Assembly: GCA_001817065.1 (NCBI GenBank) | Contig: MHHQ01000009.1 | Coordinates: 16,211 to 80,210 of the forward strand | Length of the DNA stretch: 64,000 bases | Reading direction: 5' to 3' | Source: Candidatus Andersenbacteria bacterium RIFCSPHIGHO2_02_FULL_46_16 | Lineage (GTDB): Bacteria; Patescibacteriota; Andersenbacteria; UBA10190 | Shown: piece by piece, positions 1-64,000 of the stretch | How the letters are laid out: each line of letters begins with the position of its first letter | Numbering within the stretch: position 1 is the first letter of the stretch | Made by a program: the position numbers and the translations under genes | Notes under the pieces: generated by a model | Told to the model about the DNA's origin: nothing | The model's input: the letters and a program-made list of their open reading frames with translations, nothing else | The model's database searches: none

Positions 1-38
1 AACGAGATCTGGTCAAGTTATTTATTTACGGCGCCTAA
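1..38. repeat. Partial copy of MITE family 3 (terminal segment), truncated by the window edge
   Basis: Positions 1-35 (aacgagatctggtcaagttatttatttacggcgcc) closely match the terminal ~35 nt of the copy at 60335-60376 (gaacgagatctggccaagttatttttggatggcgcc). Confidence 0.4.
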
Positions 39-42
39 TCGT

Positions 43-570
43 ATGCTTTACACTGGTCGCGGTGATGACGGAACCACGACTTTGTACGGAGGCAAGAAGA
101 GAATTGGCAAAGACAGTAAGATAATAGGCGCATTGGGTAGCGTCGATGAGACTAATTCTTTTGTTGGTTGGTGTAAGGCGGAGGCTTGCGAGGAGGAGAT
201 GAAGCAGGTGTTGGAAGCGGCCCAACAAGTATTATTTGTGCTGCAAGCAGAGATAGCGGGATCGGATAAAACGGTTCGAGTTAGGGATGTGCAACGGATG
301 GAAAAAGATATAAAAAAGTTTAGTGCTGAACTGGCACCTATTAAGGGGTTTGTCTTAGCTGGAGAAACTAAGAGAGCGGCTATGCTGGATGTGGCACGCA
401 CAATAGCACGTCGAGCTGAACGATGTATTAATAAGGGACTGAACGAAGGGGAACTTAAAATTGGGGAGGCGGCTTTAGCCTATTTAAATAGACTATCCAG
501 TCTGTTGTATGTGTTGGCCAGAGTGACTAACGTGCGGGCACGAAAGAAGGAAAAGCCACCCAAGTATTAA
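43..570 (+). CDS. ATP:cob(I)alamin adenosyltransferase, PduO-type
   Basis: N-terminal YTGRGDDGTTTL motif and overall length/helical pattern are typical of PduO/MMAB-type adenosyltransferases. Confidence 0.8.
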   Translation: MLYTGRGDDGTTTLYGGKKRIGKDSKIIGALGSVDETNSFVGWCKAEACEEEMKQVLEAAQQVLFVLQAEIAGSDKTVRVRDVQRMEKDIKKFSAELAPIKGFVLAGETKRAAMLDVARTIARRAERCINKGLNEGELKIGEAALAYLNRLSSLLYVLARVTNVRARKKEKPPKY

Positions 571-583
571 GGGTGAGGCGAGT

Positions 584-1216
584 TTAGTGCTCGTCGTACT
601 CGAGAGAAAAGTCCAGCGCTTCTTCAATGGCGCCTTTAAGTTGAGAGGGGTAATCGATAATTGATTGCGGGTTGCCTTGTTTAAGGAGAGACTCGTTGTG
701 ATAACCCCAGGTGACGCCGATACAAGGAATAAGCACCTGCTGTGCTTCCATAATATCACCTAAGGTGTCGGTAATGAAAACGCATTCAGTCGGCTGAACC
801 TGGTAATGCTGCAGGAGAAGCGAAAATTTGTCTGACTTTAAGTTGGGAAAGTCATTGGAAAAAATCGCGCTAAAATAGCGAGCTAGGTGATGTTTTTGCA
901 GGTATTGCTTAATGGGCGGACTAGTGGTGGAGGAGACCAGAATAGTGGTGAAATTAGCACCGATGAATTCTAGAGCATCCGCCATGCCGGCAATTAGCGG
1001 CCGGTCAATGATACCTTTGGAATATTCAGTAAAGAAATCAAAACCAGCGTGGGATAATTTCTGCAGCATATCCGCTCGGGAACTATCACGAGCAAATCTT
1101 TGGCGAAAAGATTGTTCTGACTCCTGGGGGTTTATCCGAGAGACGATATCGAAACAGAGGCGAAAAGAATCAACGATTACTCCGTCGAAATCTATTAAGA
1201 CAAATTCTGATTGCAT
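584..1216 (-). CDS. HAD-superfamily hydrolase (phosphatase-like)
   Basis: N-terminal LIDFDGVIVDS (DxDG/T motif I of HAD fold), 210 aa. Confidence 0.75.
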   Translation of the reverse strand: MQSEFVLIDFDGVIVDSFRLCFDIVSRINPQESEQSFRQRFARDSSRADMLQKLSHAGFDFFTEYSKGIIDRPLIAGMADALEFIGANFTTILVSSTTSPPIKQYLQKHHLARYFSAIFSNDFPNLKSDKFSLLLQHYQVQPTECVFITDTLGDIMEAQQVLIPCIGVTWGYHNESLLKQGNPQSIIDYPSQLKGAIEEALDFSLEYDEH

Positions 1217-1343
1217 GGTCTTTGATTGTAATATTTACGTGAAAAGCAACTCGAGGGTGGTTGTATTATAAGATAGATTGGTCATAGATAGAACAAACGC
1301 CCGAGTAGAAACTGGGGCGTTTGCTGACAACTAAAAAATTCGG

Positions 1344-1481
1344 CTAGACAGTTGTCTCTGCCTCATCGCCCTCTGCCGGAGTTTCCGTTGGAGTTTCTTC
1401 GGCTGGAACAGCCGGGGTCTCTTCTGGAGTTTCTTCGGTTGGAGCTACCGGGGTTTCTTCTGGCATTGTTTCATCATCCAT
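1344..1481 (-). CDS. Small (45 aa) acidic Pro/Glu/Thr-repeat protein, hypothetical
   Basis: ATG at 1481 (minus) preceded by a strong SD (aagaggaggtgatc). Translation MDDETMPEETPVAPTEETPEETPAVPAEETPTETPAEGDEAETTV with repeated EETPxxP units. Below the ORF-track length cutoff. Confidence 0.4.
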   Translation of the reverse strand: MDDETMPEETPVAPTEETPEETPAVPAEETPTETPAEGDEAETTV

Positions 1482-1588
1482 AAAAGATCACCTCCTCTTG
1501 AGTAAGATAAGTTATTACTAATATTTGCTGATCCTTATCAGCATTAAACTAAGTCTAAAGGTAAATAATAATTTATACAATGAAGTTT

Positions 1589-2599
1589 TTAGTTGGCGGC
1601 AGTTATAGCTTGCATGTTTCGCAGCATTAAGTCGATGTAGCTATCGTGAGGATCAATGCCACCGGTTGGATCAATGGTCATAATTTTTAACTCAAATTCC
1701 TGCTGCATTAGACGGATACCGGCAGAGGTTGTTTTTTGCGGCTCGGTGTAGAAAGATTTTATCTGGTACTGCTGGATTAGCTGTTGCAGTCGTTGCAGAT
1801 CATTGATGGTAGGGGTGCGACCTTCCAACGGTTCATAAGTAGCGACTAGGGAGAGACCATAATGTTGCGCAAAATATGACCAGGCATCATGCACGGCAAT
1901 AAAGTTACGCTGGGTGGCTTGGGAAGCTAACTGTTGGAGTTCCTGTTCCAGCTGGTCGAGCGAGCGGAGGTAATTGGTAAGATTGGTTTGATAATCGGTG
2001 GTGTTGGTAGGATCGATGCGGATTAGTTCTTGGGCGATGGTGGACGCGATAGCCTGTGCATTGGGTACTGTTAACCAATAATGCGGATCTTCGTTGGAAC
2101 TTTCGTGATCGGAATCGGTTTGATCAGAGTTCTCGAGATTGGGGCCAAATTCACGCAGAGTAATGTTTTGATCGACTATGATGGTTGAGTAAGGCAAGGT
2201 CTTAAAAGCAGAATTGACGCCTCGTTCATCGCCAATGGCTTTAAGGGTGGCGTCAGTAACGCGTTGGTCTAAACCATGTCCGATGGCAAAGGTGGTTACC
2301 ACGTATGTTAATTGTCGGATTTGCTGGGGGGTCAGGTTAAATGAGTGGGCAGTGGAGTTGCTGGGAATTAATTGAACGACTTGGGCATGCGGTCCAGCAA
2401 TTTGTCGCGTGATATCGGCTAAAGGAAAAATAGTAGCGGCAACAACTAATTGATCGGGAGGAGGGGATGGGGGGCGAGTCAAAATTATGCCGGCTAACAA
2501 GGCAAAGGCAACTAGGATTATGAAAAACAAGAGGATAACAAATTCTTTATTCATAAAGTGTTTGATGGGGTAAAAATAAGTTAGCGAAAAATTTCCCAA
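1589..2599 (-). CDS. Metal ABC transporter substrate-binding protein (ZnuA/TroA family)
   Basis: N-terminal TM anchor. HDAWSYFAQHYGL-type motif and His/Asp/Glu-rich loop typical of cluster A-I metal-binding SBPs. Alternative start at 2554 (MNKEF...). Confidence 0.75.
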   Translation of the reverse strand: MGNFSLTYFYPIKHFMNKEFVILLFFIILVAFALLAGIILTRPPSPPPDQLVVAATIFPLADITRQIAGPHAQVVQLIPSNSTAHSFNLTPQQIRQLTYVVTTFAIGHGLDQRVTDATLKAIGDERGVNSAFKTLPYSTIIVDQNITLREFGPNLENSDQTDSDHESSNEDPHYWLTVPNAQAIASTIAQELIRIDPTNTTDYQTNLTNYLRSLDQLEQELQQLASQATQRNFIAVHDAWSYFAQHYGLSLVATYEPLEGRTPTINDLQRLQQLIQQYQIKSFYTEPQKTTSAGIRLMQQEFELKIMTIDPTGGIDPHDSYIDLMLRNMQAITAAN

Positions 2600-2703
2600 C
2601 TAAAAGGATGGATAGTGACAGTATACAACAATAAGGATGTTATCAGGGGGGCGTGAAAAAGGAGGCGCCTAAGCATGCGATGATTAATCGAGAGTGGTTG
2701 TTA

Positions 2704-4047
2704 TCAATGAGATAAGGAATGGCCGGCTGTGTCTTGAGGACGTGGGCGTACCCAACCGCGCAGCAACATAGATTGCTGGAGGCGCCTAATGGCAAGGGCG
2801 TAAGCGGCTTGGCGAAGATTACCGGATGGTGATTGCTCGCTTAGAACATCCCGAGTCGATTCCTGCATTTTCTGTCTTAGTTTAGAGTTGATGGCTTTTT
2901 CGCTCCAGTACAAATTCTGAATGTTTTGCGTCCATTCGTAATAACTAACAGTGACTCCGCCAGCATTGGCTAGAATGTCAGGAATGACGGGGATTTTTTT
3001 CTGATCAAGGATGTCTTGAGCGGCGGGGGTCGTTGGCCCATTAGCGAGTTCTAATATGAGCCGGGCTTGAATTTGCGCCGCGTTGTCCGCAGTAATTTGG
3101 TTTTCGATCGCGGCGGGTACTAGTACATCTACTTTAAGTTCAAGGAGTTCCTGGTTGGAAATTTGCTGGCAGCTATCATCAGCGGAAGAACCAGCTTGTT
3201 CAACAGACAGTTTGGGGTAGCAGAGATTGCGATCTAGTTTACCACCGTGCTGGATAGCCTTGATAACAGATGGGATGTCAAGGCCTTGAGGGTGGTAGAT
3301 ACCACCCTCGGCATCAGAAATAGCCACGACTTTGAAACCAGACTGATCGGCTAAGCAAGCAAAATTTGATCCCACATTCCCGAACCCTTGAACGGCTATG
3401 GTTAGATTAGACTGGGTTTGTTTGGTTTGCGCGAGGTATTCTTGCAGAACAGTTAATCCACCCAGGCCAGTGGCGGCTTCGCGACCTAAGCTGCCACCTA
3501 GGGCAATGGGTTTGCCGGTAAAGGTAGCGGTGATGTGTTCGTGATGGTTATTGAGACGGGAATATTCATCGGTAAACCAAGCCATGATTTGTGAATTTGT
3601 ATTAACGTCAGGAGCAGGAATGTCATTAGTAGGGCCGATATTATTACCCAGCTGAGCGATGTAACGGCGGGCTAGACGCTGCAACTCGCGGTCACTTAAT
3701 TGCTGGGGATCGATAGTGATACCTCCCTTAGCACCTCCGAAGGGTATGTTAACAACAGCTGTTTTTAGTGTCATCCAGGCAGCCAATGCCTTCATTTCGT
3801 CTAAATCTACATTGGGATGAAATCTAACACCGCCCTTATAGGGGCCGCGTGCGTTGTTGTGTTGAACGCGGTAGCCTTGATAGATAGCAATCTCACCAGT
3901 GTCTTTTTCGATCGGCAACTCAACCTCAATCACTTTTTGTGGTACGGAAAGAAGGGCAATGATGTCAGGGTGAGCATCAATTGATCGTCCCACTTGCTCC
4001 AAGGTGGAAGTGAAACTAAAGAAAGGTGAATTTTTTTTCTTAGACAT
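2704..4047 (-). CDS. gdhA: Glutamate dehydrogenase (Glu/Leu/Phe/Val dehydrogenase family)
   Basis: KGGVRFHP and GGAKGG motifs plus an NAD(P)-binding GFGNVG region. 447 aa. Confidence 0.9.
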   Translation of the reverse strand: MSKKKNSPFFSFTSTLEQVGRSIDAHPDIIALLSVPQKVIEVELPIEKDTGEIAIYQGYRVQHNNARGPYKGGVRFHPNVDLDEMKALAAWMTLKTAVVNIPFGGAKGGITIDPQQLSDRELQRLARRYIAQLGNNIGPTNDIPAPDVNTNSQIMAWFTDEYSRLNNHHEHITATFTGKPIALGGSLGREAATGLGGLTVLQEYLAQTKQTQSNLTIAVQGFGNVGSNFACLADQSGFKVVAISDAEGGIYHPQGLDIPSVIKAIQHGGKLDRNLCYPKLSVEQAGSSADDSCQQISNQELLELKVDVLVPAAIENQITADNAAQIQARLILELANGPTTPAAQDILDQKKIPVIPDILANAGGVTVSYYEWTQNIQNLYWSEKAINSKLRQKMQESTRDVLSEQSPSGNLRQAAYALAIRRLQQSMLLRGWVRPRPQDTAGHSLSH

Positions 4048-4077
4048 GGATAATGTTTAAATATAAAATCAATAGTG

Positions 4078-4106
4078 TTGACAAGTGTTTTATGATGGAT
4101 AATGAT
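4078..4106 (+). promoter_or_regulatory. Candidate sigma-70-like promoter in the divergent gdhA/arsR intergenic region
   Basis: TTGACA at 4078-4083 followed by AT-rich -10-like hexamers (gataat/aatgat) at 14-17 nt spacing. Weak, by-eye only. Confidence 0.2.
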
Positions 4107-4145
4107 TATTAAGTGATTGCTTAATCTATTAATAAATGTAGTAGG

Positions 4146-4487
4146 ATGTTAACTAAGAAGCAAGCCGAGATTATAAAGAATGATGTCAGCAAGGGCAGTG
4201 TACAGTTGGCAGTTATGTTGAATGCTTTGAGTGATACTGGCCGGTTAAAAATCTTTCGGTTGTTGACAAAGTACGAAGACTTGTGCGTAACTGATCTGGC
4301 CAATGTTTTAGAGGTTTCCGTACCGGCAGCATCACAAGGGCTTCGAATTATGGAATTGAGTGGATTGGTTAAAAAAGAACGACGTGGACAGATGATTTGC
4401 TATGTTGTAGCTAGAGATATGCCATTGGTTCGTGCGCTGCAGCGGATCGTAACAGGAGTACATGTGACCGCGAAGGATAGTAGGTAA
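4146..4487 (+). CDS. ArsR/SmtB-family HTH transcriptional regulator
   Basis: 113 aa. The LKIFRLL...CVTDLANVLEVSVPAASQGLRIM segment matches the ArsR winged-helix recognition region. Confidence 0.65.
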   Translation: MLTKKQAEIIKNDVSKGSVQLAVMLNALSDTGRLKIFRLLTKYEDLCVTDLANVLEVSVPAASQGLRIMELSGLVKKERRGQMICYVVARDMPLVRALQRIVTGVHVTAKDSR

Positions 4488-4512
4488 TAGTTTATCATTA
4501 AATATATAACTT

Positions 4513-4746
4513 ATGCCAAATGTAGTAATTTATACAACACCAACCTGCGGATATTGTCATCTCGCCAAAGCTTATTTCGCTGAGAATAATATTGCCTATG
4601 AGGAAAAAAATGTAGCGACAGATCTAGTGGCGCGGGAGGAAATGATGAAAAAGACACAACAGAGCGGAGTGCCAGTCATTAATATTGACGGAGACTCAGT
4701 AATTGGTTTTGATCAGCAGAAGATTGCGCAATTATTAGGTATATAG
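4513..4746 (+). CDS. Glutaredoxin-like protein (YruB/NrdH-like thioredoxin fold)
   Basis: 77 aa. TCGYCHLAK (CxxC) near the N-terminus, and VPVINIDGDSVIGFD typical of glutaredoxin-like proteins. Confidence 0.75.
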   Translation: MPNVVIYTTPTCGYCHLAKAYFAENNIAYEEKNVATDLVAREEMMKKTQQSGVPVINIDGDSVIGFDQQKIAQLLGI

Positions 4747-4857
4747 AGATATAATTAGTTGTGAGGTTGGGGGGATAGATGTTTTATCCTTGACTTGTAA
4801 CAGTAAGCTGGTCATAAAGTAGCGAAAGGTTTAAAAGTAATATGTTTATAGTTTGGT

Positions 4858-5628
4858 ATGGATGAGCAAATAGAGAATAGCGGGATTGTGGAAGAAAACA
4901 AAGCTGTGAAAAAGGTGGAAAGAAAGCGACAACGGCGAGAGGAAAAACAACGGTTAAGAGCAAACGAGGTGCAAAAGCAACGGATTAAACGGGCGGTGGT
5001 GTGGGGTCTGGTGGCATTGGGGCTCGCCGGTATTATTTTCTTGGCCGTCAATTTGAGTGGGGAGCAACCAGGCAGTACCGGGGCGGCAGTCGAGGGGATG
5101 CAAATTAGGGCAGATGATTGGATTAAAGGTAATCCAGCAGCGAAGGTTGTCTTGGTGGAATATGCTGATTTTCAGTGCCCAGCGTGTGCTATTTTCAGCA
5201 AGGTGGTAGAAAAATTAAGCAGTTCTTATGGTGATCGGGTGGAGTTTGTCTACCGCCAATTTCCTCTTAAGCAAATTCATCGCAATGCCGAGATAGCAGC
5301 TTATGCGGCTGAAGCAGCGGGTAAACAAGATAAGTTTTGGGAGATGCATGATATATTATATGAGCGGCAGAGTGATTGGTCGGAGAGTGACGAAGCTCGG
5401 AAATTGTTTACAGATTATGCGACAACACTATATTTGGATTTAGGGCGATTTCAGGCAGATAGTGAAGCTAAGGAGATTCAGGAAAAGATTAATGCTTCCT
5501 ATGCAGAGGCAGTCGGGTTAGGTTTGACCTCAACGCCGTCGTTTATATTAAATGGCAAAAAGATTGAAGCTCGGTCTTATGAACAACTTGAACAGCTTAT
5601 CAGACAAGAGTTGGGAGAAGGGACCTAG
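4858..5628 (+). CDS. DsbA-family thiol:disulfide oxidoreductase, membrane-anchored
   Basis: N-terminal Lys/Arg-rich region plus a TM helix. FQCPACAIF CxxC active site. Thioredoxin-fold length. Confidence 0.8.
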   Translation: MDEQIENSGIVEENKAVKKVERKRQRREEKQRLRANEVQKQRIKRAVVWGLVALGLAGIIFLAVNLSGEQPGSTGAAVEGMQIRADDWIKGNPAAKVVLVEYADFQCPACAIFSKVVEKLSSSYGDRVEFVYRQFPLKQIHRNAEIAAYAAEAAGKQDKFWEMHDILYERQSDWSESDEARKLFTDYATTLYLDLGRFQADSEAKEIQEKINASYAEAVGLGLTSTPSFILNGKKIEARSYEQLEQLIRQELGEGT

Positions 5629-5635
5629 CTGGTTA

Positions 5636-6037
5636 GTGGGTGGACAGATTGGGTTGGCGGTGATCGGTTTGTTTTTGGCTACGTTCTTAGCGGCAGAATA
5701 TTTGCGGGGTGCGTGGCCGCCTTGTTCTCTAACTGACGGGTGTCAGACAGTGCTGGGAAGCAAGTATGCCCAGATTGGTCCAGTACCGACGGCTTCGTTG
5801 GGAATTATTTATTATCTGCTGTTAGTAATACTGGGGGTGGCGTACCTACAGGGGAAGCGATTGAGGTGGCTTCATTTATCACTGCGGCTAACAGTGGTGG
5901 GAGCAATGGTGTCGTTTTATTTAGTTTATTTGCAGCTGTTTGTAATCAAAGCAATCTGTCCCTACTGTATGTTATCGGCGGCTCTGTGTTTTTTGCTGCT
6001 GGGAATTGACTTGATTGTTTGGCGGCGATATTTATAA
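5636..6037 (+). CDS. Vitamin K epoxide reductase (VKOR) family protein (DsbB functional substitute)
   Basis: Loop Cys pair (CSLTDGC), a TM4 CPYC motif and four or more TM helices. Lies directly downstream of DsbA in a different frame. Start is ambiguous (GTG 5636 or TTG 5633; the ORF track's ATG 5552 overlaps DsbA). Confidence 0.7.
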   Translation: MGGQIGLAVIGLFLATFLAAEYLRGAWPPCSLTDGCQTVLGSKYAQIGPVPTASLGIIYYLLLVILGVAYLQGKRLRWLHLSLRLTVVGAMVSFYLVYLQLFVIKAICPYCMLSAALCFLLLGIDLIVWRRYL

Positions 6038-6080
6038 AACACTCACAATATTCTGATTTAGATGGTTTTGAACTGGTGAT

Positions 6081-6129
6081 CCCACTGTGCAGAAAACCAC
6101 CCCGCCGCAGGCGGGGTGGGGGCTCCATT
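6081..6129 (+). repeat. Family-1 GC-rich element, short 'solo hairpin' copy
   Basis: gtgcagaaaaccaccccgccgcaggcggggtgggggctccat. Shares the 5' (gcagaaaacc) and 3' (ggggctccat) termini of the long copies at 7209 and 26478, and contains a perfect 10-bp hairpin. Confidence 0.5.
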
Positions 6130-6181
6130 AGATAATTTTAGCAGCAACGGAGCGGAAATTAGTCAGGCTGGTGATGGGGGA

Positions 6182-7042
6182 TCACTTGATTGAGTCTTTA
6201 ACTAACGCTAACGCACCATAAAATGCTCGATCGTCGCCGAGTGTGGCTGGTTTGATGACGGGTGGGGTGGGTATGAAAGAAGTAAGATTGGTGGTCGCTT
6301 TGATAACCTGACCTAGGGGGATGTCTCTCATCATGGGTCCACCCAGGACTATAACAGAAGGGGACCATAAGAAAGTGATATTGGTTAAACCGTAAGCGAG
6401 CCACTCAGCTAGTGATGACCATACTTGCGGATCCTTAATGGCTTTGGGGTGGCAATTGAATCGTTTGGCGATACTGGCACCGCCGACTAAGTCTTCGAGT
6501 GAAGAAGGGCTATGGCAGTCGGGGCAGAGAGTACCGCTGGCATCGATAATGTGGAAGCCTGGCTCAAAGCCATACGAATTAGCATCAATCTTTTGATTGA
6601 CAATGCGTGCGCCGCCAACACCGGTGCTGATAGTTAAATAGGCAACAATATCGAAATCACGGCCAGCTCCACTGCAGGCCTCACCCAGGCCAGCGAGGGC
6701 AGAGTCATTGATAATGCGAACCGGAACCTGCGTCAGGTTCTCCAGCTCTTCTTGGATAGGATGACCGATCCAGTCGCTTAAATTTGGCGAGGCGGCTAAG
6801 CGACCCGTTTCTTTATTCATGGTTCCGGGCAAGCCAACAACGACACCTTGAATCGGCTGGTCAGCAACTAGAGGAAGGATTTGGGCGGAGAGGGCAGCGA
6901 TAGCTTCGGTAAAAATTGGCGGGGTAGGGCATTTAACAGGCGGGGTAAACGCATCTGGTGAAGACGTGGTGGTAATACGTGTGTTGGTGCCGCCAATATC
7001 AAGAAAGAGAAACATGAATGTAGTATAAAATTCAAATGACAA
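6182..7042 (-). CDS. ROK-family sugar kinase (glucokinase-like)
   Basis: N-terminal LFLDIGGTNTR ATP-binding motif, GLPG, and a CPDCH zinc-motif region typical of the ROK family. Confidence 0.7.
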   Translation of the reverse strand: MSFEFYTTFMFLFLDIGGTNTRITTTSSPDAFTPPVKCPTPPIFTEAIAALSAQILPLVADQPIQGVVVGLPGTMNKETGRLAASPNLSDWIGHPIQEELENLTQVPVRIINDSALAGLGEACSGAGRDFDIVAYLTISTGVGGARIVNQKIDANSYGFEPGFHIIDASGTLCPDCHSPSSLEDLVGGASIAKRFNCHPKAIKDPQVWSSLAEWLAYGLTNITFLWSPSVIVLGGPMMRDIPLGQVIKATTNLTSFIPTPPVIKPATLGDDRAFYGALALVKDSIK

Positions 7043-7208
7043 AGTTCAAATATTCTGAAGGGATTTCCTGGGGGTAAACTTTGATATAACGATAATAAAC
7101 TTAACAAACAGAAAGGACCAGAGTAGCACGATCCTTCAAACAACGAACTCTAAAGTGTAAATGTCAAAGTTCCCTCCTTCGCTCGATTAAAAGCTAAAGG
7201 AAATTTTA

Positions 7209-7428
7209 TTCCACGGTGCAGAAAACTACCCCGCTGGTGGTGGTTGAATCAGCTGTCGCCAATGCTTTGGCCGACAAGACAAGGTGCGAATGGGATAATC
7301 CCTCGCTGCCATTCAAAGCTCCGTGAGCAAGGGAGGGTAGCTCCGCCGATAGCGGAGCAAGTGAGATTGACAGTTGGCTGCTACGCGGGATTCCGCTCCC
7401 AGTCCAGGGGGCGGGATGGGGCTCCATG
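7209..7428 (+). repeat. Family-1 GC-rich structured element, long copy A (~220 nt)
   Basis: Shares termini and an internal core (ccattcaaagctccgtgag..., gctgctacgcgggattccgct...cagggggcgggatg) with the copy at 26478-26702. Three overlapping ORF-track ORFs here are judged spurious. Confidence 0.5.
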
Positions 7429-7557
7429 TAAGTAGTGTAACGATAGGCGGGATACCCTGAACGTGCGTACCTTGAACGTGCACTTGGACGGGCACTGCAC
7501 TTGTGTATTAAGTGAGCTTAGTTATAATGATTTGATAATTATTTATATATTTAATTT

Positions 7558-8307
7558 ATGACTGAAGATAAACTGACAACAGTTGCCGACACGCAATCAG
7601 CGGTGGGGGTGCCTGTAGCTATTGTTGTAGCAGGAGCGTTAATAGCGGGGGCGATTTATTTTAGTGGGTCGCCGATAGGAAAGGGAGGTACTAAAGAAGT
7701 TAATGAACCGACTGCAGCAGCGGTACAGCCAGCGGACGATGGACAGGTAGCGGGAGCGGTGGTGGGTGACTTAAGGGCAGTTGACGAAAAGGACCATGTT
7801 AGAGGATCAGCTAACGCTAAGGTCACAATAATTGAGTATTCCGACATTGAATGTCCATTCTGCAAAAGGTTTCATCCCACGCTAAGGAAAGTACTTGATA
7901 CCTATCCAAACGATGTAAGGTGGGTATATAGACATTTCCCGTTAGAGCAATTACATCCAAATGCTAAGGTGGCTGCTTTGGCAACGGAATGCGCGGCAGA
8001 ACAGGGTAAGTTCTGGGAAACATTGGATTACCTGCTGGAGAAGGTACAAACAGGAGAAGAGCTAGCCGAGGACAAATTACCCGCATTAGCCCAGAAGGCG
8101 GGGGTGGTCGGAGTAAGTCAGTTTACGACATGTTTGTCGTCAAAGAAATATGAAGCGAGAATTGCTAGTGATATACAGGATGCAGCTGTGGCGGGTGGAC
8201 AGGGGACACCTTATAGCGTGATCATCGGGCCTAATGGAGAGAAGGAGCCTTTGTCGGGAGCGCAGCCTTATGAGGCTGTTAAGGCCGCAGTAGACAAGTA
8301 TTTATAG
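7558..8307 (+). CDS. DsbA-like thioredoxin-domain protein, membrane-anchored
   Basis: N-terminal TM, an ECPFCKRFH CxxC motif, thioredoxin-fold length. Confidence 0.75.
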   Translation: MTEDKLTTVADTQSAVGVPVAIVVAGALIAGAIYFSGSPIGKGGTKEVNEPTAAAVQPADDGQVAGAVVGDLRAVDEKDHVRGSANAKVTIIEYSDIECPFCKRFHPTLRKVLDTYPNDVRWVYRHFPLEQLHPNAKVAALATECAAEQGKFWETLDYLLEKVQTGEELAEDKLPALAQKAGVVGVSQFTTCLSSKKYEARIASDIQDAAVAGGQGTPYSVIIGPNGEKEPLSGAQPYEAVKAAVDKYL

Positions 8308-8444
8308 CAGAAACTAAACAATTAAGGTGGGGCCGGTAAGCTGAAGCAGCATAAATAAATTAAGGGAAGTCAGTGACAGGCGGAGTGTTAGTGTGGTGTA
8401 AATTAGAGCCGAATGACTGGGGTGCTATGGTATAATGTTGAGTA

Positions 8445-9506
8445 ATGAGAGATTGGCTTTTCAATAGTCCGATTTGGGACACAATACTTTTTGGTAATGC
8501 CTTATATGACTACTTAATGGCGGTCGTATTATTTGCGTTGTTCGTGCTCATCTTTAAAGGGCTGCAGTGGGCAGCGCTACGCTCTGTTGAGGACGTGATA
8601 AAAAGAACAGAAACGAACTGGGACGATGCGATGGTGACAATTATTAAAACCATCAGGCCACCTTTTTACTGGTATGTCGCATTTTATATTGCACTGAGCT
8701 ACTTGAAGATCGAAGGCATCGCGGCCAGGGCAGTCGATTTAGGATTGATCACTTGGCTGGTTTATCAAGCGGTGCTCGCTTTAAGAATTCTCATTGATTT
8801 TTATGTTGAGCAGCGCCTCTCCAAGAGCGACCGCGGAGCCCAGGCGGCTATTCAGCTAGTGCACAGTTTAGCGGGAGCGGGACTATGGCTGCTGGGAGGT
8901 TTATTCTTACTGCAGAACTTCGGGGTTAATGTGACATCTTTAATTGCTGGCTTGGGGATTGGTGGTATTGCTATTGCGCTTGCGGCGCAAAATGTTTTAG
9001 CGGATTTATTCAGCTCGTTAGCGATCTTTTTTGATAAACCTTTTGTGCCGGGCGACTTTATTGAGCTAAATGGCAACAAGGGAACGGTACAGAAGATTGG
9101 TATAAAGACGACGCGGATTAGAGCTTTAAACGGAGAAGAGGTCATAGTGCCGAATCGGGAAGTGACCGGAGTGGTTATAAAGAATATCGGGAGAAGGAAA
9201 GAGCGGCGGGTAACGTTTAAAATAGGCATTGTTTATGAGACCTTAACAGAAAAGGTAAAGAAGGTACCCGAGCTTATTAGGGAGGTAATTGAGATGCAGG
9301 ATAAAATCGAGTTTGATCGGGTGCATTTGAAAGAGCTGGCCGAGTCATCCTTGAGCTTCGAGGTTGTTTATCATGTGAAGTCGAATGATTATCAGGTATA
9401 TATGGATGTCAATCAACGGGTGCTGTTGGGTATTAAGGAGGCGTTTGAGAGAAATGGCATTGAAATCGCCTATCCAACTAGGATGGTTTATGTCAATAAA
9501 CCATAA
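8445..9506 (+). CDS. Mechanosensitive ion channel (MscS family)
   Basis: Multiple N-terminal TM helices and a conserved MscS beta-domain segment (FDKPFVPGDFIELNGNKGTVQKIGIKTTRIRALNGEEVIVPN). Confidence 0.85.
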   Translation: MRDWLFNSPIWDTILFGNALYDYLMAVVLFALFVLIFKGLQWAALRSVEDVIKRTETNWDDAMVTIIKTIRPPFYWYVAFYIALSYLKIEGIAARAVDLGLITWLVYQAVLALRILIDFYVEQRLSKSDRGAQAAIQLVHSLAGAGLWLLGGLFLLQNFGVNVTSLIAGLGIGGIAIALAAQNVLADLFSSLAIFFDKPFVPGDFIELNGNKGTVQKIGIKTTRIRALNGEEVIVPNREVTGVVIKNIGRRKERRVTFKIGIVYETLTEKVKKVPELIREVIEMQDKIEFDRVHLKELAESSLSFEVVYHVKSNDYQVYMDVNQRVLLGIKEAFERNGIEIAYPTRMVYVNKP

Positions 9507-10221
9507 GTAAAATAGGCTTTAATGGGCCATAATATTGATAGAAAAATGAGACAGAGGCACTAGTTTATTTTGTCAGCTAGTTTTGACAAAATTTATAAAT
9601 GCTCGCACAATCCTTATGTGTGGTTCCTTTTATGTTATGTCGAGGCCTTTTTTGCAAGGACGTTGGTATGGGTAAGCTGCATGAATTCTCTTTCCGATCC
9701 ATGTTTGGACGGGACATTAGTGATGGGGATGTGAGAAGGATGTGCAAAGGAATGACGTGTTGTTTATCCGGAAAACAGATTAAGCACGATACCTGGCTGG
9801 CGATCGTACGAAAGCGGGGGAAATTGTGCGTTTGTTTACCGGAGCATGTCAATGGCCACGAAACTTGCGTTCCAACAAGAGAGATGGTCGAGAAGTTAGT
9901 ACCGGGTCTGAGCAGTATGAACTTAACAGTACTGGATCGCTATTCGACGGGAACACGGAAGAGGAAACGGGCGAAAGCTGTTGCTGGTGTTTAACGATGG
10001 TAGCGGGTGTTGTTGCTTTTTTCCTTGATCTCATTGGAGTATTGGAATGACGAAGAAACCTGATGGGAAGAACAAGAAGCGATTGGTGACCAGCGGTTCT
10101 GGAGAGGGTATCTTCTATAACCCCCCAAAAACGATACGGCGTCACAAAGCTCCTGGGCCCAATGTCCGTGTTTACCTGCCGCCGACCCGAAAATAGCGAA
10201 GGCATCGAGATATTCTCTTTA

Positions 10222-10271
10222 GGCGAATCTGTTCACTGCTTTACTCTAAGCAAACAGACTCGCCTTTTTTT
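10222..10271 (+). terminator. Intrinsic (rho-independent) terminator-like hairpin
   Basis: 12-bp stem with one mismatch (ggcgaatctgtt ... aacagactcgcc) followed by T7. The nearest upstream plus-strand CDS ends 700 nt away, so this may terminate an unannotated RNA or act as an attenuator before lgt. Confidence 0.45.
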
Positions 10272-10299
10272 CTTGGCAAAGATGTGTTGAACTATAAGA

Positions 10300-11037
10300 A
10301 TGATTGAGTTATTTCCCAGCCGAGAAGTAGCACTGGGTATTGGCAGCTGGTCAGTGCATTGGTATGGGGTGTTGTATGTGCTGGCGTTTGGGATGGGCCT
10401 TGGGCTAGCGCTCCGACTGCAAAAGTATCGGGGATTACACCTTAGGGCAGGCGAGTGGCTAGAGGTCGTTACATGGGTGATGGCAGGGGTGCTGATCGGG
10501 GGACGGCTGGGGTATGTGCTATTGTATGGTCGAGAATATTTCTGGGAGCAACCCGGGCAAATCTTTAATTTAGGGCAAGGCGGTATGGCTAGTCATGGCG
10601 GGTTTGTTGGTGTGGCCATAGCGTTATGGTTGGCAAGCCGGTTACAAAAATTAAATTATTGGCAATTGATGGATGTAGTGGTGGTACCGATAGCACTTGG
10701 TTTGTCTTTGGGGCGGATTGGCAATGTGATTAACCAAGAAATATTTACTACGCTGCTAGCGCAAATCTTGGCAGTAGGGAAAGATTTAGTGATTGCCGGA
10801 GTTGTTTGGTGGCATTTGCGTCGAGCAAAAGGACGAGCAGGAAAGACGACGGCATTATTTTTAGGGATGTACGGGGTTCTGCGTTTTTTGATTGAGTATG
10901 GGCGCGAGCAGGCTTGGCCGATCGTATCGGGTCTGACACGCGGACAATGGTATACGGTACCGATTATAGTAGCAGGAGTGGGATTGTGGTGGTATTTTAA
11001 GCAGACGGATGATCAAGCTAAGACAACAAGTAAATGA
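10300..11037 (+). CDS. lgt: Prolipoprotein diacylglyceryl transferase
   Basis: HWYGVLYVLAFG signature, GGxxSHGG-like region (GGMASHGGFVG), polytopic, 245 aa. Confidence 0.85.
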   Translation: MIELFPSREVALGIGSWSVHWYGVLYVLAFGMGLGLALRLQKYRGLHLRAGEWLEVVTWVMAGVLIGGRLGYVLLYGREYFWEQPGQIFNLGQGGMASHGGFVGVAIALWLASRLQKLNYWQLMDVVVVPIALGLSLGRIGNVINQEIFTTLLAQILAVGKDLVIAGVVWWHLRRAKGRAGKTTALFLGMYGVLRFLIEYGREQAWPIVSGLTRGQWYTVPIIVAGVGLWWYFKQTDDQAKTTSK

Positions 11038-14000
11038 CCATGTAAGAGCTAGGCAGGAACTGCGTGCCCATTTCGCGGAGCTTTATAAACAGCTTAATCC
11101 AGAGCAGCGCGAGGCGGTGGATACTATTGAAGGGCCGGTGATGGTAATGGCCGGGCCGGGTACGGGAAAAACACAAGTATTAACGATGAGGATCGCTAAC
11201 ATTTTGCGCCAGACGGATACTGACGCGAGCAGCATTTTATGTTTAACGTTTACGGAGTCAGCCGCCGCCGCGATGCGAGAGAGGCTGCTGAATATAATTG
11301 GCACGGACGCATATCGGGTACGAATTGGTACCTTCCATGCTTTTTGTAACGACATCATTCAAGAGAATCCGGAAAAATTTGCTTTGGCGCGGGAATGGCA
11401 GGCGTTGTCTGAAGCGGAACGGATTGAGATGCTGTGTGATGAGATAGATCGGCTTCCGGCAACTAGTCCATTGAAACCTTTTGGCAGTCCCTATTTATTT
11501 TTACCGGACATTATTGAAAACTTGCAGTGGTTGAAAAAGGAAGGAGTCGAGGCGGAGGAATTAAAACAGTTAGTGCAAAGCAGCCGAACTTTAATTGAAG
11601 AAATTGGGCCACTGGTGAGTGACTATTGTGGGCAGCGGGCAACTGATAGAACAGAGCAGGCAATCAATGTTTTAATTGAAGAGCTCAAGAGACGACAACG
11701 GGTTACTATGGCAAGAAAGGCAGTATGGCAGCAGGTTCAGGAAGTAGTGGTGGACTATGCAGAGGCGGAGAAGCAGGCAGAAAACAAAAGAGAGCTGGGG
11801 AAGGCGCGAACCCAATTTAAGAATAAGTTAAAAAATCTTTTAGACGGGATTACTAAACAAGCGCCGCGGCAAGAGCAACTGGTGCAGCTGTACCAAGGTT
11901 ATCAGAAACGACTGAAAGAGATGGGACGATATGACTTTGATGACATGATAATGCAGGTGTTAGCAGCATTGGAAAAAGATGATGAATTGCTGGCGCAAAA
12001 CCAAGAGAGGTGGCAATACATATTAGTCGATGAATACCAGGACACTAACGGAGCGCAAAATGAGGTGGTCAATTTGATCAGTTGTTGGCACGATGCGCCT
12101 AACGTATTCGTCGTAGGTGATGATAAACAATCAATCTTCCGTTTTCAAGGCGCATCACTAGAAAATTTACTTAGTTTTTGGCAGCGTTACCAGAAACAAA
12201 TAAAGGTAATTGCACTGAAGAAGAATTACCGCAGCCACCAATTAATTTTGGATGCTGCCGCGCAGCTGATTAGCCATAATCGGGAATCGGTGGCGCGTTA
12301 TGTGCCAGGAACCAAAGCAACATTAACGGCAGCGAATGGCAATCAGACAGAAAAGATAGAGGAGATGAAATTTGAGACGGAGGAGATGGAAGGATACGGT
12401 GTGGCACAGCGGATTAAAGGTTTGATTGAAGAAGGAGTGGCGTTGGCTGAAATAGCGGTGTTAGGACGCTACAACAGAGACATAGAAGAGATGGGTGAAA
12501 TACTAACTAAAATGGGAATACCGGTCGCTTTGCAGGTGGGATTTAACGTGCTGCGTGAGGTCCGGGTTCAGCAATTTAAACGTTTAGTGGAATGGGCGAT
12601 AAACCTGGAGCATGAAGAGAGGTTAGCTGACGTTTTGCAATATGATTGGTGGGGATTTAAACCCTTAGACGTTTTGAAAGTGATTTATTTTGCTGGCCAT
12701 AACCGCGAGGGGCTGCTGGGCGTGATTATGAATGAGCAAAAGCTAAAGCAGGCGGAAGTCGAGCAGCCAGAAATATTTATGGAATGGGCAACGAAGGTTG
12801 CCAAGTGGAAGCGGATTTTGGTCAACCAGCCGTTAATATATGTGTTTGACGAATTGCTGAATGACACAGGGTTGTTAAAACGAATTTTACATGAACCGAA
12901 CGGATTGAATATTCTGCATGCGCTGAATGCCTTATTTGGTGAGCTGAAACAAATGAGTGAAGGAAAGCCGGATTTAACAATGGAGGATTTTATCGATCGA
13001 TTGGCTTTAATGGAAGAGAATCGTTTGCCATTAACGGCCGAAGCAGGACTTACGGGCAGTAAGGCGGTTCGTTTAATGACGGCGCATAAAGCAAAGGGTT
13101 TGGAATTTGAGCACGTCTTTATTATTAAGCTGGTGGATAGGCATTGGGGCAACCAGCAGAGCCGGACGAAATTATCCCTGCCAGCTGGCATTGTGAGGTT
13201 TGATCCTGTGACAGGACAGGAAAATGATGAGGATGAAAGACGCTTATTTTATGTCGCACTAACGAGAGCAAAAAAGCGGTTATATTGGTCTTATTCCCAA
13301 TATAACGTTAACGGGCGCGAGCAAATACCGGCGCAGTTCCGGGGTGAAATTGGCACAGAGCTGGTGGAACAGAAGGTTTGGCCGGCTGACCAAACTCATA
13401 TCCAAGAGCGAGCACACGTGGCGCATCGGCGGACGGAAAGCAAAGTTAATAGCGAGATGATTAGAGGCTGGGCAGATGAGAAATTAAAAAATTACATTAT
13501 GAGCGTAACGCATCTCAACTACTATTTAGAGTGTCCCCGGATGTTTTATTACCGTAGTTTTTTGCATGTACCGGCGGCTAAAAATAAGCACTTGGCTTTT
13601 GGTACGGCGGTGCATGGTGCGTTATATGATGCGTGGCAGATGGCTAAGCAGACTAAGCAAGTGTCAGAAAAATTTCTGTTAGACCGTTTTAACAAGCGGC
13701 TGCGACGGGAAATATTGTCGGTGAAGGATAGGAAAGACAGTTTGGTGATGGGTGAGGCGGCTTTGCGAGAATATTTCCGGTTTTATGGAATAGCGCCTAG
13801 CCAAAAGATTGAGCTGGAATATAGTTTTCGACGGCATGGGGTGATGGTGGGGGAATTACCGTTAACCGGGCAATTAGACAAAATTGAATACCTGAATAAT
13901 GAACAGGTGAAAGTAGTGGATTATAAGACAGGTAATCCAGACAGTGCTTATAAAGAAAGCCGACCGGGCGGAAAGTATTACCGGCAGTTGGTGTTTTATA

Positions 14001-14242
14001 AATTGCTGTGCGACGAATCGCAAAGATTTAATCATCAGATGGTGAGCGGCGTGTTGGATTTTATTCAGCCGAGTAAGCGTCGGGGGAAACTGGTCCGGAT
14101 GGATTATGTAATTACACCCAAAGAAGTGGCGGAATTGAAGGAAACGATCGAAGGGGTATGGGCAGATATTAAAACTTTGCGGTTCATGGAAGAGGAAGCG
14201 GGATGCGGCGTGTGTGAGTATTGTACGGCCGGGTGGCGATGA
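11009..14242 (+). CDS. UvrD/PcrA-family helicase fused to a C-terminal PD-(D/E)xK (Cas4/AddB-like) Fe-S nuclease domain (AddA-like helicase-nuclease)
   Basis: Walker A (AGPGTGKT), helicase motifs (VDEYQDTN, VGDDKQSIFRFQGA) and a C-terminal Cys cluster (CGVCEYCTAG) after a nuclease-like region. 1077 aa. Confidence 0.8.
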   Translation: MIKLRQQVNDHVRARQELRAHFAELYKQLNPEQREAVDTIEGPVMVMAGPGTGKTQVLTMRIANILRQTDTDASSILCLTFTESAAAAMRERLLNIIGTDAYRVRIGTFHAFCNDIIQENPEKFALAREWQALSEAERIEMLCDEIDRLPATSPLKPFGSPYLFLPDIIENLQWLKKEGVEAEELKQLVQSSRTLIEEIGPLVSDYCGQRATDRTEQAINVLIEELKRRQRVTMARKAVWQQVQEVVVDYAEAEKQAENKRELGKARTQFKNKLKNLLDGITKQAPRQEQLVQLYQGYQKRLKEMGRYDFDDMIMQVLAALEKDDELLAQNQERWQYILVDEYQDTNGAQNEVVNLISCWHDAPNVFVVGDDKQSIFRFQGASLENLLSFWQRYQKQIKVIALKKNYRSHQLILDAAAQLISHNRESVARYVPGTKATLTAANGNQTEKIEEMKFETEEMEGYGVAQRIKGLIEEGVALAEIAVLGRYNRDIEEMGEILTKMGIPVALQVGFNVLREVRVQQFKRLVEWAINLEHEERLADVLQYDWWGFKPLDVLKVIYFAGHNREGLLGVIMNEQKLKQAEVEQPEIFMEWATKVAKWKRILVNQPLIYVFDELLNDTGLLKRILHEPNGLNILHALNALFGELKQMSEGKPDLTMEDFIDRLALMEENRLPLTAEAGLTGSKAVRLMTAHKAKGLEFEHVFIIKLVDRHWGNQQSRTKLSLPAGIVRFDPVTGQENDEDERRLFYVALTRAKKRLYWSYSQYNVNGREQIPAQFRGEIGTELVEQKVWPADQTHIQERAHVAHRRTESKVNSEMIRGWADEKLKNYIMSVTHLNYYLECPRMFYYRSFLHVPAAKNKHLAFGTAVHGALYDAWQMAKQTKQVSEKFLLDRFNKRLRREILSVKDRKDSLVMGEAALREYFRFYGIAPSQKIELEYSFRRHGVMVGELPLTGQLDKIEYLNNEQVKVVDYKTGNPDSAYKESRPGGKYYRQLVFYKLLCDESQRFNHQMVSGVLDFIQPSKRRGKLVRMDYVITPKEVAELKETIEGVWADIKTLRFMEEEAGCGVCEYCTAGWR

Positions 14243-14276
14243 AAGCTGGTGAAAAAGAAACGAAGTTGATATAATA

Positions 14277-14885
14277 TTGGCGATGAAGAATATCGGTTTA
14301 ATTGGGTTGGTGATAGTGTTATTAGTTGTGTTTGGAGGTTATTGGTCGTATCGAGCAACCGTGCCGGAAGCAGATAGTCCGGCCCAGGTTACTGATAATA
14401 ATGTGAACGAGGCTGGTACGCAGTTTATTCAAATGAAACCGGATAGTTTGCCGCCGATTATCGACGATGAGGCGGGTGTGTCTGTAGAACCAGAAATTCC
14501 GGCAGCGAATAAAAATAACGAAAAGAATGGGGTGGTTAGCGGAGCGCAGGATGAAAATGCGAATCAAACTAATAATGAAACTAAGGAAGATAGCCAAACA
14601 ACAGTTGATCAGCCGGGGGTGGTGGTATCTATGACTGATACCGGATTCTTTCCTTCGCTGATAACGGTCAAGGCTGGAACAAAAGTAAGTTTTGTTAATG
14701 ATGGGCAAGCGTTGCATTGGCCGGCGTCAGATCCGCATCCGGCTCATGATGGTTTAGCGGGATTTGATGCGGGCAGCGGAGTAGCGACCGGAGAAAGTTA
14801 CGTTTTTCAATTTGACCAACCAGGAGAGTGGAGTTTTCACGATCACTTATCTGTGGATCAGACGGGAAAGATAATTGTTGAGTAA
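14277..14885 (+). CDS. Membrane-anchored cupredoxin-like domain protein (no copper-ligand Cys)
   Basis: N-terminal TM plus an acidic low-complexity linker. The C-terminal PSLITVKAGTKVSFVND...FHDHLSVDQTGKIIVE resembles the plastocyanin/amicyanin fold, but Asp sits where the ligand Cys is expected. Confidence 0.45.
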   Translation: MAMKNIGLIGLVIVLLVVFGGYWSYRATVPEADSPAQVTDNNVNEAGTQFIQMKPDSLPPIIDDEAGVSVEPEIPAANKNNEKNGVVSGAQDENANQTNNETKEDSQTTVDQPGVVVSMTDTGFFPSLITVKAGTKVSFVNDGQALHWPASDPHPAHDGLAGFDAGSGVATGESYVFQFDQPGEWSFHDHLSVDQTGKIIVE

Positions 14886-14943
14886 ACCGCTTAGAAGTTT
14901 ATTAGCGGGCAGTTAGGACAAGGCTAAGTTAGGGGAGATTATT

Positions 14944-16347
14944 ATGCTAACAGTGACGTTTTATGGGGGAGCAGGCGGTGTAACCGGGTCTAAGCATTTA
15001 GTGGAAGTGAATGGCAAGCGAACCTTGCTGGACTGCGGCACCTTTCAGGGGTTGTCTGATGTGCGGGAAAGAAATCGCGTCTTACCTTTTCGACCGGAAA
15101 CGATTGATCGGGTAGTGTTGTCGCATGCACATATCGACCACTGTGGGATGCTGTTGGTTTTAGTAAAACGGGGTTTTGCCGGGCCGATTTTTGTGACCGC
15201 GGCAACTAAAGAAGTAGTTAATTATATGTTGTTGGACATGGTGGGTATTGAAGCGGGTGATGCAGAGTTTAGACGGAAACATAAAATTGGTGCACCGGAT
15301 GAGCGAGAACCTTTGTTTGTCGAAGAAGATGTGGCGCCGGTGATGGAGCAATTTGTGGAGGTGCCATACGTGAGAGAGAGTAAGGAGTGGTATAAGATTG
15401 ACGATGATACGGAGCTCAAGTTTTATGACGCTGGTCATATCTTAGGATCAGCGGTTAGTGTGTTGCGGTTTAAGTCGAGCGATATCACGATGGCATATAC
15501 AGGAGACCTAGGGCAAGTGGGCATGCCGCTGCTCTTTGATCCAGAGGTGCCAACTGAAGAAGTGCAGTTTGTCATTTGTGAGAGCACTTATGGCAGCCGC
15601 AAGCATCAGCCATTACAGCAGGCATTAGACAGAATGGCAGACGTAATGAAGCAGACGTGTGCGCGAGGCGGCAAAATGATTGTGCCAGCTTTTTCTTTGG
15701 GCAGGACCCAAGAGCTGGTTTATTGGTTGCATAAAATGGTTGATGATAAACAAATCCCTCGATTTCCGATATATGTTGATTCACCCCTGGCAACTGATTT
15801 AACAGAGGTTTATCGGCATCATCGTGATGATTATGACGAGGAGTCTTGGACAGATTTTCCGCGAGCAGATGACAGGCCGCTAGCTTTTAGTAATTTGCGC
15901 TATGTTACGTCACGCAGCGAATCGATGAGTTTGAATAAAAAGCCAGGTCCTTTCATGGTGATTTCCGCTTCGGGTATGATGTCAGCCGGACGAGTGGTGC
16001 ATCACCTGAAGCACAATTTGTCTGATCCAAATAACGTAATTTTTGTGACAGGCTACCAAGCAGAGGGGACGTTAGGACGCAGGATATTAGAAGGGGCAAA
16101 AAGTGTGGAGATATTTGGCGAGCAGATAAGAGTTAAGGCGCAGGTGGAATTACTTAATGAGCTATCGGCGCATGCCGATCGTGATCAATTACAGCATTAC
16201 TTAGAACGCATCAAGGGATTAAAACAAGTAGCCTTGGTACATGGGGAGCCGCATCAAGCAGGCGATTTTAGGAGGCAATTGCAACAAGCTCATCCAGAAT
16301 GGACAGTGACGAGGCCGGAGGAAGGAGAAGTACTTGAGGTCAGTTAG
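14944..16347 (+). CDS. MBL-fold beta-CASP ribonuclease (RNase J/CPSF-like RNA-metabolising metallo-beta-lactamase)
   Basis: HAHIDHCG metal motif near the N-terminus, beta-CASP region, 467 aa. Confidence 0.8.
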   Translation: MLTVTFYGGAGGVTGSKHLVEVNGKRTLLDCGTFQGLSDVRERNRVLPFRPETIDRVVLSHAHIDHCGMLLVLVKRGFAGPIFVTAATKEVVNYMLLDMVGIEAGDAEFRRKHKIGAPDEREPLFVEEDVAPVMEQFVEVPYVRESKEWYKIDDDTELKFYDAGHILGSAVSVLRFKSSDITMAYTGDLGQVGMPLLFDPEVPTEEVQFVICESTYGSRKHQPLQQALDRMADVMKQTCARGGKMIVPAFSLGRTQELVYWLHKMVDDKQIPRFPIYVDSPLATDLTEVYRHHRDDYDEESWTDFPRADDRPLAFSNLRYVTSRSESMSLNKKPGPFMVISASGMMSAGRVVHHLKHNLSDPNNVIFVTGYQAEGTLGRRILEGAKSVEIFGEQIRVKAQVELLNELSAHADRDQLQHYLERIKGLKQVALVHGEPHQAGDFRRQLQQAHPEWTVTRPEEGEVLEVS

Positions 16348-16420
16348 AATTTAGCAGGGACTTCCTCAAGTAAAATAAAAAACTAATATTTATTACGAAA
16401 AAGTTGATGACGGGTGAGGC

Positions 16421-16642
16421 TTAATGTTTAGGAGTGCGCCATTTATTATGCGTCGGATGCCACTGGGCGTTATGGGTATCAGCTGATTTTATGTTTTTGG
16501 CATATTTATCACTAATTGAACTTTTGCCCCATGCACCCATGGTGTTGCCGGCAATAATCCCTAGCATGATTCCTGGGCCGAACCCGGTAATGGCATAAAG
16601 AACCACATAGGATAGAGTTTGCAGAATAATAATGATGGCCAT
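16421..16642 (-). CDS. Small membrane protein, hypothetical
   Basis: 73 aa with one N-terminal TM. Immediately preceded on the minus strand by another 38-aa hydrophobic mini-ORF (16649-16765). No recognisable homology. Confidence 0.3.
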   Translation of the reverse strand: MAIIIILQTLSYVVLYAITGFGPGIMLGIIAGNTMGAWGKSSISDKYAKNIKSADTHNAQWHPTHNKWRTPKH

Positions 16643-17019
16643 ACCTTACCGCACTTTTGTGTTACTCGCTGACGCTAGAGTCCAGACGATGAAAAACCCC
16701 AGGACGAAGCCGGCTAAAAAGAAGGCTCCCCAAAGGGAAATATGGTTTAACAAGGTAAGCATAGGACAGTTTGATTATATCTAAGTTTACCTGGCATCCA
16801 CAACATGCGTAAGCCTTAATATTATAGTGCAAATGAAGGCCAGCGGTCGTATTAGGAATACCCCGATTTTGGTAAACACTCACGCTAGCGAAGTTATCTT
16901 AATTATTTATGCTTAGTTAAGTTTTTTCTTGTCATTGCCCGGCTTAACCGGGCAATCCAGCTAATCATAAAAAATGGCTCTGGATTCCCGCTTTCGCGGG
17001 AATGACTTCGGAGGAGTGA

Positions 17020-17310
17020 GTGTTTACGATTTTGGCCCTTGTATATATACTTGCTTTGTGGTACTATATACGAGTGAAACAAAAGAAAAACCAGGAGGAG
17101 GATGTAAATTTTATCGGAGCTACGACTGATGGCTTTATAAAATATTACAATGAAAACATCCCTGCTTCTTTTCCACGGGCTACACTTAAGATATTGAAAA
17201 AATTTCAAGCATTATATCCAGCGCTTTTTAAAGAAGGCAGTGAATGGACTATAAACCGGCACCGGAAAAAATTAATGGATTGGCTGTCTTCGTATCGGGA
17301 CGAGGATTAA
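17020..17310 (+). CDS. Hypothetical protein with N-terminal TM helix
   Basis: 96 aa ORF followed by an intrinsic terminator. Confidence 0.35.
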   Translation: MFTILALVYILALWYYIRVKQKKNQEEDVNFIGATTDGFIKYYNENIPASFPRATLKILKKFQALYPALFKEGSEWTINRHRKKLMDWLSSYRDED

Positions 17311-17336
17311 ATACCTGACAAATTTTCAAGTTAATG

Positions 17337-17366
17337 ATCAGGCACTAGATGAGCGCCTGATTTTTG
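17337..17366 (+). terminator. Intrinsic terminator
   Basis: atcaggc-N11-gcctgat hairpin immediately followed by TTTTT. Confidence 0.5.
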
Positions 17367-17427
17367 AGGGTAAAAAGTTGACAGTAATTTATGGTAAAAA
17401 ATAATAGAAAGTGCGGACGGCGTTGTA

Positions 17428-17874
17428 ATGGGTGTTGTAATGGGGGAACTTTATGGAGATGTAGTATATAATTTACTTATGAATGAATATGACTGGTATG
17501 CGCAGCTGAGTAAGCCAGTATGGTCGCCGCCAGCGGAAATTTTTGGTCTGGTGTGGATAGTGCTTTATGCTTTGATTGCGTTCTCGTTCGGCAAAGTTTT
17601 TTACATGGCTTGGCGAAGAGAAGTACCAGGTTATGTGGTCTGGCCGTTTGTGCTAAATCTTGTCTTCAATGCTGCTTTTACGCCGCTGCAATTTGGGTTA
17701 AAAAGTAATCTTCTGGCGGCGGCTGATATATTATTAGTATTGGGAACATTGGTTTGGGGGATGGCGGCCATATATTCATACCGACGCTACCTTGTTTATC
17801 TGCAAATACCTTATTTGTTGTGGGTAGGTTTTGCCACGTTTTTACAATTAACGATTACTTATTTAAACAGATAG
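17428..17874 (+). CDS. TspO/MBR family (tryptophan-rich sensory protein)
   Basis: W..LSKPVWSPP...VWIVLY motif and five TM helices, 148 aa. Confidence 0.8.
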   Translation: MGVVMGELYGDVVYNLLMNEYDWYAQLSKPVWSPPAEIFGLVWIVLYALIAFSFGKVFYMAWRREVPGYVVWPFVLNLVFNAAFTPLQFGLKSNLLAAADILLVLGTLVWGMAAIYSYRRYLVYLQIPYLLWVGFATFLQLTITYLNR

Positions 17875-17879
17875 TTTTA

Positions 17880-18026
17880 ATGGATGAAACATATAAAAAT
17901 TGCCAAAGTTGCGGGATGCCGATTAAGAAAGATCCGCAAGGCGGGGGAATGAATGTTGATGGAAGCTGTGTACGCCGGCGATTGGTCTTGCGAGGGAAAA
18001 ATGTACATACATATCGCGCTTTTTAG
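17880..18026 (+). CDS. Putative zinc-ribbon protein (PF12674-like), possibly degenerate
   Basis: CQSCGMPIKKDPQGGGMNVDGS matches the N-terminal half of the putative zinc-ribbon domain family. The second Cys pair is missing, and the ORF overlaps the next gene by 26 nt. Confidence 0.35.
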   Translation: MDETYKNCQSCGMPIKKDPQGGGMNVDGSCVRRRLVLRGKNVHTYRAF

Positions 18027-18297
18027 GTGGAAACCGGGTGTCGAGCCCGAGGAAATTAAGCGTGCACTTCGGGAAGTGGAGTCGCTCAAGGACAAAGTAC
18101 CTGGCGTGGTAGATATTAGCACTGGTAGAAACAGTTCTCGCTATTCTGCGGGATACACGCATGTCGTGTTGGTACGTGCCGAAAGCCAAGAAGCAATCGA
18201 TGCGTATCGGCAACATCCCGATCATGTGAACGTTGCCCAAAAGATCGATGCGATGGAGGAACACGGTATTGGTGTGGATTTAATGACGAATACATAG
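18001..18297 (+). CDS. Dabb-family stress-responsive dimeric alpha/beta-barrel protein
   Basis: MYIHIALFRWKPG...VPGVVDISTGRN...YTHVVLV, typical Dabb domain of ~98 aa. Confidence 0.7.
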   Translation: MYIHIALFRWKPGVEPEEIKRALREVESLKDKVPGVVDISTGRNSSRYSAGYTHVVLVRAESQEAIDAYRQHPDHVNVAQKIDAMEEHGIGVDLMTNT

Positions 18298-18642
18298 CGG
18301 TCTATAGAAGTAGATGTCGTGGTATAGGATGGAAGGCCGGGAGATGGGGATGTGGTCTTAGGTGGCGGACATGGCTTTAAGGTTAGTTAGAACTGCTCAA
18401 CAACCAATTTAGCAGCCGCTTTGATGGGTAACAAAGACGCCAGAGACTGACAGGAAAGAGTAACTGCTCACAGGTTAAGGGTGGATTACTAGGTTAAGCC
18501 ATATTTAGAGCCAGAAAAAGAAGGTTTTCTTAAAAGTGAAAAATTATAACGTCTTATCTTAGCCAATAGTCTTCCTCGACCAGTGAGCAGTTACAGGAAA
18601 GAGTCTGGACAGATGGAAGATGATATACTATAACAATCTCTT

Positions 18643-20526
18643 ATGCGATCAGACAAAATAGTAATTGGCGCTAGGCGGATAGGTGAAGGCGAACCAGTAT
18701 TTATAATTGCCGAGGCCTCGATTAATCATAACGGGAGCATCAAACGGGCGCGACAGTTGATCAAAGCGGCAGCTGCTACTGGGGCCGACGCAGTGAAGTT
18801 CCAGAAGCGTAATTTGGAGGAAGTTTACCAGAAAAAACTGTTAGATAATCCCAATAGTGCTGAACAGAAATATCAATATTTGATTCCTTTGCTAAAGGAA
18901 TTTGAGTTGCCGGATGAAGCATTTGTAGAGCTGGAAAAATATGCGGAAGAGCTAGGTATCATTTTTCTGGTTAATGGCTGGGACGTGAAGAGTGTGGGAT
19001 GGATTGAAGATAATTTGCATATTCCGGTACATAAAGTCGGGTCGCCGGACATGACTAATGACGAGCTGCTGGAAGTTATCGCAGCGACCAAGAAGCCGAT
19101 GATTGTTTCAACGGGGATGAGCAGGGAAGAGGAAATTGACCATATGGTGCTGCTGCTGCAAGGTTTAGGCACCAAGTTTGCTTTGATGCATACAAACAAT
19201 ATTTATCCGGCACCGTTTGATGAAATTAATTTGAAGTTTATGGATCGGCTGCGTAAATATGGTCTGCCGGTAGGTTATTCTGGTCATGAGCGAGGGATAG
19301 CGGTAGCGATCGCAGCTGTCGCGCGCGGAGCTGTGATTGTCGAACGTCATTTGACGGTCGACCGTTTACTGGAGGGGCCAGATCACAAAGCCAGTTTACT
19401 GCCAGAGGAGTTTAAGGAAATGGTAACGAGCATTCAACAGGTGGAGAAGTCCTTAGGGGATGGGCAGAAAAGGTTTATTCGGATAGAACAAATGAATCGG
19501 GAGCAACTGGGCAAGAGTATTGTGGCAAAAACTTTTATCAGTGATGGAACGGTCATTACCCGGGACATGTTGATGACCAGGAGTCCCGCGAAGGGTTTAT
19601 CGCCGCAAAGGATGGAAGAAGTAGTGGGGGTCATAGCACCCCGCGATATACCCGCGGGCGAAGCTTTGATGGAGGATGATTTAACAGCGGACGAGATATT
19701 ACAAACATTCAACGGACATGGTATACCATTGAAATGGGGACCAGTGGTTCGGCTGCGTGAGGATTTTGAACGATATATGGGTTTTGAACCCAAGGTCTTT
19801 GAGTTTCATTTAAGTGATAAAGATTTGGATGAGGAAGTGCCCCAGGGTAAATTTCAGCAAGAGGTGGTCGTGCATGCGCCAGAGTATATGCACCGGCTGT
19901 ATTTGAATCCGGCGACGGAGAATAAGGAAGAGCGGCAAATTGCCATTAAGACATTACAGCGCAGTATCCAGGTAGCGGAGCAGCTGGCCGAATCGTTCAA
20001 GGGACCGGCGAAGTTAGTGATTCATCCTTGCGGCGTAACCTTGCAACCGGCGACGGATGCGGCAAAGCTGCTAGAAATATTTGTGGATACACTGCAGCAG
20101 CTAAAGACGAATAATGTTGAACTGCTGCCGGAGAATATGCCGCCGCGGCCCTGGGTATTTGGGGGAGAGTGGGTAGGTAATATATTTCTGCTGGATGAAG
20201 AAATTAAACGGTTTCTAAATCAGACGGGACATAAGATGTGTTTTGACACATCACATGCAGCACTGGCGTGTAATGCTGCCGGTTATGATTTAATAAGAAT
20301 GGTACGAGAATTAAAACCTTATATTCGCCATTTGCATGTGTCTGATGCTAGCGGGATTGGGGATGAAGGATTACAAATTGGTGAAGGGACAATTGATTGG
20401 GCGAAGGTATTTAGGGAGTTAGAAGGTTATCAGTATACGATGGTACCAGAAATATGGCAGGGACATTTGCATGGCGGAAAAGGTTTTTTGCAGGGAATGG
20501 AGCATTTGCGTAAATATTGGCAATAA
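18643..20526 (+). CDS. N-acetylneuraminate/nonulosonate synthase (NeuB/PseI/LegI family) fused to a C-terminal xylose-isomerase-like TIM-barrel (sugar-phosphate isomerase/epimerase) domain
   Basis: NeuB N-terminal motifs (IIAEASINHNGS, AVKFQ, SGHERG) and a SAF domain, then a ~270-aa extension ending in HLHVSDASGIGDEGLQIGEGTIDW, typical of AP-endonuclease-2/xylose-isomerase-like barrels. 627 aa versus ~350 aa for a typical NeuB. Confidence 0.8.
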   Translation: MRSDKIVIGARRIGEGEPVFIIAEASINHNGSIKRARQLIKAAAATGADAVKFQKRNLEEVYQKKLLDNPNSAEQKYQYLIPLLKEFELPDEAFVELEKYAEELGIIFLVNGWDVKSVGWIEDNLHIPVHKVGSPDMTNDELLEVIAATKKPMIVSTGMSREEEIDHMVLLLQGLGTKFALMHTNNIYPAPFDEINLKFMDRLRKYGLPVGYSGHERGIAVAIAAVARGAVIVERHLTVDRLLEGPDHKASLLPEEFKEMVTSIQQVEKSLGDGQKRFIRIEQMNREQLGKSIVAKTFISDGTVITRDMLMTRSPAKGLSPQRMEEVVGVIAPRDIPAGEALMEDDLTADEILQTFNGHGIPLKWGPVVRLREDFERYMGFEPKVFEFHLSDKDLDEEVPQGKFQQEVVVHAPEYMHRLYLNPATENKEERQIAIKTLQRSIQVAEQLAESFKGPAKLVIHPCGVTLQPATDAAKLLEIFVDTLQQLKTNNVELLPENMPPRPWVFGGEWVGNIFLLDEEIKRFLNQTGHKMCFDTSHAALACNAAGYDLIRMVRELKPYIRHLHVSDASGIGDEGLQIGEGTIDWAKVFRELEGYQYTMVPEIWQGHLHGGKGFLQGMEHLRKYWQ

Positions 20527-20581
20527 GAATAATGAGTAAGATGATATTTTAAAAATAATTTTTACTAGATAGTCTAATAAT

Positions 20582-21370
20582 ATGTATAAGCTGAGAAAAT
20601 TTTATCCACCGGGATTTGATCCGCAGCAGTATTGGGAGGATAGATATGCACAGGAGCACATTGCAGGTCGGAGCAGCGATGAGTTTCGTAAACAAGGTTT
20701 TTGGCCACTAATGGAGCGTCATTTGCCGCGGGATAAAAAAGTGTTAGATGCTGGTTGCGGAGTCGGGGGATGGATTGTTTTTTTGAAGGAGGAGGGTTAT
20801 GACATCGAAGGCATTGATAACGCAGCGCGCATGGTTCGAGCAATGACGGAGTATGATCCTGACCTAAAGGTGAAGATAGCGGCGATTGATGCTATCCCCT
20901 ATCCAAACAACTGTTTTGGGGGAGTGGTAGCGGTCGGTACGCTAGAGTATGTAGAAGATAAGGTGGATGAGGCATTAAGAGAAGTGAATCGTGTTTTGAT
21001 GCCCAATGGAATATTCTTTTTGGAGGTACCAATTATCAATGGCTTGCGGCGATTTTTTTATATTCCATTGAAAGATCTAGAGAGGTGGCTCAAGGGAAAA
21101 AATAATCGACCGGTTTTCGCTAATTATTTCTTCGGTCGTCAGGAGTTAAGAAGGAAACTAGACGAGGCTGGTTTTACGGTTATTACAGAGCAGCCGCATG
21201 AACTGCCAGATGATCATAGTCATTATGGTCTGTACGTGGATTGGAAATGGTTACGAGGAAGCCAGCCTTATCGGCTAAATATTGTTGGGTTAGCCATAAA
21301 AAAATTAGCCAACATTGTATCACCATGGATAGCTTCAACAGGAATGGTGATAGTCGCTAAGAAGCGTTGA
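20582..21370 (+). CDS. Class I SAM-dependent methyltransferase
   Basis: VLDAGCGVGGW motif I. 262 aa. Confidence 0.7.
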   Translation: MYKLRKFYPPGFDPQQYWEDRYAQEHIAGRSSDEFRKQGFWPLMERHLPRDKKVLDAGCGVGGWIVFLKEEGYDIEGIDNAARMVRAMTEYDPDLKVKIAAIDAIPYPNNCFGGVVAVGTLEYVEDKVDEALREVNRVLMPNGIFFLEVPIINGLRRFFYIPLKDLERWLKGKNNRPVFANYFFGRQELRRKLDEAGFTVITEQPHELPDDHSHYGLYVDWKWLRGSQPYRLNIVGLAIKKLANIVSPWIASTGMVIVAKKR

Positions 21371-21395
21371 CTAATTTTTACTTGGTAACATCAGA

Positions 21396-21491
21396 TTAAA
21401 AACCTCCGCCAAAAACAGCGAGACCGACCGTAAGTGCAATGAAAACAAGTAGAGCGAAAGTTAGCCACTGCATCGTATTTTGCTCATTCAT
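21396..21491 (-). CDS. Small (31 aa) single-TM peptide, hypothetical
   Basis: Strong SD (gggaggtgatcc) 7 nt upstream of the ATG. Translation MNEQNTMQWLTFALLVFIALTVGLAVFGGGF. Confidence 0.3.
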   Translation of the reverse strand: MNEQNTMQWLTFALLVFIALTVGLAVFGGGF

Positions 21492-21716
21492 GAAGGATCA
21501 CCTCCCGTAGTTTATCTATAAAAGATAGATAACTAGTAATTATTAGTTTACCTCAATTTGTTTGAAGTGGCGAATAAGGTGTTTCCATAGACTTGAAGAG
21601 GTAAAGTGAGAGAGAAAGTAGTCAAATGCGGTGCAACTAAAGATGCGCTATACTTGACTTATAGACGATAACGCGTAGTCTTCTACTTTATTAGTATACG
21701 TCTTTAGCTTGAGCAA

Positions 21717-22469
21717 ATGAGCAGAGAAAACAAAAGTCTAAAAGGCAAGGTGGTGGTACTGACCGGTGGTGTCGGATTTTTAGGTCAGTACTTTAGTCGC
21801 TTATTGCGGGAAGTCGGGGTAGTCGTGATAGTGACTGATGTGGCTAAAGAAGCTGATGTGATAATGGACGTTACTGATCAAGACTCAATTGATCAAGGAT
21901 TAAAGGAGATTAGGCAGGAACAAGGGAAGATTGATGTGGTTATAAATAACGCAGCCATCGATCCTAAGTTTGATATTGGGGCGGCGCAGAATAAATACGA
22001 GTTTGTAAATTATCCAGAGGAGGCCATGCAGCAAAGTGTTAATGTTAATTTGCTGGGGACCTGGCGGGTTTGTAAGACAGCGATAAAAATTATGTGCGAG
22101 CAAGGCTTTGGCAATATTGTGAATGTAGCTTCGTTTTATGGAGTAACACCGCCGCGACAGGAAATCTATCCGACCGGCACAGAAAAACCGGTTGATTATC
22201 CGGTGACGAAAGCTGGAGTGATTATGCTGAGCAGACACATTGCGTCGCAGTTTGGCCGGGATGGGATCAGGTGTAATGTTTTAGCGCCGGGGGGAGTGGT
22301 TAGGGAACAGGCCAAGGATTTTCAGGAGAAATACAGTGAACACACGTCGTTAGGGCGGATGTCTACACCAGAGGAAGTAAGTGATGCGTTATTGTTTCTG
22401 GTAAGTGATAATTCTCGCGGGATGACCGGTGAAGTGCTGGTAGTGGACGCTGGCTGGCGATCTAGATAA
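21717..22469 (+). CDS. SDR-family oxidoreductase
   Basis: TGGVGFLG Rossmann motif, NNAAI, and a catalytic Y..K region. Confidence 0.8.
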   Translation: MSRENKSLKGKVVVLTGGVGFLGQYFSRLLREVGVVVIVTDVAKEADVIMDVTDQDSIDQGLKEIRQEQGKIDVVINNAAIDPKFDIGAAQNKYEFVNYPEEAMQQSVNVNLLGTWRVCKTAIKIMCEQGFGNIVNVASFYGVTPPRQEIYPTGTEKPVDYPVTKAGVIMLSRHIASQFGRDGIRCNVLAPGGVVREQAKDFQEKYSEHTSLGRMSTPEEVSDALLFLVSDNSRGMTGEVLVVDAGWRSR

Positions 22470-23411
22470 TTAAACAGAAGGCCAATGGGCCGGATCGACT
22501 AAGTTGGGATCGGCAATGGCTAGGTTGGATAGTTTGCCCAATACTGGTGGGCTAAGAGGGCCTTCTTTGATAGCAGACAGGGCGCTATGTAAATGCCGTG
22601 GTTCGATGGTGCCAATTAATATAGTGGAGACAGCGGGATGGGAGGTGGCAAAGCGGATGGCTAAGCTGGGCAAGTCGGTGGATAATTTTTTAGCTATGGC
22701 AGCGGCTTGGGCGGAATTTTCTTTTAGGGGATCTAAGGCGGGAGGAAGGTGCCAGACGGAGGAGGTGAGAGCTCCTTTTAATAAAACTGACCGATTAATG
22801 ATGCCAATATTACTGGCAAAAGCAGCGGGAAAGACTTGAGCTGCCATGCGTTGGTCAAGAATGCTGTAAGCAGTTTGAATGGTAGAGAAAAAGTTGGTTT
22901 CAATGGCAGCGAGGGGTGCATCGGTGCCGCGTGTGGCAATACCGATATGCTGTATTTTCCCCTCATCCTTTATACGTCGCAAAATATCTATTAATTCTCC
23001 ACGTTCCAACTGCTCGGCGGATCCGCCATGCAGCTGTAACAGCTGGAGGGAATCGGTGCGCAGGCGCCTAAGGCTTTCTTCTACCTCGCTCCTGATAGCC
23101 TGCTCCAATTCCGGGCCGCGCGGATCCTGGCCTTTTTCTAAAAATTGAGCACACTTGGTGCCAATAACAATTTGAGGCAGGCGAGCTATGCCAGATCGTC
23201 CGATACGTTCTTCTGCGACGCCATAGCTATGGGCAGTATCGAAATAGGTGATACCTAAGTCTACAGCGGTTTTAAGGATGCGATCTGCTTCTTTGTCAGT
23301 GGGAAGAGTAGTGACTCCAATACCATAAGGCAGACCAATCTCAACAGTTCCAAGACCAATGGAAGAAACATTTAATTTGGTGGAACCTAAGGGGTGACTG
23401 GTTAATGCCAT
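22470..23411 (-). CDS. Aldo/keto reductase family oxidoreductase
   Basis: GLGTVEIG...YFDTAHSYG signature. 313 aa. Confidence 0.8.
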   Translation of the reverse strand: MALTSHPLGSTKLNVSSIGLGTVEIGLPYGIGVTTLPTDKEADRILKTAVDLGITYFDTAHSYGVAEERIGRSGIARLPQIVIGTKCAQFLEKGQDPRGPELEQAIRSEVEESLRRLRTDSLQLLQLHGGSAEQLERGELIDILRRIKDEGKIQHIGIATRGTDAPLAAIETNFFSTIQTAYSILDQRMAAQVFPAAFASNIGIINRSVLLKGALTSSVWHLPPALDPLKENSAQAAAIAKKLSTDLPSLAIRFATSHPAVSTILIGTIEPRHLHSALSAIKEGPLSPPVLGKLSNLAIADPNLVDPAHWPSV

Positions 23412-23483
23412 ATTTGCAGCGTAGCATATTGAGAGAAATTACTATCTATTCAGAGTCCAAATGCGTATGCGTGAAGGCAGAGG

Positions 23484-24127
23484 TTAAGTTAATAGACGAA
23501 GTGGCACTTTAATAATAATTTTTTGCACAAAAGTAGTAGAGGGATGAGAAAAACCAGGCCGGTGGGCGTCATAGGGGAAAAGAATTGCGACATAGCGGGG
23601 CAGCATGGGAATAGATTGGGCGGCTGGTGTGGGATTGTATAGGACATAGTCTTCTTGGTCATTCCGCGAGACTGATATTAGACCGTCGACGGGAACTACT
23701 TGAATGATTTCGCTACCCGATAAACAAATATGGACATCTATAGATGTCACATTATGAAATGCCACTCTTAAATAAACGGGTGGCGGCGCGGGGGACCCCC
23801 ACCGAGCGCCTGCAGGCTGCCCGCCTGGCAGGCCGAAGCCGTCGGGTGGGGGTGCAGCGCCGACAGGGCCCGTCACTATATTTGTGGCATTTCATAATGT
23901 GACTTCCATATGTGACGCATATGTGACTCATATTTATCAGAGCTGGACTTTGTGGTGGGTATGGTTTTTAAATAAGCTTTAATGGTTGGGAGATTCGGAT
24001 TAATAAAAGTGTTGTTTTGATCGGAGAGCGGTATCTGAGTAAGCCAGGTAAAAACGGTGCGCCAAGCGGGATGTGGCAGTTGTTCATACACCTGGGCAAG
24101 GTTGTCCAGATCGCCAATGATAGACAT
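23484..24127 (-). pseudogene. YhcH/YjgK/YiaL (DUF386, NanQ-like) family gene disrupted by a MITE insertion
   Basis: The upstream fragment (24127->~23906: MSIIGDLDNL...KYESHMRHI) and downstream fragment (~23745->23484: ...HICLSGSEII...AILFPYDAHRPG...KIIIKV) together match the ~155-aa DUF386 layout (MIIG.L.NL, (E/K)xHxxYIDIQ, FFP.D.H.P, KVVVKV). They are separated by the 160-nt TIR element and lie in different frames. Confidence 0.5.
23737..23910. mobile_element. MITE family 2, copy 1 (TIR-flanked GC-rich core) inserted in the DUF386 gene
   Basis: 20-bp perfect terminal inverted repeats gtcacattatgaaatgccac (23745-23764) / gtggcatttcataatgtgac (23884-23903) flank a GC-rich core homologous to the element at 56639-56864. 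Confidence 0.5.
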
Positions 24128-24171
24128 AGGTTTGTCTTTAGGATAACCATTTAACTAGTAAAAGGAATATA

Positions 24172-25086
24172 TTGGTAGCAACACGGCTTGCGGTGCTGGT
24201 CAATCAATGGTATAGAGAACGCATGAGTCAGCAAAGCGATAATCCAAAGAGGGAACTGATAGAAACGGTGGCGATTATTCCGGCGCGGGGAGGCAAACAG
24301 AGCATCCCCTACAAAAATTTACAAAAACTTGGGGGGAGGACTCTGTTGGCATGGGCGGTAGAAGTGGCCTTAGCGGCTGAGAGCGTGGATGCTGTGTTAG
24401 TATCAACGGAAGACAAGAAGATAGCCCAAGAAGCAGAAAGGTTGGGAGCAATAGTAGTTCCCCGGCCAAAAAAATATTCGCAACCTCAGAGCAGCGATGC
24501 CGGTTGGTATTCCCATGCGGTGGACTGGATGGAAACAGAAAAAGGCTGGAAACCGGAATTATTGGTTAATTTACGGCCAACTAGTCCACTGCGGTTCGTG
24601 TATGATGTGGAGGCGATGGTTAAGTATATGAAGAACAATCCGCAGGCGGATGGTCTAAAAAGCGTTGTCTCGGCGCCTATACATCCTTATAAAATGTGGG
24701 TATTTGCTGGTGAAAACAGTGTCAATAATGATGAGTCAGGCTTATCAGGATCACAGGACGAAGATAGTGGCCGGGAATTAGCGGTTGGTGGGGCAGGGAC
24801 CCTTAAAGGAGTCTTTGATAATGATTTTCGCCGGCTGCATGGACCAGACCACCCCCGACAAAAAATACAAAAAAGCTGGCCGGTTTATTGGCAGGATGGG
24901 CAGGTAGATATTACACGTCGGCGTTTTGTTTTGCGCCCAGAATGTTTACAGTACAATAATGTTTGGGGAGAAAACTTGCATGGCTATGTGCTGGATCCGC
25001 GAACGAGTACCGACTTAGATACACTGGAGGATTTTCACCGAGCAGAAAAAATATATAAAGAGCTGCAAAAAGAACGAGGCAATTAA
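24172..25086 (+). CDS. Acylneuraminate (CMP-nonulosonate) cytidylyltransferase family protein (NeuA-like)
   Basis: VAIIPARGGKQSIPYKNL...VLVSTED...A..LGA pattern of CMP-NeuAc/CMP-Kdo synthetase-like enzymes. A likely later start lies at MSQQSD (24223). Confidence 0.7.
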   Translation: MVATRLAVLVNQWYRERMSQQSDNPKRELIETVAIIPARGGKQSIPYKNLQKLGGRTLLAWAVEVALAAESVDAVLVSTEDKKIAQEAERLGAIVVPRPKKYSQPQSSDAGWYSHAVDWMETEKGWKPELLVNLRPTSPLRFVYDVEAMVKYMKNNPQADGLKSVVSAPIHPYKMWVFAGENSVNNDESGLSGSQDEDSGRELAVGGAGTLKGVFDNDFRRLHGPDHPRQKIQKSWPVYWQDGQVDITRRRFVLRPECLQYNNVWGENLHGYVLDPRTSTDLDTLEDFHRAEKIYKELQKERGN

Positions 25087-25204
25087 AGAAAAATTGTCAG
25101 GCGGTTTTTATATTGTCTGGCGATAGACTTTAGTTTAGTGCGGCAGGTAGTTTTTGCTTGCTTTGACTGGGTCAGATTAGCCGAGCAGAAACCAAATAGT
25201 CTAA

Positions 25205-25525
25205 TTATTTTTGACGAAGCTCGTCTTCCAAATCTTTCATTCCCGCTGGCCCTTTTTGAGCGGCTTGTTCAATCTTGGAGCGAAGGTTAGCTGGCATCTT
25301 GGCTAGAAGCCCCTGCATTAAGTCTTCTGCTGTCACTGTGTCGTGATCGACGAGACGTGCTTGGTTTTCAGCCGCCTTGGTGAGTTGCTTTCGTACGGTT
25401 CCCTTCAACGCACTGGGTACGGGTGCTTGGCTGAGGGCTTTTTCTAAAGCTTGGGAAGCTGTGGGGTCCCAAGAGAGTGTTTTAGTGACACTTGGAGAGC
25501 TTTTTTTGGAAAATAATTTAAACAT
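25205..25525 (-). CDS. PCP_red-like domain protein (PF08369-like), hypothetical
   Basis: LSWDPTASQALEKALSQAPVPSALKGTVRKQLTKAAENQARLVDHDTVTAEDL resembles the protochlorophyllide-reductase 57 kDa subunit C-terminal domain that also occurs as stand-alone proteins. Confidence 0.35.
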   Translation of the reverse strand: MFKLFSKKSSPSVTKTLSWDPTASQALEKALSQAPVPSALKGTVRKQLTKAAENQARLVDHDTVTAEDLMQGLLAKMPANLRSKIEQAAQKGPAGMKDLEDELRQK

Positions 25526-25647
25526 ATTCCTTACTGTAATCGAGTGGCATAAAAGGTAAAGAGTAAAAATAGCGAAATGACTAATTGAAGTGGAAAATTA
25601 AGGATAAAGGTGAGAGAAAAATGAATTTTATTGTATGATGAACCGCG

Positions 25648-26379
25648 ATGATAAAACAATCAACAATGAAGGGACAAATTATAGTGCAGGGACGGAGGTA
25701 TGAATATACACTGCGGCGAAATAGGCGAGCTAGGCGTTTGATACTAAAAGTTGGTCCGGTCGGGGACATAGTGGCAGTTATGCCGTGGCGTGTGTCCAGG
25801 AAAGTAGCGGAAGAATTTGTTTTAAGTAAGGCAAAGTGGCTGGATCAAGCCATAAAGAAACAAGAAGAAAAACCTGTGCAGCCATTGGTTGAATTTAGAT
25901 CGGGGGCTTGGCTGCCAATATTGGGGGACATGATACAGCTGTTGGTGACGGTCGAAAAAGATCGTCAGCGGACAAGTTTTATAGAAGAGGGTAATATGCT
26001 GCGAGTGGCGGTGTCACAATTCGCAGGAGTCAAGAAGGCGCTAGCCAAGTGGTATTGGACGAGAGTGAAAGGATATGTTAAAAAACGGGCAGATGATCTG
26101 GCCGATCAGATGGGGTTACGAATAGATAAGATTGTGATATCAAGTGCCAAGTCCCAATGGGGCAGTTGTATAAAAAGCAAAGGGAGGATTTCTATCCAGT
26201 GGAGACTAGCTCAAGCACCGCTCGGTGTGATTGATTATGTCATTACCCATGAAGTAATGCATTTAAAGTGCAGCGGTCACGGGAAGGATTTTTGGCAGGG
26301 AGTGGAAGAGGTCTGTCCGGATTATCGGGAACGGCGGCGGTGGCTGAAGGAGAACGGACATCGATTGTATTGGCGATGA
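25648..26379 (+). CDS. YgjP/DUF45-family metal-dependent hydrolase (SprT-like zinc metallopeptidase fold)
   Basis: C-terminal HEVMHLKCSGHGKDFW (HExxH...H) and an N-terminal basic region typical of DUF45. Confidence 0.7.
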   Translation: MIKQSTMKGQIIVQGRRYEYTLRRNRRARRLILKVGPVGDIVAVMPWRVSRKVAEEFVLSKAKWLDQAIKKQEEKPVQPLVEFRSGAWLPILGDMIQLLVTVEKDRQRTSFIEEGNMLRVAVSQFAGVKKALAKWYWTRVKGYVKKRADDLADQMGLRIDKIVISSAKSQWGSCIKSKGRISIQWRLAQAPLGVIDYVITHEVMHLKCSGHGKDFWQGVEEVCPDYRERRRWLKENGHRLYWR

Positions 26380-26477
26380 TGCAGTTTAGGATTGTTGCGA
26401 ATAAGGCACTTGTCGAGCAAGGTGTGATTTTTAATTAGTGTTTGACACTTGTTTATACCAGTAAATTTTACAATTTA

Positions 26478-26702
26478 TTCCACTGCGCAGAAAACCACGC
26501 CGCCGGTGGCGGGGGTGGATGAATCAGCGTCGCCAAGGCTTTGGCAGACAAGGAATGGGATAACCTCGCACTACCATTCAAAGCTCCGTGAGTAAGTGGG
26601 GTAGATAGTTGGTTGCTACGCGGGATTCCGCTATCCCACCCAGGGGGCGGGATGCCCCGTTATCGCGGGGACCGCCCCGCCTGCGGCGGGGTGGGGCTCC
26701 AT
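26478..26702 (+). repeat. Family-1 GC-rich structured element, long copy B (~225 nt), with hairpins at both ends
   Basis: 5' hairpin ccacgccgcc-ggt-ggcgggggtgg and 3' hairpin ccgccccgcc-tgc-ggcggggtgg. Internal core shared with copy A. Followed by a further GC-rich structured tract to ~26950. Confidence 0.5.
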
Positions 26703-27031
26703 AGGTTGTAAACAAGACATTAGGCTGATTGGTATGAGCTCACAAGACTGAAATGACGCCTGGCACAGCCGGCCCTATTCGCTCATTCTCTCTCGCCCCA
26801 GCGGCTCGTTGAGAGAGGAGTTCGGCCTGGTTGCCACGCCTACGCATGCAGCCTGCCGTCCGGCAGGCAGGCTTCGGCGGGGACCAGGCCGAAAAGACCT
26901 CACAATTCGCTCCTAGCACTGGCTGTGCGATGCTGGGTTAGCTAGGTTACTCGGGTTGGTGAGTAGATAAACTGATTGTGTTGACAGCCGAATAGATATA
27001 TGGTAGTCTATTAGTGATAATAATTTACTAA

Positions 27032-27331
27032 ATGGTTATGGCGTTCATAACAGGGGGGAACACAATGGTAATGGCGAGTGTGACGATGGGATTGATGCTT
27101 GTCGTATTAATGTTTTTGGTGTTATCGGCTTTTAATTTCGACAATTTGTTATCGGTGGCCAATATTGGCGGGAAGGGAGAACAAGAGAATGAGGAACCGG
27201 CACCTGAGCAGGTGACTGAGGAGCCAACGTTGGATGCGGAAGTAGCGCGTCAATTGTTAGGTTTTGTGGATTACCCGGTGGTAAAAGTGCGACCGACAGT
27301 GATCAGTTTATTCTCACCGGAAGCGCGATAA
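27032..27331 (+). CDS. Small membrane protein, hypothetical
   Basis: 99 aa, N-terminal TM, acidic tail. No homology recognised. Confidence 0.3.
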   Translation: MVMAFITGGNTMVMASVTMGLMLVVLMFLVLSAFNFDNLLSVANIGGKGEQENEEPAPEQVTEEPTLDAEVARQLLGFVDYPVVKVRPTVISLFSPEAR

Positions 27332-27604
27332 GTTATTGGAAGTCTCAGTGAGGTTGAGATACAGCAAAGATGTGCGTATATTTTCATTGATTTTAACCGC
27401 GACCGTTGTGTGCGAGCGGAGAGGGCTTGCGCGGAGAGTGTTACTTCTGATCAGGGGCATTGGGCCTGTCTGAACGGCCATGATTTTTGGGTTGGAAAAG
27501 AGTTGTCGTATTTAGAGCGGACTACTCAGTAATTATTGGGGGGCAAAAAATACAGCAAAAAATACAGGCTTGGCAAGTACACGGTTATCTGATAAACAGA
27601 CGTT

Positions 27605-28162
27605 ATGTTAGGAATGAATGATATTAAGAAGGGACGGATGGTGGTGTTGGAAGGTCAGCCCTTTTTGGTGATGTCTGCAGACTTTTTAAAGAAGCAACAG
27701 CGGCGTCCGGTGGTGCGAGCAATATTAAAGCACATTAAAACAGGACAAAACAAAGAGCATACGTTTATGCAGTCGGACAAAATCGCGGAAGCGGAGATTG
27801 AACGGCGGCCATTTCAGTTTTTGTATAAAGATGAAAGTGGTTGGCAGTTTATGGACCCAAATACTTATGAACAGGTAATTTTGTCCGACGATGTGGTGGG
27901 TGAAATGGGAAAGTGGTTCGTTGAAGGGCAGGAAGCATCCTTATTAATGTTTGAACAGCAACCGGTTTTAGTGGAGTTGCCGATCAAAATTGACCGTGAG
28001 GTTATTATTGCACCACCGGGTATCAAGGGAGATACTTCGACGAATGTTATGAAAGAAGTCGAAATTGAAGGAGGAACTAAAGTAAAAGCACCGCTTTTTA
28101 TTAAGACAGGCGATAAAATTAGGATTGATACCAGGACGGGAACGTACGTGGAGAGAGCATAG
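27605..28162 (+). CDS. efp: Elongation factor P
   Basis: KOW-like N-terminal region (DIKKGRMVVLEGQPFLV) and OB-domain C-terminus (GDTSTNVMKEVEIEGGTKVKAPLFIKTGDKIRIDTRTGTYVERA). Confidence 0.85.
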   Translation: MLGMNDIKKGRMVVLEGQPFLVMSADFLKKQQRRPVVRAILKHIKTGQNKEHTFMQSDKIAEAEIERRPFQFLYKDESGWQFMDPNTYEQVILSDDVVGEMGKWFVEGQEASLLMFEQQPVLVELPIKIDREVIIAPPGIKGDTSTNVMKEVEIEGGTKVKAPLFIKTGDKIRIDTRTGTYVERA

Positions 28163-28309
28163 GATTTTTTAGTTGGTGAGGAGCTTTGGTAATGCCTAAA
28201 GTCCAGAGCACAATTCACAAAATCCAAACAAAGCACAAACTGAATAGAATACAAACTTGATCACGCTGTTTGAGATTTGTTAAGTTTGTGTACTGTATTT
28301 TGTTCTTTT

Positions 28310-29155
28310 TTATGACGAGGCGCTGCTGTAACGACGCAGACCAGCCCGCCAGGCGAGGTTGGCTAGAATGAGAAAAATTGCAGCTAGGGCGATAGCGGTA
28401 GGTAGCTGCCAAAGTTGGAGCCGGCCGGTGATGGCTTGAGCAGGGACGAAGACGATGAAAGCAAGTGGTAGGGCATAAGTTAAGGCTAGACGGGGTGTGG
28501 TAGGAAACACATCAAAAGGAACCGTGAGAGGCTCCGTTATTAACTGCAGAAAACTCCAAAGTGCTTCCAGTCTCTCAATATAAAATACCAGCGAAGCAAG
28601 GAGAATGAGGAGGCTATAGAAAATGATAAGTCCGGTCATGACCAGCAAGATCATTATTAACCAGGCATTAAGGTTGGGTTGATAATTCAGTTGGGATAAC
28701 GCATAGAGAAAAGTAGCTAGTCCTCCACCTATCTGGCCGATGGTGCTATGCAGGTAGAATTGTTTAAAAGAAGTGTAGAAAAGCACGGGACTGGGTTTGG
28801 TTAGATAAAAATCAAAACTTCCTTTTTGCACAATAGATGGTAGGTCGGCTATATTATGGGTGAAAAAAGTGTCCATAATACCTTCGACAATACGAGAAAG
28901 GGCAAGAATAATCAGTGCTTCCGGTTTTTGCCAGCCAGCGATGGACTGAGTATGACTGAAAATTGTTTCAATCATAAAAATGAAGGCGGCTAGCCACAGC
29001 CCTTGTCGCAAGATACCGAGAAAGAAATTGGACCGGAACTCCATTTCGCGAATAAGGCTGGCACGGGTGTTAGCGCGCCAAACTCGCCACAGGTAACGGC
29101 TATTGGCCAGGAACGGCATAGCGCTGTAAGCCTTTTTGCCAGAGAGTATAGGCAA
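28310..29155 (-). CDS. ABC-2 family transporter permease
   Basis: Six TM helices. Same operon as the ATPase at 29896-30882. Confidence 0.55.
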   Translation of the reverse strand: MPILSGKKAYSAMPFLANSRYLWRVWRANTRASLIREMEFRSNFFLGILRQGLWLAAFIFMIETIFSHTQSIAGWQKPEALIILALSRIVEGIMDTFFTHNIADLPSIVQKGSFDFYLTKPSPVLFYTSFKQFYLHSTIGQIGGGLATFLYALSQLNYQPNLNAWLIMILLVMTGLIIFYSLLILLASLVFYIERLEALWSFLQLITEPLTVPFDVFPTTPRLALTYALPLAFIVFVPAQAITGRLQLWQLPTAIALAAIFLILANLAWRAGLRRYSSASS

Positions 29156-29957
29156 GCATGATTATTAGGAAAATCCAAACTGTTTGGTAGAGCAATAATT
29201 GAATTGATTGGTTAAAGGAGGCTTGGCCGAGTAATATTTCGGCCGGGACAGATACAATGTACCGGAAGGGCAGAAAACTAAGAGCGGTACGGACGGTCGG
29301 GGGCATCAGAATAAAGGGTATTAAAACACCGGAAGCGACAAGTTCGAAAATATTTTTAAAGCTTCTGATTTGTTGTGCTTCTTCAAGCCAAAAAGCCAGG
29401 AAGCCAAAACAGGTTTCCAGGGTGAAGGATAAAATAAGGGCTAAGAGGAGGCTGGGGATAAAAAGCAACCAGTGGGAGGGGATAAATATTTGGGGGGAAA
29501 AGGTGTGGGGAAAACTAAATAGAAAAAAGATAAAAAGGGGAAGTGGAATAAGTAATTTAATACATTTTTCCACGGTATTGTTGATAATGTCATTCCAGAT
29601 CATGGGAAAAGGCCTGATTAGATATTTGACGATATCGCCATTAAGAATTTCCCAGGCCGTAAAAAAACCGTTCCAGGCATCGGTAATGATTTTAATGAAG
29701 ATTACCAGCAGGAAGTAAGTTAAAGTTTCTTGGGGTGAGAGACCAGTTGGATTTTGCAGCGACACGTTATACCAAAGAGCCAGGGAGACAAGAGGGATGG
29801 AGGCCGCGGCTAAAGACCAAGCGATGACATCGATGCGGTATTCGAGTACGCGACCCCACTCCATGGCATATATCCGCCCGATTTTTTGGAAAAATTTACG
29901 CATAATTCTGATTAGTGAAAAGCTCACGGACAACATTTTCGAGCGAGGGTTCGTCAA
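29100..29957 (-). CDS. ABC-2 family transporter permease
   Basis: Polytopic membrane protein between the second permease and the ABC ATPase, with overlapping gene ends. Confidence 0.55.
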   Translation of the reverse strand: MTNPRSKMLSVSFSLIRIMRKFFQKIGRIYAMEWGRVLEYRIDVIAWSLAAASIPLVSLALWYNVSLQNPTGLSPQETLTYFLLVIFIKIITDAWNGFFTAWEILNGDIVKYLIRPFPMIWNDIINNTVEKCIKLLIPLPLFIFFLFSFPHTFSPQIFIPSHWLLFIPSLLLALILSFTLETCFGFLAFWLEEAQQIRSFKNIFELVASGVLIPFILMPPTVRTALSFLPFRYIVSVPAEILLGQASFNQSIQLLLYQTVWIFLIIMLAYTLWQKGLQRYAVPGQ

Positions 29958-30882
29958 TGGAAATATCTTCGACCGGAAACTTGGTTAGCAGTTGGGCAGC
30001 GCGCTTGGTAGTTTGGTTGCGGGGGACATGTAAGATAGTGTGCAGCGGCTGATATTTAATAATCTGTCCATATGGCAGCAGGGCAGTTTTGGCCACTGGT
30101 TGGAAGAAGGTTAGAACAATACGTCGATGGTCGACATGCTGCTTGATGAGATTTTCGGTTGAACCATCATAGGCGATACGACCATGGTCAATAATGACTA
30201 GGCGGCGAGCCAGTTCGCGGACATCATCAAGATAATGGCTAGTGAGGATAATGGTGGCGTTGTATTTTTGCTGGTATTGTTTAATAAATTTACGGACTTT
30301 TTTTTGCACGACGATATCAAGACCGATGGTAGGTTCGTCCAGTAATAATACTTGCGGGTGGTAAACTAAGGCGGCGGCTAGTTCGCCGCGCATGCGCTGT
30401 CCCAGCGAAAGTTTGCGGACTTGCACTTTAAGAAATTTATCCAAGTCCAATAATTCGGTTAGTTCCTGCAAACTGGACCGAAAGACAGATTTATCTATTT
30501 CGTAGATATCTCTTTGCAATAGCAGAGAATCGTAAAGCGGCAGATCCCACCAGAGCTGGGCTTTTTGGCCCATGACAAGCGAGAAATTCTTGAGAAAATC
30601 CCTTTTGCGTTGCCAGGGGGTATAATCCATCACCGTGGCAGTACCGGAAGTCGGATAAAGTAAGCCGGAGAGCATCTTTAACGTGGTGGTTTTTCCAGCG
30701 CCATTTGGTCCGATAAAGCCAACGAGCTCGCCGGTCTGTATGGAAAGGCTGATGTTGTCAACAGCTGTGATCGTTTTATAACGACGGTTAAATAAACCTT
30801 GGATAGAGCCGATAAAACCTGGCTCCTTCTGATGTACTTGGTAAGACTTACTTAAGTCCTTGATGTTTATGATAACGGACAT
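29896..30882 (-). CDS. ABC transporter ATP-binding protein (ABC-2 exporter type)
   Basis: Walker A GPNGAGKTTTLKML, signature LSLGQRMR, Walker B LLLDEPT. Confidence 0.85.
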   Translation of the reverse strand: MSVIINIKDLSKSYQVHQKEPGFIGSIQGLFNRRYKTITAVDNISLSIQTGELVGFIGPNGAGKTTTLKMLSGLLYPTSGTATVMDYTPWQRKRDFLKNFSLVMGQKAQLWWDLPLYDSLLLQRDIYEIDKSVFRSSLQELTELLDLDKFLKVQVRKLSLGQRMRGELAAALVYHPQVLLLDEPTIGLDIVVQKKVRKFIKQYQQKYNATIILTSHYLDDVRELARRLVIIDHGRIAYDGSTENLIKQHVDHRRIVLTFFQPVAKTALLPYGQIIKYQPLHTILHVPRNQTTKRAAQLLTKFPVEDISIDEPSLENVVRELFTNQNYA

Positions 30883-31043
30883 AGAAAGAGATGATGAGAA
30901 ATTAGGTACTAAATCAAGATGGCTTAATAATTAGAAAATTGATATTGGAGCATTTTACTCGTACTGCGGTTAGGCTAAACTACTATAACAGTATTAAGTA
31001 GCAGAAGGTGGGTGTGGATAAATCAAACGGTAATAAATAAAAA

Positions 31044-31904
31044 ATGAGCATTAGCAGAACAAGAACAAAGCAAGCGTCCTCTTTACGGCAATATCTAGAA
31101 GAGATTGGCCAGACGCCATTGTTAACCAGTGAGGAAGAGGCGAGATTGGCCATAAGAATTCAGGAAATGAATGATGAGGATGCGCGCCAGTTATTAATGA
31201 AAGCAAATTTGCGATTGGTTGTTAGTATTGCTAAGCAATATGCAGCGCCACAGGACCAGGATATGCTGCTGGACTTTATTCAAGAAGGGAACATGGGCCT
31301 GATGCGGGCGGTAGATCGCTTCAAGCCGGAATTTAAAACCCGCTTCTCAACTTATGGTGTGTATTGGATTAGGCAGGCGATTTTGCGGGCCTTAAAAGCA
31401 CGCCGGATTGTTCGGTTGCCAGAGAACGTGGTTGATTTAGTAATGCAGATGAAGCGAGTACGGCAGGCTCTTTATCAGATATTTGGACGGTGGCCAACGG
31501 CGGATGAGTTAGCGGAAGAAATGGAAGTGCCAGTGAAAACGATAAATATGTTAGAAGCGGCGGGGGCGGAAGTGGTTTCGTTGGATCAGCCAGTGCGGGG
31601 TAAGGAGGGAGAAGAAGAAACACAGTTAAAGGATATGATTGAGGATACGGACACGATGAGTCCCAACCAGGAAACTCAACGTGAGATGGTACGAAACGAG
31701 ATAAGTTCGGCAGTGGCATCTTTACCGCCGAGAGAAAGGAAGATACTTGAGTTAAGATTCGGTTTGGGAAATAAAATACGGCCTTACACATTAGAGGAGA
31801 TTGGCCTAGAGTTTGGGATTAGCCGAGAGCGGGTGAGGCAACTACAAAACGTGGCTTTATCCAGATTGCGCCAACGGAAAACTATGCAGAATTTTTATGA
31901 GTAG
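31044..31904 (+). CDS. RNA polymerase sigma factor, sigma-70 family (RpoD-like, compact)
   Basis: Region 2 ([37 protein letters not shown]), region 3 and region 4 HTH ([27 protein letters not shown]). Confidence 0.85.
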   Translation: [286 protein letters not shown]

Positions 31905-31955
31905 AAAAATTGAATAACGGGTGGTATAAGGCTGTCGGTGATTGGTAGGTAAAAA

Positions 31956-33155
31956 ATGGTGACAAAATGCTACAATATTAGCATGGGTCAACCGTTTTTA
32001 TATGGTGCAGCTACTAGTGCTCACCAAACTGAGGGAAATAATGTTCATAATGATTGGTGGGCGTGGGAGATGGGAAGGCCGATTGAGATGAGGTCTGGTT
32101 TGGCGGCTGATCATTACGATCGTTTTCGAGAAGACTTTCGTTTGGCTAAAGAATTGGGACATAACGCACATCGATTTTCGCTGGAATGGAGCAGGATTGA
32201 ACCCAAACGGGGACGGTGGGACAAACAAGCATTGGGGCATTATCGACATGTCTTAGAAGAGCTAAAGAAATTAGAGATAACGCCATTTGTTACTTTGCAT
32301 CATTTTACGAATCCCCGATGGTTTGCTGAACGAGGGGGGTGGCTCAGGTCTGATGCAGCAGAGCTGTTTACTCGATATGTGCAGACGGCAGCTGATTATC
32401 TGGGTGATCTAGTACCGTTTTGGATTACGTTGAATGAGCCTGTTTTATGGAGTAGTCTGGCGTATTGGCAAAGACGATGGCCGCCCCAACAGCGTAGTTT
32501 AATAAAATTTAACCGATCGGTACACCATTTGGCGGTGGCGCACAATCAGGCTTATCAAGTACTGCATCGTAAACATGCGCAGACGCAAGTCGGACTAGCC
32601 AGGAATCTGGTGGCTTATCAGCCGGCTAGTGAGTCTTGGTTGGATCGGGTAGCGTGCCAGACAGTAGACTGGTGGTTTAACCGAAGATTTTATAATATGA
32701 CTTGGCCGCAGCACGACTTTTTGGGTATAAATTACTATTTCCAAACAAAGATACATTGGGAGACTAAGTCGTTTAGCATAGTGCAAAGTGATACTCAGGG
32801 TGAGCGAAGCGACGTTGGCTGGACGATAGCACCGGATGGTTTGCGGCAAGTGCTGGAAAGTGTCCGGCGGTATAAATGTCCAGTTTATGTAACAGAGAAC
32901 GGGCTAGCGGATCGGCACGACAAATTACGAGCTGATTTTATTAGAGACCACTTGAGAGCGGTGGAGAGGGCGCAGGAGAGTGGCGTCGATGTACGGGGAT
33001 ATTTTCATTGGTCATTGTTGGATAACTACGAGTGGGATTTAGGGGTAACGCCTAGATTTGGTTTGGTGGCAGTGGATTATAAAACAATGTCCCGTAGTAT
33101 TAGACCGAGTGCCTATGTGTATAAGAGCATTATCGAACAAGCGAGAGGCGGGTAG
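31956..33155 (+). CDS. Beta-glucosidase, glycoside hydrolase family 1
   Basis: N-terminal F.YGAATSAHQTEG, acid/base LNEP, nucleophile YVTENG. 399 aa. Confidence 0.85.
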   Translation: MVTKCYNISMGQPFLYGAATSAHQTEGNNVHNDWWAWEMGRPIEMRSGLAADHYDRFREDFRLAKELGHNAHRFSLEWSRIEPKRGRWDKQALGHYRHVLEELKKLEITPFVTLHHFTNPRWFAERGGWLRSDAAELFTRYVQTAADYLGDLVPFWITLNEPVLWSSLAYWQRRWPPQQRSLIKFNRSVHHLAVAHNQAYQVLHRKHAQTQVGLARNLVAYQPASESWLDRVACQTVDWWFNRRFYNMTWPQHDFLGINYYFQTKIHWETKSFSIVQSDTQGERSDVGWTIAPDGLRQVLESVRRYKCPVYVTENGLADRHDKLRADFIRDHLRAVERAQESGVDVRGYFHWSLLDNYEWDLGVTPRFGLVAVDYKTMSRSIRPSAYVYKSIIEQARGG

Positions 33156-33244
33156 CAGCAGCTGGATGCGTGCTCGGCGGAATTAAAGTATAAAAAACGT
33201 AGTGGCATGAAGACTCTAGACAAGCAACTTCTTAGTAGATTGCA

Positions 33245-33655
33245 CTAAACTAGTGGCGACAAGGCGCTAAGCTGACTTTGCAGTTGCTTCAAGCTTTTAT
33301 ATCTAATAACCTGGTTAGCCATAGTAGAGATGTACCGAGTGGCAACTCCTTGTCTAATGGCAGCATATATAGGTTTTTTTAAGGCATAGGCGTAACCAAT
33401 TTCTAACAGCATGCCTTCGCTCTTATCGTTGCTTTTTATGTAGGCTAATAATATATCAGCTGCTCTTAAATGGGGCAGTGATGAATCGATAATTTGTTTA
33501 GCAGTATAGTGGTGTTGTTGGAATAGACCTTCCTGCTGAAAAGCACAGAAAACAGTATGGTCGGCGGCTTCCAAGGTGTGGATGATAGCATTCAGGTCGG
33601 TTTTTAGAACAGTGCGTTTTTCCCCGGTAAATTTGTACGATAGATAGATTTTCAT
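33245..33655 (-). CDS. Nucleoside 2-deoxyribosyltransferase-like protein
   Basis: GMLLEIGYAYALKKPIY resembles the NDT-family motif (ElG.A.alGKPv). 136 aa. Confidence 0.4.
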   Translation of the reverse strand: MKIYLSYKFTGEKRTVLKTDLNAIIHTLEAADHTVFCAFQQEGLFQQHHYTAKQIIDSSLPHLRAADILLAYIKSNDKSEGMLLEIGYAYALKKPIYAAIRQGVATRYISTMANQVIRYKSLKQLQSQLSALSPLV

Positions 33656-33698
33656 GGTTTTTAATGGCTATGAGCGGAGGTTGCTATAAATACTGTAC

Positions 33699-34673
33699 TT
33701 GGTTTTTAATCGGTTAGTCGAATGGATTCGGCAGGTAGGGTACAATCAACTCATGTGGTGGCTTTTTTATGCCTTGTTGGCACATGTAATGAATGCAGGC
33801 GTTTTTGTTGTTGATAAAAGTCTTTTAGCCACAAATAGTAAGATTAGTTCACCGATTAAATATGCAGCTTGGTCGGGGGTGTTGGCGGGAGGAGCGGTTT
33901 TGCTGCTACCCTTTTACTGGGTGGCGCCGACTTGGGCAGTGGTTAATTGGTCGTTGGTCGCCGGTGTTTGTTGGGTCGGGGCGTTATGGTTTTCTTTCGC
34001 GGCTTTAAAGGTGGGTGAGCCGTCGGTCGTGGTGCCGCTAACCGGTTCAGTAGTCCCGATATTCACATGGTTGATAGCTGTTGTTTTTTTAGGAGAACGG
34101 CTGTCTAACGTAACGATGACCGCAATGGTGCTGTTGGTGTTGGGTGGTGCGGTGTTGTCTTTGCGATTATCTAAGGCGGCGCGAATGAACTCACTGGTGA
34201 TTGGTACGGCGGCGCTAAGTGGTATGTTTTATGCGGTATACTTTGCGGTGGTGAAGCATGTCTATATTGTATTCCCTTTCTTCTTGCCAGCTTTTGCTTA
34301 TACGAGGATGGGGGTTGGAATAGCGGGACTAGCGTTAGTGTTTTGGCTGATGAGAAGGCCAGCAGAAAAGCAGTTGGTTAAGGAAAGAAAAAATGGCAAT
34401 AAACTTACCGTATATATTATCGGGGCGTTGGTCATAAGCAAGGGTTTTGGTATGATGGCGCTTATTTTACAAAATTACGCGATTAGTTTGGGTAGTGTGA
34501 CGGTGGTTAATGCTTTACAAGGTACGCAGTATTTGTTCTTACTTGGTTTGGCGGTACTGGTGTCACGGTATTATCCCCGATTATGGAAAGAGGAATACTC
34601 AAGAGTCACTCTTACCCAGAGATTAGTGGGAATGAGCCTAGTAAGTATGGGTTTAGTATTGTTAGTTATGTAA
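33699..34673 (+). CDS. DMT-superfamily (EamA-like) transporter
   Basis: ~10 TM helices arranged as two 5-TM halves. Confidence 0.5.
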   Translation: MVFNRLVEWIRQVGYNQLMWWLFYALLAHVMNAGVFVVDKSLLATNSKISSPIKYAAWSGVLAGGAVLLLPFYWVAPTWAVVNWSLVAGVCWVGALWFSFAALKVGEPSVVVPLTGSVVPIFTWLIAVVFLGERLSNVTMTAMVLLVLGGAVLSLRLSKAARMNSLVIGTAALSGMFYAVYFAVVKHVYIVFPFFLPAFAYTRMGVGIAGLALVFWLMRRPAEKQLVKERKNGNKLTVYIIGALVISKGFGMMALILQNYAISLGSVTVVNALQGTQYLFLLGLAVLVSRYYPRLWKEEYSRVTLTQRLVGMSLVSMGLVLLVM

Positions 34674-35677
34674 TGCAGACGGTAAGAAAAAAATGGTGGA
34701 GGGTAATATCGATTACAGTAATTGTTACATTATTAATAATCGTTACTTGGCTCGGAAGACCAGAGTTTAAGGCAGAGCAGATGGAGTACGGAGTGACCTT
34801 TTCTGCGCCTAATGCTGAGTGGGTAGTGGGAAACTGGAAAGAAGCTTACGAGGCAACACTAGTAGATTTGGGGGTGAAGAGGCTGCGCTTATCGGCGTAT
34901 TGGAATATCATTGAACCGGCAGACGGCAAGTTTGATTTTAGCGGACTGGATTACCAAATGGATCGGGCAGCAGAGGAAGGAGCGCAGGTAATTTTATCGA
35001 TTGGAAGAAAGTTGCCGCGGTGGCCGGAGTGTCATACGCCAGACTGGGCAGTCGGATGGCCGGAAGAGCAACAACAGGCCAGAGTCATGAAAATGTTAGT
35101 GATAGTGATTGAGCGTTACCAAGAGCATCCGGCCTTACGGATGTGGCAATTAGAGAATGAACCATTGCTGGATTTTGGGGGTTGTCCGCCAGAGGACAGG
35201 CGGTTTTTAGCAGAGGAAGAACGGTTGGTGAGAACCTTAGATGATCAACATCCGATATTAATAACTGATTCGGGAGAGCTTAACTGGTGGCTGGATGCGG
35301 CCAAATACGGTGATATTTTAGGGACGACGATGTATCGGACTGTTCATTCAACACGAACTAATCGTCTATTTTCGTACGACTATATCTTTCCATCATGGCT
35401 GTACCGAGCTAAAGCAAGGCTAGTTAATTTGGTGGAAGGGAAAGACATAATAATCTCTGAATTGCAGGGGGAACCGTGGGGGTCTGGCGCTTATATTTAT
35501 TTGTCGGAGCAGGAGCGAGGCGAGTCGTTTTCGCTGGATAGATTTATTGAACTGCAGAAATTTGCTGAACGTACACAACTTAATGAGGCGTACTGGTGGG
35601 GGGTGGAATATTGGTACTGGGAAAAAGTTAAAAACAATAATCCGGCTTATTGGAATTTCGCTAAGACACTGTTTTAG
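34673..35677 (+). CDS. Membrane-anchored TIM-barrel glycoside hydrolase (clan GH-A-like, NEP motif)
   Basis: Start ATG overlaps the upstream stop (TAATG). N-terminal TM. GVKRLRLSAYWNIIEP and WQLENEP (GH-A acid/base NEP) motifs. Confidence 0.5.
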   Translation: MQTVRKKWWRVISITVIVTLLIIVTWLGRPEFKAEQMEYGVTFSAPNAEWVVGNWKEAYEATLVDLGVKRLRLSAYWNIIEPADGKFDFSGLDYQMDRAAEEGAQVILSIGRKLPRWPECHTPDWAVGWPEEQQQARVMKMLVIVIERYQEHPALRMWQLENEPLLDFGGCPPEDRRFLAEEERLVRTLDDQHPILITDSGELNWWLDAAKYGDILGTTMYRTVHSTRTNRLFSYDYIFPSWLYRAKARLVNLVEGKDIIISELQGEPWGSGAYIYLSEQERGESFSLDRFIELQKFAERTQLNEAYWWGVEYWYWEKVKNNNPAYWNFAKTLF

Positions 35678-35827
35678 TGAGCTCTAGCAGAGCGTGAATT
35701 TGTTTTAAGTAGAAAACGAAAGAAAACAGTGAAATTGGCTTGTCTGGGCAGGAAAAAATATTTAGTATGGGCTAGAGTTCTTCGGTGTTCTTTTTAGGAA
35801 GAGTCTGCGAAAATAGGGAGAAATAAT

Positions 35828-36253
35828 GTGTTGCAGATAGGAGAAACAATTGAGTTACGACGAAGTGTGGTAGGGCTGGCGACTTCTTGGGTAGGGTTAA
35901 TACATTACGTGTATAGGGAGGAGGAGGTAGATATTCCCCGCCCAGTAAATTGGTATTTATTTACCTCTTGGATATTTAGTCAGTGTAGTATGGTTTTACC
36001 GAGAGATTTGGGAAAACAGAGTTGGTGTGGGCAAGGGGTGGAAAGCCGATTGGAATGGGCGTTAGCTGATTTAGTCTTCACGAAAGGCAGCCAGGGACAA
36101 GAGTTTACTGATGGTGTTGGTCATGTCGGTATCGTCGGCGACGATGTAGTGATTCATGCTAGTTGCAAGAGAGGATCCGTGATAGCAGAACCGATAGATG
36201 ATTTTTTAAGTAGCTATGAATTAGTACGGGTGCGACGAGTTGTTAATTATTGA
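35828..36253 (+). CDS. NlpC/P60-family domain protein with Ser in place of the catalytic Cys
   Basis: LPRD...GDLVF-like spacing and HVGIVGDDVVIHAS...GSV match NlpC/P60. The canonical DCSG is FTSW here. Confidence 0.5.
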   Translation: MLQIGETIELRRSVVGLATSWVGLIHYVYREEEVDIPRPVNWYLFTSWIFSQCSMVLPRDLGKQSWCGQGVESRLEWALADLVFTKGSQGQEFTDGVGHVGIVGDDVVIHASCKRGSVIAEPIDDFLSSYELVRVRRVVNY

Positions 36254-37539
36254 CCACTTTGTGAGCAGGGTGGTTTTTTAAATGTCACTAATACGTCACC
36301 AATTAGATAAAGGGATCCGGTGACTAATAATAAGTTGTTTGGTCGCAGTGCCTGCTGGGCAAATAAGAGGGCTTGGCGAGGATCGGCGATCGCATGCAAG
36401 GAAGATTGGCGAGGGTTAAATAGCGATATGAGCTGGGAGGCGGGCAGAGGATTATAATTGGCTTGGGTGACGATAATGCGGCGGAAGCGAGGGGCAATCT
36501 TCTTTATTATTGGCTGAGGGTTGGTGTCGGCTTTAAGGCCGACGACTAAAGTGTCCGGGGGAGGGAAAGGGCCAGTGTCCAGCGCATTGGATAAAGAAGC
36601 AATACCGGCGTCATTATGTGCTCCGTCCAGTAAAATAAAAGGATCGCGTGAGACAATATCCAGACGGCCAGGCCATTTAGCATTAGCTAGTCCTTGGTGA
36701 ATAGTCTGTCTGGTGATAGCCGGCAGGCTTTTTTTGAGTACGAAGGCGGCAGTAATAGCGGTTCCGGCGTTAGTAATTTGATGCGGGCCTAAGAGAGATA
36801 TCTGGTAAGTGTCATTAATTATACCGGAGGCGGCAAAGCTTTGGCCGTCTAGTGTGTTCTGCTCGGGGATAGTGGTAAGAAGCGAAGAAACAGAGTAAAA
36901 AGGCGAGTTAAGATGAGAGCAGCGGCTAGCAAAAAATGAGCAAATTGATGGATTGGTTTCCGCTGTGACGAGGGGGACACCTGGTTTGATGATCCCGGCT
37001 TTGCGTTGGGCGATGGTTGGCCTGGTTCGTCCTAACCACTCTGTATGATCGATGGTCACATTGGTGATGATAGACAGGAGAGGGGCAATGACATTGGTGG
37101 CATCGAGATCGCCGCCCATGCCAACTTCTATAACAGCGATATCAATTTTTTGTGCAGCGAAGTGAAGAAATGCTAGGGCGGTAGTAAATTCAAAGAAAGT
37201 GGGTGTGAGATGGGCGTGGTGGGCGGCGGCACGTGTCTGGCTAATGAGGTGGCTTAAATGAGTGTCGGTAATTGGCTGACCGTCAATGACTACTCGCTCG
37301 GGGAAGGAGCAAAGATGAGGGCTGGTGTACAAACCGGTGTGATATTTTGATTGTTGCAGGATTGAGGCTATAAAGGCGGCTGTGCTACCCTTGCCGTTGG
37401 TGCCGGCGATGTGGATAGAAGAGAACTTGGTTTGCGGATTACCGAGAGCCTGCATTAATGACAGCATAGTTTGAAGGCCAGGTTTGATTTTTTCAAAACG
37501 ATGGAGGTGGGTAAGGTAGTTGAGCTGCTTGTCTATCAT
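36247..37539 (-). CDS. folC: Folylpolyglutamate synthase / dihydrofolate synthase (Mur-ligase family)
   Basis: HIAGTNGKGSTAAFIASIL P-loop and Mur-ligase middle and C-terminal domains. The ORF-track start at 37611 is probably too long (alternative M at 37539). Confidence 0.8.
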   Translation of the reverse strand: MIDKQLNYLTHLHRFEKIKPGLQTMLSLMQALGNPQTKFSSIHIAGTNGKGSTAAFIASILQQSKYHTGLYTSPHLCSFPERVVIDGQPITDTHLSHLISQTRAAAHHAHLTPTFFEFTTALAFLHFAAQKIDIAVIEVGMGGDLDATNVIAPLLSIITNVTIDHTEWLGRTRPTIAQRKAGIIKPGVPLVTAETNPSICSFFASRCSHLNSPFYSVSSLLTTIPEQNTLDGQSFAASGIINDTYQISLLGPHQITNAGTAITAAFVLKKSLPAITRQTIHQGLANAKWPGRLDIVSRDPFILLDGAHNDAGIASLSNALDTGPFPPPDTLVVGLKADTNPQPIIKKIAPRFRRIIVTQANYNPLPASQLISLFNPRQSSLHAIADPRQALLFAQQALRPNNLLLVTGSLYLIGDVLVTFKKPPCSQSGQ

Positions 37540-37602
37540 AGGAAAGACAATAACACTAATCTCCCTGGACGCCCAACAATAGATGAGCCAAACTATAGAC
37601 AG

Positions 37603-38466
37603 ATGAAACATTATCTGGACATGGTGCGTTATGTGCTGGAGAACGGGGAACGAAAGGTAAACCGGACAGGCGTGGCCACGCTGGCGTGTTTTGCTTATTT
37701 TTATAAAGTGGATTTACAGACTGGCTTTCCCTTGCTGACGACCAAAAAGATGTATTGGGATTCCTTGGTGCATGAGCTGTTCTGGTATTTGTCTGGAGAA
37801 GCGCACATTAGGAGCTTGCGGAAGAAAACGAAAATCTGGGATGCTTGGGCAGATGACGAGGGGAGACTGCAAACAGCCTATGGCCGGTTTTGGCGTAGGT
37901 TTCCGATGCCGGAGAAGGGGATGGAGGGAGAGAAGTGGGGGACTAAGTGGGTGACAAGAGATGAAGAAACTGGTCAAAAGACATTTGATCAGATCCAGTA
38001 TGTGATCGATTCATTGAAGGAAATAAGGGTGAATCCTGAGCATCCTAATTTGCGTCGGCTAGTAGTATCAGCTTGGCATCCGGGAAATGCGGCGGAAAGT
38101 CGGTTGCCGCCGTGTCATTATACTTTCTGCTTTAACGTAATGGGCGATAAACTAAATTGTCATCTGACGCAACGATCGTGTGATATTGCGCTGGGTGTAC
38201 CGTTTAACTTGGCTGGCTATGCACTGCTGACGATGATGATTGCTCAGGAAACAGGCTTTAAGGCAGGGGAATTTGCTCACTCTCTTTTGGACGCGCACAT
38301 TTATGAGAACCATATTGAGGGATTAAAAGAGCAATTGAAAAGAGAACCTAAGCGGCTGCCGCGGGTGGAGATAGCCAGTAAACCGTTTGATAGATTGTCA
38401 TTTGATGACGTGACGTTGCATGATTATGTGGCAGATGAAGTAATTAAGTTTCCGGTGGCAGTGTAG
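37603..38466 (+). CDS. thyA: Thymidylate synthase
   Basis: MKHYLDMVRYVLENGERKVNRTGV, LLTTKKMYW, FWYLSGE and PPCH motifs. Start reassigned to the ATG at 37603 (in frame with the ORF-track ORF). Confidence 0.9.
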   Translation: MKHYLDMVRYVLENGERKVNRTGVATLACFAYFYKVDLQTGFPLLTTKKMYWDSLVHELFWYLSGEAHIRSLRKKTKIWDAWADDEGRLQTAYGRFWRRFPMPEKGMEGEKWGTKWVTRDEETGQKTFDQIQYVIDSLKEIRVNPEHPNLRRLVVSAWHPGNAAESRLPPCHYTFCFNVMGDKLNCHLTQRSCDIALGVPFNLAGYALLTMMIAQETGFKAGEFAHSLLDAHIYENHIEGLKEQLKREPKRLPRVEIASKPFDRLSFDDVTLHDYVADEVIKFPVAV

Positions 38467-38591
38467 GGACGAAAGCACAAAACACAAATTACAAAACCCA
38501 AAGAAACTTAACAAACGTGACAAGCTTTGCAAACAAACGTTACAAACCGAGCAAACTAAATAAGAACTAATAAACAATAAAGAAAAGAGGA

Positions 38592-39173
38592 ATGAAAATA
38601 CATTTAATTGTGGCGATTACTGCGCAAGGAGTTATTGGAAATAAGAAAGGTTTACCCTGGCATATACCGGAGGATTTAAAACAATTCAAGAAGATAACGT
38701 CCGGCAACACTATCTTAATGGGACGACGGACTTATGAAACAATCGGACGGCCATTGCCAAACAAGGAGAACCTTGTACTAGATGCCGAAAAGAAGCCAAT
38801 AGCCGGAGCCACGGTTTGCGGTTCTATAGATGAAGCTCTGACTTGGGCGGAAAAGCAAGGGAAGGAATTATATGTGATAGGCGGGGCTAGTGTGTATGCG
38901 CAAATGTTACCGATGGTTGAGGTGATGCATATATCGCACGTAAAGAAAGATTATCCTGGGGATGTTTATTTTCCTGAGTATGATAAATCCAAGTGGCAGG
39001 AAATCAAACGGGAAGAATATGATGAGTTCACGGCCATAACATATCGCAGAAACTCCAAATTATCTCCCAAGTATCCCCTAGGGACAAAACGCAAGAATTT
39101 TATAGCGAGTTTGAAATCCGAAAGCTTAAAATCCTCCCTAAAAGGGATCCCTTCGGGAGAAACAAATCAGTAA
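38592..39173 (+). CDS. folA: Dihydrofolate reductase (with C-terminal extension)
   Basis: IVAITAQGVIGNKKGLPWHIPEDLKQFKKITSGNTILMGRRTYETIG, classical DHFR N-terminus. 193 aa. Confidence 0.85.
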   Translation: MKIHLIVAITAQGVIGNKKGLPWHIPEDLKQFKKITSGNTILMGRRTYETIGRPLPNKENLVLDAEKKPIAGATVCGSIDEALTWAEKQGKELYVIGGASVYAQMLPMVEVMHISHVKKDYPGDVYFPEYDKSKWQEIKREEYDEFTAITYRRNSKLSPKYPLGTKRKNFIASLKSESLKSSLKGIPSGETNQ

Positions 39174-39279
39174 GTTTAAAAACTTTATAAACCTTAACAA
39201 AACGATAACAAACTTAACACACAGATGGGATAAACTGATAAATATTTTCAATTTTTGAATTTACTTTTAATTTTATTTT

Positions 39280-40665
39280 ATGCTTAAACAATCAGATCCA
39301 GAGGTGTATGCCATTTTGAAGAAAGAAGAAAAGAGGCAGCAGGACAAGTTGTCGTTGATTGCTTCAGAAAATTGTTTTTCGCCAAGTGTCCGGGAAGCAG
39401 TGGGGTCTGTTTTTAGTCATAAGTATTCGGAGGGTAATGTCGGAGAGCGATATTACGAGGGGAATGAAAATATTGATCAATTGGAGCAGTTGGCAATTGA
39501 TCGAGCCTGTCAATTGTTTAAAGTGCCAAAAGATTGGACAGCGAATGTGCAAGCGTTGTCAGGCAGCAACGCTAATTTAGCCGTGTACTTGGCGCTGATG
39601 GAGGCAGGGGACACTTTAATGTCGATGTACTTGCCGGATGGCGGTCATCTATCACATGGATGGTCTTTCGAGCCGGATGAGAGCAAGCGAAAGGCCGATT
39701 TAGTGTCGGGCAGCTTAGTGTATTTGGGGGGCAAACGGAAGGTGCATCTGACATCGCGGCTGTATAAAGTAGTGCAATACAAGACTGAGCCGCAAACAAA
39801 GCTTTTTAATTATGATGAAGTGGAGAAGATAGCCGTGAAATATAAGCCGCGATTAATTATTACGGGAGGGACGGCATACCCGCGTAATATTGATTACAGG
39901 CGGATGCGCGAGGTTGCCGACAGAGTAGGTGCTTTATATTTAGCGGATATCGCCCATGAAGCGGGACTGGTGGCAGGAAGGGCGGTACGGTCGCCGGTCG
40001 GGGTGGCTGATGTGGTGACTATGACTACGCATAAAACACTACGAGCAGGCCGGGGAGCGATTATTCTCGCTGACAAAGGATTAATTGGCAAGATTAATCG
40101 CGGGTTACTGCCTGGCTTACAAGGTGGACCGCATAACCACAATATTGCTGGTATTACTGTGGGATTAGGAGAGGCGCTGCGCCCGGAATTTACCAAGTAT
40201 GCCCAGCAAGTTGTTAAGAATGCGAAGCATTTAGCCAAGGCGTTGGAGAAGCAGGGCTTTAAGATTGTGACAAAAGGGACGGATAAACACTTGTTATTGG
40301 TTGACCTGAATGATCAGCCGATATTAGGTAAAAATTTTGCTTTTATTCTAGACGAGGCAGGGTTAGTGACTAATGCGACTACTTTACCATGGGATAGTTC
40401 CCCGCCGCGGAATCCGGCTGGTCTAAGGTTAGGGACGCCATGGGTAACCACGAGAGGTATGAAAGAAAAAGAGATGGATATTATTGCCAGCTGGATCAAG
40501 CAGGTGATGAATATTGCAAGCTCGTGGTCAAAGTTAACTAGCCAAGAGTTAGAAGAGAAAGCGGGAGCGTCAATGGAGTTAAAAAATATTGCGCGGGCGG
40601 TTAGCAAATTAGGACGTAATTTTATGGATTTTCCCAAGAAAGGAATGGTAGCAAGGGCTATATAA
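39280..40665 (+). CDS. glyA: Serine hydroxymethyltransferase
   Basis: LIASENCFSPSVREAVGSVFSHKYSEG and the PLP-lysine region TTHKTLRAGRGAIIL. Confidence 0.9.
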   Translation: MLKQSDPEVYAILKKEEKRQQDKLSLIASENCFSPSVREAVGSVFSHKYSEGNVGERYYEGNENIDQLEQLAIDRACQLFKVPKDWTANVQALSGSNANLAVYLALMEAGDTLMSMYLPDGGHLSHGWSFEPDESKRKADLVSGSLVYLGGKRKVHLTSRLYKVVQYKTEPQTKLFNYDEVEKIAVKYKPRLIITGGTAYPRNIDYRRMREVADRVGALYLADIAHEAGLVAGRAVRSPVGVADVVTMTTHKTLRAGRGAIILADKGLIGKINRGLLPGLQGGPHNHNIAGITVGLGEALRPEFTKYAQQVVKNAKHLAKALEKQGFKIVTKGTDKHLLLVDLNDQPILGKNFAFILDEAGLVTNATTLPWDSSPPRNPAGLRLGTPWVTTRGMKEKEMDIIASWIKQVMNIASSWSKLTSQELEEKAGASMELKNIARAVSKLGRNFMDFPKKGMVARAI

Positions 40666-40784
40666 GGGGTAAAAGGTGACTAATTGTAGAAATTAGTAAT
40701 ATACTTACCATATGGTCTTGATAGTGCAATTAGATATTGTTTCAGACGAAATTTGGAGACAGTCGGTGAAAATTATGGAGGGGG

Positions 40785-41048
40785 GTGATTGTCGTGGATA
40801 ACAAGAGTCTTAGTTTATGGGCAGCAGTCTTACTGCTTGTGGGTGGTTTGGTGCATTTGATACCGGGACTGTATTCCGGTTTGACTGGTTTGACAGGAGG
40901 TTTCCCGTGGATTCAGGTCGTGGTAGGTATTTTGTCGGTGATTGTGGCTTTAGTCATGTTTGCAGGCGACAAGCAGGATGGTAATGAGACTACAAAAAAC
41001 GAACCAGAGAAGCCGCCAGTTGACAATAATATAAAAGTTAATGGATAA
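40785..41048 (+). CDS. Small two-TM membrane protein, hypothetical
   Basis: 87 aa, two hydrophobic helices, polar tail. Confidence 0.35.
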   Translation: MIVVDNKSLSLWAAVLLLVGGLVHLIPGLYSGLTGLTGGFPWIQVVVGILSVIVALVMFAGDKQDGNETTKNEPEKPPVDNNIKVNG

Positions 41049-41139
41049 AACTGCCGGTTGAGATATGGGGGGGGCTGTTCTTCCTGGGAGATTGAATTAT
41101 CAGTACCTGTTTTCAAAGGTATTGATTTTTCTATCCTAG

Positions 41140-41265
41140 CGAGAGCTCCACGGGCGTAAGCCCGTGGGTGAGAGCCGTTCCGACAGCAGTCGGACAGGCA
41201 ACACCTGCTCCGTTGTGGTTAGAACCACGGGCGTAAGCGCGTGGGTGTCTATAGGTGAGTTATAA
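41140..41265 (+). repeat. Tandem-hairpin structured element
   Basis: Two near-identical hairpins (ccacgggcgtaagcccgtggg and ccacgggcgtaagcgcgtggg) ~60 nt apart, flanked by ctatcctag/ctatagg. Confidence 0.3.
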
Positions 41266-41806
41266 AAATTTTGCTGGACAAACGAAATCTATGGGAACTT
41301 ACGGTGCTGGTTGGTGTTACGGTGTTGGCAAAGGATGTGGGGAAGGCACAGAACAAAAGGGATGGAAAAGAAAACCCCCGTGACAAATTGTCATAACGGG
41401 GAAAGAGAGCAAGGTAGACAAGTATTTTGTCTAGGGAAGGAAGATCAATAGTTTTCGGACAAAATTTTTTGAGCCTCTAGACTAAGTAGTCGGCTGTTGT
41501 GTGGGCCTGGGCCGTAAGTAGGTTCACCGAATAACCCGATATGATGGTTCGCGCATGATTGAAGGTGAACGGGAAAAGTACGAAGAGGTATTGGTTGGTT
41601 ACAGATGTTGCACGTTTGAGTTTTGTCGTCCTCACTATTGTTGCACATGAGATTCTTCCTCGAAGTTGGTGAAGGAACCATCAAGCTAAGTAAATTGTTA
41701 TTAGTGTAGCGATTAGAAAGTGACGTGTCAAAGAGGAGTGGTGGAGTGGTGGAGAAAAGTGATGTTACGCAGTGAGCGGCAATGATTTGGTAGGTGAAAA
41801 CAATTT

Positions 41807-41995
41807 TACTAAGGCGCCATCCAAAAATAACTTGGCCAGATCTCGTTCAATATGCGTCGAGATACGGCTTTTCCAATTGAGCGAACCAGGAGCCGTAGCC
41901 AAGCTACGGTGAGTGGTTCGCGATTGAAGAAAAGTCGTAGATTGGCGCATAGTGGGCGAGAGATGGTTAAGTTATTTACGGATGGTGACTAAGGC
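41807..41995 (+). mobile_element. MITE family 3 copy with 8-bp target-site duplication
   Basis: Direct repeat ACTAAGGC at 41807-41814 and 41988-41995. Imperfect ~22-bp TIRs (gccatccaaaaataacttggcc / ggttaagttatttacggatggtg). Structured core (gcgaacca-ccgtagccaagctacgg-tggttcgc). Confidence 0.55.
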
Positions 41996-42037
41996 TGATT
42001 ATAATTTTATTGATATTACGGTATGCTAGGTTAGAAG

Positions 42038-42640
42038 ATGGCTAAGTTATCAAAATTTGAGCAGTGGTGGCTGAACGCTTGGCCGCACCGATTACATGTC
42101 CGGAGATTTGTACCAAAGTTTTTACGGGCGTGCCCGGAGCCTTTTCGAGGAGAAGTTTTGGAAGTGGGGGCGGGCAGCGGTTGGTCCTCCAGAATGATTT
42201 TAGATACTTTTCCACAAGTCGAATTGACTGCCTCTGATGTTGACCCAAAAACAAAGAGCAAATTTGAGCGTATACGGAGCAAGTACGGGCAGCGGTTGAT
42301 TTTCAAGCAAGCGGACTTAATGAGCTTACCCTTTGATCGAGAGTCATATGACCTCGTCTTGGCTATTCATGTGCTCCATTACGCCTTCGATTTACGAGGG
42401 GCAATTAGACAGTTTATTCGAGTATTGCGACCAGGCGGTTTGCTGGGTATTGGTGATTTTAATCCTAAGTATCAGCGCGGTATATTAAAAAAATTCTTTC
42501 CTACATCGTCTCTGCCCTGGCGCAAGATGATGACGGATATGTTGGTAGAGGAAGGTTGTGAAATCTTGGTGTCGCAAGGTGAATTACATTATTACATTTG
42601 GGCGCGAAAGCCATACCCGATAGAACCAAAGCGTGATTAG
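42038..42640 (+). CDS. Class I SAM-dependent methyltransferase
   Basis: VLEVGAGSGW motif I. 200 aa. Confidence 0.7.
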   Translation: MAKLSKFEQWWLNAWPHRLHVRRFVPKFLRACPEPFRGEVLEVGAGSGWSSRMILDTFPQVELTASDVDPKTKSKFERIRSKYGQRLIFKQADLMSLPFDRESYDLVLAIHVLHYAFDLRGAIRQFIRVLRPGGLLGIGDFNPKYQRGILKKFFPTSSLPWRKMMTDMLVEEGCEILVSQGELHYYIWARKPYPIEPKRD

Positions 42641-42651
42641 GGAACAGAGTA

Positions 42652-42987
42652 ATGAAGTTAATCAAAAGATCAGAACTTGAGTGCGAACCCATCTCGCATA
42701 ACCCTGAGTTATTAAAGACGGTTTGGATAAGAAAGGGGATAATACGGCATTTAACTTTCCTGTCAGAAACAGAGATCCCGGCAGGAAAAATTGTGGCTTC
42801 CCATTCACATACAGATATGACTGAAGTATTCATTGTTACTTCAGGAATAGGATCATTTCAGGTCAATAAAAGTACGTATAATATTAGGGCAGGTATTAGT
42901 GTGGTGATAGAGCCGGGTGAGACACATACGATTGAAAATACCGGGCGGGACCCATTAAAGATGACCTATTTTGGCATTGCTTATTAG
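42652..42987 (+). CDS. Cupin-domain protein
   Basis: HSHTDMTEVFIVTSG...GETHTIENTG, the two-motif cupin pattern. 111 aa. Confidence 0.65.
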   Translation: MKLIKRSELECEPISHNPELLKTVWIRKGIIRHLTFLSETEIPAGKIVASHSHTDMTEVFIVTSGIGSFQVNKSTYNIRAGISVVIEPGETHTIENTGRDPLKMTYFGIAY

Positions 42988-43114
42988 CTGAGTGAGGGCC
43001 AGTAAGTGTTGCGGCAGGTTTGGTATAATCGGTCTGTTTTGGTATTTACGGGCAACAAAACACAACAAAACACGCTATTGACTATGGCGATCGCTTGTCG
43101 CATGCTGCTAAGTT

Positions 43115-44626
43115 ATGGCAATCGCATATAAAATAAGTTCTGTACGGCCGGTCAAGGCAGAAGTTGAGGTGTTAGCAATACCGCGGCAAGACGTAAAGTC
43201 ACAATGGGTGGGGTGGCCGAAGAAAGCGGTTGATAAATTAAAGAAAGAATTGCGTCGCCGCGGGTGGCAAGCACAATGGAGCCAAGTAGAAATTCTAGCT
43301 GAGGCAAAAGTAGGTCGCGCGACGCTTTTGGCCATGATTGGTTTAGGCCAGAATGAGAATAGCGCGCGACAACAGGAAGCCTTGCGACGCGGTATGGCCA
43401 GTGTGGTTAGTGAAGCAGGCCGGCTGGGTTTAAGAACAGTAGGGATTGATTTGTTGAGTAATAGTCTGGGGGCAGACATGGCAGCAGCAGCGGTAGAAGG
43501 AATAGAAATGGTTAGTTATGGTTTTACTGCCTATTCACGTAAGCTTGCTAAAAAACAGAAGAAAAGTAGTATCAACCAAGTAGTGCTGTTGTGTCGCGAG
43601 GAACAAGCAATGGCGGTGCGTCGAGCAGTTCAGCAGACCAAGCAGTTAATGAAAGGAGTGGAGTTAGCTAGGGATCTGGTTAATAAACCGGCCGGGGATA
43701 TGTCGCCAGTCAAATTGGCTAAGGAGGCGCAAGGGATAGCGAGGAGGTCTAAACTGATTAATGTTAATATCTTAAACCGTGAACAAGCACGGCGGGAAAA
43801 GTTCAACGCCTTTTTGGCTGTGGCGGGTGGGTCGGCCGAAGAGCCTTGTGTTATTCACCTCAAATATGTACCGATCGCCGGAAACAATAAGAGAAAGAAA
43901 TTATGGGTAGTAGGCAAAGGAGTTACTTTTGATTCCGGAGGTTTGAGTATTAAACCGGCGGAGCATATGGAGTTGATGAAAAGCGATATGGCTGGGGCGG
44001 CAGCAGTGTTAGGTTTATTTGCGGTATTGGAACGAATGGCGTTGGATGTGGAAGTTCATGGCTTGATAGCGGCCTGTGAAAATATGCCTTCTGGCACGGC
44101 TTATCGTCCGGGTGATGTCTTAACCGCCTTGAATGGAAAAACAATTGAGGTATTAAATACGGATGCGGAAGGGCGAATTACGTTGGCAGATGCGTTATCT
44201 TTTGCAGCGAAGAGTGAACCAAACGCCATTATCGATCTGGCCACATTAACTGGGGCCTGTCTGGTAGCATTGGGGGAAACGGTGGCTGGGTTATGGAGCA
44301 ATAATGAGGAATTAAAGCAAAAAGTAGTGCAAGCAGCCAACCAAACGGGGGAGAGAGTAGAAACAATGCCTATGCCTGAGGAGTATGAAAGTAAGCTAGA
44401 TAGTCCCATTGCTGATATGCAGAATATACCCAGTTCTCGCTATGGTGGGGCTATATCTGCCGCGATGTTCTTACGTGAATTTGTCGGAGATGTGCCGTGG
44501 GCACATTTGGATATTGCTGGTCCATCGTATGTGGAGCAGCGGTATTTGACTTATTGGAATCGAGGGGCCACTGGTTATGGTGTCAGGTTATTAGTGCGCC
44601 TGTTGGAGGATATTGCGGCGAAGTAA
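43115..44626 (+). CDS. pepA: Leucyl aminopeptidase (M17 family)
   Basis: NTDAEGRITLADAL signature and the VGKGVTFDSGG metal-site region. Confidence 0.85.
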   Translation: MAIAYKISSVRPVKAEVEVLAIPRQDVKSQWVGWPKKAVDKLKKELRRRGWQAQWSQVEILAEAKVGRATLLAMIGLGQNENSARQQEALRRGMASVVSEAGRLGLRTVGIDLLSNSLGADMAAAAVEGIEMVSYGFTAYSRKLAKKQKKSSINQVVLLCREEQAMAVRRAVQQTKQLMKGVELARDLVNKPAGDMSPVKLAKEAQGIARRSKLINVNILNREQARREKFNAFLAVAGGSAEEPCVIHLKYVPIAGNNKRKKLWVVGKGVTFDSGGLSIKPAEHMELMKSDMAGAAAVLGLFAVLERMALDVEVHGLIAACENMPSGTAYRPGDVLTALNGKTIEVLNTDAEGRITLADALSFAAKSEPNAIIDLATLTGACLVALGETVAGLWSNNEELKQKVVQAANQTGERVETMPMPEEYESKLDSPIADMQNIPSSRYGGAISAAMFLREFVGDVPWAHLDIAGPSYVEQRYLTYWNRGATGYGVRLLVRLLEDIAAK

Positions 44627-44642
44627 GAGGGAATGTGTATGA

Positions 44643-45452
44643 TTAGGCTGATTTAATCAGAGGGCGTAATAACAAAGAGATTATAAATAGAACGGAACCG
44701 ACTAATACCACCGTGGGGCCGGAAGGGGTGTTTAGAGTGGCGCTGAGAAACAAGCCAAAAACCATGGAGATTAAGGAAAGCGCGACACTTCCTGTGAACA
44801 TGCTAGTGAGCGAGCGGGTAAGGTTTTGTGCCGTGGCGGCGGGAATAACCAGTAAAGCGGTTACTAACACAACGCCGACTAATTTGATAGCTAAGGCTAT
44901 AAGTCCTGCCAGCAATAACATAAAGAGCAGTTCGTAGGTCTTGACGTTGATGCCTTCCGCTTGGGCCAGGTTAGCGTCAAAAGTAATGGCAATAAAATGT
45001 TTGCCAGAAAAAATAATAATAATTAGAGCGATCAGAGAAACCGCTACCGTAAGGTAAATATCGAACTGGCTTACAGCTAAAATGTCGCCAAACAAAAAGC
45101 TGATTAGATCGGATTGGTATCCGGGGGTAAGTTGCACCAGGATAACACCGAGCGCAACCGAACTTGAGAAAAGGACGCCTAATAAGGTGTCGAGTGGCAA
45201 CTTAGTATGACTGGCGGCGAGAGAGATGCCGATAGCAATGACTAGAGTGAAGATTAAGGCACTTAAGTAGGGATTGATATGAAGCAAAAGACCCAAGGCG
45301 ATGCCGGTCAAGGCTGCGTGGCCAATCGCGTCAGAGAAAAAAGACATACGTCTTAAGACAACAAAAACACCAACAATAGCCATCAAGACGCCGAGAATAA
45401 CACCGATGATTAAGGCTCGTTGGAAGAAGGGGAGGAGAAGTAGGTCAAGCAT
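44643..45452 (-). CDS. Metal ABC transporter permease (ZnuB/TroC-like)
   Basis: 8-TM permease of the ABC-3 family. Same strand as the ATPase at 45780-46526. Confidence 0.75.
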   Translation of the reverse strand: MLDLLLLPFFQRALIIGVILGVLMAIVGVFVVLRRMSFFSDAIGHAALTGIALGLLLHINPYLSALIFTLVIAIGISLAASHTKLPLDTLLGVLFSSSVALGVILVQLTPGYQSDLISFLFGDILAVSQFDIYLTVAVSLIALIIIIFSGKHFIAITFDANLAQAEGINVKTYELLFMLLLAGLIALAIKLVGVVLVTALLVIPAATAQNLTRSLTSMFTGSVALSLISMVFGLFLSATLNTPSGPTVVLVGSVLFIISLLLRPLIKSA

Positions 45453-45592
45453 GAGTTAAATTATAACGTAAATAAAAATAGAAAATAATCCGTACTTGGA
45501 GAACGATGGGATCAACATAGGCCCCATGAAGACACTCGGCGATGTGTCTTCATTTGTTGGTAGGATGATTTGGAATTTGGTTTTTGACATGG

Positions 45593-45779
45593 GGATTTAG
45601 GCACCGCAACGAAATAATTTCTTAAGGTTTCGTTCAAGATGTGTCCAGCTATGGCTTTTTCGATTGAGCGAAATACGAGGCGTAGCCAAGCTACGGTGAG
45701 TATTTCGTGATTGAGAAAAAGTCATAGATGGGTGCAGATTGGGCGAAAGGTGGGAAATTATTTTGTGGCGGTGCCTTAG
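45593..45779 (+). mobile_element. MITE family 3 copy (diverged) between the metal-ABC ATPase and permease genes
   Basis: TIRs ggcaccgcaacgaaataatttc / gaaattattttgtggcggtgcc. Core (gagcgaaatacgaggcgtagccaagctacggtgag) homologous to the 41807 copy. Short TTAG repeats flank it. Confidence 0.5.
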
Positions 45780-46526
45780 TTAACGATGGTCATGCAGGAA
45801 GTGTCCTACTTCCGTACCATACATACGCTGCAGGGTTTCGTTAGTCAGGACTTTGTGGGGAGCACCGGCGCAAAGCAGTCTTCTGTTTAAACAGAGTACT
45901 TGGTCGGCATAATTCATAACGATTTGCAGCTCATGACTGATGAGAACCATGGTTAATTTCTCTTCATGTTGGATGCGAGAGAGGAGGGTATAGATGGTGT
46001 CTTGTCCTTCGGCATCAATGCCGGCAGCTGGTTCATCCAGAAGAAGTACTTTAGGATGGTCCATTAGACTGTAAGCGAGAATAATACGCTGCAGCTGACC
46101 GCCTGATAAAACACTAAGTCGACTGTTGATCAAGTGCCTAGTATTAGTTTTTGCAAGGAGGTCGTGCATATGTCGTTTTTCGATGGGGCTTAAACCCAGG
46201 GGGCGTGGTGATTTTAGAGAAAAGAGACCGGCTACAGTCAATGGGAACTGGTGGTCAATGTTGATGTATTGAGGGATATAGGAAACTAAGGGAGCGATTT
46301 TGTGATATTGGTCATGGTTGGTATCCATTATTTCGACCGTCCCGCTTTGTTTAGGCAACAGATTTAAGATGCATTTGATCAGAACGGATTTGCCGGCACC
46401 ATTAGGTCCAATAATAGCGGTAACTGAGCCAATGGGCACTTGAAAAGATATACCATCGATAATGCGGTGTTTGTCCAGCTCCACAACTAAGTTTTGCACA
46501 TTTAACGCCAGGGTCGGGGTGGTCAT
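45780..46526 (-). CDS. Metal ABC transporter ATP-binding protein (ZnuC-like)
   Basis: Walker A GPNGAGKSVL, signature LSGGQLQR, Walker B LLLDEP. 248 aa. Confidence 0.85.
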   Translation of the reverse strand: MTTPTLALNVQNLVVELDKHRIIDGISFQVPIGSVTAIIGPNGAGKSVLIKCILNLLPKQSGTVEIMDTNHDQYHKIAPLVSYIPQYINIDHQFPLTVAGLFSLKSPRPLGLSPIEKRHMHDLLAKTNTRHLINSRLSVLSGGQLQRIILAYSLMDHPKVLLLDEPAAGIDAEGQDTIYTLLSRIQHEEKLTMVLISHELQIVMNYADQVLCLNRRLLCAGAPHKVLTNETLQRMYGTEVGHFLHDHR

Positions 46527-46563
46527 AAAAAATAATTGTTATTCTTTATGTTACACTAAGGTG

Positions 46564-48297
46564 ATGGTGGATGATAATAATAAAAACGTATTAGTGGTTT
46601 TGGCGGAGCAGGGGCTGATAAAAGGCGAGAGTCAGATTAGTGACATCACGCAGCAATTAGATGGTGGTGCCACCCTTGACCAAGTATTAGTGGAAACAGA
46701 TTTGGTTGAGCCGGAGGCTTTGGCCAAAGTCAGAGCGCAAGTGGCGGGGCTGCCTTATGTGGATTTACGGGAGAAACAAATACCTAAGAACGTACTTGAT
46801 ATTATTCCGGAATCAACGGCACGCGGGCACATGATCATCGCTTATGAGCAGACTGATAACGTGGTACGAGTAGCTATGTCTGACCCAAGCGATCGACAAA
46901 TTGTCGAATTTATCCGAAAGAAGGTGGATCGACCAGTGGAGGTAGGTGTCGCATCGGCGGGGGCGGTGAGGAACACATTAGGTAATTATCAGGAGAGTCT
47001 CGAGGCGGAATTGGATGATGTGGTAAGTAAGGAACTAAAATTGGTAAATGAAATAGTGAATGATTTAGGCAAGGCAGCGGAAGACCTACCAATCGTCAGG
47101 ATTACTCAAGCAATTTTAAAACATGCCATAGTGGAGGGAGCGTCAGATATTCACATTGAGCCAACAGATAAGGACGTCATTATCAGATACCGGGTGGACG
47201 GCATTTTACACGATATGTTGGTATTACCCCGGGCAGTTTTAGCTGGATTAGTAGCGCGGATAAAAGTGTTGAGTAATCTGAAAATAGATGAACATCGGTT
47301 ACCGCAGGATGGTCGATTTATGATTGAGTCGGACGAATATAAAGTGGCTTTCCGTGTTTCCACCTTACCGGTGTTTGATGGTGAAAAGGTAGTAATGCGT
47401 TTGTTGGATGAGTCGGGTAAAAAGTTGAGTTTGGATGATATCGGTATTAGACCGGCCGCTTTAGAACTGATGCGACGGATTATAAAACGTCCACATGGCA
47501 TGGTGTTAGTAACTGGCCCAACTGGATCTGGTAAAACAACCACGTTGTACGCGGCCATGAAAGAAGTTAATACGGCGGATGTTAATATCAGCACTATAGA
47601 AGATCCGGTGGAATACCGAATGCCGCGGATAAATCAAACACAGGTTAAACCGCAGATTGGCCTAACTTTTGCTAATGGATTAAGAGCGCTGGTTAGGCAA
47701 GATCCTGACGTTATTATGGTCGGCGAGATTAGAGATGAAGAGACAGCTTCCTTGGCGATCAATGCTGCCTTAACCGGACATTTGGTTCTGACTACTTTGC
47801 ATACCAACAGTGCAGCTGGCGCGATACCGCGGATGCGAGACATGAAGGTTGAGGCTTTCTTGTTGGCCTCAACCGTAAATTTGATAATGGCACAACGGTT
47901 AGTGCGGAAATTGTGCGTGAAGTGTCGCAAGGAGCGAAAGCTAGACGCGCAGGTTATTGGAGAAATAAAGAAGGAGTTTAATAGTGAAGAAATTTTCAAA
48001 ACCTTAGTAAGGGAAAAAGTAGTGAAAGAGGGCTCAGGCTGGAAGGATGTTGTAATTTACCAGGCAGTGGGATGTAAGAGGTGCCACGATGGATATAAAG
48101 GCCGTATAGGGATTTATGAAACTATGGAGATAACACCGGAGATACAGAAGATGATTAAGCCAAGCGTAACAGCAGAACAAATAGAACAAGCGGCCAGAGA
48201 AAATGATGGCATGGTAAGTATGTTAGAAGATGGGATAATTAAAACGGTGGAAGGTACTACTACGCTGGAAGAGGTGCTTAGGGTAGCGCGAGAGTAG
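46564..48297 (+). CDS. pilB: Type IV pilus assembly ATPase PilB (GspE family)
   Basis: GspE N-terminal domain, Walker A GPTGSGKTTT, Asp box, His box and a C-terminal tetracysteine motif (CVKC...CKRC). Start set at ATG 46564 with an SD (aaggtg), to avoid overlap with the convergent ZnuC-like gene. Confidence 0.85.
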   Translation: MVDDNNKNVLVVLAEQGLIKGESQISDITQQLDGGATLDQVLVETDLVEPEALAKVRAQVAGLPYVDLREKQIPKNVLDIIPESTARGHMIIAYEQTDNVVRVAMSDPSDRQIVEFIRKKVDRPVEVGVASAGAVRNTLGNYQESLEAELDDVVSKELKLVNEIVNDLGKAAEDLPIVRITQAILKHAIVEGASDIHIEPTDKDVIIRYRVDGILHDMLVLPRAVLAGLVARIKVLSNLKIDEHRLPQDGRFMIESDEYKVAFRVSTLPVFDGEKVVMRLLDESGKKLSLDDIGIRPAALELMRRIIKRPHGMVLVTGPTGSGKTTTLYAAMKEVNTADVNISTIEDPVEYRMPRINQTQVKPQIGLTFANGLRALVRQDPDVIMVGEIRDEETASLAINAALTGHLVLTTLHTNSAAGAIPRMRDMKVEAFLLASTVNLIMAQRLVRKLCVKCRKERKLDAQVIGEIKKEFNSEEIFKTLVREKVVKEGSGWKDVVIYQAVGCKRCHDGYKGRIGIYETMEITPEIQKMIKPSVTAEQIEQAARENDGMVSMLEDGIIKTVEGTTTLEEVLRVARE

Positions 48298-48403
48298 CAG
48301 TAGCGCGCTAATCAAGACTGGCACATTGTGTTAAGCTGGTGATAAATGGTGGAAATGACGGGCGGCGTAGGGTTTTGTCGTAAGGGTTTTTATAAGTAGG
48401 TTT

Positions 48404-49621
48404 ATGCCAATATATTCTTTCGAAGGACGGCGAGAAAAAACCGGTGAGGTAATAAGGGGCTTACGTGAAGCGCAGTCTCATGCATTACTGGGTCAAGATC
48501 TTCTAACGGAAGGCGTATTGTTGACGCGCTACACACAAAAAGTCCAACGCTTGCCTGGTGCAACGTTGTATTCAATGATTTTTAATCGTGTGCCGGTAAT
48601 CGAGCGAGTGCTTTTTTCGCGCTATTTTTCTCTGATGTTGCGGGCTGGTATGGATGTTAAGCGGTCACTGCAAGCCCTGCAGCAACAGACGCGCAGTAAA
48701 CCCCTGAAAATGGCTTTAGAGAGTGTTTATCATGATATTGAACGAGGTAGAACGTTAGCGGAAAGTATGCAGGTATTTCCGGCGGCATTTCCTCCGATGT
48801 TTATAAGTTTTATTGAGGTAGGTGAAACAACGGGGCGATTACAAGAGTCTTTAGAAGTATTGGCGAGTCAATTGCAGAAGGAATATGAGCTGCGAAGAGC
48901 GGTTAAGGGAGGGTTGATGTACCCGGCAGTGATTATTTTAGCTTTAATCGCAGTGGCCATTGCCATGATGTTTTTCGTTGTGCCAAAACTAGTGGAAGTG
49001 TTTGAAGGTTTTAATGTGCAGTTACCAATAGCAACGCGGATATTGATATTTGCCAGCGATATTTTTCAAAACTATTGGATGTGGATATTTATAGGTGTTT
49101 TTGTGTTGTTGGTAGGTGCTTGGGGTTTGATGCAGGTAAAATCGGTTTATGCAGTGGTAAATGAAGGACTATTACATTTGCCTATCTTTGGTGGAATTAT
49201 TCAAAAAGTTAACTTGGGCAGGTTCGCGCGAAATTTAAGTTCCCTCTTACAGAGTGGAGTGTCCTTTATTAGGGCGCTGGAGATATTAGGTCAAAATACG
49301 CCACATCCCAGTTATGCTCGCGTCTTCTCTGCAGCGCGAGAGCATGTCAGGCAGGGTAAAGAATTGAGCAGCTTTTTGGCTGATTTTCAACGACTGTTTC
49401 CACCGATTGTAATTAACGTGATTAAAGTGGGAGAGGAAACAGGAGCGCTAGACCAGGTGTTGGCTGAGACTGCTTTGTTTTATGAGAGTGAAGTTGACCA
49501 AACTATGAAGAATCTGACGTCTATCATGGAGCCAATATTAATGGTGGCTGTCGGATTGGCGGTTGGTGCATTAGCGGTGTCGGTAATCTCGCCAATCTAT
49601 GACTTGGTTAATGTTGTTTGA
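48404..49621 (+). CDS. pilC: Type IV pilus inner-membrane platform protein PilC (GspF family)
   Basis: Two GspF repeats and three TM helices. 405 aa. Confidence 0.85.
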   Translation: MPIYSFEGRREKTGEVIRGLREAQSHALLGQDLLTEGVLLTRYTQKVQRLPGATLYSMIFNRVPVIERVLFSRYFSLMLRAGMDVKRSLQALQQQTRSKPLKMALESVYHDIERGRTLAESMQVFPAAFPPMFISFIEVGETTGRLQESLEVLASQLQKEYELRRAVKGGLMYPAVIILALIAVAIAMMFFVVPKLVEVFEGFNVQLPIATRILIFASDIFQNYWMWIFIGVFVLLVGAWGLMQVKSVYAVVNEGLLHLPIFGGIIQKVNLGRFARNLSSLLQSGVSFIRALEILGQNTPHPSYARVFSAAREHVRQGKELSSFLADFQRLFPPIVINVIKVGEETGALDQVLAETALFYESEVDQTMKNLTSIMEPILMVAVGLAVGALAVSVISPIYDLVNVV

Positions 49622-51206
49622 TAAGAGGCAAAGCGAGCGTATTAATCCAGTTTGGCGACAATTCTTGTTTAGTGACGCAAGGGATAATGGTGTAGTTAGC
49701 AAAAGACCGAAGAGGAAAGTGGCTTCGTCCGGCTTTACGATTATTGAGGTGCTGGTGGCAACTTTTGTGATAGGGACTGCAATTGTAGGATTGTTTGGAT
49801 TGTTTGCGTTGGGACTGCGATTAGCTGGAGAAAGCGAGAATAGACTAATAGCTATTGCCTTGGCTAATGAAAAGATGGAGTTAATCAGAAATCTGCCCTA
49901 CGTGGATGTCGGAACGGCTGGTGGAATTCCAGCCGGAACTATAGTGCAGGAGGAGTCGATGGTGCGAAATAACGTTAATTATCTGGTTAAAACAGATATT
50001 CGATATGTGGATGATCCTTATGATGGGGTAGCTAGTGGTGGAGGAACAGGCGGATGTGTTGCTGTAGCGCATACACCGCCAGGGCAATCGACAAATTGCA
50101 ATGACTTGTGTGTTAACAGCTCAGCGGTGAATGCGCATTTAATGCATGGTGATGTGATGGGTAATTGTGATGGTACATACAGCGGACCGGATGTACTAAA
50201 TACCGATTATAAACAGGTAAGAGTAGAGGTCTCTTGGCCTAGTCCGAATGAACCACGGCCGATTTTACTCATCACGAAAGTGGCGCCGAATGGCGTGGAG
50301 GGCGGCGAATTGTTTGGGACATTAGATTTTCTGGTCATTAATAGCCAAGGCTTGGGAGTAACAGCGGCGAATGTCAGTTTAATTAATAGTGAAGTGGATC
50401 CGGCGGTAAACTATGCAACGCAGACCAATAGTGAGGGACGGGTAGTAGTACCGGGGCTACCGGAAGGCGCGCAAAATTATAAATTGATGGTCAGTAAATC
50501 AGACCATACCACAGAGCAGACGTTTGATGTCTTGTCCGACTTTATACCTGACCCGGACCATACGCATTTATCCATGCTAATTGGGGAAGTCACACAAAAA
50601 ACTTTCGTGATTGATCTGGCCAGCTCGTTGCAGATCACTTTTGAAGAGGGTGGGGATAGTGTGGAAAATTATTGCGAGGGAGCGCCACCTCAACCGTTAG
50701 CAGCGATTGATTATAGTTTGCGAGGAACTAAAACGATTGGGATGGATGACGTTGGTGATCCAGTATATGTGTACGATTATGCCGGTGCGTCGGACGCAAA
50801 CGGGCAAAGTAATCATGAAAATTTGGTATGGGATACTTATGAATTAGATCTAGTAGATGGAGTTGTGTGCGATATTAAGGAAACAAGTTTGATCAGGCCA
50901 GTAACTATTAATCCTGGGGAAGATTTAGCCATGACGGTTAAATTAGTGAAGCATACGGAGGTTTCTTTGCACGTAACGGTGGTTGATACGGCGGGTTTGG
51001 CAGTGGACAACGCCACGGTACGCTTGATAGGAGATGGTGCGGATGAAACACTCGGAACCGGACCGTGGGGTCAAATATTATTTGCTGATTTGCCGGCTAA
51101 TGACCAGTTCGTTTTAATAGTGCAAGCGCCTGGTTATGCGGAATGGCAGGATAATGTTGATGTGGAAGGTACTTCATTGGTACAAGTGGTCATGAGCAGT
51201 CTTTAA
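49599..51206 (+). CDS. Prepilin-type (PilV-like) protein with large C-terminal carboxypeptidase-regulatory-like beta-sandwich domains
   Basis: Class III signal ...SSG|FTIIEVLVATFVIGTAIVGLFG, with an alternative GTG start at 49719 that gives a 5-aa leader with GAGGA SD. PilV-like helix. Two CarboxypepD_reg-like repeats (GxxVxxDxxGxxVxxA...PGxYxLxVxAPGY). Confidence 0.7.
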   Translation: MTWLMLFDKRQSERINPVWRQFLFSDARDNGVVSKRPKRKVASSGFTIIEVLVATFVIGTAIVGLFGLFALGLRLAGESENRLIAIALANEKMELIRNLPYVDVGTAGGIPAGTIVQEESMVRNNVNYLVKTDIRYVDDPYDGVASGGGTGGCVAVAHTPPGQSTNCNDLCVNSSAVNAHLMHGDVMGNCDGTYSGPDVLNTDYKQVRVEVSWPSPNEPRPILLITKVAPNGVEGGELFGTLDFLVINSQGLGVTAANVSLINSEVDPAVNYATQTNSEGRVVVPGLPEGAQNYKLMVSKSDHTTEQTFDVLSDFIPDPDHTHLSMLIGEVTQKTFVIDLASSLQITFEEGGDSVENYCEGAPPQPLAAIDYSLRGTKTIGMDDVGDPVYVYDYAGASDANGQSNHENLVWDTYELDLVDGVVCDIKETSLIRPVTINPGEDLAMTVKLVKHTEVSLHVTVVDTAGLAVDNATVRLIGDGADETLGTGPWGQILFADLPANDQFVLIVQAPGYAEWQDNVDVEGTSLVQVVMSSL

Positions 51207-51228
51207 CTGTTGAGAAATATTTATTGCT

Positions 51229-51876
51229 ATGGAGCGTGGCATAGGGCAACAGGGGCAAAGTAGGCAAAGGGGTCTGACAATAATGGAAATATTAGTGGTG
51301 GTATCTATCAGCTCGATAGTACTAATGGCACTACTACGTTTTTTAGTGGCCGGTTATCCTTTGTCAAAGACAATGGTGTTGCAGCAGCGCTCAACAGAAA
51401 CGGCCAGGGTTAATTTGAAACGGATAGTGAAAAGTTTACGCGAGGCTCGCCATTCTGATACTGGGGCGTATCCGTTGGTAGCAACCGAGCCGCAAAGGAT
51501 TGTTTATTATGCTAATGTGGATAGCGATCCGGCGACAGAAAAAGTTCGCTTGGAATTGTCGGGTAGCGACTTGGTCCGGGGCGTAACTAAGCCGACTGGA
51601 GACCCATTAATATATGACCAAAACAATGAGGTGACAGCGGTGATTATCGCTACGGTCAGGAATGGGACAGAGAAAGTATTTAGTTATTACACTGGAGAGT
51701 TCCCGGTGGATACAGGCGAGTTAACGCCAACGGATTTAACTGAGGTTAAATATATTGCATTCAGTTTACTTATTGATGCCGATCCGGCGGTTGAGCCACC
51801 CGCAATTCAGGTAAAGTCACAAGTACAACTGCGTAATTTGAAGACAAATTTAGGTCAAGTGGTGGAGGCGCCGTAA
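51229..51876 (+). CDS. Minor pilin-like prepilin-type protein
   Basis: QRG|LTIMEILVVVSISSIVLMALL N-terminal methylation-type helix. 215 aa. Confidence 0.6.
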   Translation: MERGIGQQGQSRQRGLTIMEILVVVSISSIVLMALLRFLVAGYPLSKTMVLQQRSTETARVNLKRIVKSLREARHSDTGAYPLVATEPQRIVYYANVDSDPATEKVRLELSGSDLVRGVTKPTGDPLIYDQNNEVTAVIIATVRNGTEKVFSYYTGEFPVDTGELTPTDLTEVKYIAFSLLIDADPAVEPPAIQVKSQVQLRNLKTNLGQVVEAP

Positions 51877-51988
51877 AAGTTACCGACGGGGACTATGATG
51901 TCTGACAGAGGCGGAGGACGAAGGGTAGGCAGAGGTGAAGGAGGGTCAGATGTTTTTTATTGTGACGCAATAACTTATAATAACTGCT

Positions 51989-54343
51989 ATGGGGATGATT
52001 AAAAGACAAGCCGGTCAATCGTTAGTGGAAGTATTAGTGGCGGCATTTATTTTGGGCATATTGGCTGTAGCGCTGGCGGGCGTCTCAACTCTGGGAACGA
52101 AAACGGCGGGGGTCAGCGAGCAAAGAACGGTGTCGCAAGCAATAGCTAACAAAAAAGAGGAGATCCTCAAGTTAACACCTTATTTAGATGTTGGTTATGT
52201 AGGGGGGGGAATACCGGACGGTATTTTTGCTGCCAGTGAAATGGTGAGCATGAATAACCAATCCTATGAAGTAAAAATGGAAATTACGATGATTGATGAT
52301 CCGGCGAATGGCTGCCTGGATGCTGGTGGTACTTGCGATGGCAGCACATTAGATGAAGATACGGCGGATTATAAAAGGGTAGTGATTAGTATTAAATATC
52401 CCTCATCTAATAATGCGACAGATGAGGTTAAAGTCACCGTTCTGAGTATGCCTGGCCAAGCGGAAGATTTATTGAATATGGTGGCGTGTGATTCGACTGA
52501 TACGTCGGGATCTTGCGGAGCCGGGAAGATCTGTTGTGACGAAAGATGTTTGCCCAGGTGCGAGCCTGGCTCTTGTCCGTCGGGCTACACGTGCGCAGCA
52601 GATGGATGTGGATGTGAAGTGGAAAGCTGTCCGACCTGTGGCATGGCGTCTTGTTTCGATGACTTTGAGTGCGCTGCCACTAACCAGCAATGTAAAAATG
52701 GTAGTTGTGTATATAAATGCGTTGATGATGGTGATTGCGGGGGAGAGACTTGCGTTTATGGCATCTGTCAATCTTTTTGTATCAACAATGGCGAATGCAA
52801 TGATGACCAGTTTTGCCAAGACGGAGTATGTCATATGAGCACTTGCCTTGATAATTTCGATTGCCGAGTAGGTTATAGTTGTGTTGATTTTCAATGTCAA
52901 CCGACCGACTGCGTCGATGCCGGTTATTGCCAGTCTAATTTCGAGTGCGTCGAGAATACCTGTATGCCGGCCGCATGTTCGACTGGAACTTGTCCGGGCA
53001 GTTGGGAATGTGTGTTTGGCAAATGCCAGCCGCCGCAGTGTACGGCTGCGCAATTGTGTAATGGACGATCTTGCGTGGAAAGCAAATGCCAGCCGCCATC
53101 CTGTGAAAACCATGAACAATGTGGCGGAATAGCTGTTTGTTTAGGCGGGGTCTGTTCAAGCCCACCGGCATGCGGAGCGGGTTGTCCGGTATCACTATCA
53201 TGTGTGTATGGCCAGTGTTATAAACCCAATATGAGCGTGACGCCATTGATTGTTTCCGAAGAGTGTCCGGCACCGCTCGCTTTTCCATGCCTGCCGGCGA
53301 TGGGTGAGATTACGGTGAATTGGCTGCCGGTTGAAGGCCAAAATTATTGTGAGCCAGCGGTAACAATTGGCTCTTGTACGACGGGCGCTGATCCGGCAGC
53401 CCAATGGAGTGATACGGATGGAGATGGAATTACGAATTGCGGAGCGGTTGGGACTACACCAGCGATAAATGCTTGTACACCAATAAATCCCATTGAATGC
53501 GGTGCTAGTTGTCCGGGGTGCCCGAGTTGTCCCGCTAACGAGTCTTGTATAGAAGGCCAGTGTATGCCGGAGCAACCTTGCCCGGTTGGGTATGCTAACC
53601 ACCCGACTATCGATGGAGCATGCGCAGAGGAAGTGCCGGTGGTACCGCCCATTACGTGTCCGCCGGAAATATGTTCTGGCGCAGCTTATTGTTCGGCTGG
53701 CCAGTGTAAGACCGCCGGTTGTTTAACTGACGATCAGTGCGGAGCTCATGGTAAATATTTATGCCGTAATAATATTTGTATACCGTCACTGGCGAGAGAC
53801 TGCGAGTATTGCATTCCAGCAGAACGAATCCAGTATTGTTATCAGGAAGATTGTTCGACTTGCGGCCAGGGGCCTGGTTCGGCATGCACAGATACACTGG
53901 GTAAGCCGAGCGTAGTAGTATGGGCACAGGATAGTGAAATAGGTTGCAACTATTTGAATTGCGAATACGCACCAACTGTCTGCGGTGACGGTATTTTACA
54001 GCCGGGAGAACAATGTGACGCTCCCGATGATAGCAATTGTCCCGGAGAGTGTGGGCCGCAAGGTGGCTCGATTGAACCAGCTTGCCAGTGCCCGGCACCG
54101 GTATGTGGTAACGGAATACTTGAGCTAGATGAGGAGTGTGATGCACCGCAAGATGCCGCTTGTCCAGACCAATGCGGATCTGCTGGAGCGCCGCCATGTA
54201 TCTGTCCGACACAGGCGGCGCCACCTTTATGTGGAAATGGCTTAATAGATACTATGTTTGGGGAAATGTGTGATTGGTCAGTGGGTGATGCTACGTGTCC
54301 AGGAGGTTATTGCCTTGATATATGTGAGTGCGCGTATCCGTAA
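51989..54343 (+). CDS. Giant cysteine-rich prepilin-type protein (PilV-like N-terminus plus ~35 tandem Cys-rich repeats incl. Myxococcus-type disulfide repeats)
   Basis: AG|QSLVEVLVAAFILGILAVALAG prepilin helix. ~110 Cys in 784 aa in CxxxxC-x4-6-C repeats. C-terminal CGDGILQPGEQCDAPDD..., CGNGILELDEECDAPQD..., CGNGLIDTMFGEMCD repeats match the Myxococcus cysteine-rich repeat (TIGR02232-like). Confidence 0.7.
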   Translation: MGMIKRQAGQSLVEVLVAAFILGILAVALAGVSTLGTKTAGVSEQRTVSQAIANKKEEILKLTPYLDVGYVGGGIPDGIFAASEMVSMNNQSYEVKMEITMIDDPANGCLDAGGTCDGSTLDEDTADYKRVVISIKYPSSNNATDEVKVTVLSMPGQAEDLLNMVACDSTDTSGSCGAGKICCDERCLPRCEPGSCPSGYTCAADGCGCEVESCPTCGMASCFDDFECAATNQQCKNGSCVYKCVDDGDCGGETCVYGICQSFCINNGECNDDQFCQDGVCHMSTCLDNFDCRVGYSCVDFQCQPTDCVDAGYCQSNFECVENTCMPAACSTGTCPGSWECVFGKCQPPQCTAAQLCNGRSCVESKCQPPSCENHEQCGGIAVCLGGVCSSPPACGAGCPVSLSCVYGQCYKPNMSVTPLIVSEECPAPLAFPCLPAMGEITVNWLPVEGQNYCEPAVTIGSCTTGADPAAQWSDTDGDGITNCGAVGTTPAINACTPINPIECGASCPGCPSCPANESCIEGQCMPEQPCPVGYANHPTIDGACAEEVPVVPPITCPPEICSGAAYCSAGQCKTAGCLTDDQCGAHGKYLCRNNICIPSLARDCEYCIPAERIQYCYQEDCSTCGQGPGSACTDTLGKPSVVVWAQDSEIGCNYLNCEYAPTVCGDGILQPGEQCDAPDDSNCPGECGPQGGSIEPACQCPAPVCGNGILELDEECDAPQDAACPDQCGSAGAPPCICPTQAAPPLCGNGLIDTMFGEMCDWSVGDATCPGGYCLDICECAYP

Positions 54344-54823
54344 ATGATGTCTGGAGAAGAAGGAATGAACAACAGCAAAAACAATCAGGCGGGCGGGGTG
54401 ATGTTGTTGGTTTTAATAATAATGATAATTTTTATTGTTATTGCGAGCGCTACCTTGCGCTATGTTATTAGACAATCACATGAGACGATTGACCAGGAAC
54501 AAGAGGAGCAAGCGTTTAACGCGGCAGACAGCGGCGTATCGTATGTGTATTGGTTGTTGGATCCGGCAGGGGGACAGAAAGTCGTGACAGATATTCAGGC
54601 GGTAACCAAGACGGTATATGACGACTTGGATGCAGCAATTGGTACGTTTACGATCGATGACATTGTTACAGATACTAACGAAATTGAATTCACATCAACC
54701 GGGAGAGATATTGCACTGCCTGATCGCTGCCAAGTGATACAAGTTCGTTTGCGACAAGTAGAAGCGAATGAAAGGCATGTCTTAACGGACTGGGATAATT
54801 TGGTGGGGTATCCTTGTTCGTAA
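54344..54823 (+). CDS. PilX-N-like minor pilin/pilus assembly protein
   Basis: Hydrophobic N-terminal helix (GGVMLLVLIIMIIFIVIASATLRYV) followed by EQAFNAADSGV, resembling the PilX_N domain. Confidence 0.5.
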   Translation: MMSGEEGMNNSKNNQAGGVMLLVLIIMIIFIVIASATLRYVIRQSHETIDQEQEEQAFNAADSGVSYVYWLLDPAGGQKVVTDIQAVTKTVYDDLDAAIGTFTIDDIVTDTNEIEFTSTGRDIALPDRCQVIQVRLRQVEANERHVLTDWDNLVGYPCS

Positions 54824-54848
54824 TTTAGCAGATAGATCGACAGATATT

Positions 54849-56486
54849 ATGGGAAATCGCCAGCGAGGGAAATTCTGGAAGCTGATCAAGCAGATAGTCA
54901 AAGGGGCTGAGGATGGGGTAACCGTTGTGGAGTTATTGGTATTTATTGGCATCGGATCGGTTCTGATTGCGACGCTAGCGGTGATCGTATCTGGAACGTC
55001 TCGCGTCTCGCGGCAGCAGATGGAGCAAGGAGTAATCACAGAAAAGGCGCGGGTACAATTAGAAAGAATAAGTGATGAAATCCGGAATGCCCAGTATGTG
55101 GACTGTAACTTGGATAGCGATACGGCTGATGTCAATGAATACTGGTTGTACGGCGCGAGTGATTGGGAAATAATTGTTTTAAGCAATGTGGATGATGATG
55201 TGGAAGCAGAACGGGTGAGATATTTTGTGCAGGCTAGTACTACCGGTGAAACAAAGAAGTTAAAGAGGGCGGTGACGCAGCCAGGTGCATCATTGTGCGA
55301 TTTTTCACCTAATTCTGAAAATATCACAACAGTCCTAGATGGTTTAGTAAATGTGACACTCGACCCTGACAGGCCGCTTTTTCAGTATTTCATGAGTGGC
55401 CAGGATGCAGCCCGTTTAACCACGCCGGTGATACGATTATCGAGCGTGCTTAGGGTGAGGTTGCATTTAGTAATTGACGAGGATATAAACACCGATCCGG
55501 CGCTGGTGGAGGTGGTGACTGATGTGGTACCGCGCGGCGTGGAGGATCCGGGAGCATGTGTGATCAATAGGGTTGATTTTTATCGATACCATATGACCGA
55601 ATCGTTTGCCGATGCCGCTTTTATTTCATGTCAGTCTCATTGCCTAGGGATAGCAGTGCTACCGCCTGGTGAATGTTGTCCCTGGTCAACGGCTTTTTAT
55701 CTGGATTCAGCTACTGGCTGGGTGTGGTCCACGTGCCAGTGCGCTGATACCTATTTGCCGCCGGATATAATTCCAGAAAATGTTAATCTTAACCAATATA
55801 CGTCTTCTGTGAGAGGGTGTTTGGACGGAACCAGATGCGCGGGGCTAAAGGGCGAGGCGGTCTGTGAGGCAGGCTGCCTAGACACACCAGGAGAATGCGT
55901 GTGTGTTTGTCCGGCCGGATTACCGCCGACGACGGCGTGCAATGACGGGGTTGATAATGATGGGGACGGGACGGCAGATTGTTCGGGTTGTGGCGGTGTG
56001 GCGGGTTTATTAGATGATCCAGGATGTTCGGGTTACGGCGATAGCTCAGAGTGGGGCACCACCCAATGTGATGACGGTATCGATAATGACGGTTGTAACG
56101 GAACTGACTTTAAGATTAACGGGACCGGAGATATTGACTGTGTTGATCCGGCGGATGACGACGAAGGCCCTTGTTTGAGTGGTTCTCCGTCAGGTTGCGT
56201 GCCAACACAGATTCCGAGCATACCACAATGCAGTGATGAATTGGATAATGACTGCGCAGGTGATGGGATTGATTATGCCGGTGGGGCGGGGGACTTGCAG
56301 TGCCAAAATATTAACGATAATAATGAATGGTCAATCAACAAGCAGTGCAATGATGGGTTTGATAATGATGCAGACGGGACAGTTGATTGTTGGTGGCTAT
56401 TTTGTGCTAGATTAAGACCTGATGATAAGTCCGCGGACACTGATTGCACCGGTCCAAATGACGACAGTGAGTTTTCGGATGTATAG
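54849..56486 (+). CDS. Prepilin-type protein with C-terminal MopE/thrombospondin-type-3-like Asp-rich Cys repeats
   Basis: AEDG|VTVVELLVFIGIGSVLIATLAV prepilin helix. The C-terminal 200 aa contain CNDGVDNDGDGTADC, QCDDGIDNDGCNGTD, CSDELDNDCAGDGID and QCNDGFDNDADGTVDC repeats (putative Ca/metal-binding, C.DG.DNDCDG..D). Confidence 0.65.
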   Translation: MGNRQRGKFWKLIKQIVKGAEDGVTVVELLVFIGIGSVLIATLAVIVSGTSRVSRQQMEQGVITEKARVQLERISDEIRNAQYVDCNLDSDTADVNEYWLYGASDWEIIVLSNVDDDVEAERVRYFVQASTTGETKKLKRAVTQPGASLCDFSPNSENITTVLDGLVNVTLDPDRPLFQYFMSGQDAARLTTPVIRLSSVLRVRLHLVIDEDINTDPALVEVVTDVVPRGVEDPGACVINRVDFYRYHMTESFADAAFISCQSHCLGIAVLPPGECCPWSTAFYLDSATGWVWSTCQCADTYLPPDIIPENVNLNQYTSSVRGCLDGTRCAGLKGEAVCEAGCLDTPGECVCVCPAGLPPTTACNDGVDNDGDGTADCSGCGGVAGLLDDPGCSGYGDSSEWGTTQCDDGIDNDGCNGTDFKINGTGDIDCVDPADDDEGPCLSGSPSGCVPTQIPSIPQCSDELDNDCAGDGIDYAGGAGDLQCQNINDNNEWSINKQCNDGFDNDADGTVDCWWLFCARLRPDDKSADTDCTGPNDDSEFSDV

Positions 56487-56638
56487 TGGTATCGCCGTCT
56501 CCTACTATTCCGATACCGACTCCCTAGTCTTCGACTACCTTATTTTTTCTCTGTGCTTGACGATGTACGGTTCAATGATTCGATAATATAAGGATGGGAA
56601 AAATAACGGTCCGGCAGAAGAGTGATTGATGATAGCGA

Positions 56639-56864
56639 CTATAGACATCACATCATAAAATGTCACTGCAGAATAAGCGGGTGGCGGCGCGGGGGTCCCC
56701 CACCGAGCGCCAGCAGCCCTGAGCCTGCCTACCGGTAGGCAGGCTTGTCGAAGGGCGATGCCGTCGGGTGGGGGGAGCAGCGCCGACAGGCCTGCGGGCC
56801 GAAGCCATAGCGAAGGCTGGACCCGTTTCTTGTCTGGTGGCTTTTCATGATGTGACACCTATAG
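56639..56864. mobile_element. MITE family 2, copy 2 (TIR-flanked GC-rich core)
   Basis: TIRs ctatagacatcacatcataaaatgtcac / gtggcttttcatgatgtgacacctatag. The core shares aagcgggtggcggcgcgggggtcccccaccgagcgcc and gccgtcgggtggggg.gcagcgccgacagg with copy 1. Confidence 0.5.
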
Positions 56865-56971
56865 TTAGGTGGTTATATAATTACCAGATCACGCCTTAAC
56901 GATGGTACTAAAGGGATATTATAAAGAAAGACATATTTGCCGAAAGTTAGGAAAAAGGCTAAACAAAATAA

Positions 56972-58510
56972 ATGGGGCACCTAGCGCAACTTTATGAATG
57001 GCGAAACTGGTCAAGCAAGACTTGGCTAGTTTTAATTTTGCTGACAGCCAGCGTGGTTACCCATTTTATCTGGTTTGGTTATCCTACGCAGGTAGTGTTT
57101 GATGAGGTGCATTTTGGTAAGTTTGTGACGGCATATTGCTGCACCCACCAACGTTTTTTTGACATTCATCCCCCCCACGCCAAGTTGTTAATCGCTGGTA
57201 CGGCATATGCCTTAGGCTATCGGGGCGGGGTAAGTTTTGAGAATATAGGTCAAGACTTTGGCAGTGTGAGTACGTGGCCACTGCGCGTTTTTCCGGCAAT
57301 AACTGGAGTGCTGTTACCGCTGGTTATATATGCATTACTTAGGCAATTAAAGGCGTCAGCCGCAGCGGCGTTTTTTGGCGGCATGCTGGTTGTGTTGGAT
57401 AATGCGTTAACGGTGCAGACAAGGATGATCGCTTTAGACGGTTTATTACTAGTGTCAACCTTTGGAGCGCTGGCGGTATATTTAGCAGCGAGAAAAGAGA
57501 TGCAGCAGTACAGAGAGTCCCCAGATCAGAATGGAGGACAAAGCAACTGGTGGAGTAGGTTGACTGGCGGGATCAGGATGCGACGAGAGGGGTGGATGTT
57601 TGGTCTAGCGGGGGGTCTGGCTGGTTTAGCGGTGGGTACCAAGTTTACAGGGCTCACAGCCGGTGGATTGTTAGTGCTATTGTTGGGTGCGTGGCTGGTG
57701 CAGATTAGATCATGGGGGGAAATTAAGCGGTGGAGGACAGCGGTGGTGTTTATAGTACTGGCGGCGATCGTGGTGTATGGGTTGGGCTGGATGATACATT
57801 TTATGATTTTAACGGAAGCAGGGGACGGGGACTTGTGGCGCAAACCACAATGGGAACAACCGATCATGGCTAGTTTTTGGCGGGAGACAAAAGCTATACA
57901 CAAATTAATGTATGACGCTAATAGTGGATTAAAAGCGGAACACCATGATGCCAGCCATTGGTGGTCTTGGCCTTTAGTACAGACCCCGGTATTTTATTGG
58001 CAATTGAGTCAGAACGAAGGAGGGGTAAGTCGATCGGGATCGATCTACTTCCTGCCAAATCCGATTTTGTGGTGGGGTACATCCGCCGTGTTTGCGGTAA
58101 TACTTTTATCGATGCTGATAACGGGGGTAAACAATTTAGTCAGATGGCATGGCGGGTGGCAAAAGAGAGTCGGGCGAATGAGGCAGCAGTGGCAACAGTC
58201 GTTCTTGAAACAAGCATGGTTACCGTTAATGGGCTATGCAGCATCATATATACCATTAATGAAAGTGACGAGAGTGTTATTTCTTTATCACTATCTGACA
58301 CCATGGTTGTTTTCACTATTGGTGGTGGTGTTGTGGTTAGAACGAATAGGCTGGATTGCACGGGAGGAGATAGTTGATCAGCCAAAGAGGTATTGGTTGG
58401 TACTAGCCATTATCCTTGGTGCCTTTATATTTTTTAGTCCACTGACATACGGATTTCTATTGTCGGAAGTGAGCCGGAGCTGGCTATTTTGGTTTAAGAC
58501 ATGGTTGTAA
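56972..58510 (+). CDS. PMT-family (GT39-like, dolichyl-phosphate-mannose-protein mannosyltransferase-type) integral-membrane glycosyltransferase
   Basis: VVFDEVHFGKF...FFDIHPPHAKLL, the loop-1 DE motif and flanking residues characteristic of protein O-mannosyltransferases. About 11 TM helices, 512 aa. Confidence 0.75.
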   Translation: MGHLAQLYEWRNWSSKTWLVLILLTASVVTHFIWFGYPTQVVFDEVHFGKFVTAYCCTHQRFFDIHPPHAKLLIAGTAYALGYRGGVSFENIGQDFGSVSTWPLRVFPAITGVLLPLVIYALLRQLKASAAAAFFGGMLVVLDNALTVQTRMIALDGLLLVSTFGALAVYLAARKEMQQYRESPDQNGGQSNWWSRLTGGIRMRREGWMFGLAGGLAGLAVGTKFTGLTAGGLLVLLLGAWLVQIRSWGEIKRWRTAVVFIVLAAIVVYGLGWMIHFMILTEAGDGDLWRKPQWEQPIMASFWRETKAIHKLMYDANSGLKAEHHDASHWWSWPLVQTPVFYWQLSQNEGGVSRSGSIYFLPNPILWWGTSAVFAVILLSMLITGVNNLVRWHGGWQKRVGRMRQQWQQSFLKQAWLPLMGYAASYIPLMKVTRVLFLYHYLTPWLFSLLVVVLWLERIGWIAREEIVDQPKRYWLVLAIILGAFIFFSPLTYGFLLSEVSRSWLFWFKTWL

Positions 58511-58782
58511 AGATGAAACATACTCAAAACACCCTCCTACGCTAAAGCTACGGATGGGCAGGCAAAGCATAAAACTCAGACAAAGCACAGGTTATTATAA
58601 ACTTTCCAAACCATAACAAATCGGTAACAAACTTAACAAACAACAGACACGAAAATTTCAAGGTCCATCCTGCCTAAAAGCTTCTGACGGGATCCCCTCA
58701 GGACAATTATTAAATAATGACCACTGACCTTGCCTTCCCGTAAGCCGTGGGGGTAAGGTAGGCGATGTGATATTATTAAGGG

Positions 58783-60171
58783 ATGAATAAGAGGAGGACA
58801 GACGGGTGGAGCAAGGGTGGCGGCGTGTTGGTGATGACACTGGTGTTTGTGAGCATGTTCTTAGTGATTTTTATTGGTATCTCTGGCATGGTGAGCCGGA
58901 CTTATCATGAAACGGTTCTCCAGGCGCATGACGAATTGGCTTTTCAGGTGGCCGAGGCGGGACTAAATTATGCACGATGGAGATTGGCTCATAATGGTGA
59001 TGATTTAGCAGCGGCGGAGGGCGTGTTAACAGATCAGTTAGCGGGTGATTTGGGTGAGTATGAATTGACGTTTGCGCAATCGCAGCCAGGCAATTCGGTA
59101 ATCAGAATAACTTCAGTAGGAACCACCTTAAGCCAACCGATGAGGCAAGTGACCTTGAATGCATTATACGGAAAGCCTTCCTTGGCGCGTTATGCTTCCA
59201 TTACTAACAATGATGTTTGGTACGGAGGAACCATTTCTGGTCCGGTTCATGCTAATGGGGGCATTAGAATGGACGGACAGTCAGATAGTTTAATGACCTC
59301 AGCTAAAGAAACCTATGCCTGCCAGCCTTACCATGGATGTTCATCGCCTTATCAAACTAAGCCGGGTATTTGGGGGACGGGTGAAATACAAGAACTGTGG
59401 GAATGGCCAGTAACCAATGTGGACTACGCTTCGATTACCCTAGATTTATTGGATATGCGTGCGGCCGCTGATGAAACCGATACGCACTATGGGTCATCCG
59501 GTGGCTTTGGTTATCAGATAGAGTTTGCCAGTAATAATACTTACTCCATTTACAAGGTGACGAAGAGAGGATCAAATATTTGGTCCTGGACTCATGAAAC
59601 GGATTGGCAATATACGTCGCATGATGTGGGTAGTAAAACATTAATTGAAACAAGGGCAGTGCCGTCAGGTGGAGTGATTTATTTAGACGATAGGACTTGG
59701 GTAAAAGGAGATATTCGTGATCGGGTGACGGTGGCGGCTGGTGTTTCTCCGGCAACCCCGTCTACCAATGTTGATATCATAGTCAATGGAAATATCAGTT
59801 ATGGCGATGTGCATGATGGGACACGGGCTTTTGCTGCTGTAGCGCAACGGCATATTCAAATTCCTTGGTCTGGTGTACCTGATAATATGCGTATGGATGG
59901 AGCATTTGTTGCCCAGAACGGATCGTTTCATCGGCGATATTATCCGAATTGCTGTGGGGCACAAGCCCATCGTCTAAAGACAAGCTTAACGCGGTTTGGC
60001 ATGGTGGCAAGTAACGGGGTGCCGGCCACGGCGTGGCTCGAGAACGGCAATATAGTTAGCGGTTTTAGATCGGGCCAGGCTACTTATGATGCCAACCTAC
60101 TTTATGGTCCACCACCTTATTTTCCGGCCAACAGCCAATATGAATTAATCTCTTGGGAGGAGGACCAGTAG
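58783..60171 (+). CDS. PilX-N-domain pilus-associated protein with large C-terminal domain
   Basis: GGVLVMTLVFVSMFLVIFIGISGMVSRTY...AFQVAEAGLNYARWRL matches the PilX N-terminal domain. 462 aa. Confidence 0.6.
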   Translation: MNKRRTDGWSKGGGVLVMTLVFVSMFLVIFIGISGMVSRTYHETVLQAHDELAFQVAEAGLNYARWRLAHNGDDLAAAEGVLTDQLAGDLGEYELTFAQSQPGNSVIRITSVGTTLSQPMRQVTLNALYGKPSLARYASITNNDVWYGGTISGPVHANGGIRMDGQSDSLMTSAKETYACQPYHGCSSPYQTKPGIWGTGEIQELWEWPVTNVDYASITLDLLDMRAAADETDTHYGSSGGFGYQIEFASNNTYSIYKVTKRGSNIWSWTHETDWQYTSHDVGSKTLIETRAVPSGGVIYLDDRTWVKGDIRDRVTVAAGVSPATPSTNVDIIVNGNISYGDVHDGTRAFAAVAQRHIQIPWSGVPDNMRMDGAFVAQNGSFHRRYYPNCCGAQAHRLKTSLTRFGMVASNGVPATAWLENGNIVSGFRSGQATYDANLLYGPPPYFPANSQYELISWEEDQ

Positions 60172-60193
60172 GCGGTAAGACATTAAATTAGGT

Positions 60194-60376
60194 AAGTCAC
60201 CATCCGTAAATAACTTAACCATTTCTCGCCCACTATGCGCCAATCTACGACTTTTCTTCAATCGCGAACCACTCACCGTAGCTTGGCTACGGCTCCTGGT
60301 TCGCTCAATTGGAAAAGCCGTATCTCGACGCATATTGAACGAGATCTGGCCAAGTTATTTTTGGATGGCGCCTAAG
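60194..60376 (-). mobile_element. MITE family 3 copy (inverted orientation)
   Basis: Reverse complement of the 41815-41987 element: gtcaccatccgtaaataacttaacc ... ggccaagttatttttggatggcgcc. Confidence 0.5.
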
Positions 60377-60514
60377 GAAAAAAGTGAATTATGCGACCCA
60401 ATTTTGAAGCGAGGAGGTGGGTTTGGGATAATTCAGAAAAATGGATGAACGAGGTATAGTTAAGAGTGAGTTTAATTATTTTCTTATTATGGGAAGGGAT
60501 GAAAGGAATAAATT

Positions 60515-61543
60515 ATGATAGGCATTGATATCTCAGACGGGTCAATCAAATTAGTACAACGATCAAAGACGGAAGGGGATATGTTGCAGTCTTTTTGTTG
60601 GCGGGTGATTGAAGAAGGAGTGATAGAACGAGGTGTTATTGTTGAACCTAAGAAGCTTCGCCAAGCGATTGTGCAAACTTTTGAACAATGCCATCTTGAA
60701 GTAAATACAGATGATGCGGTGGTGGCATCAATTCCAGAGACACAGTCTTTTCTGCGTGTCATTGAGGTGCCGGATATGACGGACGAAGAAACGGACGAAG
60801 GAGTGCGCTGGGAAGTAGCCCAGCATATCCCCTTTGGCTTGGAAAATGTTTATATTGACTGGCAACCCATTCCCCGTGGTCACCAGGCGGCGAAGGGGAT
60901 TAGAGAGGTGCTGGTTGGCGCTGCCCAGAAAAAGGTAGTTGATCCGTTGTTGGCAGTATTGAAGGATCTGGACTTGGATGTGGCGGCGCTGGAGTTGGAA
61001 AGCCAGGCAATTGTTCGTGCTTTAATATCACCGGAACTGCAGAACAAACAAGGTATGCTGATAGTCGATTTAGGTGGCAGTGCGACGAATGTCATTATTC
61101 ATGATCATGGAGCGATGAGATTTACGGCTAGTTTGCAGCACGGGGTAAGAAGAATAGCTGAAACATTGTCGCATAAAGACAAGGAAGAATTACTAGTGCC
61201 CACCACCACAGATATACCGACAGAATCGGCTAATCGGATCGCGGAAGCAATGCGACCAGCACAAGAGGAATTAGTGATGGAGATTAAAGGAATTGTAGAA
61301 TTTTATAACGGAATCGATGACAAACATGAGGTGACGGAAATATTATTGACTGGCGGTGGATCTAACTACCCGGGTCTGGATCGAGTGGTCGCCAAGTATT
61401 TTGATGATGTGCATGTACAGCGAGGCAATCCCTGGGTGAATTTGTTACCGCACAACCAGATGAGCAAGGCGCCTATGTCACTCAAAGAGTCGGTGCATTT
61501 TTCCACGGCGATTGGTTTGGCATTAAGAAAGATAGACGCATGA
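60515..61543 (+). CDS. pilM: Type IV pilus assembly protein PilM (actin-like ATPase fold)
   Basis: MIGIDISDGSIKLV start and DLGGSATNV in the second actin-fold half. 342 aa, followed by pilN/pilO-like genes. Confidence 0.8.
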   Translation: MIGIDISDGSIKLVQRSKTEGDMLQSFCWRVIEEGVIERGVIVEPKKLRQAIVQTFEQCHLEVNTDDAVVASIPETQSFLRVIEVPDMTDEETDEGVRWEVAQHIPFGLENVYIDWQPIPRGHQAAKGIREVLVGAAQKKVVDPLLAVLKDLDLDVAALELESQAIVRALISPELQNKQGMLIVDLGGSATNVIIHDHGAMRFTASLQHGVRRIAETLSHKDKEELLVPTTTDIPTESANRIAEAMRPAQEELVMEIKGIVEFYNGIDDKHEVTEILLTGGGSNYPGLDRVVAKYFDDVHVQRGNPWVNLLPHNQMSKAPMSLKESVHFSTAIGLALRKIDA

Positions 61544-62073
61544 AGGACGACATAAATCTCTTACCAAAACAGCTTGTAGTAGGTCGAGAAAGACGAGCAT
61601 ATTTGTTCGGATTTGGTCGTTTGCTCCAGCGAGTAGCCTTTTTACTAGCGGCTATTATTTTGGGAGAGGCGATAATTTATGGCGCTTATTATTATTTCGA
61701 TTATACGTTAGAAAAGAGCTGGAACTCGCAGGTACAAAGTATGAGCGCTACTTTGGAAACACAGAATATGAATGATTTATTGACGTTGGTGGACACTACA
61801 CGGAAACAGTTTGTGAGCTGGTCTTTGTATAGTGAAGAGGTGCTAAATAGTGCGCCGAGAGAAATCACTATTAGTAGATTGGAAGTAAAGGAAAATCTAG
61901 GTGTTTTAGAGATTGATGGTTATACCAGCCGGCGGTCGTCTGTGTTGGAGTATAAAAATATTTTAGCTGGGTTGAGCTGGGTCGACCAGGTGGAAGCACC
62001 GCTGCAGAATTATGCAATTGGGCCTGATTCTGGTTTTTCGCTTAGCTTAGTTGTTGATGAAGGAAAACAATGA
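61540..62073 (+). CDS. pilN: PilN-like pilus assembly protein
   Basis: N-terminal INLLPK motif, single TM, ~175 aa. Start overlaps the pilM stop. Confidence 0.6.
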   Translation: MKDDINLLPKQLVVGRERRAYLFGFGRLLQRVAFLLAAIILGEAIIYGAYYYFDYTLEKSWNSQVQSMSATLETQNMNDLLTLVDTTRKQFVSWSLYSEEVLNSAPREITISRLEVKENLGVLEIDGYTSRRSSVLEYKNILAGLSWVDQVEAPLQNYAIGPDSGFSLSLVVDEGKQ

Positions 62074-62714
62074 AATCATTGCGCTTGAAAAAACTAATTA
62101 TTACCCGGGCGATTGGGATCTTCATTGTAATTTTGTTGATAGCGCTGGTAATATATGCGGCTAAATTAGTGCAGGGGGTGAGGATTCGATTAATGGAGCG
62201 ACAAATAAAAATGGAAGAGAGTCTGGATGAGGCAGTGCATCGGGCAGTGGTGGCGGATACGTTAGTGCAATATGAAAAAGAGATGAAGCGCGTGAGAGGT
62301 ATTGTTCCCTGGCGTGATGAAATTGGACAGGTGGTCGAGACAGTAGATGGCGAAGCAAAACGTTGGGACGTCGCTGTACTGGTGCCGAAAATTAGCGAAG
62401 AGCCAATATACGATGAGAGTGGCATGGTTATTGCGCAAACTGGGCCGACTCGCTTGATTCGTTTAACGGTTGAAGCAGCTGGTGGTCCATGGGCATTGAT
62501 TAATTTGTTACATAGCCTGGAAAGCTTGCCTTACTTAATGAGCCCGGTGTCATATGTGCTTGATAACGAAGCAGATGAGATAAATGCGTTTGGTGCAACA
62601 GCTTTGGCACCAGCTTTACCACTCTCCAAAGACACAGTGAAAACAATGCCGGTGCAGCTGGCTATATTGAAAGCAGATTTTTTACTAACCATCAGAGTTG
62701 AGGAGGGTAAATAA
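62070..62714 (+). CDS. PilO-like pilus assembly protein
   Basis: Single N-terminal TM, coiled-coil region and periplasmic domain. Position after pilN and an overlapping start. Confidence 0.45.
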   Translation: MKSLRLKKLIITRAIGIFIVILLIALVIYAAKLVQGVRIRLMERQIKMEESLDEAVHRAVVADTLVQYEKEMKRVRGIVPWRDEIGQVVETVDGEAKRWDVAVLVPKISEEPIYDESGMVIAQTGPTRLIRLTVEAAGGPWALINLLHSLESLPYLMSPVSYVLDNEADEINAFGATALAPALPLSKDTVKTMPVQLAILKADFLLTIRVEEGK

Positions 62715-63069
62715 AATGATTAATATTAACTGGCAAAATCTACGTAGTGCAATCGAAAAGAAAAACTGGTATCTAATAGGTAGCCGTTTGCGGGTATTGA
62801 TACACCAAATGCCGCGAGCCTTGTTTATTAGGCATAGCCACATTATAGACATAATAGCAGTGGGGATTGGGTTACTGGTGGCGATATATTTAGTGCTGGT
62901 ACTGGTGTTTAGGCCACCGGTGGCGGTTAACACGCAACCAGTGCAGACTGGGGATTTATCCGTTGACGTGTTAAGAAACTTGAATAACTGGGTGGCTGAC
63001 CGTCAGAGAGAGAAAGAACGGCGAATAGAGTTGAACAGAATTGACATCTTTAAGTTACCAAGTAATTAA
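62698..63069 (+). CDS. Small single-TM protein in the pilus locus (PilP-like position), hypothetical
   Basis: 123 aa (an alternative start at 62716 gives MININWQ...). One TM, basic C-terminal tail. Confidence 0.3.
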   Translation: MRRVNKMININWQNLRSAIEKKNWYLIGSRLRVLIHQMPRALFIRHSHIIDIIAVGIGLLVAIYLVLVLVFRPPVAVNTQPVQTGDLSVDVLRNLNNWVADRQREKERRIELNRIDIFKLPSN

Positions 63070-63078
63070 ACAAGGTAT

Positions 63079-64000
63079 ATGATAGGGATAGATTTATCTG
63101 ACCGATCGATAAAAATTGTCGAAATTAGAGGCGATGACAATCCAACTTTGCGAACTTTATGTTGGTCACCTTTGGTGCCAAACTTACTGAGACGCGGGGT
63201 AGTGCAGGATGTTGCTTTAGTTTCCGAGGCCCTTAAAGAGGCAATGTTGAAATGTTCGCCGACGCCGGTCGAGGGTGGTGATGTAGTAGCCTCTATTCCG
63301 GAAGTACAGTCTTTTGTCAGGGTGTTAGAGGTGCCTGTGATGTCGGAACGGGAAATGGACGAGGCAGTGCAATGGGCTGTCAGGCGCCATATTCCATTTG
63401 ATTTGGACCGAGTTTACATTGATTGGGAAGAGTTAGAGTTAGCCTCAGGACAACCGCAACATAAGCAGGTATTAGTTGGCGCAGCACAGCGTGATGTGGT
63501 TGATCCGCTACTGACAGTATTGGATAGTTTAGGATTTAATGTGGTGGCATTGGAGTTGGAGGCGCAAGCGGTTATGCGGTGCTTGTTACCCAGGGACATT
63601 AAGGAAAACAGGGATATTCGAGGAGTGCTGGTCATTGATCTAGGGGCGACTTCCACCAACGTAATTTTGTTTGATCAAGGGGCGATGCGATTTACGGCCA
63701 GTATTCAAGTAGGTGGGGATGATCTGACGCAACAACTAGCCCATGATATGAATCTTAGCCCCGTTGAGGCGATGGAGATAAAGGCTAAAGTTGGAGCAGG
63801 ATTTACTAAAGAAAATCCGGCAGCGGCACAAGCATTAGAGAGTGCGACATTAAATTTAGCCCGTATGGTGGAACGAGCAGTTCAGGAAATGACCGTACAG
63901 TTACCGCGGGAACAACGGGTGAGAACAATATTACTAACGGGGGGGAATGCTAATCTGGTTGGTATAAAAGAGCTGTTCGGCAGTGTTTTTACTAATATAC
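63079..64000 (+). CDS. pilM: Second PilM paralog (partial, runs off window end)
   Basis: MIGIDLSDRSIKIVEI...ASIPEVQSFVRVLEVP...VLVGAAQRDVVDPLLTVLDSLGFNVVALELEAQA...LVIDLGATSTNV is clearly homologous to the PilM at 60515. Not in the ORF track because no stop lies within the window. Confidence 0.75.
   Translation, partial: MIGIDLSDRSIKIVEIRGDDNPTLRTLCWSPLVPNLLRRGVVQDVALVSEALKEAMLKCSPTPVEGGDVVASIPEVQSFVRVLEVPVMSEREMDEAVQWAVRRHIPFDLDRVYIDWEELELASGQPQHKQVLVGAAQRDVVDPLLTVLDSLGFNVVALELEAQAVMRCLLPRDIKENRDIRGVLVIDLGATSTNVILFDQGAMRFTASIQVGGDDLTQQLAHDMNLSPVEAMEIKAKVGAGFTKENPAAAQALESATLNLARMVERAVQEMTVQLPREQRVRTILLTGGNANLVGIKELFGSVFTNI

Follow-up and report, generated by a model that had tools for sequence, protein, structure and literature searches.

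Modular pilins are an established concept, and a survey of them covers CPR proteins and the PF13620 module (PMC8179133). In Saccharibacteria, which are members of the CPR, type IV pili with large minor pilins that are tip candidates mediate host binding (PMC11623550), and these bacteria are naturally competent (PMC10187176). In Thermus, the tip pilin ComZ is known to bind DNA; transformation depends on it, whereas piliation does not (PMC6561018). How does the pilus locus of an uncultured, ultrasmall bacterium, Candidatus Andersenbacteria (CPR/Patescibacteria), compare with these systems? An initial annotation had called the locus poorly described, which holds only in part, since modular pilins, including CPR ones and PF13620, have been surveyed and CPR pili are actively studied. 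In the window, meaning the whole 64-kb stretch of DNA that was analysed, it was found that positions 46564-64000 encode PilB, PilC, two PilM proteins, PilN-like proteins, and six pilin-type proteins, on the + strand throughout. Thus, the co-oriented series of pilB, pilC, prepilin-type genes, a PilX-like gene, pilMNO, and a second pilM that had been annotated is all present. Contigs identical to the window are present in GCA_001817175.1. I regard the locus, with a probability of about 0.8, as the main type IV pilus locus of this bacterium, including a trio of pilins for an alternative or additional tip.

Assembly machinery and gene order

The pilB gene (46564..48297) encodes an assembly ATPase with an N-terminal MshEN domain (PF00437 T2SSE, E = 6.6e-136; PF05157, 1e-15), and the pilC gene (48404..49621) encodes a polytopic platform protein matching PF00482 T2SSF in two stretches (E = 3.6e-57). 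The HMM scores are too close to tell a type IV pilus from a type II secretion system (T2SS): PilB scores 545 bits with TIGR02538 and 529 bits with GspE, while PilC scores 283 bits with GspF and 239 bits with the Thermus-type PilC, and none of these reaches its cut-off (the trusted one for PilB). On the 3′ side lies a set of pilM, pilN, pilO, and a small gene, followed by a second such set crossing the window end. The actin-like cytoplasmic protein PilM1 (60515..61543; PF11104, 8.5e-38) scores 139.6 bits with TIGR01175, whose cut-off is 133. The PilN1-like bitopic protein (61540..62073) has one transmembrane helix and an N-terminal DINLLPKQ sequence containing the PilN motif INLLP; it has no Pfam match and shares 27% identity (E = 2e-10) with the PilN2 encoded downstream, itself a weak match to PF05137. 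The start and stop codons of pilN1 and pilO1 overlap. The pilO1-like gene (62070..62714), encoding a bitopic protein, was assigned by position and topology only, and the gene of the small single-pass membrane protein p117 (62716..63069) is the fourth of the set; PilO1 has no family match, and neither protein has significant similarity to its counterpart in the second set, that of p117 being a 111-aa gene product. The pilM2 gene (63079..64000; PF11104, 1.2e-34) is truncated by the window end. In contigs L001 and L002, the full PilM2 is 350 aa long, and downstream of its gene come pilN2 (190 aa), a 220-aa gene, and the 111-aa gene, so that the pilus locus extends about 1.7 kb beyond the window. 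Judged from these sequences, the machinery (PilB, PilC, PilM, and PilN-like proteins) is of the type IV pilus kind.

Is this gene order common in other CPR bacteria? The locus was compared with 80 related loci, named as Kuenen-, Portnoy-, Kerfeld-, Nealson-, Falkow-, and Jacksonbacteria, Paceibacterota, and others. Across them recurs the order of pilB, pilC, a large PilV-like pilin, a pilin of about 200 aa, a pilin of about 460 aa, and pilM. The synteny comparison thus bears out the core gene order, and the pilins p535, p215, and p462, judged by this order and by homology, are a CPR-wide conserved core trio after pilB-pilC. Within the 64-kb window, no pilT, pilD, secretin, or short major pilin gene was found, as the initial annotation had stated for pilT and the prepilin peptidase, and none of the 80 related loci has a PilT-like ATPase gene within 10 kb. 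For this reason, assembly and retraction are unproven.

The core pilin trio and its neighbourhood

The class III signal (Gly-1, Glu+5, and a hydrophobic helix) was read directly from the ORFs, and canonical prepilin signals were found in four proteins of the locus, of 535, 215, 784, and 545 aa. Large prepilin-type proteins had been annotated here, and the signal is indeed present in the large ORFs. The pilin HMM PF07963 agrees in part: its cut-off is passed by p215 (25.3 bits) and p784 (27.2 bits), while p535 stays below the threshold and p545 fails. Two further proteins, p159 and p462 (159 and 462 aa), are pilins of the PilX/GspK type with a hydrophobic N-terminus lacking Glu5.

The large modular minor pilin p535 (49599..51206) has a PilV/GspI-like N-terminal module with the motif G/FTIIE and a cleavage site between G45 and F46. 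It is followed by two CarboxypepD_reg-like beta-sandwiches (PF13620, E = 1.3e-13, two stretches), so that the annotated module of this type is confirmed. The long leader is not conserved among homologues, and the gene therefore probably starts downstream of 49599. A homologue of 437-1160 aa follows pilC in 69 of 86 loci. The small minor pilin p215 (51229..51876; motif G/LTIME), with a homologue in 73 of the 86 loci, is tentatively placed in the PilW/GspJ class by a PRK10557 match (E = 6e-5). The GspI and GspJ assignments of p535 (TIGR02523 PilV, E = 9.4e-7; GspI, E = 0.0084) and p215 rest on sub-threshold HMM matches, and PDB profile searches, which for p215 matched only pilin N-terminal helices, recover the generic pilin helix only.

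The third core protein, p462 (58783..60171), is a GspK/PilX-class minor pilin with a large beta-solenoid and is conserved CPR-wide. Its family is much more conserved than the other pilins, with more than 50% identity across many lineages. A confident structure model consists of a pilin part and the beta-solenoid; its sole significant structural match is ComZ, with GspK next, although the global TM-score with ComZ is low (0.29). A search of PDB sequences with the p462 family profile found nothing, and the likeness to ComZ is structural only. From the model, p462 is a predicted tip pilin of the ComZ/GspK kind, in keeping with a minor-pilin complex located at the tip and with the earlier wording "competence-pilus-like".

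It is possible, if clearly the less probable view, that DNA uptake is the main role of the filament, which would make it a competence pilus; p462 would then be a tip DNA receptor feeding ComEC, and the large modules would be secondary. The match of p462 to the DNA-binding ComZ, which is needed for transformation and not for piliation, the competence of Saccharibacteria, and the strong conservation of the p462 family, which a universal ligand such as DNA would lead one to expect, speak for this. However, p462 and ComZ share no sequence similarity, the ComGA and ComGB models score lower than those of PilB/PilC and GspE/GspF and do not reach their own cut-offs, the window contains no comEA or comEC gene, and four other pilins bear carbohydrate-binding-like and Cys-rich modules that suggest surface ligands. 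DNA uptake and surface binding are compatible and not mutually exclusive. Uptake would here serve a cell unable to make its own nucleotides, with a receptor role as proposed for Thermus.

A gene absent from the earlier gene list was found at 56972..58510. It encodes a 512-aa membrane glycosyltransferase of the PMT family (GT39, GT-C fold), matching PF02366 (5e-31) and PF16192 (9.6e-34) above the cut-offs, and the Asp-Glu motif in its loop 1 (FDEVHFGKF) is conserved in all relatives. Of 22 Andersenbacteria-like loci, 21 have this gene immediately 5′ of the p462 homologue, an arrangement seen in none of 55 other CPR loci. On these grounds, the enzyme is a candidate pilin O-glycosyltransferase.

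A 187-nt long-hairpin repeat lies between p462 and pilM1 (right arm, 60195..60381), and its left arm lies upstream of a methyltransferase gene, outside the pilus genes (41804..41990). This inverted pair brackets an 18.2-kb block from the methyltransferase through p462. It was considered whether the block is invertible and switches pilus expression. The arms are 98% identical, and in the environmental contig L003 the block is exactly inverted, with the junction inside the repeat. However, the identical core is 150 nt long, which equals or exceeds what the k-mers of short-read assemblers can span, and the L003 inversion may therefore reflect the path chosen in assembly; a single orientation is shared by the window and five other contigs, no recombinase gene lies nearby in the window, and junction scans of a metagenome collection found nothing. 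Moreover, the repeat remains at both junctions and the putative promoters move together with their genes, so there is no obvious on/off logic. Such a switch is unlikely.

The accessory pilin trio

Sequence comparison revealed that the genes of p784, p159, and p545 are paralogues of those of p535, p462, and p215, respectively. The giant pilin p784 (51989..54343; motif G/QSLVE) shares 43% identity with p535 over 114 aa (E = 3e-24), and only about five homologues exist in 5.8 billion proteins. It has 98 Cys (12.5%), of which 93 are invariant in homologues, versus 34% of the other residues. Its pilin module (about 1-160) is followed by a dense Cys region (167-221), about 8-9 tandem 22-aa four-Cys repeats of the TraA-stalk type (222-411), a middle region with an invariant WSDTDGDGxTNC motif, and three CGxG...E.CD repeats (665-781). 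The short PilX/GspK/ComGG-type pilin p159 (54344..54823) resembles the p462 N-terminus (35% identity over 77 aa, E = 3e-8; ComGG_2, E = 5.5e-4; GspK, E = 0.019) and lacks the beta-solenoid. It was called as 152 aa in L001 and L007, and its real start may be Met8. The modular pilin p545 (54849..56486; motif G/VTVVE) shares 28% identity with p215 over 219 aa (E = 2e-15) and has a pilin module (1-232) and a Cys-rich C-terminal region of about 310 aa with four acidic C-x-D-G-x-D-N-D repeats. Its 32 Cys and those of p784 agree with the annotated Cys-rich large pilins. An NCBI entry 100% identical to p545 is a "hypothetical protein" of Candidatus Andersenbacteria.

The families TIGR02232 and PF11617, named in the initial annotation, gave no direct match to p784 or p545 in the HMM search; there was only a match of p545 to NF033662 acid_disulf_rpt below the cut-off (27 versus 41 bits). 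The p784 repeats were linked to Cys-repeat families only transitively, by alignment with proteins carrying DUF7107, TIGR04201, or TIGR02232; residues 215-411 align (E = 7e-22) with P0139, a protein that has 14 TIGR04201 repeats and matches TraA. Structure prediction of p784, proposed earlier as a check, yielded no usable model (pLDDT 39.8).

The three accessory genes occupy a slot whose content varies widely between Andersenbacteria. It is empty in five loci (L009, L021, L022, L026, and L028), while filled slots have I-, J-, and K-like genes that differ greatly in length and in number of Cys, such as 891 aa with 44 Cys and 1086 aa with 26 Cys in L025.

Are the giant Cys-rich proteins pilus subunits at all? 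They might be membrane-anchored surface proteins keeping a pilin-like helix, or functionless decaying duplicates, as the failed N_methyl HMM of p545, the missing structure of p784, their tiny family, and a bulk that cannot sit in the fibre body could suggest. However, bulky modular pilins are known at tips (PMC8179133), the ORFs are intact in all contigs, and the genes lie within the minor-pilin operon with spacers of 0-25 nt. The pilin modules are clearly homologous to the core trio, Gly-1 and Glu+5 are conserved in homologues at 56-72% identity, and the invariance of 95% of the cysteines indicates that purifying selection acts on a folded extracellular protein. This explanation is therefore very unlikely; the large ORFs are genuine pilin-module proteins to which further modules have been attached. 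A T2SS-like pseudopilus instead of a surface pilus is scarcely credible, since the window has no secretin, GspC, GspL, or GspM gene (nor was a GspD-K set seen) and includes two genes of the PilM_2 family together with PilN-type partners, CPR cells are not known to have an outer membrane across which to secrete, and tip modules of 300-620 residues make no sense in a periplasmic piston.

Proposed mechanism and known systems

For the type IV pilus proposed here, p535, p215, and p462 would pre-assemble on the PilC platform, prime polymerisation of a major pilin encoded elsewhere, and finish at the filament tip. There, p462 would cap the fibre, and p535 would present its two carbohydrate-binding-like beta-sandwiches. 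The accessory trio would build an alternative or additional tip presenting about 620 (p784) and 310 (p545) residues of disulfide-stapled modules, with the 22-residue repeats of p784 as a rigid stalk; the two trios might also share one combined tip or serve separate filaments. The Cys-rich modules may be devices for binding a ligand or host surface. Their oxidative folding outside the cytoplasm would depend on the DsbA/VKOR pair of the same window (DsbA-like and VKOR genes at 4858-6037 and 7558-8307), and the PMT-type GT-C enzyme would O-glycosylate the pilins on the external side of the membrane. No secretin would be required because CPR cells are single-membraned. The prepilin peptidase, the major pilin, and any retraction ATPase would be encoded elsewhere in the genome. 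The initial annotation had expected attachment through tip or minor pilins; the pilin modules, the CPR affiliation of the organism, and the predicted tip pilin p462 fit this, and I infer adhesion itself, as well as glycosylation and alternative tips. The accessory tip-subunit set may determine what the cell sticks to.

The GspI-J-K and PilV-W-X systems are the model for the proposed pre-assembly and priming by the core trio, and p462 lacks Glu5 as GspK of the T2SS does. In the model, p462 has a beta-solenoid like that of Thermus ComZ, with no similarity in sequence, while the Cys repeats of p784 are of the type of the TraA stalk. Thus, what is encoded here is a type IV pilus system whose minor pilins are modular, a known kind of system in an unusual version.

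Assembly genes and the conserved core

All substantial genes from position 46564 to the end of the window lie on the plus strand. The first of them is pilB (46564-48297, plus strand), whose product has an MshEN domain and a T2SSE domain (PF00437, E 6.6e-136). It is a PilB-type assembly ATPase with the T2SSE fold and a P-loop, although its TIGR02538 score of 545 bits is below the 675-bit equivalog cut-off; GspE scored 529 bits. The next gene is pilC (48404-49621, plus strand), which encodes a platform protein with two T2SSF domains (PF00482, E 3.6e-57). The PilM family was matched twice, since pilM1 and pilM2 both match PF11104, and TIGR01175 scored 139.6 against a cut-off of 133. After pilM1 come a PilN-like gene with a 'DINLLP' start, a PilO-like gene, a gene for a 117-aa membrane protein, and pilM2, which is cut by the window end. 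The PilN assignment comes from the INLLP motif and from 27% identity (E 2e-10) between pilN1 and pilN2, while PilO was assigned by position alone.

The source organism is a CPR/Patescibacteria bacterium of groundwater. Contigs identical to the window were also found in assemblies GCA_001817175.1 and GCA_001817145.1 and in several metagenomes. Downstream of pilM2, the identical contigs have pilN2 (with a weak PF05137 match), a 220-aa gene, and a 111-aa gene. Thus, the four-gene alignment block is duplicated. An identical (100%) copy of p545, one of the pilins described below, has been deposited as 'hypothetical protein A3G57_00665' of Candidatus Andersenbacteria bacterium RIFCSPLOWO2_12_FUL... 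(record title truncated).

A total of 52 ORFs of the window were scanned: every ORF of 150 aa or more that lies outside the pilus region, the pilus-region ORFs, and one 111-aa ORF. No secretin, PilT, prepilin peptidase, or short major pilin was found among them, which confirms the initial annotation as to the absence of pilT and a prepilin peptidase gene from the window. PilD and a short major pilin are absent both from the 64-kb window and from 10 kb downstream. In 80 related loci, no PilB homologue of PilT size lies within 10 kb of the gene for p462, the last pilin-type protein of the locus. PilT may be encoded elsewhere in the genome.

Is this gene order common in CPR? The window proteins were compared with the ORFs of the 80 related loci. 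The conserved order is pilB, pilC, a large PilV-like pilin (437-1160 aa), a pilin of about 200 aa, a p462-like protein of about 460 aa, and pilM. This pilB-to-pilM order is the CPR-wide core.

Two pilin trios and a variable slot

Six pilin-type proteins, named here by their length in amino acids, are encoded in the locus: p535, p215, and p462 belong to the core, and p784, p159, and p545 lie in an accessory slot. Class III signals were read directly in p535 (G/FTIIE), p215 (G/LTIME), p784 (G/QSLVE), and p545 (G/VTVVE) and are kept in the homologues. The PF07963 cut-off was passed by p215 and p784, and the scores of p535 and p545 fell short of it. The remaining p159 and p462 have a hydrophobic N-terminus of the GspK/PilX type without Glu5, and an absent Glu5 fits the GspK class of pseudopilins. 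A six-frame motif scan of the window revealed no further pilin signal. A modular architecture, in which a pilin part and a non-pilin module share one polypeptide, is seen in p535, p784, p545, and p462; the module of p535 is PF13620.

The pilin module of p535 shares 43% identity with residues 5-115 of p784 (E 3e-24), residues 18-232 of p545 align to the entire p215 (E 2e-15), and p159 corresponds to the part of p462 around the N-terminal helix (E 3e-8). Thus, the slot holds a paralogous trio. In p784 and p545, the pilin modules are followed by 620 and 310 Cys-rich residues, respectively. The I-like (GspI/PilV) and J-like (GspJ/PilW) members of the accessory trio have gained long Cys-rich C-terminal extensions, and the K-like (GspK/PilX) member has lost its large domain. 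The I and J assignments are tentative, because in the PDB the profiles built for the p215 family and for the pilin module common to p535 and p784 picked up nothing beyond generic N-terminal helices of pilins; the I and J class HMM matches were also sub-threshold. A fourth, GspH/FimU-like minor pilin was not identified in the locus.

Andersenbacteria-like loci add this variable slot between the small pilin gene and a glycosyltransferase gene. The slot is empty in L009, L021, L022, L026, and L028. Elsewhere it has two or three pilin-type genes, which are very unlike in size and Cys content: products of 396, 446, and 859 aa in L011; 315, 723, and 733 aa in L024; 891 aa (44 Cys), 1086 aa (26 Cys), and 369 aa in L025; and 775, 152, and 547 aa in L007, the closest relative. 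Small length differences were also seen inside the slot. At 54343/54344 the window lacks about 20 nt present in the same species (L001 2294-2316), and L007 also has a spacer of about 21 nt there (5992-6014). Consequently, the p784 stop codon abuts an upstream ATG of p159 in the window, where p159 has 159 aa as compared with 152 aa in L001 and L007. A separate indel of about 35 nt was found in the 56740-56775 spacer in L005.

The glycosyltransferase gene, which was missing from the gene list of the initial annotation, lies between p545 and p462 (56972-58510, plus strand) and encodes a 512-aa PMT-family (GT39, GT-C) protein. PF02366 (108.6 bits) and PF16192 (117.1 bits) both scored above their cut-offs, and the Asp-Glu motif of PMT loop 1, 'FDEVHFGKF', is kept in all clade homologues. 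The NCBIfam equivalog NF058602 scored only 27 bits against a cut-off of 800; thus, the protein is a member of the family and not an orthologue of the characterised enzyme. The PMT gene is found directly 5' of p462 in 21 of the 22 Andersenbacteria-like loci with enough upstream sequence and in none of the 55 other CPR loci. Between p545 and the PMT gene is a 485-nt spacer (56487-56971). The strongest sigma-70-like match in this region (GTGACA-18-TATAAT, 56852-56881) falls within it, so that the PMT gene and p462 may be transcribed apart from the upstream pilin genes. The promoter/terminator scan as a whole performed no better than on shuffled sequence, and it was kept only for this site. Far upstream, the region 18643-25086 encodes a nonulosonic acid synthase of the NeuB family with a fused xylose-isomerase-like TIM barrel, and genes nearby encode a methyltransferase, a short-chain dehydrogenase, and a CMP-sugar cytidylyltransferase. 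These genes look like a pathway for a sialic-acid-like sugar, which might feed surface or pilin glycosylation.

The C-terminal parts of p784 and p545 are rich in cysteine, with 98 Cys (12.5%) and 32 Cys, respectively. In p784 the Cys spacing is regular (4-7 residues) between residues 176 and 410, and residues 222-411 are composed of about 8-9 tandem units of 20-23 (about 22) residues with four Cys each. Against homologues at 56-72% identity, 93 of the 98 Cys are invariant, as compared with 34% of the other positions, a pattern characteristic of structural disulfides. In p545, four acidic C-x-D-G-x-D-N-D repeats were found, and the NF033662 match is sub-threshold (27 bits against a cut-off of 41). 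Two DsbA-like thioredoxin-fold proteins (4858-5628 and 5552-6037) and a VKOR (DsbB-like) protein (7558-8307) are also encoded in the window. Together they give a reduced genome a system for forming disulfides outside the cytoplasm, and this system could provide the oxidising machinery needed by the 98-Cys and 32-Cys pilins encoded 40 kb away.

Only five relatives of p784 were found in a word-indexed search of 5.8 billion proteins, and an exhaustive HMMER scan of 1.84 billion representatives gave only two matches at E <= 1e-30. The other HMMER matches fall into three classes: the N-terminal pilin module (on proteins of 113-1549 aa), the middle repeats, and the C-terminal 'CGxG...E.CD' repeats. 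Pfam DUF7107 and NCBIfam TIGR04201 (Myxo_Cys_RPT) occur in the proteins that match the middle repeats, and one of these proteins also matches the Myxococcus TraA model. The likeness of p784 to TIGR04201/DUF7107 is transitive, through the matching proteins P0139, P0214, and P0158. Proteins matching the C-terminal repeats carry TIGR02232, and two of these (P0140 and P0149) align with p784 residues 655-784. When p784 and p545 themselves were scanned leniently (E <= 5) against Pfam and NCBIfam, no match to TIGR02232, TIGR04201, DUF7107, or PF11617 came up. Thus, TIGR02232 and PF11617, the repeat families initially named for the large pilins, are not matched directly in these two proteins, and TIGR02232 is retained only in the transitive sense. 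Another matching protein, P0161 (566 aa), has a phage T7 tail-fibre N-terminal domain, p784-like DUF7107-type Cys repeats, and a fibritin region at its C-terminus; a phage fibre thus makes use of this type of disulfide repeat as well. Neither p784 nor p545 had a match when its sequence was searched against the PDB. Structure prediction, which had been suggested for the 784-aa protein, yielded no usable fold: AlphaFold2 with a six-sequence alignment gave a pLDDT of 39.8 and a pTM of 0.21, and this low-confidence model has a periodic short-hairpin secondary structure.

The genes from pilB to p462 are also bracketed by a repeat. A 187-nt long-hairpin repeat at 41804-41990 recurs inverted, at 98% identity, at 60195-60381, and the pair encloses 18.2 kb (41991-60194) from a methyltransferase gene through pilB to p462. 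This family of self-complementary intergenic repeats (about 187 nt) has further copies at 45597-45764 and in L001 (14215-14429) and a partial copy at 1-36. The folding energy of the element is -110.7 kcal/mol (z -14.7) for one strand and -77.2 for the other, a difference which indicates many G-U pairs, and a 77% diverged copy keeps the hairpin through 11 compensatory pairs. No Rfam family matches the element, which was seen only in the contigs of this species; L007, a relative at 87% identity, lacks it. A MITE-like element or a structured RNA would both be possible identities. In L003 (JGI 3300025308 Ga0209211_10004425), the 18.2-kb block is in the opposite orientation with the junction inside the repeat. 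Either a true inversion polymorphism or an ambiguous assembly lies behind this arrangement; an assembly path choice may explain it, because the two copies have a 150-nt identical core in common. Two scans of the metagenome contig collection for the inversion junctions, in either orientation, gave no match; the second of the two patterns does match L001-L006, contigs absent from that collection. A second, unrelated intergenic repeat of about 180 nt was found at 26474-26651 and in L001 (15539-15719, 84% identical). The window has no Rfam family and no tRNA gene. Every 2-kb bin shows a strongly positive GC skew (0.17-0.33), and the plus strand carries most of the genes. The whole window is on one replichore with an unusually strong strand bias.

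The p462 family and the proposed working of the pilus

More than 934 homologues of p462 were found, many of them over 50% identical. A one-genome-per-species scan gave 434 p462 loci, whose record titles are nearly all CPR lineages or generic labels. In the AlphaFold2 model of p462 (40-sequence alignment, pLDDT 87.5), a long helix at the N-terminus is followed by a sheet of four strands, then by an extended series of short strands, and lastly by a single strand. In Foldseek, ComZ was the sole significant match (E 1e-11), with a low global TM-score of 0.29. The p462 family profile against the PDB (E <= 10) found no sequence except one chance match. Since sequence-level similarity is absent, p462 is called ComZ-like in its predicted architecture and not a ComZ orthologue. 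The model has the two parts of a ComZ-like tip pilin, a predicted GspK-like pilin domain and a large beta-solenoid. ComZ of Thermus thermophilus (PDB 6qvi; PMC6561018) likewise joins a GspK-like pilin domain to a large triangular beta-solenoid related to ice-binding proteins. Both lack a canonical prepilin signal and are encoded among minor pilins. The two differ in length (462 aa as compared with 498-518 residues in the crystallised ComZ chains) and in domain orientation, as the TM-score indicates. Unlike ComZ, the p462 family was found here almost only in CPR genomes.

Gene content, paralogy, the predicted fold, and synteny are what the analysis establishes; how such a pilus might be assembled and work is proposed by analogy with GspI-J-K and PilV-W-X (PMC7248040, PMC8179133). 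p535, p215, and p462 would form a priming complex on PilC and finish at the tip. p462 would then cap the fibre, and p535 would display two CarboxypepD_reg-like sandwiches. The accessory trio might build an alternative or additional tip showing a disulfide-stapled stalk and modules for binding ligands, and the two trios may be related in some way to the two PilMNO sets. The PMT protein would glycosylate the pilins outside the membrane. The stretch from the small core pilin to the PMT gene may be a hypervariable cassette site in which Andersenbacteria lineages place differing paralogous tip-pilin trios. Their grafted modules, including the disulfide stalk of the TraA/phage-fibre type, would set host or surface recognition, and the CPR-wide p462 would prime or cap the fibre and possibly capture DNA. 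This reading is tentative, with a probability of roughly 0.3. If true, it would be a pilus-borne equivalent of the swapping of phage receptor-binding proteins or of TraA kin recognition.

A serious alternative, which need not exclude the proposed mechanism, is that the conserved p462 has a role in DNA uptake. ComZ binds DNA and has been argued to cap the competence pilus (PMC6561018). The Com (ComG) competence-pilus equivalogs were not reached here (ComGA 260 bits against a cut-off of 300; ComGB 153 against 240), and these models score below the PilB/GspE and PilC/GspF models. A T2SS-like system is unlikely, since the type II secretion markers GspD and GspC/L/M have no family match among the 52 scanned ORFs, PilM and PilN are present, and CPR cells are single-membraned.

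Beyond a few cultivated Saccharibacteria, little is understood of the way in which ultrasmall CPR bacteria locate their hosts and stay attached to them, and the literature search found no Andersenbacteria isolate or host. The locus offers as candidates a ComZ-like tip pilin family conserved across the radiation, a dedicated glycosyltransferase, and a trio of tip subunits which is specific to the clade, varies strongly, and might carry specificity in its modules. The cassette content could mark lineage-host links in metagenomes, and the modules could be expressed for binding assays. For a minimal cell, the pilin with 98 conserved Cys puts the formation of disulfides outside the cytoplasm to an extreme test.

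Comparison with known systems

The locus is of a known kind, a CPR type IV pilus with modular pilins (PMC11623550, PMC8179133). The literature search found no prior account of a paralogous accessory trio in a variable slot, of a 98-Cys pilin with TraA-stalk-type repeats, of a clade-conserved PMT gene inside a pilin block, or of a ComZ-like architecture for the CPR-wide p462 family. The Pam pili, published as a 'Novel Pilus System in CPR' (10.64898/2026.03.03.709456), are not a match, being a donor-strand-exchange system unrelated to these genes.

Characterised examples of CPR type IV pili come from Saccharibacteria, which have large, non-canonical minor pilins as tip candidates (PMC11623550). 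Like the present locus with its tentatively assigned PilN and PilO, T4P-1 and T4P-2 of Nanosynbacter lyticus TM7x have PilB, PilC, PilM, PilN, and PilO without a secretin, duplicated PilMNO sets, and several minor pilins with T2SS-pseudopilin-like features. In both, the largest minor pilins lack a canonical PilD signal, have extra domains, and are proposed tip adhesins, and the C-terminal parts of the pilins diversify while the machinery is conserved. The present locus belongs to another CPR lineage and is a single locus with one pilB/pilC pair and two pilMNO sets. Unlike TM7x, it has no pilT, pilD, or major pilin gene and has an embedded PMT glycosyltransferase gene. Its extra modules are beta-solenoid, CarboxypepD_reg, and Cys-rich repeats, in contrast to the beta-jelly-roll and beta-propeller of TM7x.

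Modular pilins are an established class, and a survey lists CPR proteins and, among the common architectures, PF13620 (CarboxypepD_reg), which p535 matches (PMC8179133). [quoted passage not shown] A 98-Cys pilin and a TraA-stalk-type repeat array are not among the architectures quoted from that survey, and the modules of p784 and p545 are undefined in Pfam for these proteins. Unlike the surveyed cases quoted, the modular pilins here form a paralogous trio beside a core trio. As compared with the GspI-GspJ-GspK and PilV-PilW-PilX complexes (PDB 3ci0, 5vtm), the I-like and J-like members are far larger here.

The four-Cys repeats of about 22 residues in p784 (222-411) align strongly with carriers of DUF7107/TIGR04201, one of which also matches the model of Myxococcus TraA. 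In TraA, such repeats form a stalk beneath a variable recognition domain. p784 is anchored by a pilin module instead of a MYXO-CTERM or outer-membrane anchor, and it lacks a PA14-like domain. In Pseudomonas aeruginosa, pilin glycosylation is carried out by TfpW, a GT-C enzyme encoded beside the pilin genes. The present locus resembles TfpW-type systems in having a polytopic glycosyltransferase of the GT-C fold inside a pilin gene cluster. Unlike TfpW, the enzyme here belongs to the PMT (GT39) family with a PMT_4TMC domain and is a candidate pilin-modifying enzyme.

Follow-up and report, generated by a model that had tools for sequence, protein, structure and literature searches.

Gene content of the pilus locus

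The analysed stretch of 64,000 nucleotides (the window) harbours a type IV pilus gene cluster with the layout pilB-pilC-(minor pilins)-PMT-pilMNO, in which one of six pilin-like genes codes for a cysteine-rich modular protein of 784 residues (Table 1). The pilB/pilC region (46462..49621) also yields matches to TIGR02538 and TIGR02120. At the other end of the cluster, pilM is accompanied by genes for two small membrane proteins that take the places of pilN and pilO, and the product of 62070-62714 shows a weak GspM-like match.

Table 1. Features of the pilus cluster, the cysteine-rich pilin gene and the oxidative-folding genes in the window
Feature	Position	Strand	Evidence or remark
DsbA-like thioredoxin, CPAC	4858-5628	+	Thioredoxin_4 / DSBA
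VKOR, CPYC	5552-6037	+	VKOR 6e-26
Second DsbA-like protein, CPFC	7558-8307	+	Thioredoxin_4 / DSBA
pilB-type assembly ATPase	46462-48297	+	T2SSE 7.7e-136
pilC/GspF platform protein	48404-49621	+	T2SSF 3.6e-57
GspI-like modular pilin paralogue, 535 aa, CarboxypepD_reg domains	49599..51206	+	PF13620 1.3e-13
Minor pilin, 215 aa, tentatively J/PilW-like	51229..51876	+	N_methyl 25.3 bits; weak PRK10557
Cysteine-rich modular minor pilin gene	51989..54343	+	784 aa, stop codon included
Class III (prepilin) leader, residues 1-9	51989..52015	+	sequence, PF07963
Pilin module, residues 1-166	51989..52486	+	GspI/PilV class; only 2 Cys
Irregular Cys cluster, residues 167-221, 12 Cys incl. CxxC pair C214/C217	52487..52651	+	
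Nine tandem 4-Cys units (18-23 aa each), residues 222-412	52652..53224	+	unit table, shuffle test
Family-specific middle region, residues 413-655, 28 Cys (C658 just past end)	53225..53953	+	
WSDTDGDG motif, residues 473-480	53405..53428	+	invariant in all homologues
Three 6-Cys Myxococcus-type units, starts at residues 665, 706, 748	53981..54340	+	
Pilin-like protein, 159 aa, without Glu5, tentatively K/PilX/ComGG-like	54344..54823	+	
Second Cys-rich modular pilin, 545 aa, 32 Cys	54849..56486	+	J-like N-domain + acidic double-disulfide-type repeats
PMT-family protein O-mannosyltransferase	56972..58510	+	PMT 5e-31, PMT_4TMC 9.6e-34
Second K-like protein, 462 aa, without Glu5, large unassigned C-terminal part	58783..60171	+	
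pilM	60515-61543	+	PilM_2 8.5e-38
Two small membrane proteins, pilN/pilO positions	within 60515..62714	+	gene order only

The minor pilins of the cluster fall into three pairs of paralogues, of the I-, J- and K-like type. The N-terminal domain of the cysteine-rich pilin is paralogous to the adjacent 535-aa pilin (BLASTP E 4e-23), the 215-aa minor pilin to the N-domain of the 545-aa pilin (E 2e-15), and the 462-aa protein to the 159-aa protein (E 5e-13 over the N-terminal ~100 residues). From weak HMM matches, we tentatively assign the 545-aa protein as a J-like and the 159-aa protein (ComGG, 5.5e-4, and GspK, 0.019) as a K-like partner. The 545-aa protein scores 27 bits with NF033662, below the cut-off of 41; the 462-aa protein has no family match. 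Tip subunits of the GspK, PilX and ComGG type also lack Glu5. Searches of the PDB sequences with profiles of the J-like and K-like pilins, of the N-domain and of the cysteine-rich part returned only insignificant or helix-only pilin matches.

Loci at 56-70% identity retain this gene order, in which pilB and pilC are followed by five pilin-like genes, PMT, a sixth pilin-like gene and pilM. Orthologues of the 545-aa pilin with 30-32 cysteines are present in all syntenic loci, and the PMT gene is syntenic in L001, L007 and L008-L011. Proteins 100% identical to the 545-aa pilin occur in NCBI MAGs of Candidatus Andersenbacteria, and near-identical copies are listed under Candidatus Andersenbacteria from groundwater. 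A prepilin peptidase (Peptidase_A24) was not found among the window ORFs scanned, an Rfam search of the whole window gave no match, and scans for promoters and terminators stayed at background level.

The ORF list confirms the exact boundaries, strand and length proposed earlier for the cysteine-rich pilin gene. When compared with its 70%-identical orthologue (locus L007), the differences are distributed over the first, second and third positions of the sense codons as 165/114/418, and this third-position excess is among the evidence for a real gene under selection. It is a real, conserved gene of an uncultivated, ultrasmall (CPR) groundwater bacterium, with 5-6 homologues at 56-99% identity. 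Opposite to it lie antisense ORFs of 102-216 aa, which the sequence-only reading had taken for artefacts. Only 21 of the 785 sense codons are TTA, CTA or TCA, which would be read as stops on the opposite strand in the codon-aligned frame. On the basis of codon usage and of the substitution pattern, in which the differences follow the sense codon positions, we likewise rejected these ORFs as genes and regard them as by-products.

The prepilin leader and the pilin module

The leader MGMIKRQAG is directly followed by QSLVEVLVAAFILGILAVALAGV, so that the junction reads MGMIKRQAG↓QSLVE, with predicted cleavage after Gly9, Gln at +1 and Glu at +5, and then a hydrophobic helix. Pfam N_methyl (PF07963) scores 27.2 bits (cut-off 21.2), and TIGR02532 scores 13.9 bits on the full-length protein (cut-off 16.3) and 16.8 bits on the N-terminal fragment alone. 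The leader length of nine residues and the pattern G↓QS(L/M)(V/I)E are common to all homologues; across the alignments Gly-1 is conserved and Glu+5 (E14) is invariant. The prepilin-type N-terminus, which had been proposed from the single sequence, is thus borne out by the profile score above cut-off and by the homologue alignment.

In all homologues the +1 residue is Gln, and not the hydrophobic Phe, Met, Leu or Val expected of type IV pilins. In type IV prepilins this position is typically hydrophobic and becomes N-methylated once the leader is cleaved, and Gln is atypical. Many +1 residues are tolerated by bacterial prepilin peptidases, however, and Gln at this position does not exclude processing.

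The N-domain has a GspI-like fold, i.e. a long alpha1 helix (residues 12-62) and a small antiparallel sheet of four strands, with the conserved pair C109/C116 located in a loop. Scores with the models TIGR02523 (18.9-21.3 bits, cut-off 52.2) and TIGR01707 (15 bits, cut-off 44.35) stem mainly from matches to the helix.

Architecture of the cysteine-rich module

The 784-aa protein contains 98 cysteines (12.5%), not ~110 as first counted. Nor is it composed almost entirely of repeats, as had been stated, since residues 1-166 constitute the pilin domain and residues 413-503 and 598-664 are cysteine-poor, irregular and family-specific stretches. The cysteine periodicity withstood scrutiny: in residues 167-784 gaps of 4-6 residues make up 62% of all Cys-Cys gaps versus 24% in shuffles (0/5000 reach 62%), and in residues 214-412 they make up 95%. 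Gaps of 5 and 6 residues together account for 50 of the 97, gaps of 1-3 for 10. From the proposal of tandem CxxxxC(x4-6)C modules the regular array could be retained; the regular unit, however, is the 4-Cys unit C-x5-C-x5-C-x4-C-x4, which occurs in nine copies (residues 222-412). Because the gene is devoid of tandem repeats at the DNA level, we consider the repeat units old and diverged.

Both repeat families were missed by whole-protein Pfam and NCBIfam scans, and fragment scans were required. Pfam DUF7107 (PF23416) scores only 8.6 bits on the cysteine-rich pilin (gathering score 24.6, E 3.2). Positions ~50-250 of the family profile pick up proteins with DUF7107 (E 1e-15 to 1e-46), whose own PF23416 scores are 54-116 bits. 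An hhalign comparison between unit profiles gave 96.4% probability, a value that is inflated because the units were picked by their cysteine pattern. By these comparisons the nine 4-Cys units are distantly related to modules of the DUF7107, Dickkopf_N and EB type.

At the C-terminus, the three predicted CG(D/N)G...E.CD units are indeed present with six cysteines each, and homologues P0003, P0004 and P0009 have a fourth. Their affiliation with the Myxococcus repeat type, also suggested before, is marginal by HMM and clear by profile search. TIGR02232 scores 21.6 bits on the C-terminal fragment alone (cut-off 20.8, 3 stretches) but does not appear in the full-length scan, and Pfam DUF4215 (PF13948) reaches 17.4 bits against a cut-off of 27. 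Profile positions 485-615, which cover these units, match hundreds of proteins and account for most of the search output; DUF4215 was detected in four of eight C-terminal-region matches scanned with Pfam (best, P0013, E 2.5e-79).

The middle region has no Pfam or NCBIfam match, and profile positions ~250-485 find no match in any representative outside the family. It comprises three further, looser hairpin-type cysteine units (residues 504-530, 557-577 and 578-597) and two cysteine-poor stretches (~427-461 and ~640-659) that are predicted as beta in a low-confidence model. The WSDTDGDG motif is of the DxDxDG type and possibly represents a calcium-binding loop; Pfam TSP3_bac matches the pilin with an E value of 1.7 only. 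An AF2 model of the full-length protein, computed from the 6-sequence family alignment, has a pLDDT of 39.8 and a pTM of 0.21 and is unusable for the cysteine-rich module.

Cysteine conservation and oxidative folding

Across the homologues 93 of the 98 cysteines are invariant. All 98 are kept in the 70%-identical orthologue, with 44 of the codons swapped between TGT and TGC, which indicates that the cysteines of the module are under purifying selection. There are two cysteine-loss events, each of which removes a CxxC pair; C214 and C217, for instance, are lost together in homologues P0004 and P0009. The total number of cysteines is even in every homologue, and the units carry either four or six.

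Upstream in the window, two DsbA-like proteins and a VKOR are encoded, with Thioredoxin_4 and DSBA matches of 6e-30 and 5e-24. An unrelated ROK-family gene on the minus strand is located between these genes (4858..8307). In view of the paired losses, the even cysteine counts and the presence of this DsbA-like/VKOR set in the window, disulfides in the module are much more likely than metal clusters.

Proposed role and alternative explanations

We favour the view, with a probability of roughly 60%, that the gene codes for a modular minor pilin of the GspI/PilV type, which exposes a cysteine-rich stalk or adhesin of 618 residues at a type IV pilus tip. The protein would be inserted into the membrane via its class III signal peptide and cut after Gly9 by a prepilin peptidase encoded outside the window, and its extracytoplasmic module could acquire ~48 disulfides through the DsbA-like/VKOR system. 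The GspI/PilV-type module would then join the J-like (545 aa) and K-like (159 aa) neighbours in a priming complex, which would end up at the pilus tip. There the disulfide-stapled array, with ~12 DUF7107-type hairpin units, the family-specific middle with its DxDxDG loop and the three Myxococcus-type units, may be shown as a stiff, protease-resistant stalk that bears, or itself forms, the surface by which a host cell or a solid substrate is bound. We infer that the protein is cleaved, disulfide-bonded, located at the tip with these partners, rigid and adhesive; the designations 'rigid' and 'tip adhesin', which the sequence-only reading had introduced, derive from its GspI class, from the genes nearby and from the analogy to modular pilins.

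Unlikely, yet of appreciable probability, is the scenario of a membrane-anchored cell-surface protein outside any filament, in which the pilin-like helix, cleaved or not, is a mere anchor in the cytoplasmic membrane. The cysteine-rich rod would then cross the wall or S-layer and act as a spacer in the envelope or as a fixed surface adhesin, or belong to a short T2SS-like pseudopilus, and the protein would be of local interest only. There is no major pilin gene within the window; however, related CPR bacteria have major pilins at other loci, and their big minor pilins are pilus-associated (PMC11623550). The full T4P-type pilB, pilC and pilM genes with a pilN/pilO-like set and six pilin-like genes likewise speak against a solitary anchor, and monoderm pili are able to incorporate bulky modular pilins (PMC8179133).

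A rather doubtful proposal takes the three paralogous pairs as two complete alternative I/J/K tip sets that one pilus machine would use as interchangeable tips. The 'plain' set would then consist of the 535-aa protein with its carbohydrate-binding-like domains and the 215-aa and 462-aa proteins, and the 'armoured' set of the 784-aa and 545-aa proteins, both disulfide-rich, together with the 159-aa protein. The armoured tip might be a rigid host-envelope probe of tens of nanometres, disulfide-stapled and possibly calcium-stiffened, that reaches through or locks into the envelope of the host. To our knowledge, no interchangeable armoured pilus-tip device has been described.

Metal binding, which had been raised as a possibility from the sequence alone, fared poorly. 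The protein would in this case be a pilus-displayed, metallothionein-like or zinc/copper-chelating array with thiolate ligands for metal capture or redox chemistry. The cysteine content of 12.5% and the few CxxC, CxC and CC motifs agree with such a role, as do a ZnuA gene within the window and a Zn/Mn-type ABC importer (ABC-3 and ABC_tran) that is encoded divergently beside pilB in all syntenic loci. However, the dominance of 4-6-residue gaps, in the entire module as well as in the regular array, is not the pattern of metallothioneins, and the units of four or six cysteines, the even totals in all homologues and the paired losses led us to reject a metallothionein-like array. In addition, the related DUF7107/Dickkopf/EB and DUF4215 repeats are extracellular modules from proteins with secreted-type modules, and an extracytoplasmic oxidising system is encoded in the window. 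The functional tie to the adjoining transporter was given no weight, as this adjacency is known among close relatives only. Altogether, the metal array is improbable.

A generic secreted cysteine-rich protein whose ordinary signal anchor resembles a prepilin by chance, for which the unusual Gln at +1 and the TIGR02532 score below cut-off (a narrow pass with the N-fragment alone) could be adduced, is very unlikely in the light of the PF07963 score, Gly-1 and Glu+5 in all homologues, the GspI-like fold, the paralogy with the adjacent pilin and the position of the gene in the middle of the pilus operon.

Comparison with known systems and occurrence of the fusion

According to the prevailing view, CPR bacteria (Patescibacteria) live attached to other microbes, and among their attachment organelles type IV pili have the best support; the composition of the pilus tip in CPR is known for a few cultivated Saccharibacteria only. 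In the groundwater CPR lineage studied here, ~130 extracellular cysteines, strongly selected, would reside on two tip-type minor pilins beside a cysteine-poor paralogue set. Should the module prove to be the disulfide-stapled stalk or adhesin proposed here, a disulfide-repeat class would be added to the catalogue of modular pilins, and puzzling large cysteine-rich surface proteins of CPR bacteria would be tied to a defined presentation machine. The protein would then also offer a compact target, suited to expression, in the search for the ligand of an uncultivated episymbiont on its host or on a surface.

The protein shares the layout of the modular pilins described by Raynaud et al. 2021 (PMC8179133): a small class III pilin module (residues 1-166) is followed by a bulky module that is not pilus-specific, with repeats of types that otherwise occur in proteins other than pilins. 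Like these, it is encoded among minor pilins in a pilus operon, in a bacterium that is probably monoderm, and would be expected to be tip-exposed. The CarboxypepD_reg architecture of its 535-aa paralogue is among the commonest of modular pilins, and the large modular minor pilins of S. sanguinis are proposed or proven adhesins (PMC8179133). Whereas S. sanguinis PilB (vWA) and PilC (lectin) have globular modules, the cysteine-rich pilin has a 618-residue array made up of cysteine repeats throughout. In the 32,511 characters of text searched from the three supplementary files of PMC8179133, there is no entry for the Myxococcus repeat (IPR011936 or PF13948).

In TM7x, a saccharibacterium, large modular minor pilins are likewise proposed or proven adhesins, and PilX2 is required for efficient host binding (PMC11623550). 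TM7x PilX1 and PilX2 resemble the present case in that the largest minor pilins of a CPR episymbiont carry accessory C-terminal domains and are candidate tip adhesins. Their modules are a beta-jelly-roll and a beta-propeller instead of cysteine repeats, their carriers are X-type and not I-type, and we found no sequence relationship between them and the cysteine-rich pilin. GspI/XcpV/EpsI, the tip pseudopilin of the T2SS with PilV as its T4P counterpart, has ~120 aa and no extra module, and the system described here is T4P-like, not a T2SS. In CPR Peregrinibacteria, large cysteine-rich extracellular proteins with weak similarity to the Myxococcus repeat have been proposed to function in attachment and rigidity (Anantharaman et al. 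2016, PMC4736985); these have signal peptides and ~1650 aa on average, and they were described neither as pilins nor in pilus operons.

TIGR02232/DUF4215 and DUF7107 proteins have the 6-Cys CG(D/N)G...E.CD and the 4-Cys C-x5-C-x5-C-x4-C units in common with the cysteine-rich pilin, but they are large and lack a prepilin N-terminus. Among the best 150 of 2076 representative proteins that share the cysteine-rich repeats, the family's own representative is the only one with a prepilin N-terminus, and the other 149 have none, in support of the initial impression that the fusion is unusual. It is limited to one small clade, with ~6 sequence clusters among billions of proteins, and gives a known kind of protein a rare, new architecture. 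A literature search returned no paper that combines cysteine-rich pilins with Patescibacteria and none that names DUF7107. The repeat-sharing proteins are up to 6364 aa in length, and some also carry secreted-type modules (trypsin, dockerin, PKD, lectin). One of them joins a phage T7 tail-fibre N-domain, and a weak, at-threshold fibritin C-terminal match with no significant stretch, to cysteine repeats that plausibly form a shaft.

A conserved gene for a probable modular minor pilin

The 784-aa product of the ORF at 51989-54343 (+), here called the Cys-rich pilin, is a modular minor pilin of the GspI class with a probability of about 0.9. It joins a pilin module (residues 1-166) to a Cys-rich module (residues 167-784). 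The sequence-only reading had placed the gene exactly (start, end, strand and 784 codons); its estimate of about 110 Cys was too high, as we counted 98 (12.5%), 96 of which sit beyond residue 166.

Relatives are few. Only five turned up among 5.8 billion clustered proteins, at 56-99% identity, and of 1.84 billion representatives searched by HMM just one, P0009, was a full-length family member. In an alignment of five full-length sequences, 93 of the 98 Cys are invariant. When the gene is compared with its 70%-identical orthologue, which resides in a MAG labelled Candidatus Saccharibacteria, codon positions 1/2/3 carry 165/114/418 differences and 98/98 Cys are kept, even though 44 of them have swapped between TGT and TGC. 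Strong purifying selection thus acts on the sense frame. The substitution pattern, together with codon usage, marks the antisense ORFs (102-216 aa) as by-products, as had been supposed. A stop in the codon-aligned antisense frame needs a sense TTA, CTA or TCA, i.e. one of 21 among 785 codons, and the two longest ORFs of that frame could be stopped only by these codons.

The entire locus is repeated in GCA_001817175.1, GCA_001817145.1 and GCA_003501005.1, whose copies differ from the Cys-rich pilin of the window only at G41V and S49A. Both non-synonymous changes (52109-52111 and 52133-52135) lie in the alpha1 helix; V41 and A49 are also present in the other assemblies and in all more distant homologues, and the exact window sequence is absent from the protein collection searched. 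Of five minor-pilin genes compared between the window and four other public assemblies, all are identical except those of the Cys-rich pilin and the upstream 535-aa pilin. The latter gene differs slightly in two near-identical assemblies, by one silent change (L009) and by two positions translating to X (L010). NCBI MAGs named Candidatus Andersenbacteria bacterium RIFCSPLOWO2_12_FULL... and Parcubacteria group bacterium contain proteins with 100% identity to the 545-aa pilin; the RIFCSP sample code presumably refers to the Rifle aquifer. From these matches and the MAG of the orthologue, the genome belongs to the CPR/Patescibacteria.

Features of the pilus gene cluster (window positions) and of the Cys-rich module (residues of the Cys-rich pilin)
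Feature	Position	Strand	Remarks
pilB-type ATPase	46462-48297	+	
pilC / GspF	48404-49621	+	
I-like pilin	49599-51206	+	535 aa, with CarboxypepD_reg
Pilin	51229-51876	+	215 aa
Cys-rich I-like pilin	51989-54343	+	
Irregular Cys cluster	residues 167-221		12 Cys
Nine 4-Cys units	residues 222-412		
Family-specific middle region	residues 413-655		two Cys-poor stretches and three more hairpin-type Cys units
Three Myxococcus-type 6-Cys units	residues 665-784		each begins CG(D/N)G, at 665, 706, 748
Pilin-like protein	54344-54823	+	159 aa, without Glu5
Pilin	54849-56486	+	545 aa, 32 Cys in acidic double-disulfide-type repeats
PMT-family O-mannosyltransferase	56972-58510	+	
Protein	58783-60171	+	462 aa
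pilM	60515-61543	+	
Two small membrane proteins	61540-62714	+	pilN/pilO positions

Duplicated pilin sets and a proposed role at the tip

Homologues were found in related pilus loci with the same gene order, at 56-70% identity and in the near-identical assemblies. The window ORFs scanned include neither a major pilin nor a prepilin peptidase or a secretin. The PMT gene inside the cluster is syntenic in all related loci, and the pilins, with their Pro-, Ser- and Thr-rich linkers, may be glycosylated by its product.

In both type IV pili and type II secretion, assembly on the platform begins with the minor (pseudo)pilins of I, J and K type, which prime polymerisation and finally occupy the tip of the filament; the subunit of K type has no Glu5, the Glu at +5 of the mature pilin. 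The pilin-like genes at 49599-51876, 51989-56486 and 58783-60171 form three paralogous pairs that resemble these types: an I-like pair (535 aa and 784 aa), a tentative J-like pair (215 aa and 545 aa, E 2e-15) and a K-like pair without Glu5 (159 aa and 462 aa, E 5e-13). The J and K labels are based on weak NCBIfam matches (PRK10557, ComGG, GspK) and found no support in PDB sequence searches. The pairs suggest two complete tip sets, one Cys-poor and one Cys-rich, served by one pilB/pilC machine. The 545-aa pilin, two genes downstream of the Cys-rich pilin, is also a Cys-rich modular protein, with acidic double-disulfide repeats of the type CNDG.DNDGDG..DC (NF033662, 27 bits, under the cut-off of 41). 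Relatives with 42-49% identity to it bear different modules (LVIVD, Glug), a sign of module swapping on that carrier. What intrigues most is that the operon pairs the 784-aa pilin with another Cys-rich one and that its I/J/K sets are duplicated.

We propose that the Cys-rich pilin would be exported and cleaved after Gly9, that a DsbA/VKOR system would oxidise its Cys-rich module, and that it would join J- and K-like partners at the pilus tip. There it would display a stiff, protease-resistant, disulfide-stapled stalk, and the family-specific middle region or the terminal units would bind a host cell or surface. The odds lean slightly towards such a tip-displayed stalk or adhesin. That the protein is instead anchored in the membrane as a surface protein, or acts as a pseudopilus component, and never enters a long filament, is unlikely though not negligible.

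The tip-displayed stalk or adhesin has precedents. Modular pilins, i.e. functional modules grafted on a pilin carrier, are proven for S. sanguinis PilB and PilC, and a catalogue comprises >1200 such proteins with 264 architectures, many from CPR bacteria (PMC8179133). Pilin plus PF13620 is among the commonest of these (PMC8179133), and the upstream 535-aa paralogue is likewise of this kind. The largest minor pilins of Saccharibacteria TM7x bear accessory domains, and efficient host binding there requires PilX2 (PMC11623550). In CPR Peregrinibacteria, large extracellular proteins that are rich in Cys and weakly similar to Myxococcus repeats were proposed as attachment or rigidity factors (PMC4736985).

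Anatomy of the Cys-rich module

The suspected Cys periodicity is non-random. In residues 167-784, 62% of the Cys-Cys gaps span 4-6 residues, compared with 24 ± 4% in 5000 composition-preserving shuffles, 0/5000 of which come as high; the proportion is 95% within residues 214-412. The regular unit, C-x5-C-x5-C-x4-C-x4, comprises 18-23 residues. Since no tandem repeat was found at the DNA level of the gene, the units must be old. On the Cys-rich pilin itself Pfam DUF7107 scores merely 8.6 bits. A family profile over the 4-Cys region finds proteins at E 1e-15 to 1e-46 that carry DUF7107 at 54-116 bits and show weaker Dickkopf_N and EB hits. Unit against unit, hhalign gave a probability of 96.4% for the 4-Cys units and DUF7107, an inflated figure because the units were chosen by their Cys pattern. 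In P0076, a 566-aa protein from outside the window, tandem DUF7107-like Cys repeats occur together with a phage T7 tail-fibre N-terminal domain and seem to form the shaft of a phage fibre, a hint that this repeat type is able to build fibre shafts; the protein's match to the fibritin C-terminal region is weak, at threshold, with no significant stretch.

The middle region was matched by no representative outside the family in the profile search. Its two Cys-poor stretches are drawn as beta strands by a low-confidence model, and its WSDTDGDG motif, invariant across homologues, looks like a putative DxDxDG calcium loop (Pfam TSP3_bac on the Cys-rich pilin was insignificant, E 1.7). The Myxococcus-type nature ascribed to the C-terminal units held in part: TIGR02232 reached 21.6 bits against a cut-off of 20.8 when the fragment was scanned alone and only then, whereas DUF4215 stayed at 17.4 bits against 27. 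The majority of profile-search matches fall on this region; DUF4215 occurs in four of the eight matches scanned with Pfam, the best being P0013, another outside protein (E 2.5e-79). The homologues P0003, P0004 and P0009 have a fourth unit.

Disulfides or metal

The full-length AF2 model is unusable (pLDDT 39.8), and indirect evidence favours disulfides as the state of the Cys residues. Each repeat unit has 4 or 6 Cys, and the Cys number is even in each sub-region and in each full-length homologue (98, 98, 98, 104, 100, 100). The two clear loss events, in P0004 and P0009, each removed a whole CxxC pair (C214 with C217, C508 with C511), and just 10 of 97 Cys-Cys gaps span 1-3 residues. The related repeats are found in large proteins with additional secreted-type modules (trypsin, dockerin, PKD, lectin). 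Moreover, genes for two DsbA-like thioredoxins with membrane anchors (CPAC, CPFC) and for a VKOR lie in the window and make up a complete extracytoplasmic oxidation pathway. All these points speak against the metal binding that the sequence-only reading had raised as a possibility, and nothing specific favours it. Its sole hint is the adjoining Zn/Mn-type ABC transporter, but this adjacency is limited to close relatives; a metal-thiolate array is highly improbable.

The genes for the CPAC protein, VKOR (CPYC) and the CPFC protein are grouped at 4858-8307, interrupted by a ROK-family gene that is read from the other strand; in the ORF list, the VKOR ORF shares 77 bases with the first DsbA ORF. 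Genes for an ABC-3 permease and an ABC ATPase (44643-46526, -) are divergent neighbours of pilB in all related loci, and a ZnuA-type metal-binding protein gene (1589-2599, -) lies about 42 kb from them.

The pilin carrier

The prepilin N-terminus was recognised correctly. A 9-residue basic leader ending in Gly (MGMIKRQAG) is followed by QSLVEVLVAAFILGILAVALAGV, with Glu at +5 and a hydrophobic helix, and the Pfam N_methyl score of 27.2 bits exceeds the gathering score, 21.2. Residues 1-166 were modelled with pLDDT 71.6 (AF2, 7-sequence alignment) as a long alpha1 helix (12-62) and a four-stranded sheet. On the Cys-rich pilin, the HMMs curated for GspI and PilV remain far under their cut-offs and match mainly the helix; the model-based GspI-class assignment is one at fold level, not family membership by sequence. 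The module shares 33% identity with the N-domain of the upstream 535-aa pilin (E 4e-23). As N_methyl (PF07963) is above cut-off, Gly-1 and Glu+5 are conserved in all homologues, the fold is GspI-like and the N-domain is paralogous to the adjacent pilin, a generic secreted protein with a prepilin-like N-terminus by chance is effectively excluded.

The +1 residue of the predicted mature protein (51989-52030) is Gln (G/QSLVE) in every family member, which is unusual among bacterial prepilins; Phe, Leu or Val occupies this position in the three neighbouring pilins.

Relation to known pilins and other observations

The modular minor pilin is a known kind, whose diversity is described as very large. 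The architecture of GspI-type carrier, about 12 DUF7107-like units, unique core and 3-4 Myxococcus-type units appears undescribed. In those parts of the modular-pilin supplementary text covered by a term search, IPR011936 / PF13948 (Myxococcus repeat) is absent (PMC8179133). Our literature search found no paper joining Cys-rich pilins with Patescibacteria and none mentioning DUF7107. The fusion is indeed unusual, as a prepilin N-terminus occurs in 0 of the other 149 among the 150 best of 2076 repeat-sharing representatives, and it is limited to a single small clade.

All 2-kb blocks of the window (1-64000) have a strongly positive GC skew (0.17-0.33), cumulative skew climbs without a turning point and most genes are on the + strand; thus, the window lies within one replichore. 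A small ORF at 9599-9994 encodes 9 Cys in 131 aa and has no family match, and a cupredoxin-like, membrane-anchored protein is encoded at 14277-14885.

Follow-up and report, generated by a model that had tools for sequence, protein, structure and literature searches.

A gene of an uncultivated, ultrasmall Candidatus Andersenbacteria cell (Patescibacteria/CPR) probably encodes a modular minor type IV pilus subunit that displays calcium-stiffened modules. The gene lies in a window (the whole stretch of DNA analysed, 64,000 nucleotides) and its limits agree exactly with those originally predicted, running from ATG to stop on the plus strand (Table 1), and its product is 100% identical to the NCBI entry "hypothetical protein A3G57_00665" of Candidatus Andersenbacteria bacterium. 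Four parts follow one another in this protein, namely a prepilin leader, a pilin domain (aa 24-236), a 14-Cys module (aa 237-362), and four acidic Cys/Asp units (aa 363-543), with boundaries set by the AF2 model and by the points where some family members stop (aa 200-226 or about aa 350). Full-length homologues share 49-67% identity with it. The 32 Cys residues make an even number, and when their conservation was scored across six full-length homologues, the eight canonical repeat Cys, C450, C469, and all 16 Cys upstream of the repeats turned out to be kept in 6/6.

Table 1. Parts of the modular pilin and genes of the surrounding pilus locus, in window positions.
Feature	Position	Strand	Basis or remark
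PilB, pilus assembly ATPase	46462-48297	+	NCBIfam TIGR02538, 2.5e-163
PilC/GspF, platform protein	48404-49621	+	NCBIfam TIGR02120, 3.2e-84
PilV/GspI-like pilin with CarboxypepD_reg domain	49599-51206	+	upstream of the modular pilin
PpdB-like pilin	51229-51876	+	upstream of the modular pilin
784-aa Cys-rich pilin-like protein, PilV-like N-terminus, 98 Cys	51989-54343	+	
PilX/ComGG/GspK-like protein, 159 aa, no E5	54344-54823	+	
Whole gene, probable modular minor pilin, 545 aa	54849..56486, stop included	+	ORF, ATG to stop
Prepilin leader, aa 1-23 (MGNRQRGKFWKLIKQIVKGAEDG)	54849..54917	+	predicted cleavage after G23; G-1/E+5 pattern G/VTVVE
Hydrophobic N-terminal alpha-1 helix, aa 24-79	54918..55085	+	AF2 helix 26-79
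Globular pilin beta-sheet domain, aa 80-236	55086..55556	+	AF2 strands 100-226, pLDDT about 90; family-wide pilin profile matches
Unnamed Cys-rich alpha/beta module, aa 237-362, 14 Cys	55557..55934	+	AF2 pLDDT about 90
Acidic unit 1, aa 363-403 (ACNDGVDNDGDGTADC..DDPGC..DSSEWG)	55935..56057	+	canonical repeat profile 17.2 bits
Acidic unit 2, aa 406-441 (QCDDGIDNDGCNGTDF..GDIDC..DDDEGP)	56064..56171	+	canonical repeat profile 7.0 bits
Linker, aa 442-459 (CLSGSPSGCVPTQIPSIP), C442 and C450	56172..56225	+	homologue alignments
Acidic unit 3, aa 460-495 (QCSDELDNDCAGDGIDY..GDLQC..DNNEWS)	56226..56333	+	canonical repeat profile 10.1 bits
Acidic unit 4, aa 499-543 (QCNDGFDNDADGTVDC ... ADTDC..DDSEFS)	56343..56477	+	canonical repeat profile 15.2 + 6.7 bits
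PMT-family (GT39) membrane glycosyltransferase, in pilus locus	56972..58510	+	Pfam PMT 5e-31, PMT_4TMC 9.6e-34
462-aa protein, N-terminal hydrophobic segment without E5	58783-60171	+	
PilM	60515-61543	+	TIGR01175, 1.2e-40
Two ORFs downstream of PilM	61540-62073, 62070-62714	+	zero Pfam matches

The protein is of the prepilin type, as had been predicted: the G-1/E+5 motif, the invariant E28, and the setting in a pilus operon all bear this out, and both its cleavage and its incorporation into a filament are predicted. Its N-terminus is pilin-like (...AEDG/VTVVELLVFIGIGS, the slash marking the predicted cut), carries the class III signal peptide pattern (KGAEDG/VTVVELLVFIGIGSVLIATLAVIV), and is picked up by a strict prepilin regular expression. 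G-1 and E+5 are invariant across homologues, E28 being so in an alignment of eight. The protein's own match to the Pfam family N_methyl is sub-threshold (E 0.29), and TIGR02532 matches 23 of the 47 members of the pilin family (best 4.4e-6). In the AF2 model a long N-terminal helix is followed by a beta-sheet, giving a pilin-like shape, and the pilin domain has an invariant C86/C150 pair together with an invariant loop, VDCNLDSDTAD..E.W (aa 84-99). A Foldseek search of the full model against solved structures matched no solved pilin, the best result (E 0.2, rmsd above 15 A) being meaningless. Within the same 47 members, PRK10557 (PpdB) matches 27, HpsC 13, PilV 10, GspH 9, ComGF 7, and GspJ 5. 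The protein itself matches PRK10557 over aa 17-85 only (E 0.017). PpdB is presumably GspJ-like, and the matches that would place the protein in the GspJ/PilW class and at the pilus tip are weak and confined to the N-terminal helix.

The gene is situated between those for PilB/PilC and PilM, amid five other pilin-like genes, and this whole gene order is kept in three other contigs (L001, L002, and L003). The PMT-family gene stands beside the pilin gene in all three of them, and the order of the 462-aa gene, PilM, and the two downstream ORFs recurs in L002 and L003. A profile scan of species representatives, built on a narrow alignment by which the taxonomic range is poorly sampled, returned one locus only. 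The expectation of two distinct Cys-rich pilin-like proteins in the locus holds, the other one being the 784-aa protein with its 98 Cys; the two were thought to be direct neighbors, but a gene for a 159-aa PilX/ComGG-like protein stands between them. An Rfam scan of the window gave nothing, and neither a prepilin peptidase nor a major pilin was identified among the scanned ORFs of the window. The sample name points to a low-oxygen aquifer as the source, and no enzyme that forms disulfides was recognized in the window, so that oxidation of the 32 Cys is assumed here.

The Cys-rich module that follows the pilin domain has no name. All of its 14 Cys are kept in 6/6 full-length homologues, and the module occurs in 27 of 55 pilin family members. 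Pfam scans of the protein gave zero matches to it, and comparison with solved structures gave nothing significant, whether by sequence or by fold. A match of the full-length profile to NPC1L1 (E 0.57) is insignificant and was rejected as an identification of this module.

The C-terminal region, comprising the last 183 aa, is highly acidic, with 38 Asp, 5 Glu, 16 Cys, 5 Lys plus Arg, and zero His or Met. Since it lacks His and Met, only hard oxygen ligands are available in it. Four units begin at C364, C407, C461, and C500, with a spacing of 43, 54, and 39 aa, and share the core C.[DE][GE][VILF]DND; even one such core arose in just 36 of 100,000 composition-preserving shuffles of this segment. 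The original prediction of Asp/Cys units at the C-terminus is therefore correct in that four real, conserved units exist, but the strict pattern C.DG(V/I/F)DND(G/C)(D/N)G..D that it gave fits unit 1 only: unit 4 has Ala for G/C, and the residues that follow DND deviate in units 2 and 3 (DNDGCNGTD and DNDCAGDGID). A strict D.D.DG is found at aa 369 and 505. In all four units the DND core sits between the conserved Cys, and in each unit one loop insertion separates the putative calcium loop from the second Cys. That of unit 1 is a 9-aa loop containing C378 and C381. In unit 2, C416 stands in place of the residue equivalent to D847, one ligand thus being lost to Cys, and unit 3 has DNDC as in the MopE-type consensus, its C469 being kept in 6/6 homologues. 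Unit 4 is split by the insertion CWWLFCARLRPD (aa 514-525, nt 56388-56423), which is present in this protein only and absent from homologues; a frameshift artefact was considered for this odd hydrophobic/basic stretch and rejected, the insertion being in frame with stops in the other two frames. In the linker between units 2 and 3, C450 is kept in 6/6 homologues and C442 in 2/6, and the AF2 pLDDT falls below 50 at aa 446-448. The repeats are modeled with moderate confidence only (pLDDT 50-80), the lowest in the protein, and a Foldseek search with a repeats-only model returned zero matches among solved structures.

These units probably belong to a repeat that already has an entry in NCBIfam, NF033662, the "acidic double-disulfide repeat" (acid_disulf_rpt). 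The protein matches it with E 2.6e-6 and 27 bits, against a curated cut-off of 41 bits, the best stretch being aa 497-514, while 52 of the 53 relatives from the first search match it as well (best 3.5e-87), as do 15 of the 47 pilin family members (best 2.6e-20). When a canonical profile was built from 208 canonical units, the four units each aligned over its positions 1-32, with one loop insertion, and they are degenerate copies, with insertions, of the repeat qCxDGxDNDGDGxxDfPxDPGCxxxxDxxE of 32-36 aa. Core and spacing, C-x-D-G-x-D-N-D-G-D-G-x-x-D ... D-P-G-C ... D-x-x-E, are common to both; the units are longer (36-45 aa against 32-36) because of the loop insertion in each, and have extra Cys (C378/381, C416, C442/450, C469, and C514/519). 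The repeat is very widespread in bacteria, matching more than 3,000 representative proteins at E<=0.001, and in the collected set it occurs in 139 proteins that lack the pilin domain. Elsewhere it mostly forms long internal arrays, with as many as 19 matched stretches and protein lengths reaching 5567 aa, and these array proteins also carry Ig-like, DUF11, or sorting domains. The family name carries no function and a literature search on it found no papers; a phmmer search of one relative with nine clean repeats (P0011) against solved structures gave nothing.

What the repeat may do is suggested by its likeness to teneurin. Compared with solved structures, the repeat profile gave teneurin-4 (7PLP) as its best match with E 0.0029, followed by the EF-hand loops of calmodulin and S100B; the full-length profile gave a weak teneurin match (E 0.11). 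Aligned by hhalign with the teneurin/diatom core, the repeat profile reached a probability of 98.1 and a score of 49.6, compared to 9.3 +/- 2.6 (maximum 19) in 200 column shuffles. In the 1.5 A crystal structure of teneurin-4, three Ca2+ are bound via all Asp and Asn of this core, sites I and II showing the coordination known from thrombospondin type 3 repeats (PMC9058538). Of the eight ligand side-chain positions of teneurin-4, units 1-4 keep 7, 7, 7, and 8, respectively. Human teneurin-4 and the repeat family share a core of 21-23 aa, C-x-D-x-x-D-N-D-x-D-G-x-x-D-(C)-x-D-P-x-C, and the Cys that comes after the teneurin loop is kept in units 1 and 4 (C378 and C514). In teneurin, a eukaryotic adhesion protein and no pilin, the core is a single copy with six Cys (1-3, 2-5, 4-6) and a conotoxin-like tail; by contrast, the canonical unit of bacteria has a pair of invariant Cys, an invariant terminal Glu, and tandem copies, and the units described here have 2-4 Cys each at positions other than those of teneurin. 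As the bacterial unit has two Cys to teneurin's six, neither the disulfide pattern nor the third calcium site can be transferred. By this analogy, calcium binding is probably the most reasonable function of the repeats, and a widespread uncharacterised bacterial repeat is now linked to a calcium-bound crystal structure, so that its function becomes testable. Dockerin was also considered for the EF-hand-like loops and rejected on general grounds, as dockerin loops have helices on their flanks and no conserved Cys pair.

A plausible scenario can be drawn from these features. Prepilin peptidase would cut the protein after G23, and the hydrophobic helix (aa 24-79), together with the globular domain that reaches to aa 236, would insert it into the filament, where it would most likely join a priming/tip complex with the neighboring PilV-like and PilX-like minor pilins. 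Two modules, the 14-Cys fold and the four acidic units, would then hang off the pilin domain. In each unit a DxDxDG/EF-hand-like loop would be held between two conserved Cys, and outside the cell each could take up about two Ca2+ via Asp and Asn side chains and be locked by disulfides. With 43 acidic and 5 basic residues, the tail would otherwise be floppy and highly negative; it would thereby turn into a stiff, protease-resistant, exposed surface, which may help the pilus to hold on to a substrate or partner cell. Of the earlier idea of a calcium-stabilised minor pilin or adhesin, the minor pilin is retained, and so are, by analogy with teneurin, the putative calcium loops; an adhesive role is proposed, and direct binding by the repeats would be a guess.

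The repeats had originally been likened to those of MopE and of thrombospondin type 3, and a match to the corresponding Pfam models, PF11617 (which we take to be InterPro IPR021655) and TSP_3, was expected. Neither model was matched by the complete protein (zero PF11617 matches at E<=1) or, at up to E<=10, by its repeat region or any unit taken alone, the gathering threshold of PF11617 being 27 bits. Among the 53 relatives, PF11617 matches two at E<=0.01, weakly (E 0.0015), and TSP_3 none; MopE and thrombospondin chains are also absent from the solved-structure matches of the repeat profile at E<=10. The conserved spacing that had been anticipated is seen, with the units aligning to NF033662 and to the C-rich calcium-binding core of teneurin. 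The resemblance thus holds at the level of the motif, by analogy via the teneurin core, not as membership of either family, and as family labels MopE and TSP3 are wrong or too loose. With TSP_3, as seen in the TSP-1 structure 1UX6, the protein shares tandem Asp-rich DxDxDG-type calcium loops stapled by disulfides, which are putative in the pilin, and this likeness is one of coordination chemistry. With PF11617 it shares the short consensus C.DG.DN.CDG..D, with DNDC(DG) in unit 3 and in units 2 and 3 of homologues. One could therefore read the repeats as a true PF11617 motif that binds copper or another transition metal, making the pilin a metal-scavenging or redox-active appendage. The DNDC of unit 3 and DNDCDG in homologues, the weak PF11617 matches in two relatives, one of which (P0035) covers profile positions 15-29 of 30, and the alignment of the same teneurin core with the PF11617 consensus by Tucker et al. 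(PMC3278476) speak for this, and the 16 Cys of the repeat region could take soft metals if they were kept reduced in an anoxic habitat. However, besides the missing matches to PF11617 and MopE, conservation falls on Asp, Asn, and Glu, all of them ligands of hard ions, and the copper site of MopE consists of two His and a Trp-derived kynurenine (PMC3423442), so that a site of this type is impossible in aa 363-545 with zero His. We consider the copper reading improbable.

Even if the repeats bind calcium, they could be a stiffened, or a disordered, spacer or decoration, the functional part being the Cys module or another minor pilin. This is unlikely, though it has several observations in its favor: the long internal arrays in most other repeat proteins are typical of stalks, in 20 family members the Cys module comes with no repeat at all, and the repeats are the part with the lowest AF2 confidence. 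On the other hand, the repeats form the C-terminal end of the protein with nothing left to space out, which is at odds with a pure spacer role; moreover, in ten family members they follow the pilin directly as the sole added module, and their identity to homologues (50-67%) shows them as conserved as the rest (52-63% in the Cys module). It is very improbable, in turn, that the protein is not assembled into a pilus at all and acts instead as a surface protein (membrane-anchored or secreted) or as a secretion-type pseudopilin, with a merely prepilin-like N-terminus. Such a reading would account for the scores below threshold with N_methyl and TIGR02532, a 23-aa leader that is long for a type IVa pilin, the window without a detected major pilin or prepilin peptidase gene, and the failure of Foldseek to find a solved pilin resembling the model. 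Against it stand the invariant G-1 and E+5, half of the family passing TIGR02532, the AF2 helix-plus-sheet shape of pilins, and the place in an operon whose order, with PilB, PilC, and PilM next to further pilin-like genes, is conserved; since a pseudopilus also counts as a type IV filament, most of the explanation would stay intact in that case. A displayed pilus subunit with putative calcium loops remains our preferred reading.

The C-terminal modules on this pilin scaffold are interchangeable across the family: of 55 members, 20 bear the Cys module and 10 the repeats, 7 combine the two, and the other 18 have something different or nothing there. It may be speculated, as a rather unlikely generalization, that the scaffold is a cassette carrier in which the N-terminal 220 aa are fixed and C-terminal modules (the Cys module, calcium repeats, an LVIVD propeller, GLUG, and other long C-terminal extensions) are swapped between lineages. 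If so, the modules would decide which host or surface is gripped by the pilus of an ultrasmall episymbiont, and ambient Ca2+ could act as a switch for attachment. Nearly all Patescibacteria have type IV pili, and these are the foremost candidates for the means by which such tiny episymbionts locate and hold their hosts. To our knowledge, almost nothing is known about the gripping parts of the pilus outside Saccharibacteria. The Andersenbacteria locus, with a conserved minor-pilin scaffold and interchangeable modules invisible to the domain databases, offers concrete candidates for host recognition. Host binding in Saccharibacteria is mediated by minor pilins that bear C-terminal domains, and PilY1 of Pseudomonas is a calcium-binding tip adhesin (PMC11623550). 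PilX1 and PilX2 of Saccharibacteria TM7x are likewise minor pilins from Patescibacteria, with large accessory domains at the C-terminus; these domains and those of PilY1 are a beta-jelly roll and beta-propellers, in contrast to the Cys/Asp repeats here. PilY1 is no pilin, and no sequence relation of our protein to PilX1/PilX2 or PilY1 was found.

Modular pilins are known to display functional modules on type IV pili (PMC8179133), and Raynaud et al. (2021) list 1,219 of them in 264 architectures. A pilin module followed by separate non-pilus modules, which is how they define a modular type IV pilin, is the layout of the protein described here, as it is of PilB (vWA module) and PilC (lectin module) of Streptococcus sanguinis, which have an N-terminal pilin with extra C-terminal modules; the module of S. 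sanguinis PilB depends on a metal ion. The protein adds one more case to the pilus subunits that have binding modules attached; it is no new kind of system, extending the modular-pilin idea and overturning nothing. Its Cys module and NF033662-type repeats are invisible to Pfam and are for this reason not in the catalogue of Raynaud et al., in which IPR021655 occurs in 3 of 1,219 pilins, always after IPR006860; their dataset S2 also lists PilY1 proteins with N-terminal modules IPR021655 or IPR003367. The neighboring PilV/GspI-like protein (49599-51206) combines a pilin with PF13620, the third commonest architecture in that catalogue.

The target open reading frame runs from ATG to stop and encodes 545 aa, exactly as originally reported (Table). 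An identical product, "hypothetical protein A3G57_00665", is listed at NCBI for a metagenome-assembled genome of a Candidatus Andersenbacteria bacterium. At the N-terminus, KGAEDG/VTVVELLVFIGIGS, Gly occupies position -1 and Glu position +5, and E28 is invariant in an alignment of eight homologues. The target's own pilin HMM match is below threshold (Pfam N_methyl, E 0.29); TIGR02532 and PRK10557 (the PpdB model) match 23 and 27 of 47 family members, respectively. AlphaFold2 with a 47-sequence alignment (mean pLDDT 80.8) gave a helix at aa 26-79 followed by a beta-sheet (strands 100-226) with pLDDT about 90, which is the shape of a pilin. Since the profile matches span the N-terminal helix alone, a J-type (PilW/GspJ/PpdB-like) minor pilin is weakly indicated. 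The best-conserved stretch of the whole pilin family is the loop just past this helix (aa 84-97), reading VDCNLDSDTADVNE in the target and VDCNGDGxT....E.W across the wider family, with D85, C86, N87, D89, D91, T92, D94 and E97 invariant in close homologues. This stretch resembles a calcium-binding loop of the DxNxD(G) type, here within the pilin domain itself, and C86 is probably paired with the invariant C150.

The gene lies in a type IV pilus locus whose order recurs on three other contigs carrying target homologues (L001, L002 and L003). Together with the G-1/E+5 motif and the modelled fold, this bears out the original view of a prepilin-type protein and places its gene in a pilus operon. 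The 784-aa Cys-rich gene, thought to be its immediate neighbour, is separated from it by one gene; its product contains none of the target's repeat cores and ends in three units of another kind. The locus does encode two distinct Cys-rich pilin-like proteins. HMM matches to this neighbour fall solely on its prepilin N-terminus. Its counterpart is an intact ORF of 775 aa in L003, and in the JGI contig L001 (6857-9487) the annotation splits it into several tiny genes of 33-136 aa, which may reflect a gene that is truly disrupted or a fault in assembly or gene calling.

Features of the pilus locus and other genes in the window, in order of position
Feature	Coordinates	Strand	Remarks
NeuB-family nonulosonic-acid synthase	18643-20526		fused to xylose-isomerase-like TIM barrel
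CMP-sugar cytidylyltransferase-like gene	24172-25086
PilB	46462-48297
PilC	48404-49621
PilV/GspI-like pilin	49599-51206		with CarboxypepD_reg domain
PpdB-like pilin	51229-51876		215 aa
Pilin-like protein	51989-54343		784 aa, 98 Cys (12.5%)
Its three C-terminal units, CG(D/N)G(I/L)(L/I)...E.CD	53981-54268		at aa 665, 706, 748
PilX/ComGG/GspK-like protein	54344-54823		159 aa, without E5
Target	54849-56486	+
Loop past N-terminal helix of target	55098-55139		aa 84-97
Cys module of target	55557-55934		aa 237-362, 14 Cys
Insertion in repeat unit 4 of target	56388-56423		aa 514-525
Sigma-70-like promoter-like site	56852-56881		11/12 to consensus
PMT-family (GT39) glycosyltransferase, protein O-mannosyltransferase-like	56972-58510
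462-aa protein	58783-60171		hydrophobic N-terminus, without E5
PilM	60515-61543

The last 183 residues of the target hold four units (starting at C364, C407, C461 and C500) that share the core C.[DE][GE][VILF]DND, and since at least one core appeared in 36 of 100,000 shuffles of this segment, four copies are far beyond chance. The stricter pattern first proposed describes unit 1 and fails for the other three, which differ after DND. The segment comprises 38 Asp, 5 Glu, 16 Cys and 5 basic residues, with neither His nor Met. The HMM search suggested at the outset was negative: at thresholds as loose as E<=10, neither Pfam PF11617 (Cu-binding_MopE) nor TSP_3 (thrombospondin type 3 repeat) matched the whole protein, its repeat region or a single unit. 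NF033662, the NCBIfam acidic double-disulfide repeat, reached E 2.6e-6 on the target (27 bits, below the cut-off of 41) and matched 52 of 53 proteins recovered with it (best 3.5e-87), two of the 53 being matched weakly by PF11617; a literature search for the NF033662 repeat name found no papers. A total of 208 different canonical units, repeating every 32-36 aa, came from these 53 proteins; their consensus is qCxDGxDNDGDGxxDfPxDPGCxxxxDxxE, including two invariant Cys. A profile of the units aligns end to end with all four target units, in each of which a single insertion separates the DNDGDGxxD loop from the DPxC element; the target repeats are thus enlarged and degenerate versions of a repeat that is widespread in bacteria. 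An exhaustive profile search with the repeat returned 3,027 representative proteins at E<=0.001, and repeat-only proteins, the longest of 5,567 aa, make up most of the matches listed. A different, PulG-annotated pseudopilin (P0034) bears five clean copies, hence the repeat has been grafted onto pilins more than once. AlphaFold2 confidence for the target repeats is moderate (pLDDT 50-80). Unit 4 is broken by CWWLFCARLRPD, an in-frame insertion, hydrophobic and basic in character and bringing in two extra Cys, that is missing from all aligned homologues and is modelled as a short helix.

Compared with solved structures, the repeat profile best matched the C-rich calcium-binding domain of human teneurin-4 (7PLP; 49 residues, E 0.0029), followed by calmodulin and S100B EF-hand loops (E about 0.07-0.1), with no thrombospondin or MopE chain at E<=10. 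Core sequences from teneurin, diatoms and Volvox were taken from a table by Tucker et al., whose earlier alignment of this core included the PF11617 consensus (PMC3278476). In a profile-profile comparison with them, the repeat reached probability 98.1 and a score of 49.6; 200 column-shuffled controls scored far lower (9.3 +/- 2.6, maximum 19), thus the match rests on residue order, not composition. The 1.5 A teneurin-4 structure holds three Ca2+ ions liganded by E835, D840, D843, N844, D845, D847, D851, D854 and D856, and the coordination follows that of thrombospondin type 3 repeats at sites I and II and that of LDL-receptor A modules at site III (PMC9058538). Of the eight side-chain positions from D840 to D856 mapped onto the target, unit 4 keeps all and units 1, 2 and 3 keep seven each, C416 replacing D847 in unit 2; the Cys after the loop is kept in units 1 and 4, as in the teneurin core. 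However, the bacterial unit has two conserved Cys whereas the teneurin domain has six, therefore its disulfide pattern and third calcium site are not transferable. The suggested metal motif thus survives as a calcium-type Asp/Cys motif related to TSP3 and MopE, membership of either Pfam family being unsupported.

The target is unlikely to bind copper as MopE does: the MopE site requires a kynurenine together with two His (PMC3423442), the repeat region is devoid of His, and the PF11617 HMM fails on the target. The repeats may also be purely structural or decorative. A role outside the pilus is improbable in view of the prepilin motif, the pilin fold and the conserved operon. The best-supported reading is that of a modular minor pilin as Raynaud et al. 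describe it: the pilin module displays functional modules grafted onto it, probably at the tip of the filament (PMC8179133). Host binding by Saccharibacteria is aided by minor pilins that bear C-terminal domains (PMC11623550). For such a minor pilin, the prepilin leader would be cleaved, and the pilin module would anchor the protein in the filament beside the PilV-like and PilX-like minor pilins encoded nearby, presumably at the tip, exposing the Cys module and the repeats. The latter would bind Ca2+ via Asp/Asn loops and be stapled by disulfides, together creating a rigid, strongly anionic and protease-resistant terminal surface. Because the repeats are the protein's end, no further domain exists for them to space out, and a direct role in contact or adhesion is plausible.

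Between pilin domain and repeats lies the 14-Cys module, modelled confidently as a small alpha/beta fold (pLDDT about 90), with no Pfam match and no significant solved-structure match by sequence or Foldseek. All 16 Cys upstream of the repeats, including those 14, are conserved in six of six full-length homologues, as are C450, C469 and all eight canonical Cys of the repeats; the target has 32 Cys in total, an even number. When the collected proteins were sorted with three sub-profiles, 55 bore the target's pilin domain: 20 with the Cys module only, 10 with repeats only, seven with both (the target's clade) and 18 with nothing further or something else. Nine of these 18 end at most about 40 residues past the pilin domain, and the other nine continue C-terminally for roughly 110 to 900 residues of no assigned type. 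Within the target's clade, P0007 (909 aa) has LVIVD repeats after the acidic repeats and P0008 has GLUG motifs after the Cys module. With such varied C-terminal content, the pilin scaffold is a carrier of interchangeable modules. The Cys module occurs in 27 of the 55 and, among the proteins collected, is always fused to this pilin family.

Modular pilins are already known, and the target extends them. A catalogue of 1,219 modular pilins includes three with IPR021655, which we take to be the InterPro entry for PF11617, always after IPR006860; the target's repeats and Cys module are invisible to Pfam, therefore its architecture is absent from that catalogue. Side results are a Patescibacteria carrier-pilin family with swappable modules, an unnamed Cys-rich module, and 7PLP as a structural template for a very common, uncharacterised bacterial repeat.

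In the surrounding window, an Rfam scan found no family at gathering score, and no disulfide-forming enzyme was seen in the scanned parts. GC skew is positive in all 2-kb blocks (0.17-0.33), and long ORFs are mostly on the forward strand. Labelled by weak N-terminal matches and the presence or absence of E5, the six pilin-like genes at 49599-60171 run I-like, J-like, I-like, X/K-like, J-like (the target) and X/K-like, an order that would fit two I-J-K triads and so either a pair of tip complexes or a single double one. The PMT-family gene within this cluster, just downstream of the promoter-like site, adjoins the target homologues in L001, L002 and L003 as well, which suggests pilin O-glycosylation. 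The NeuB-family fusion and the cytidylyltransferase-like gene may provide sugars with which to glycosylate surface proteins or pilins.
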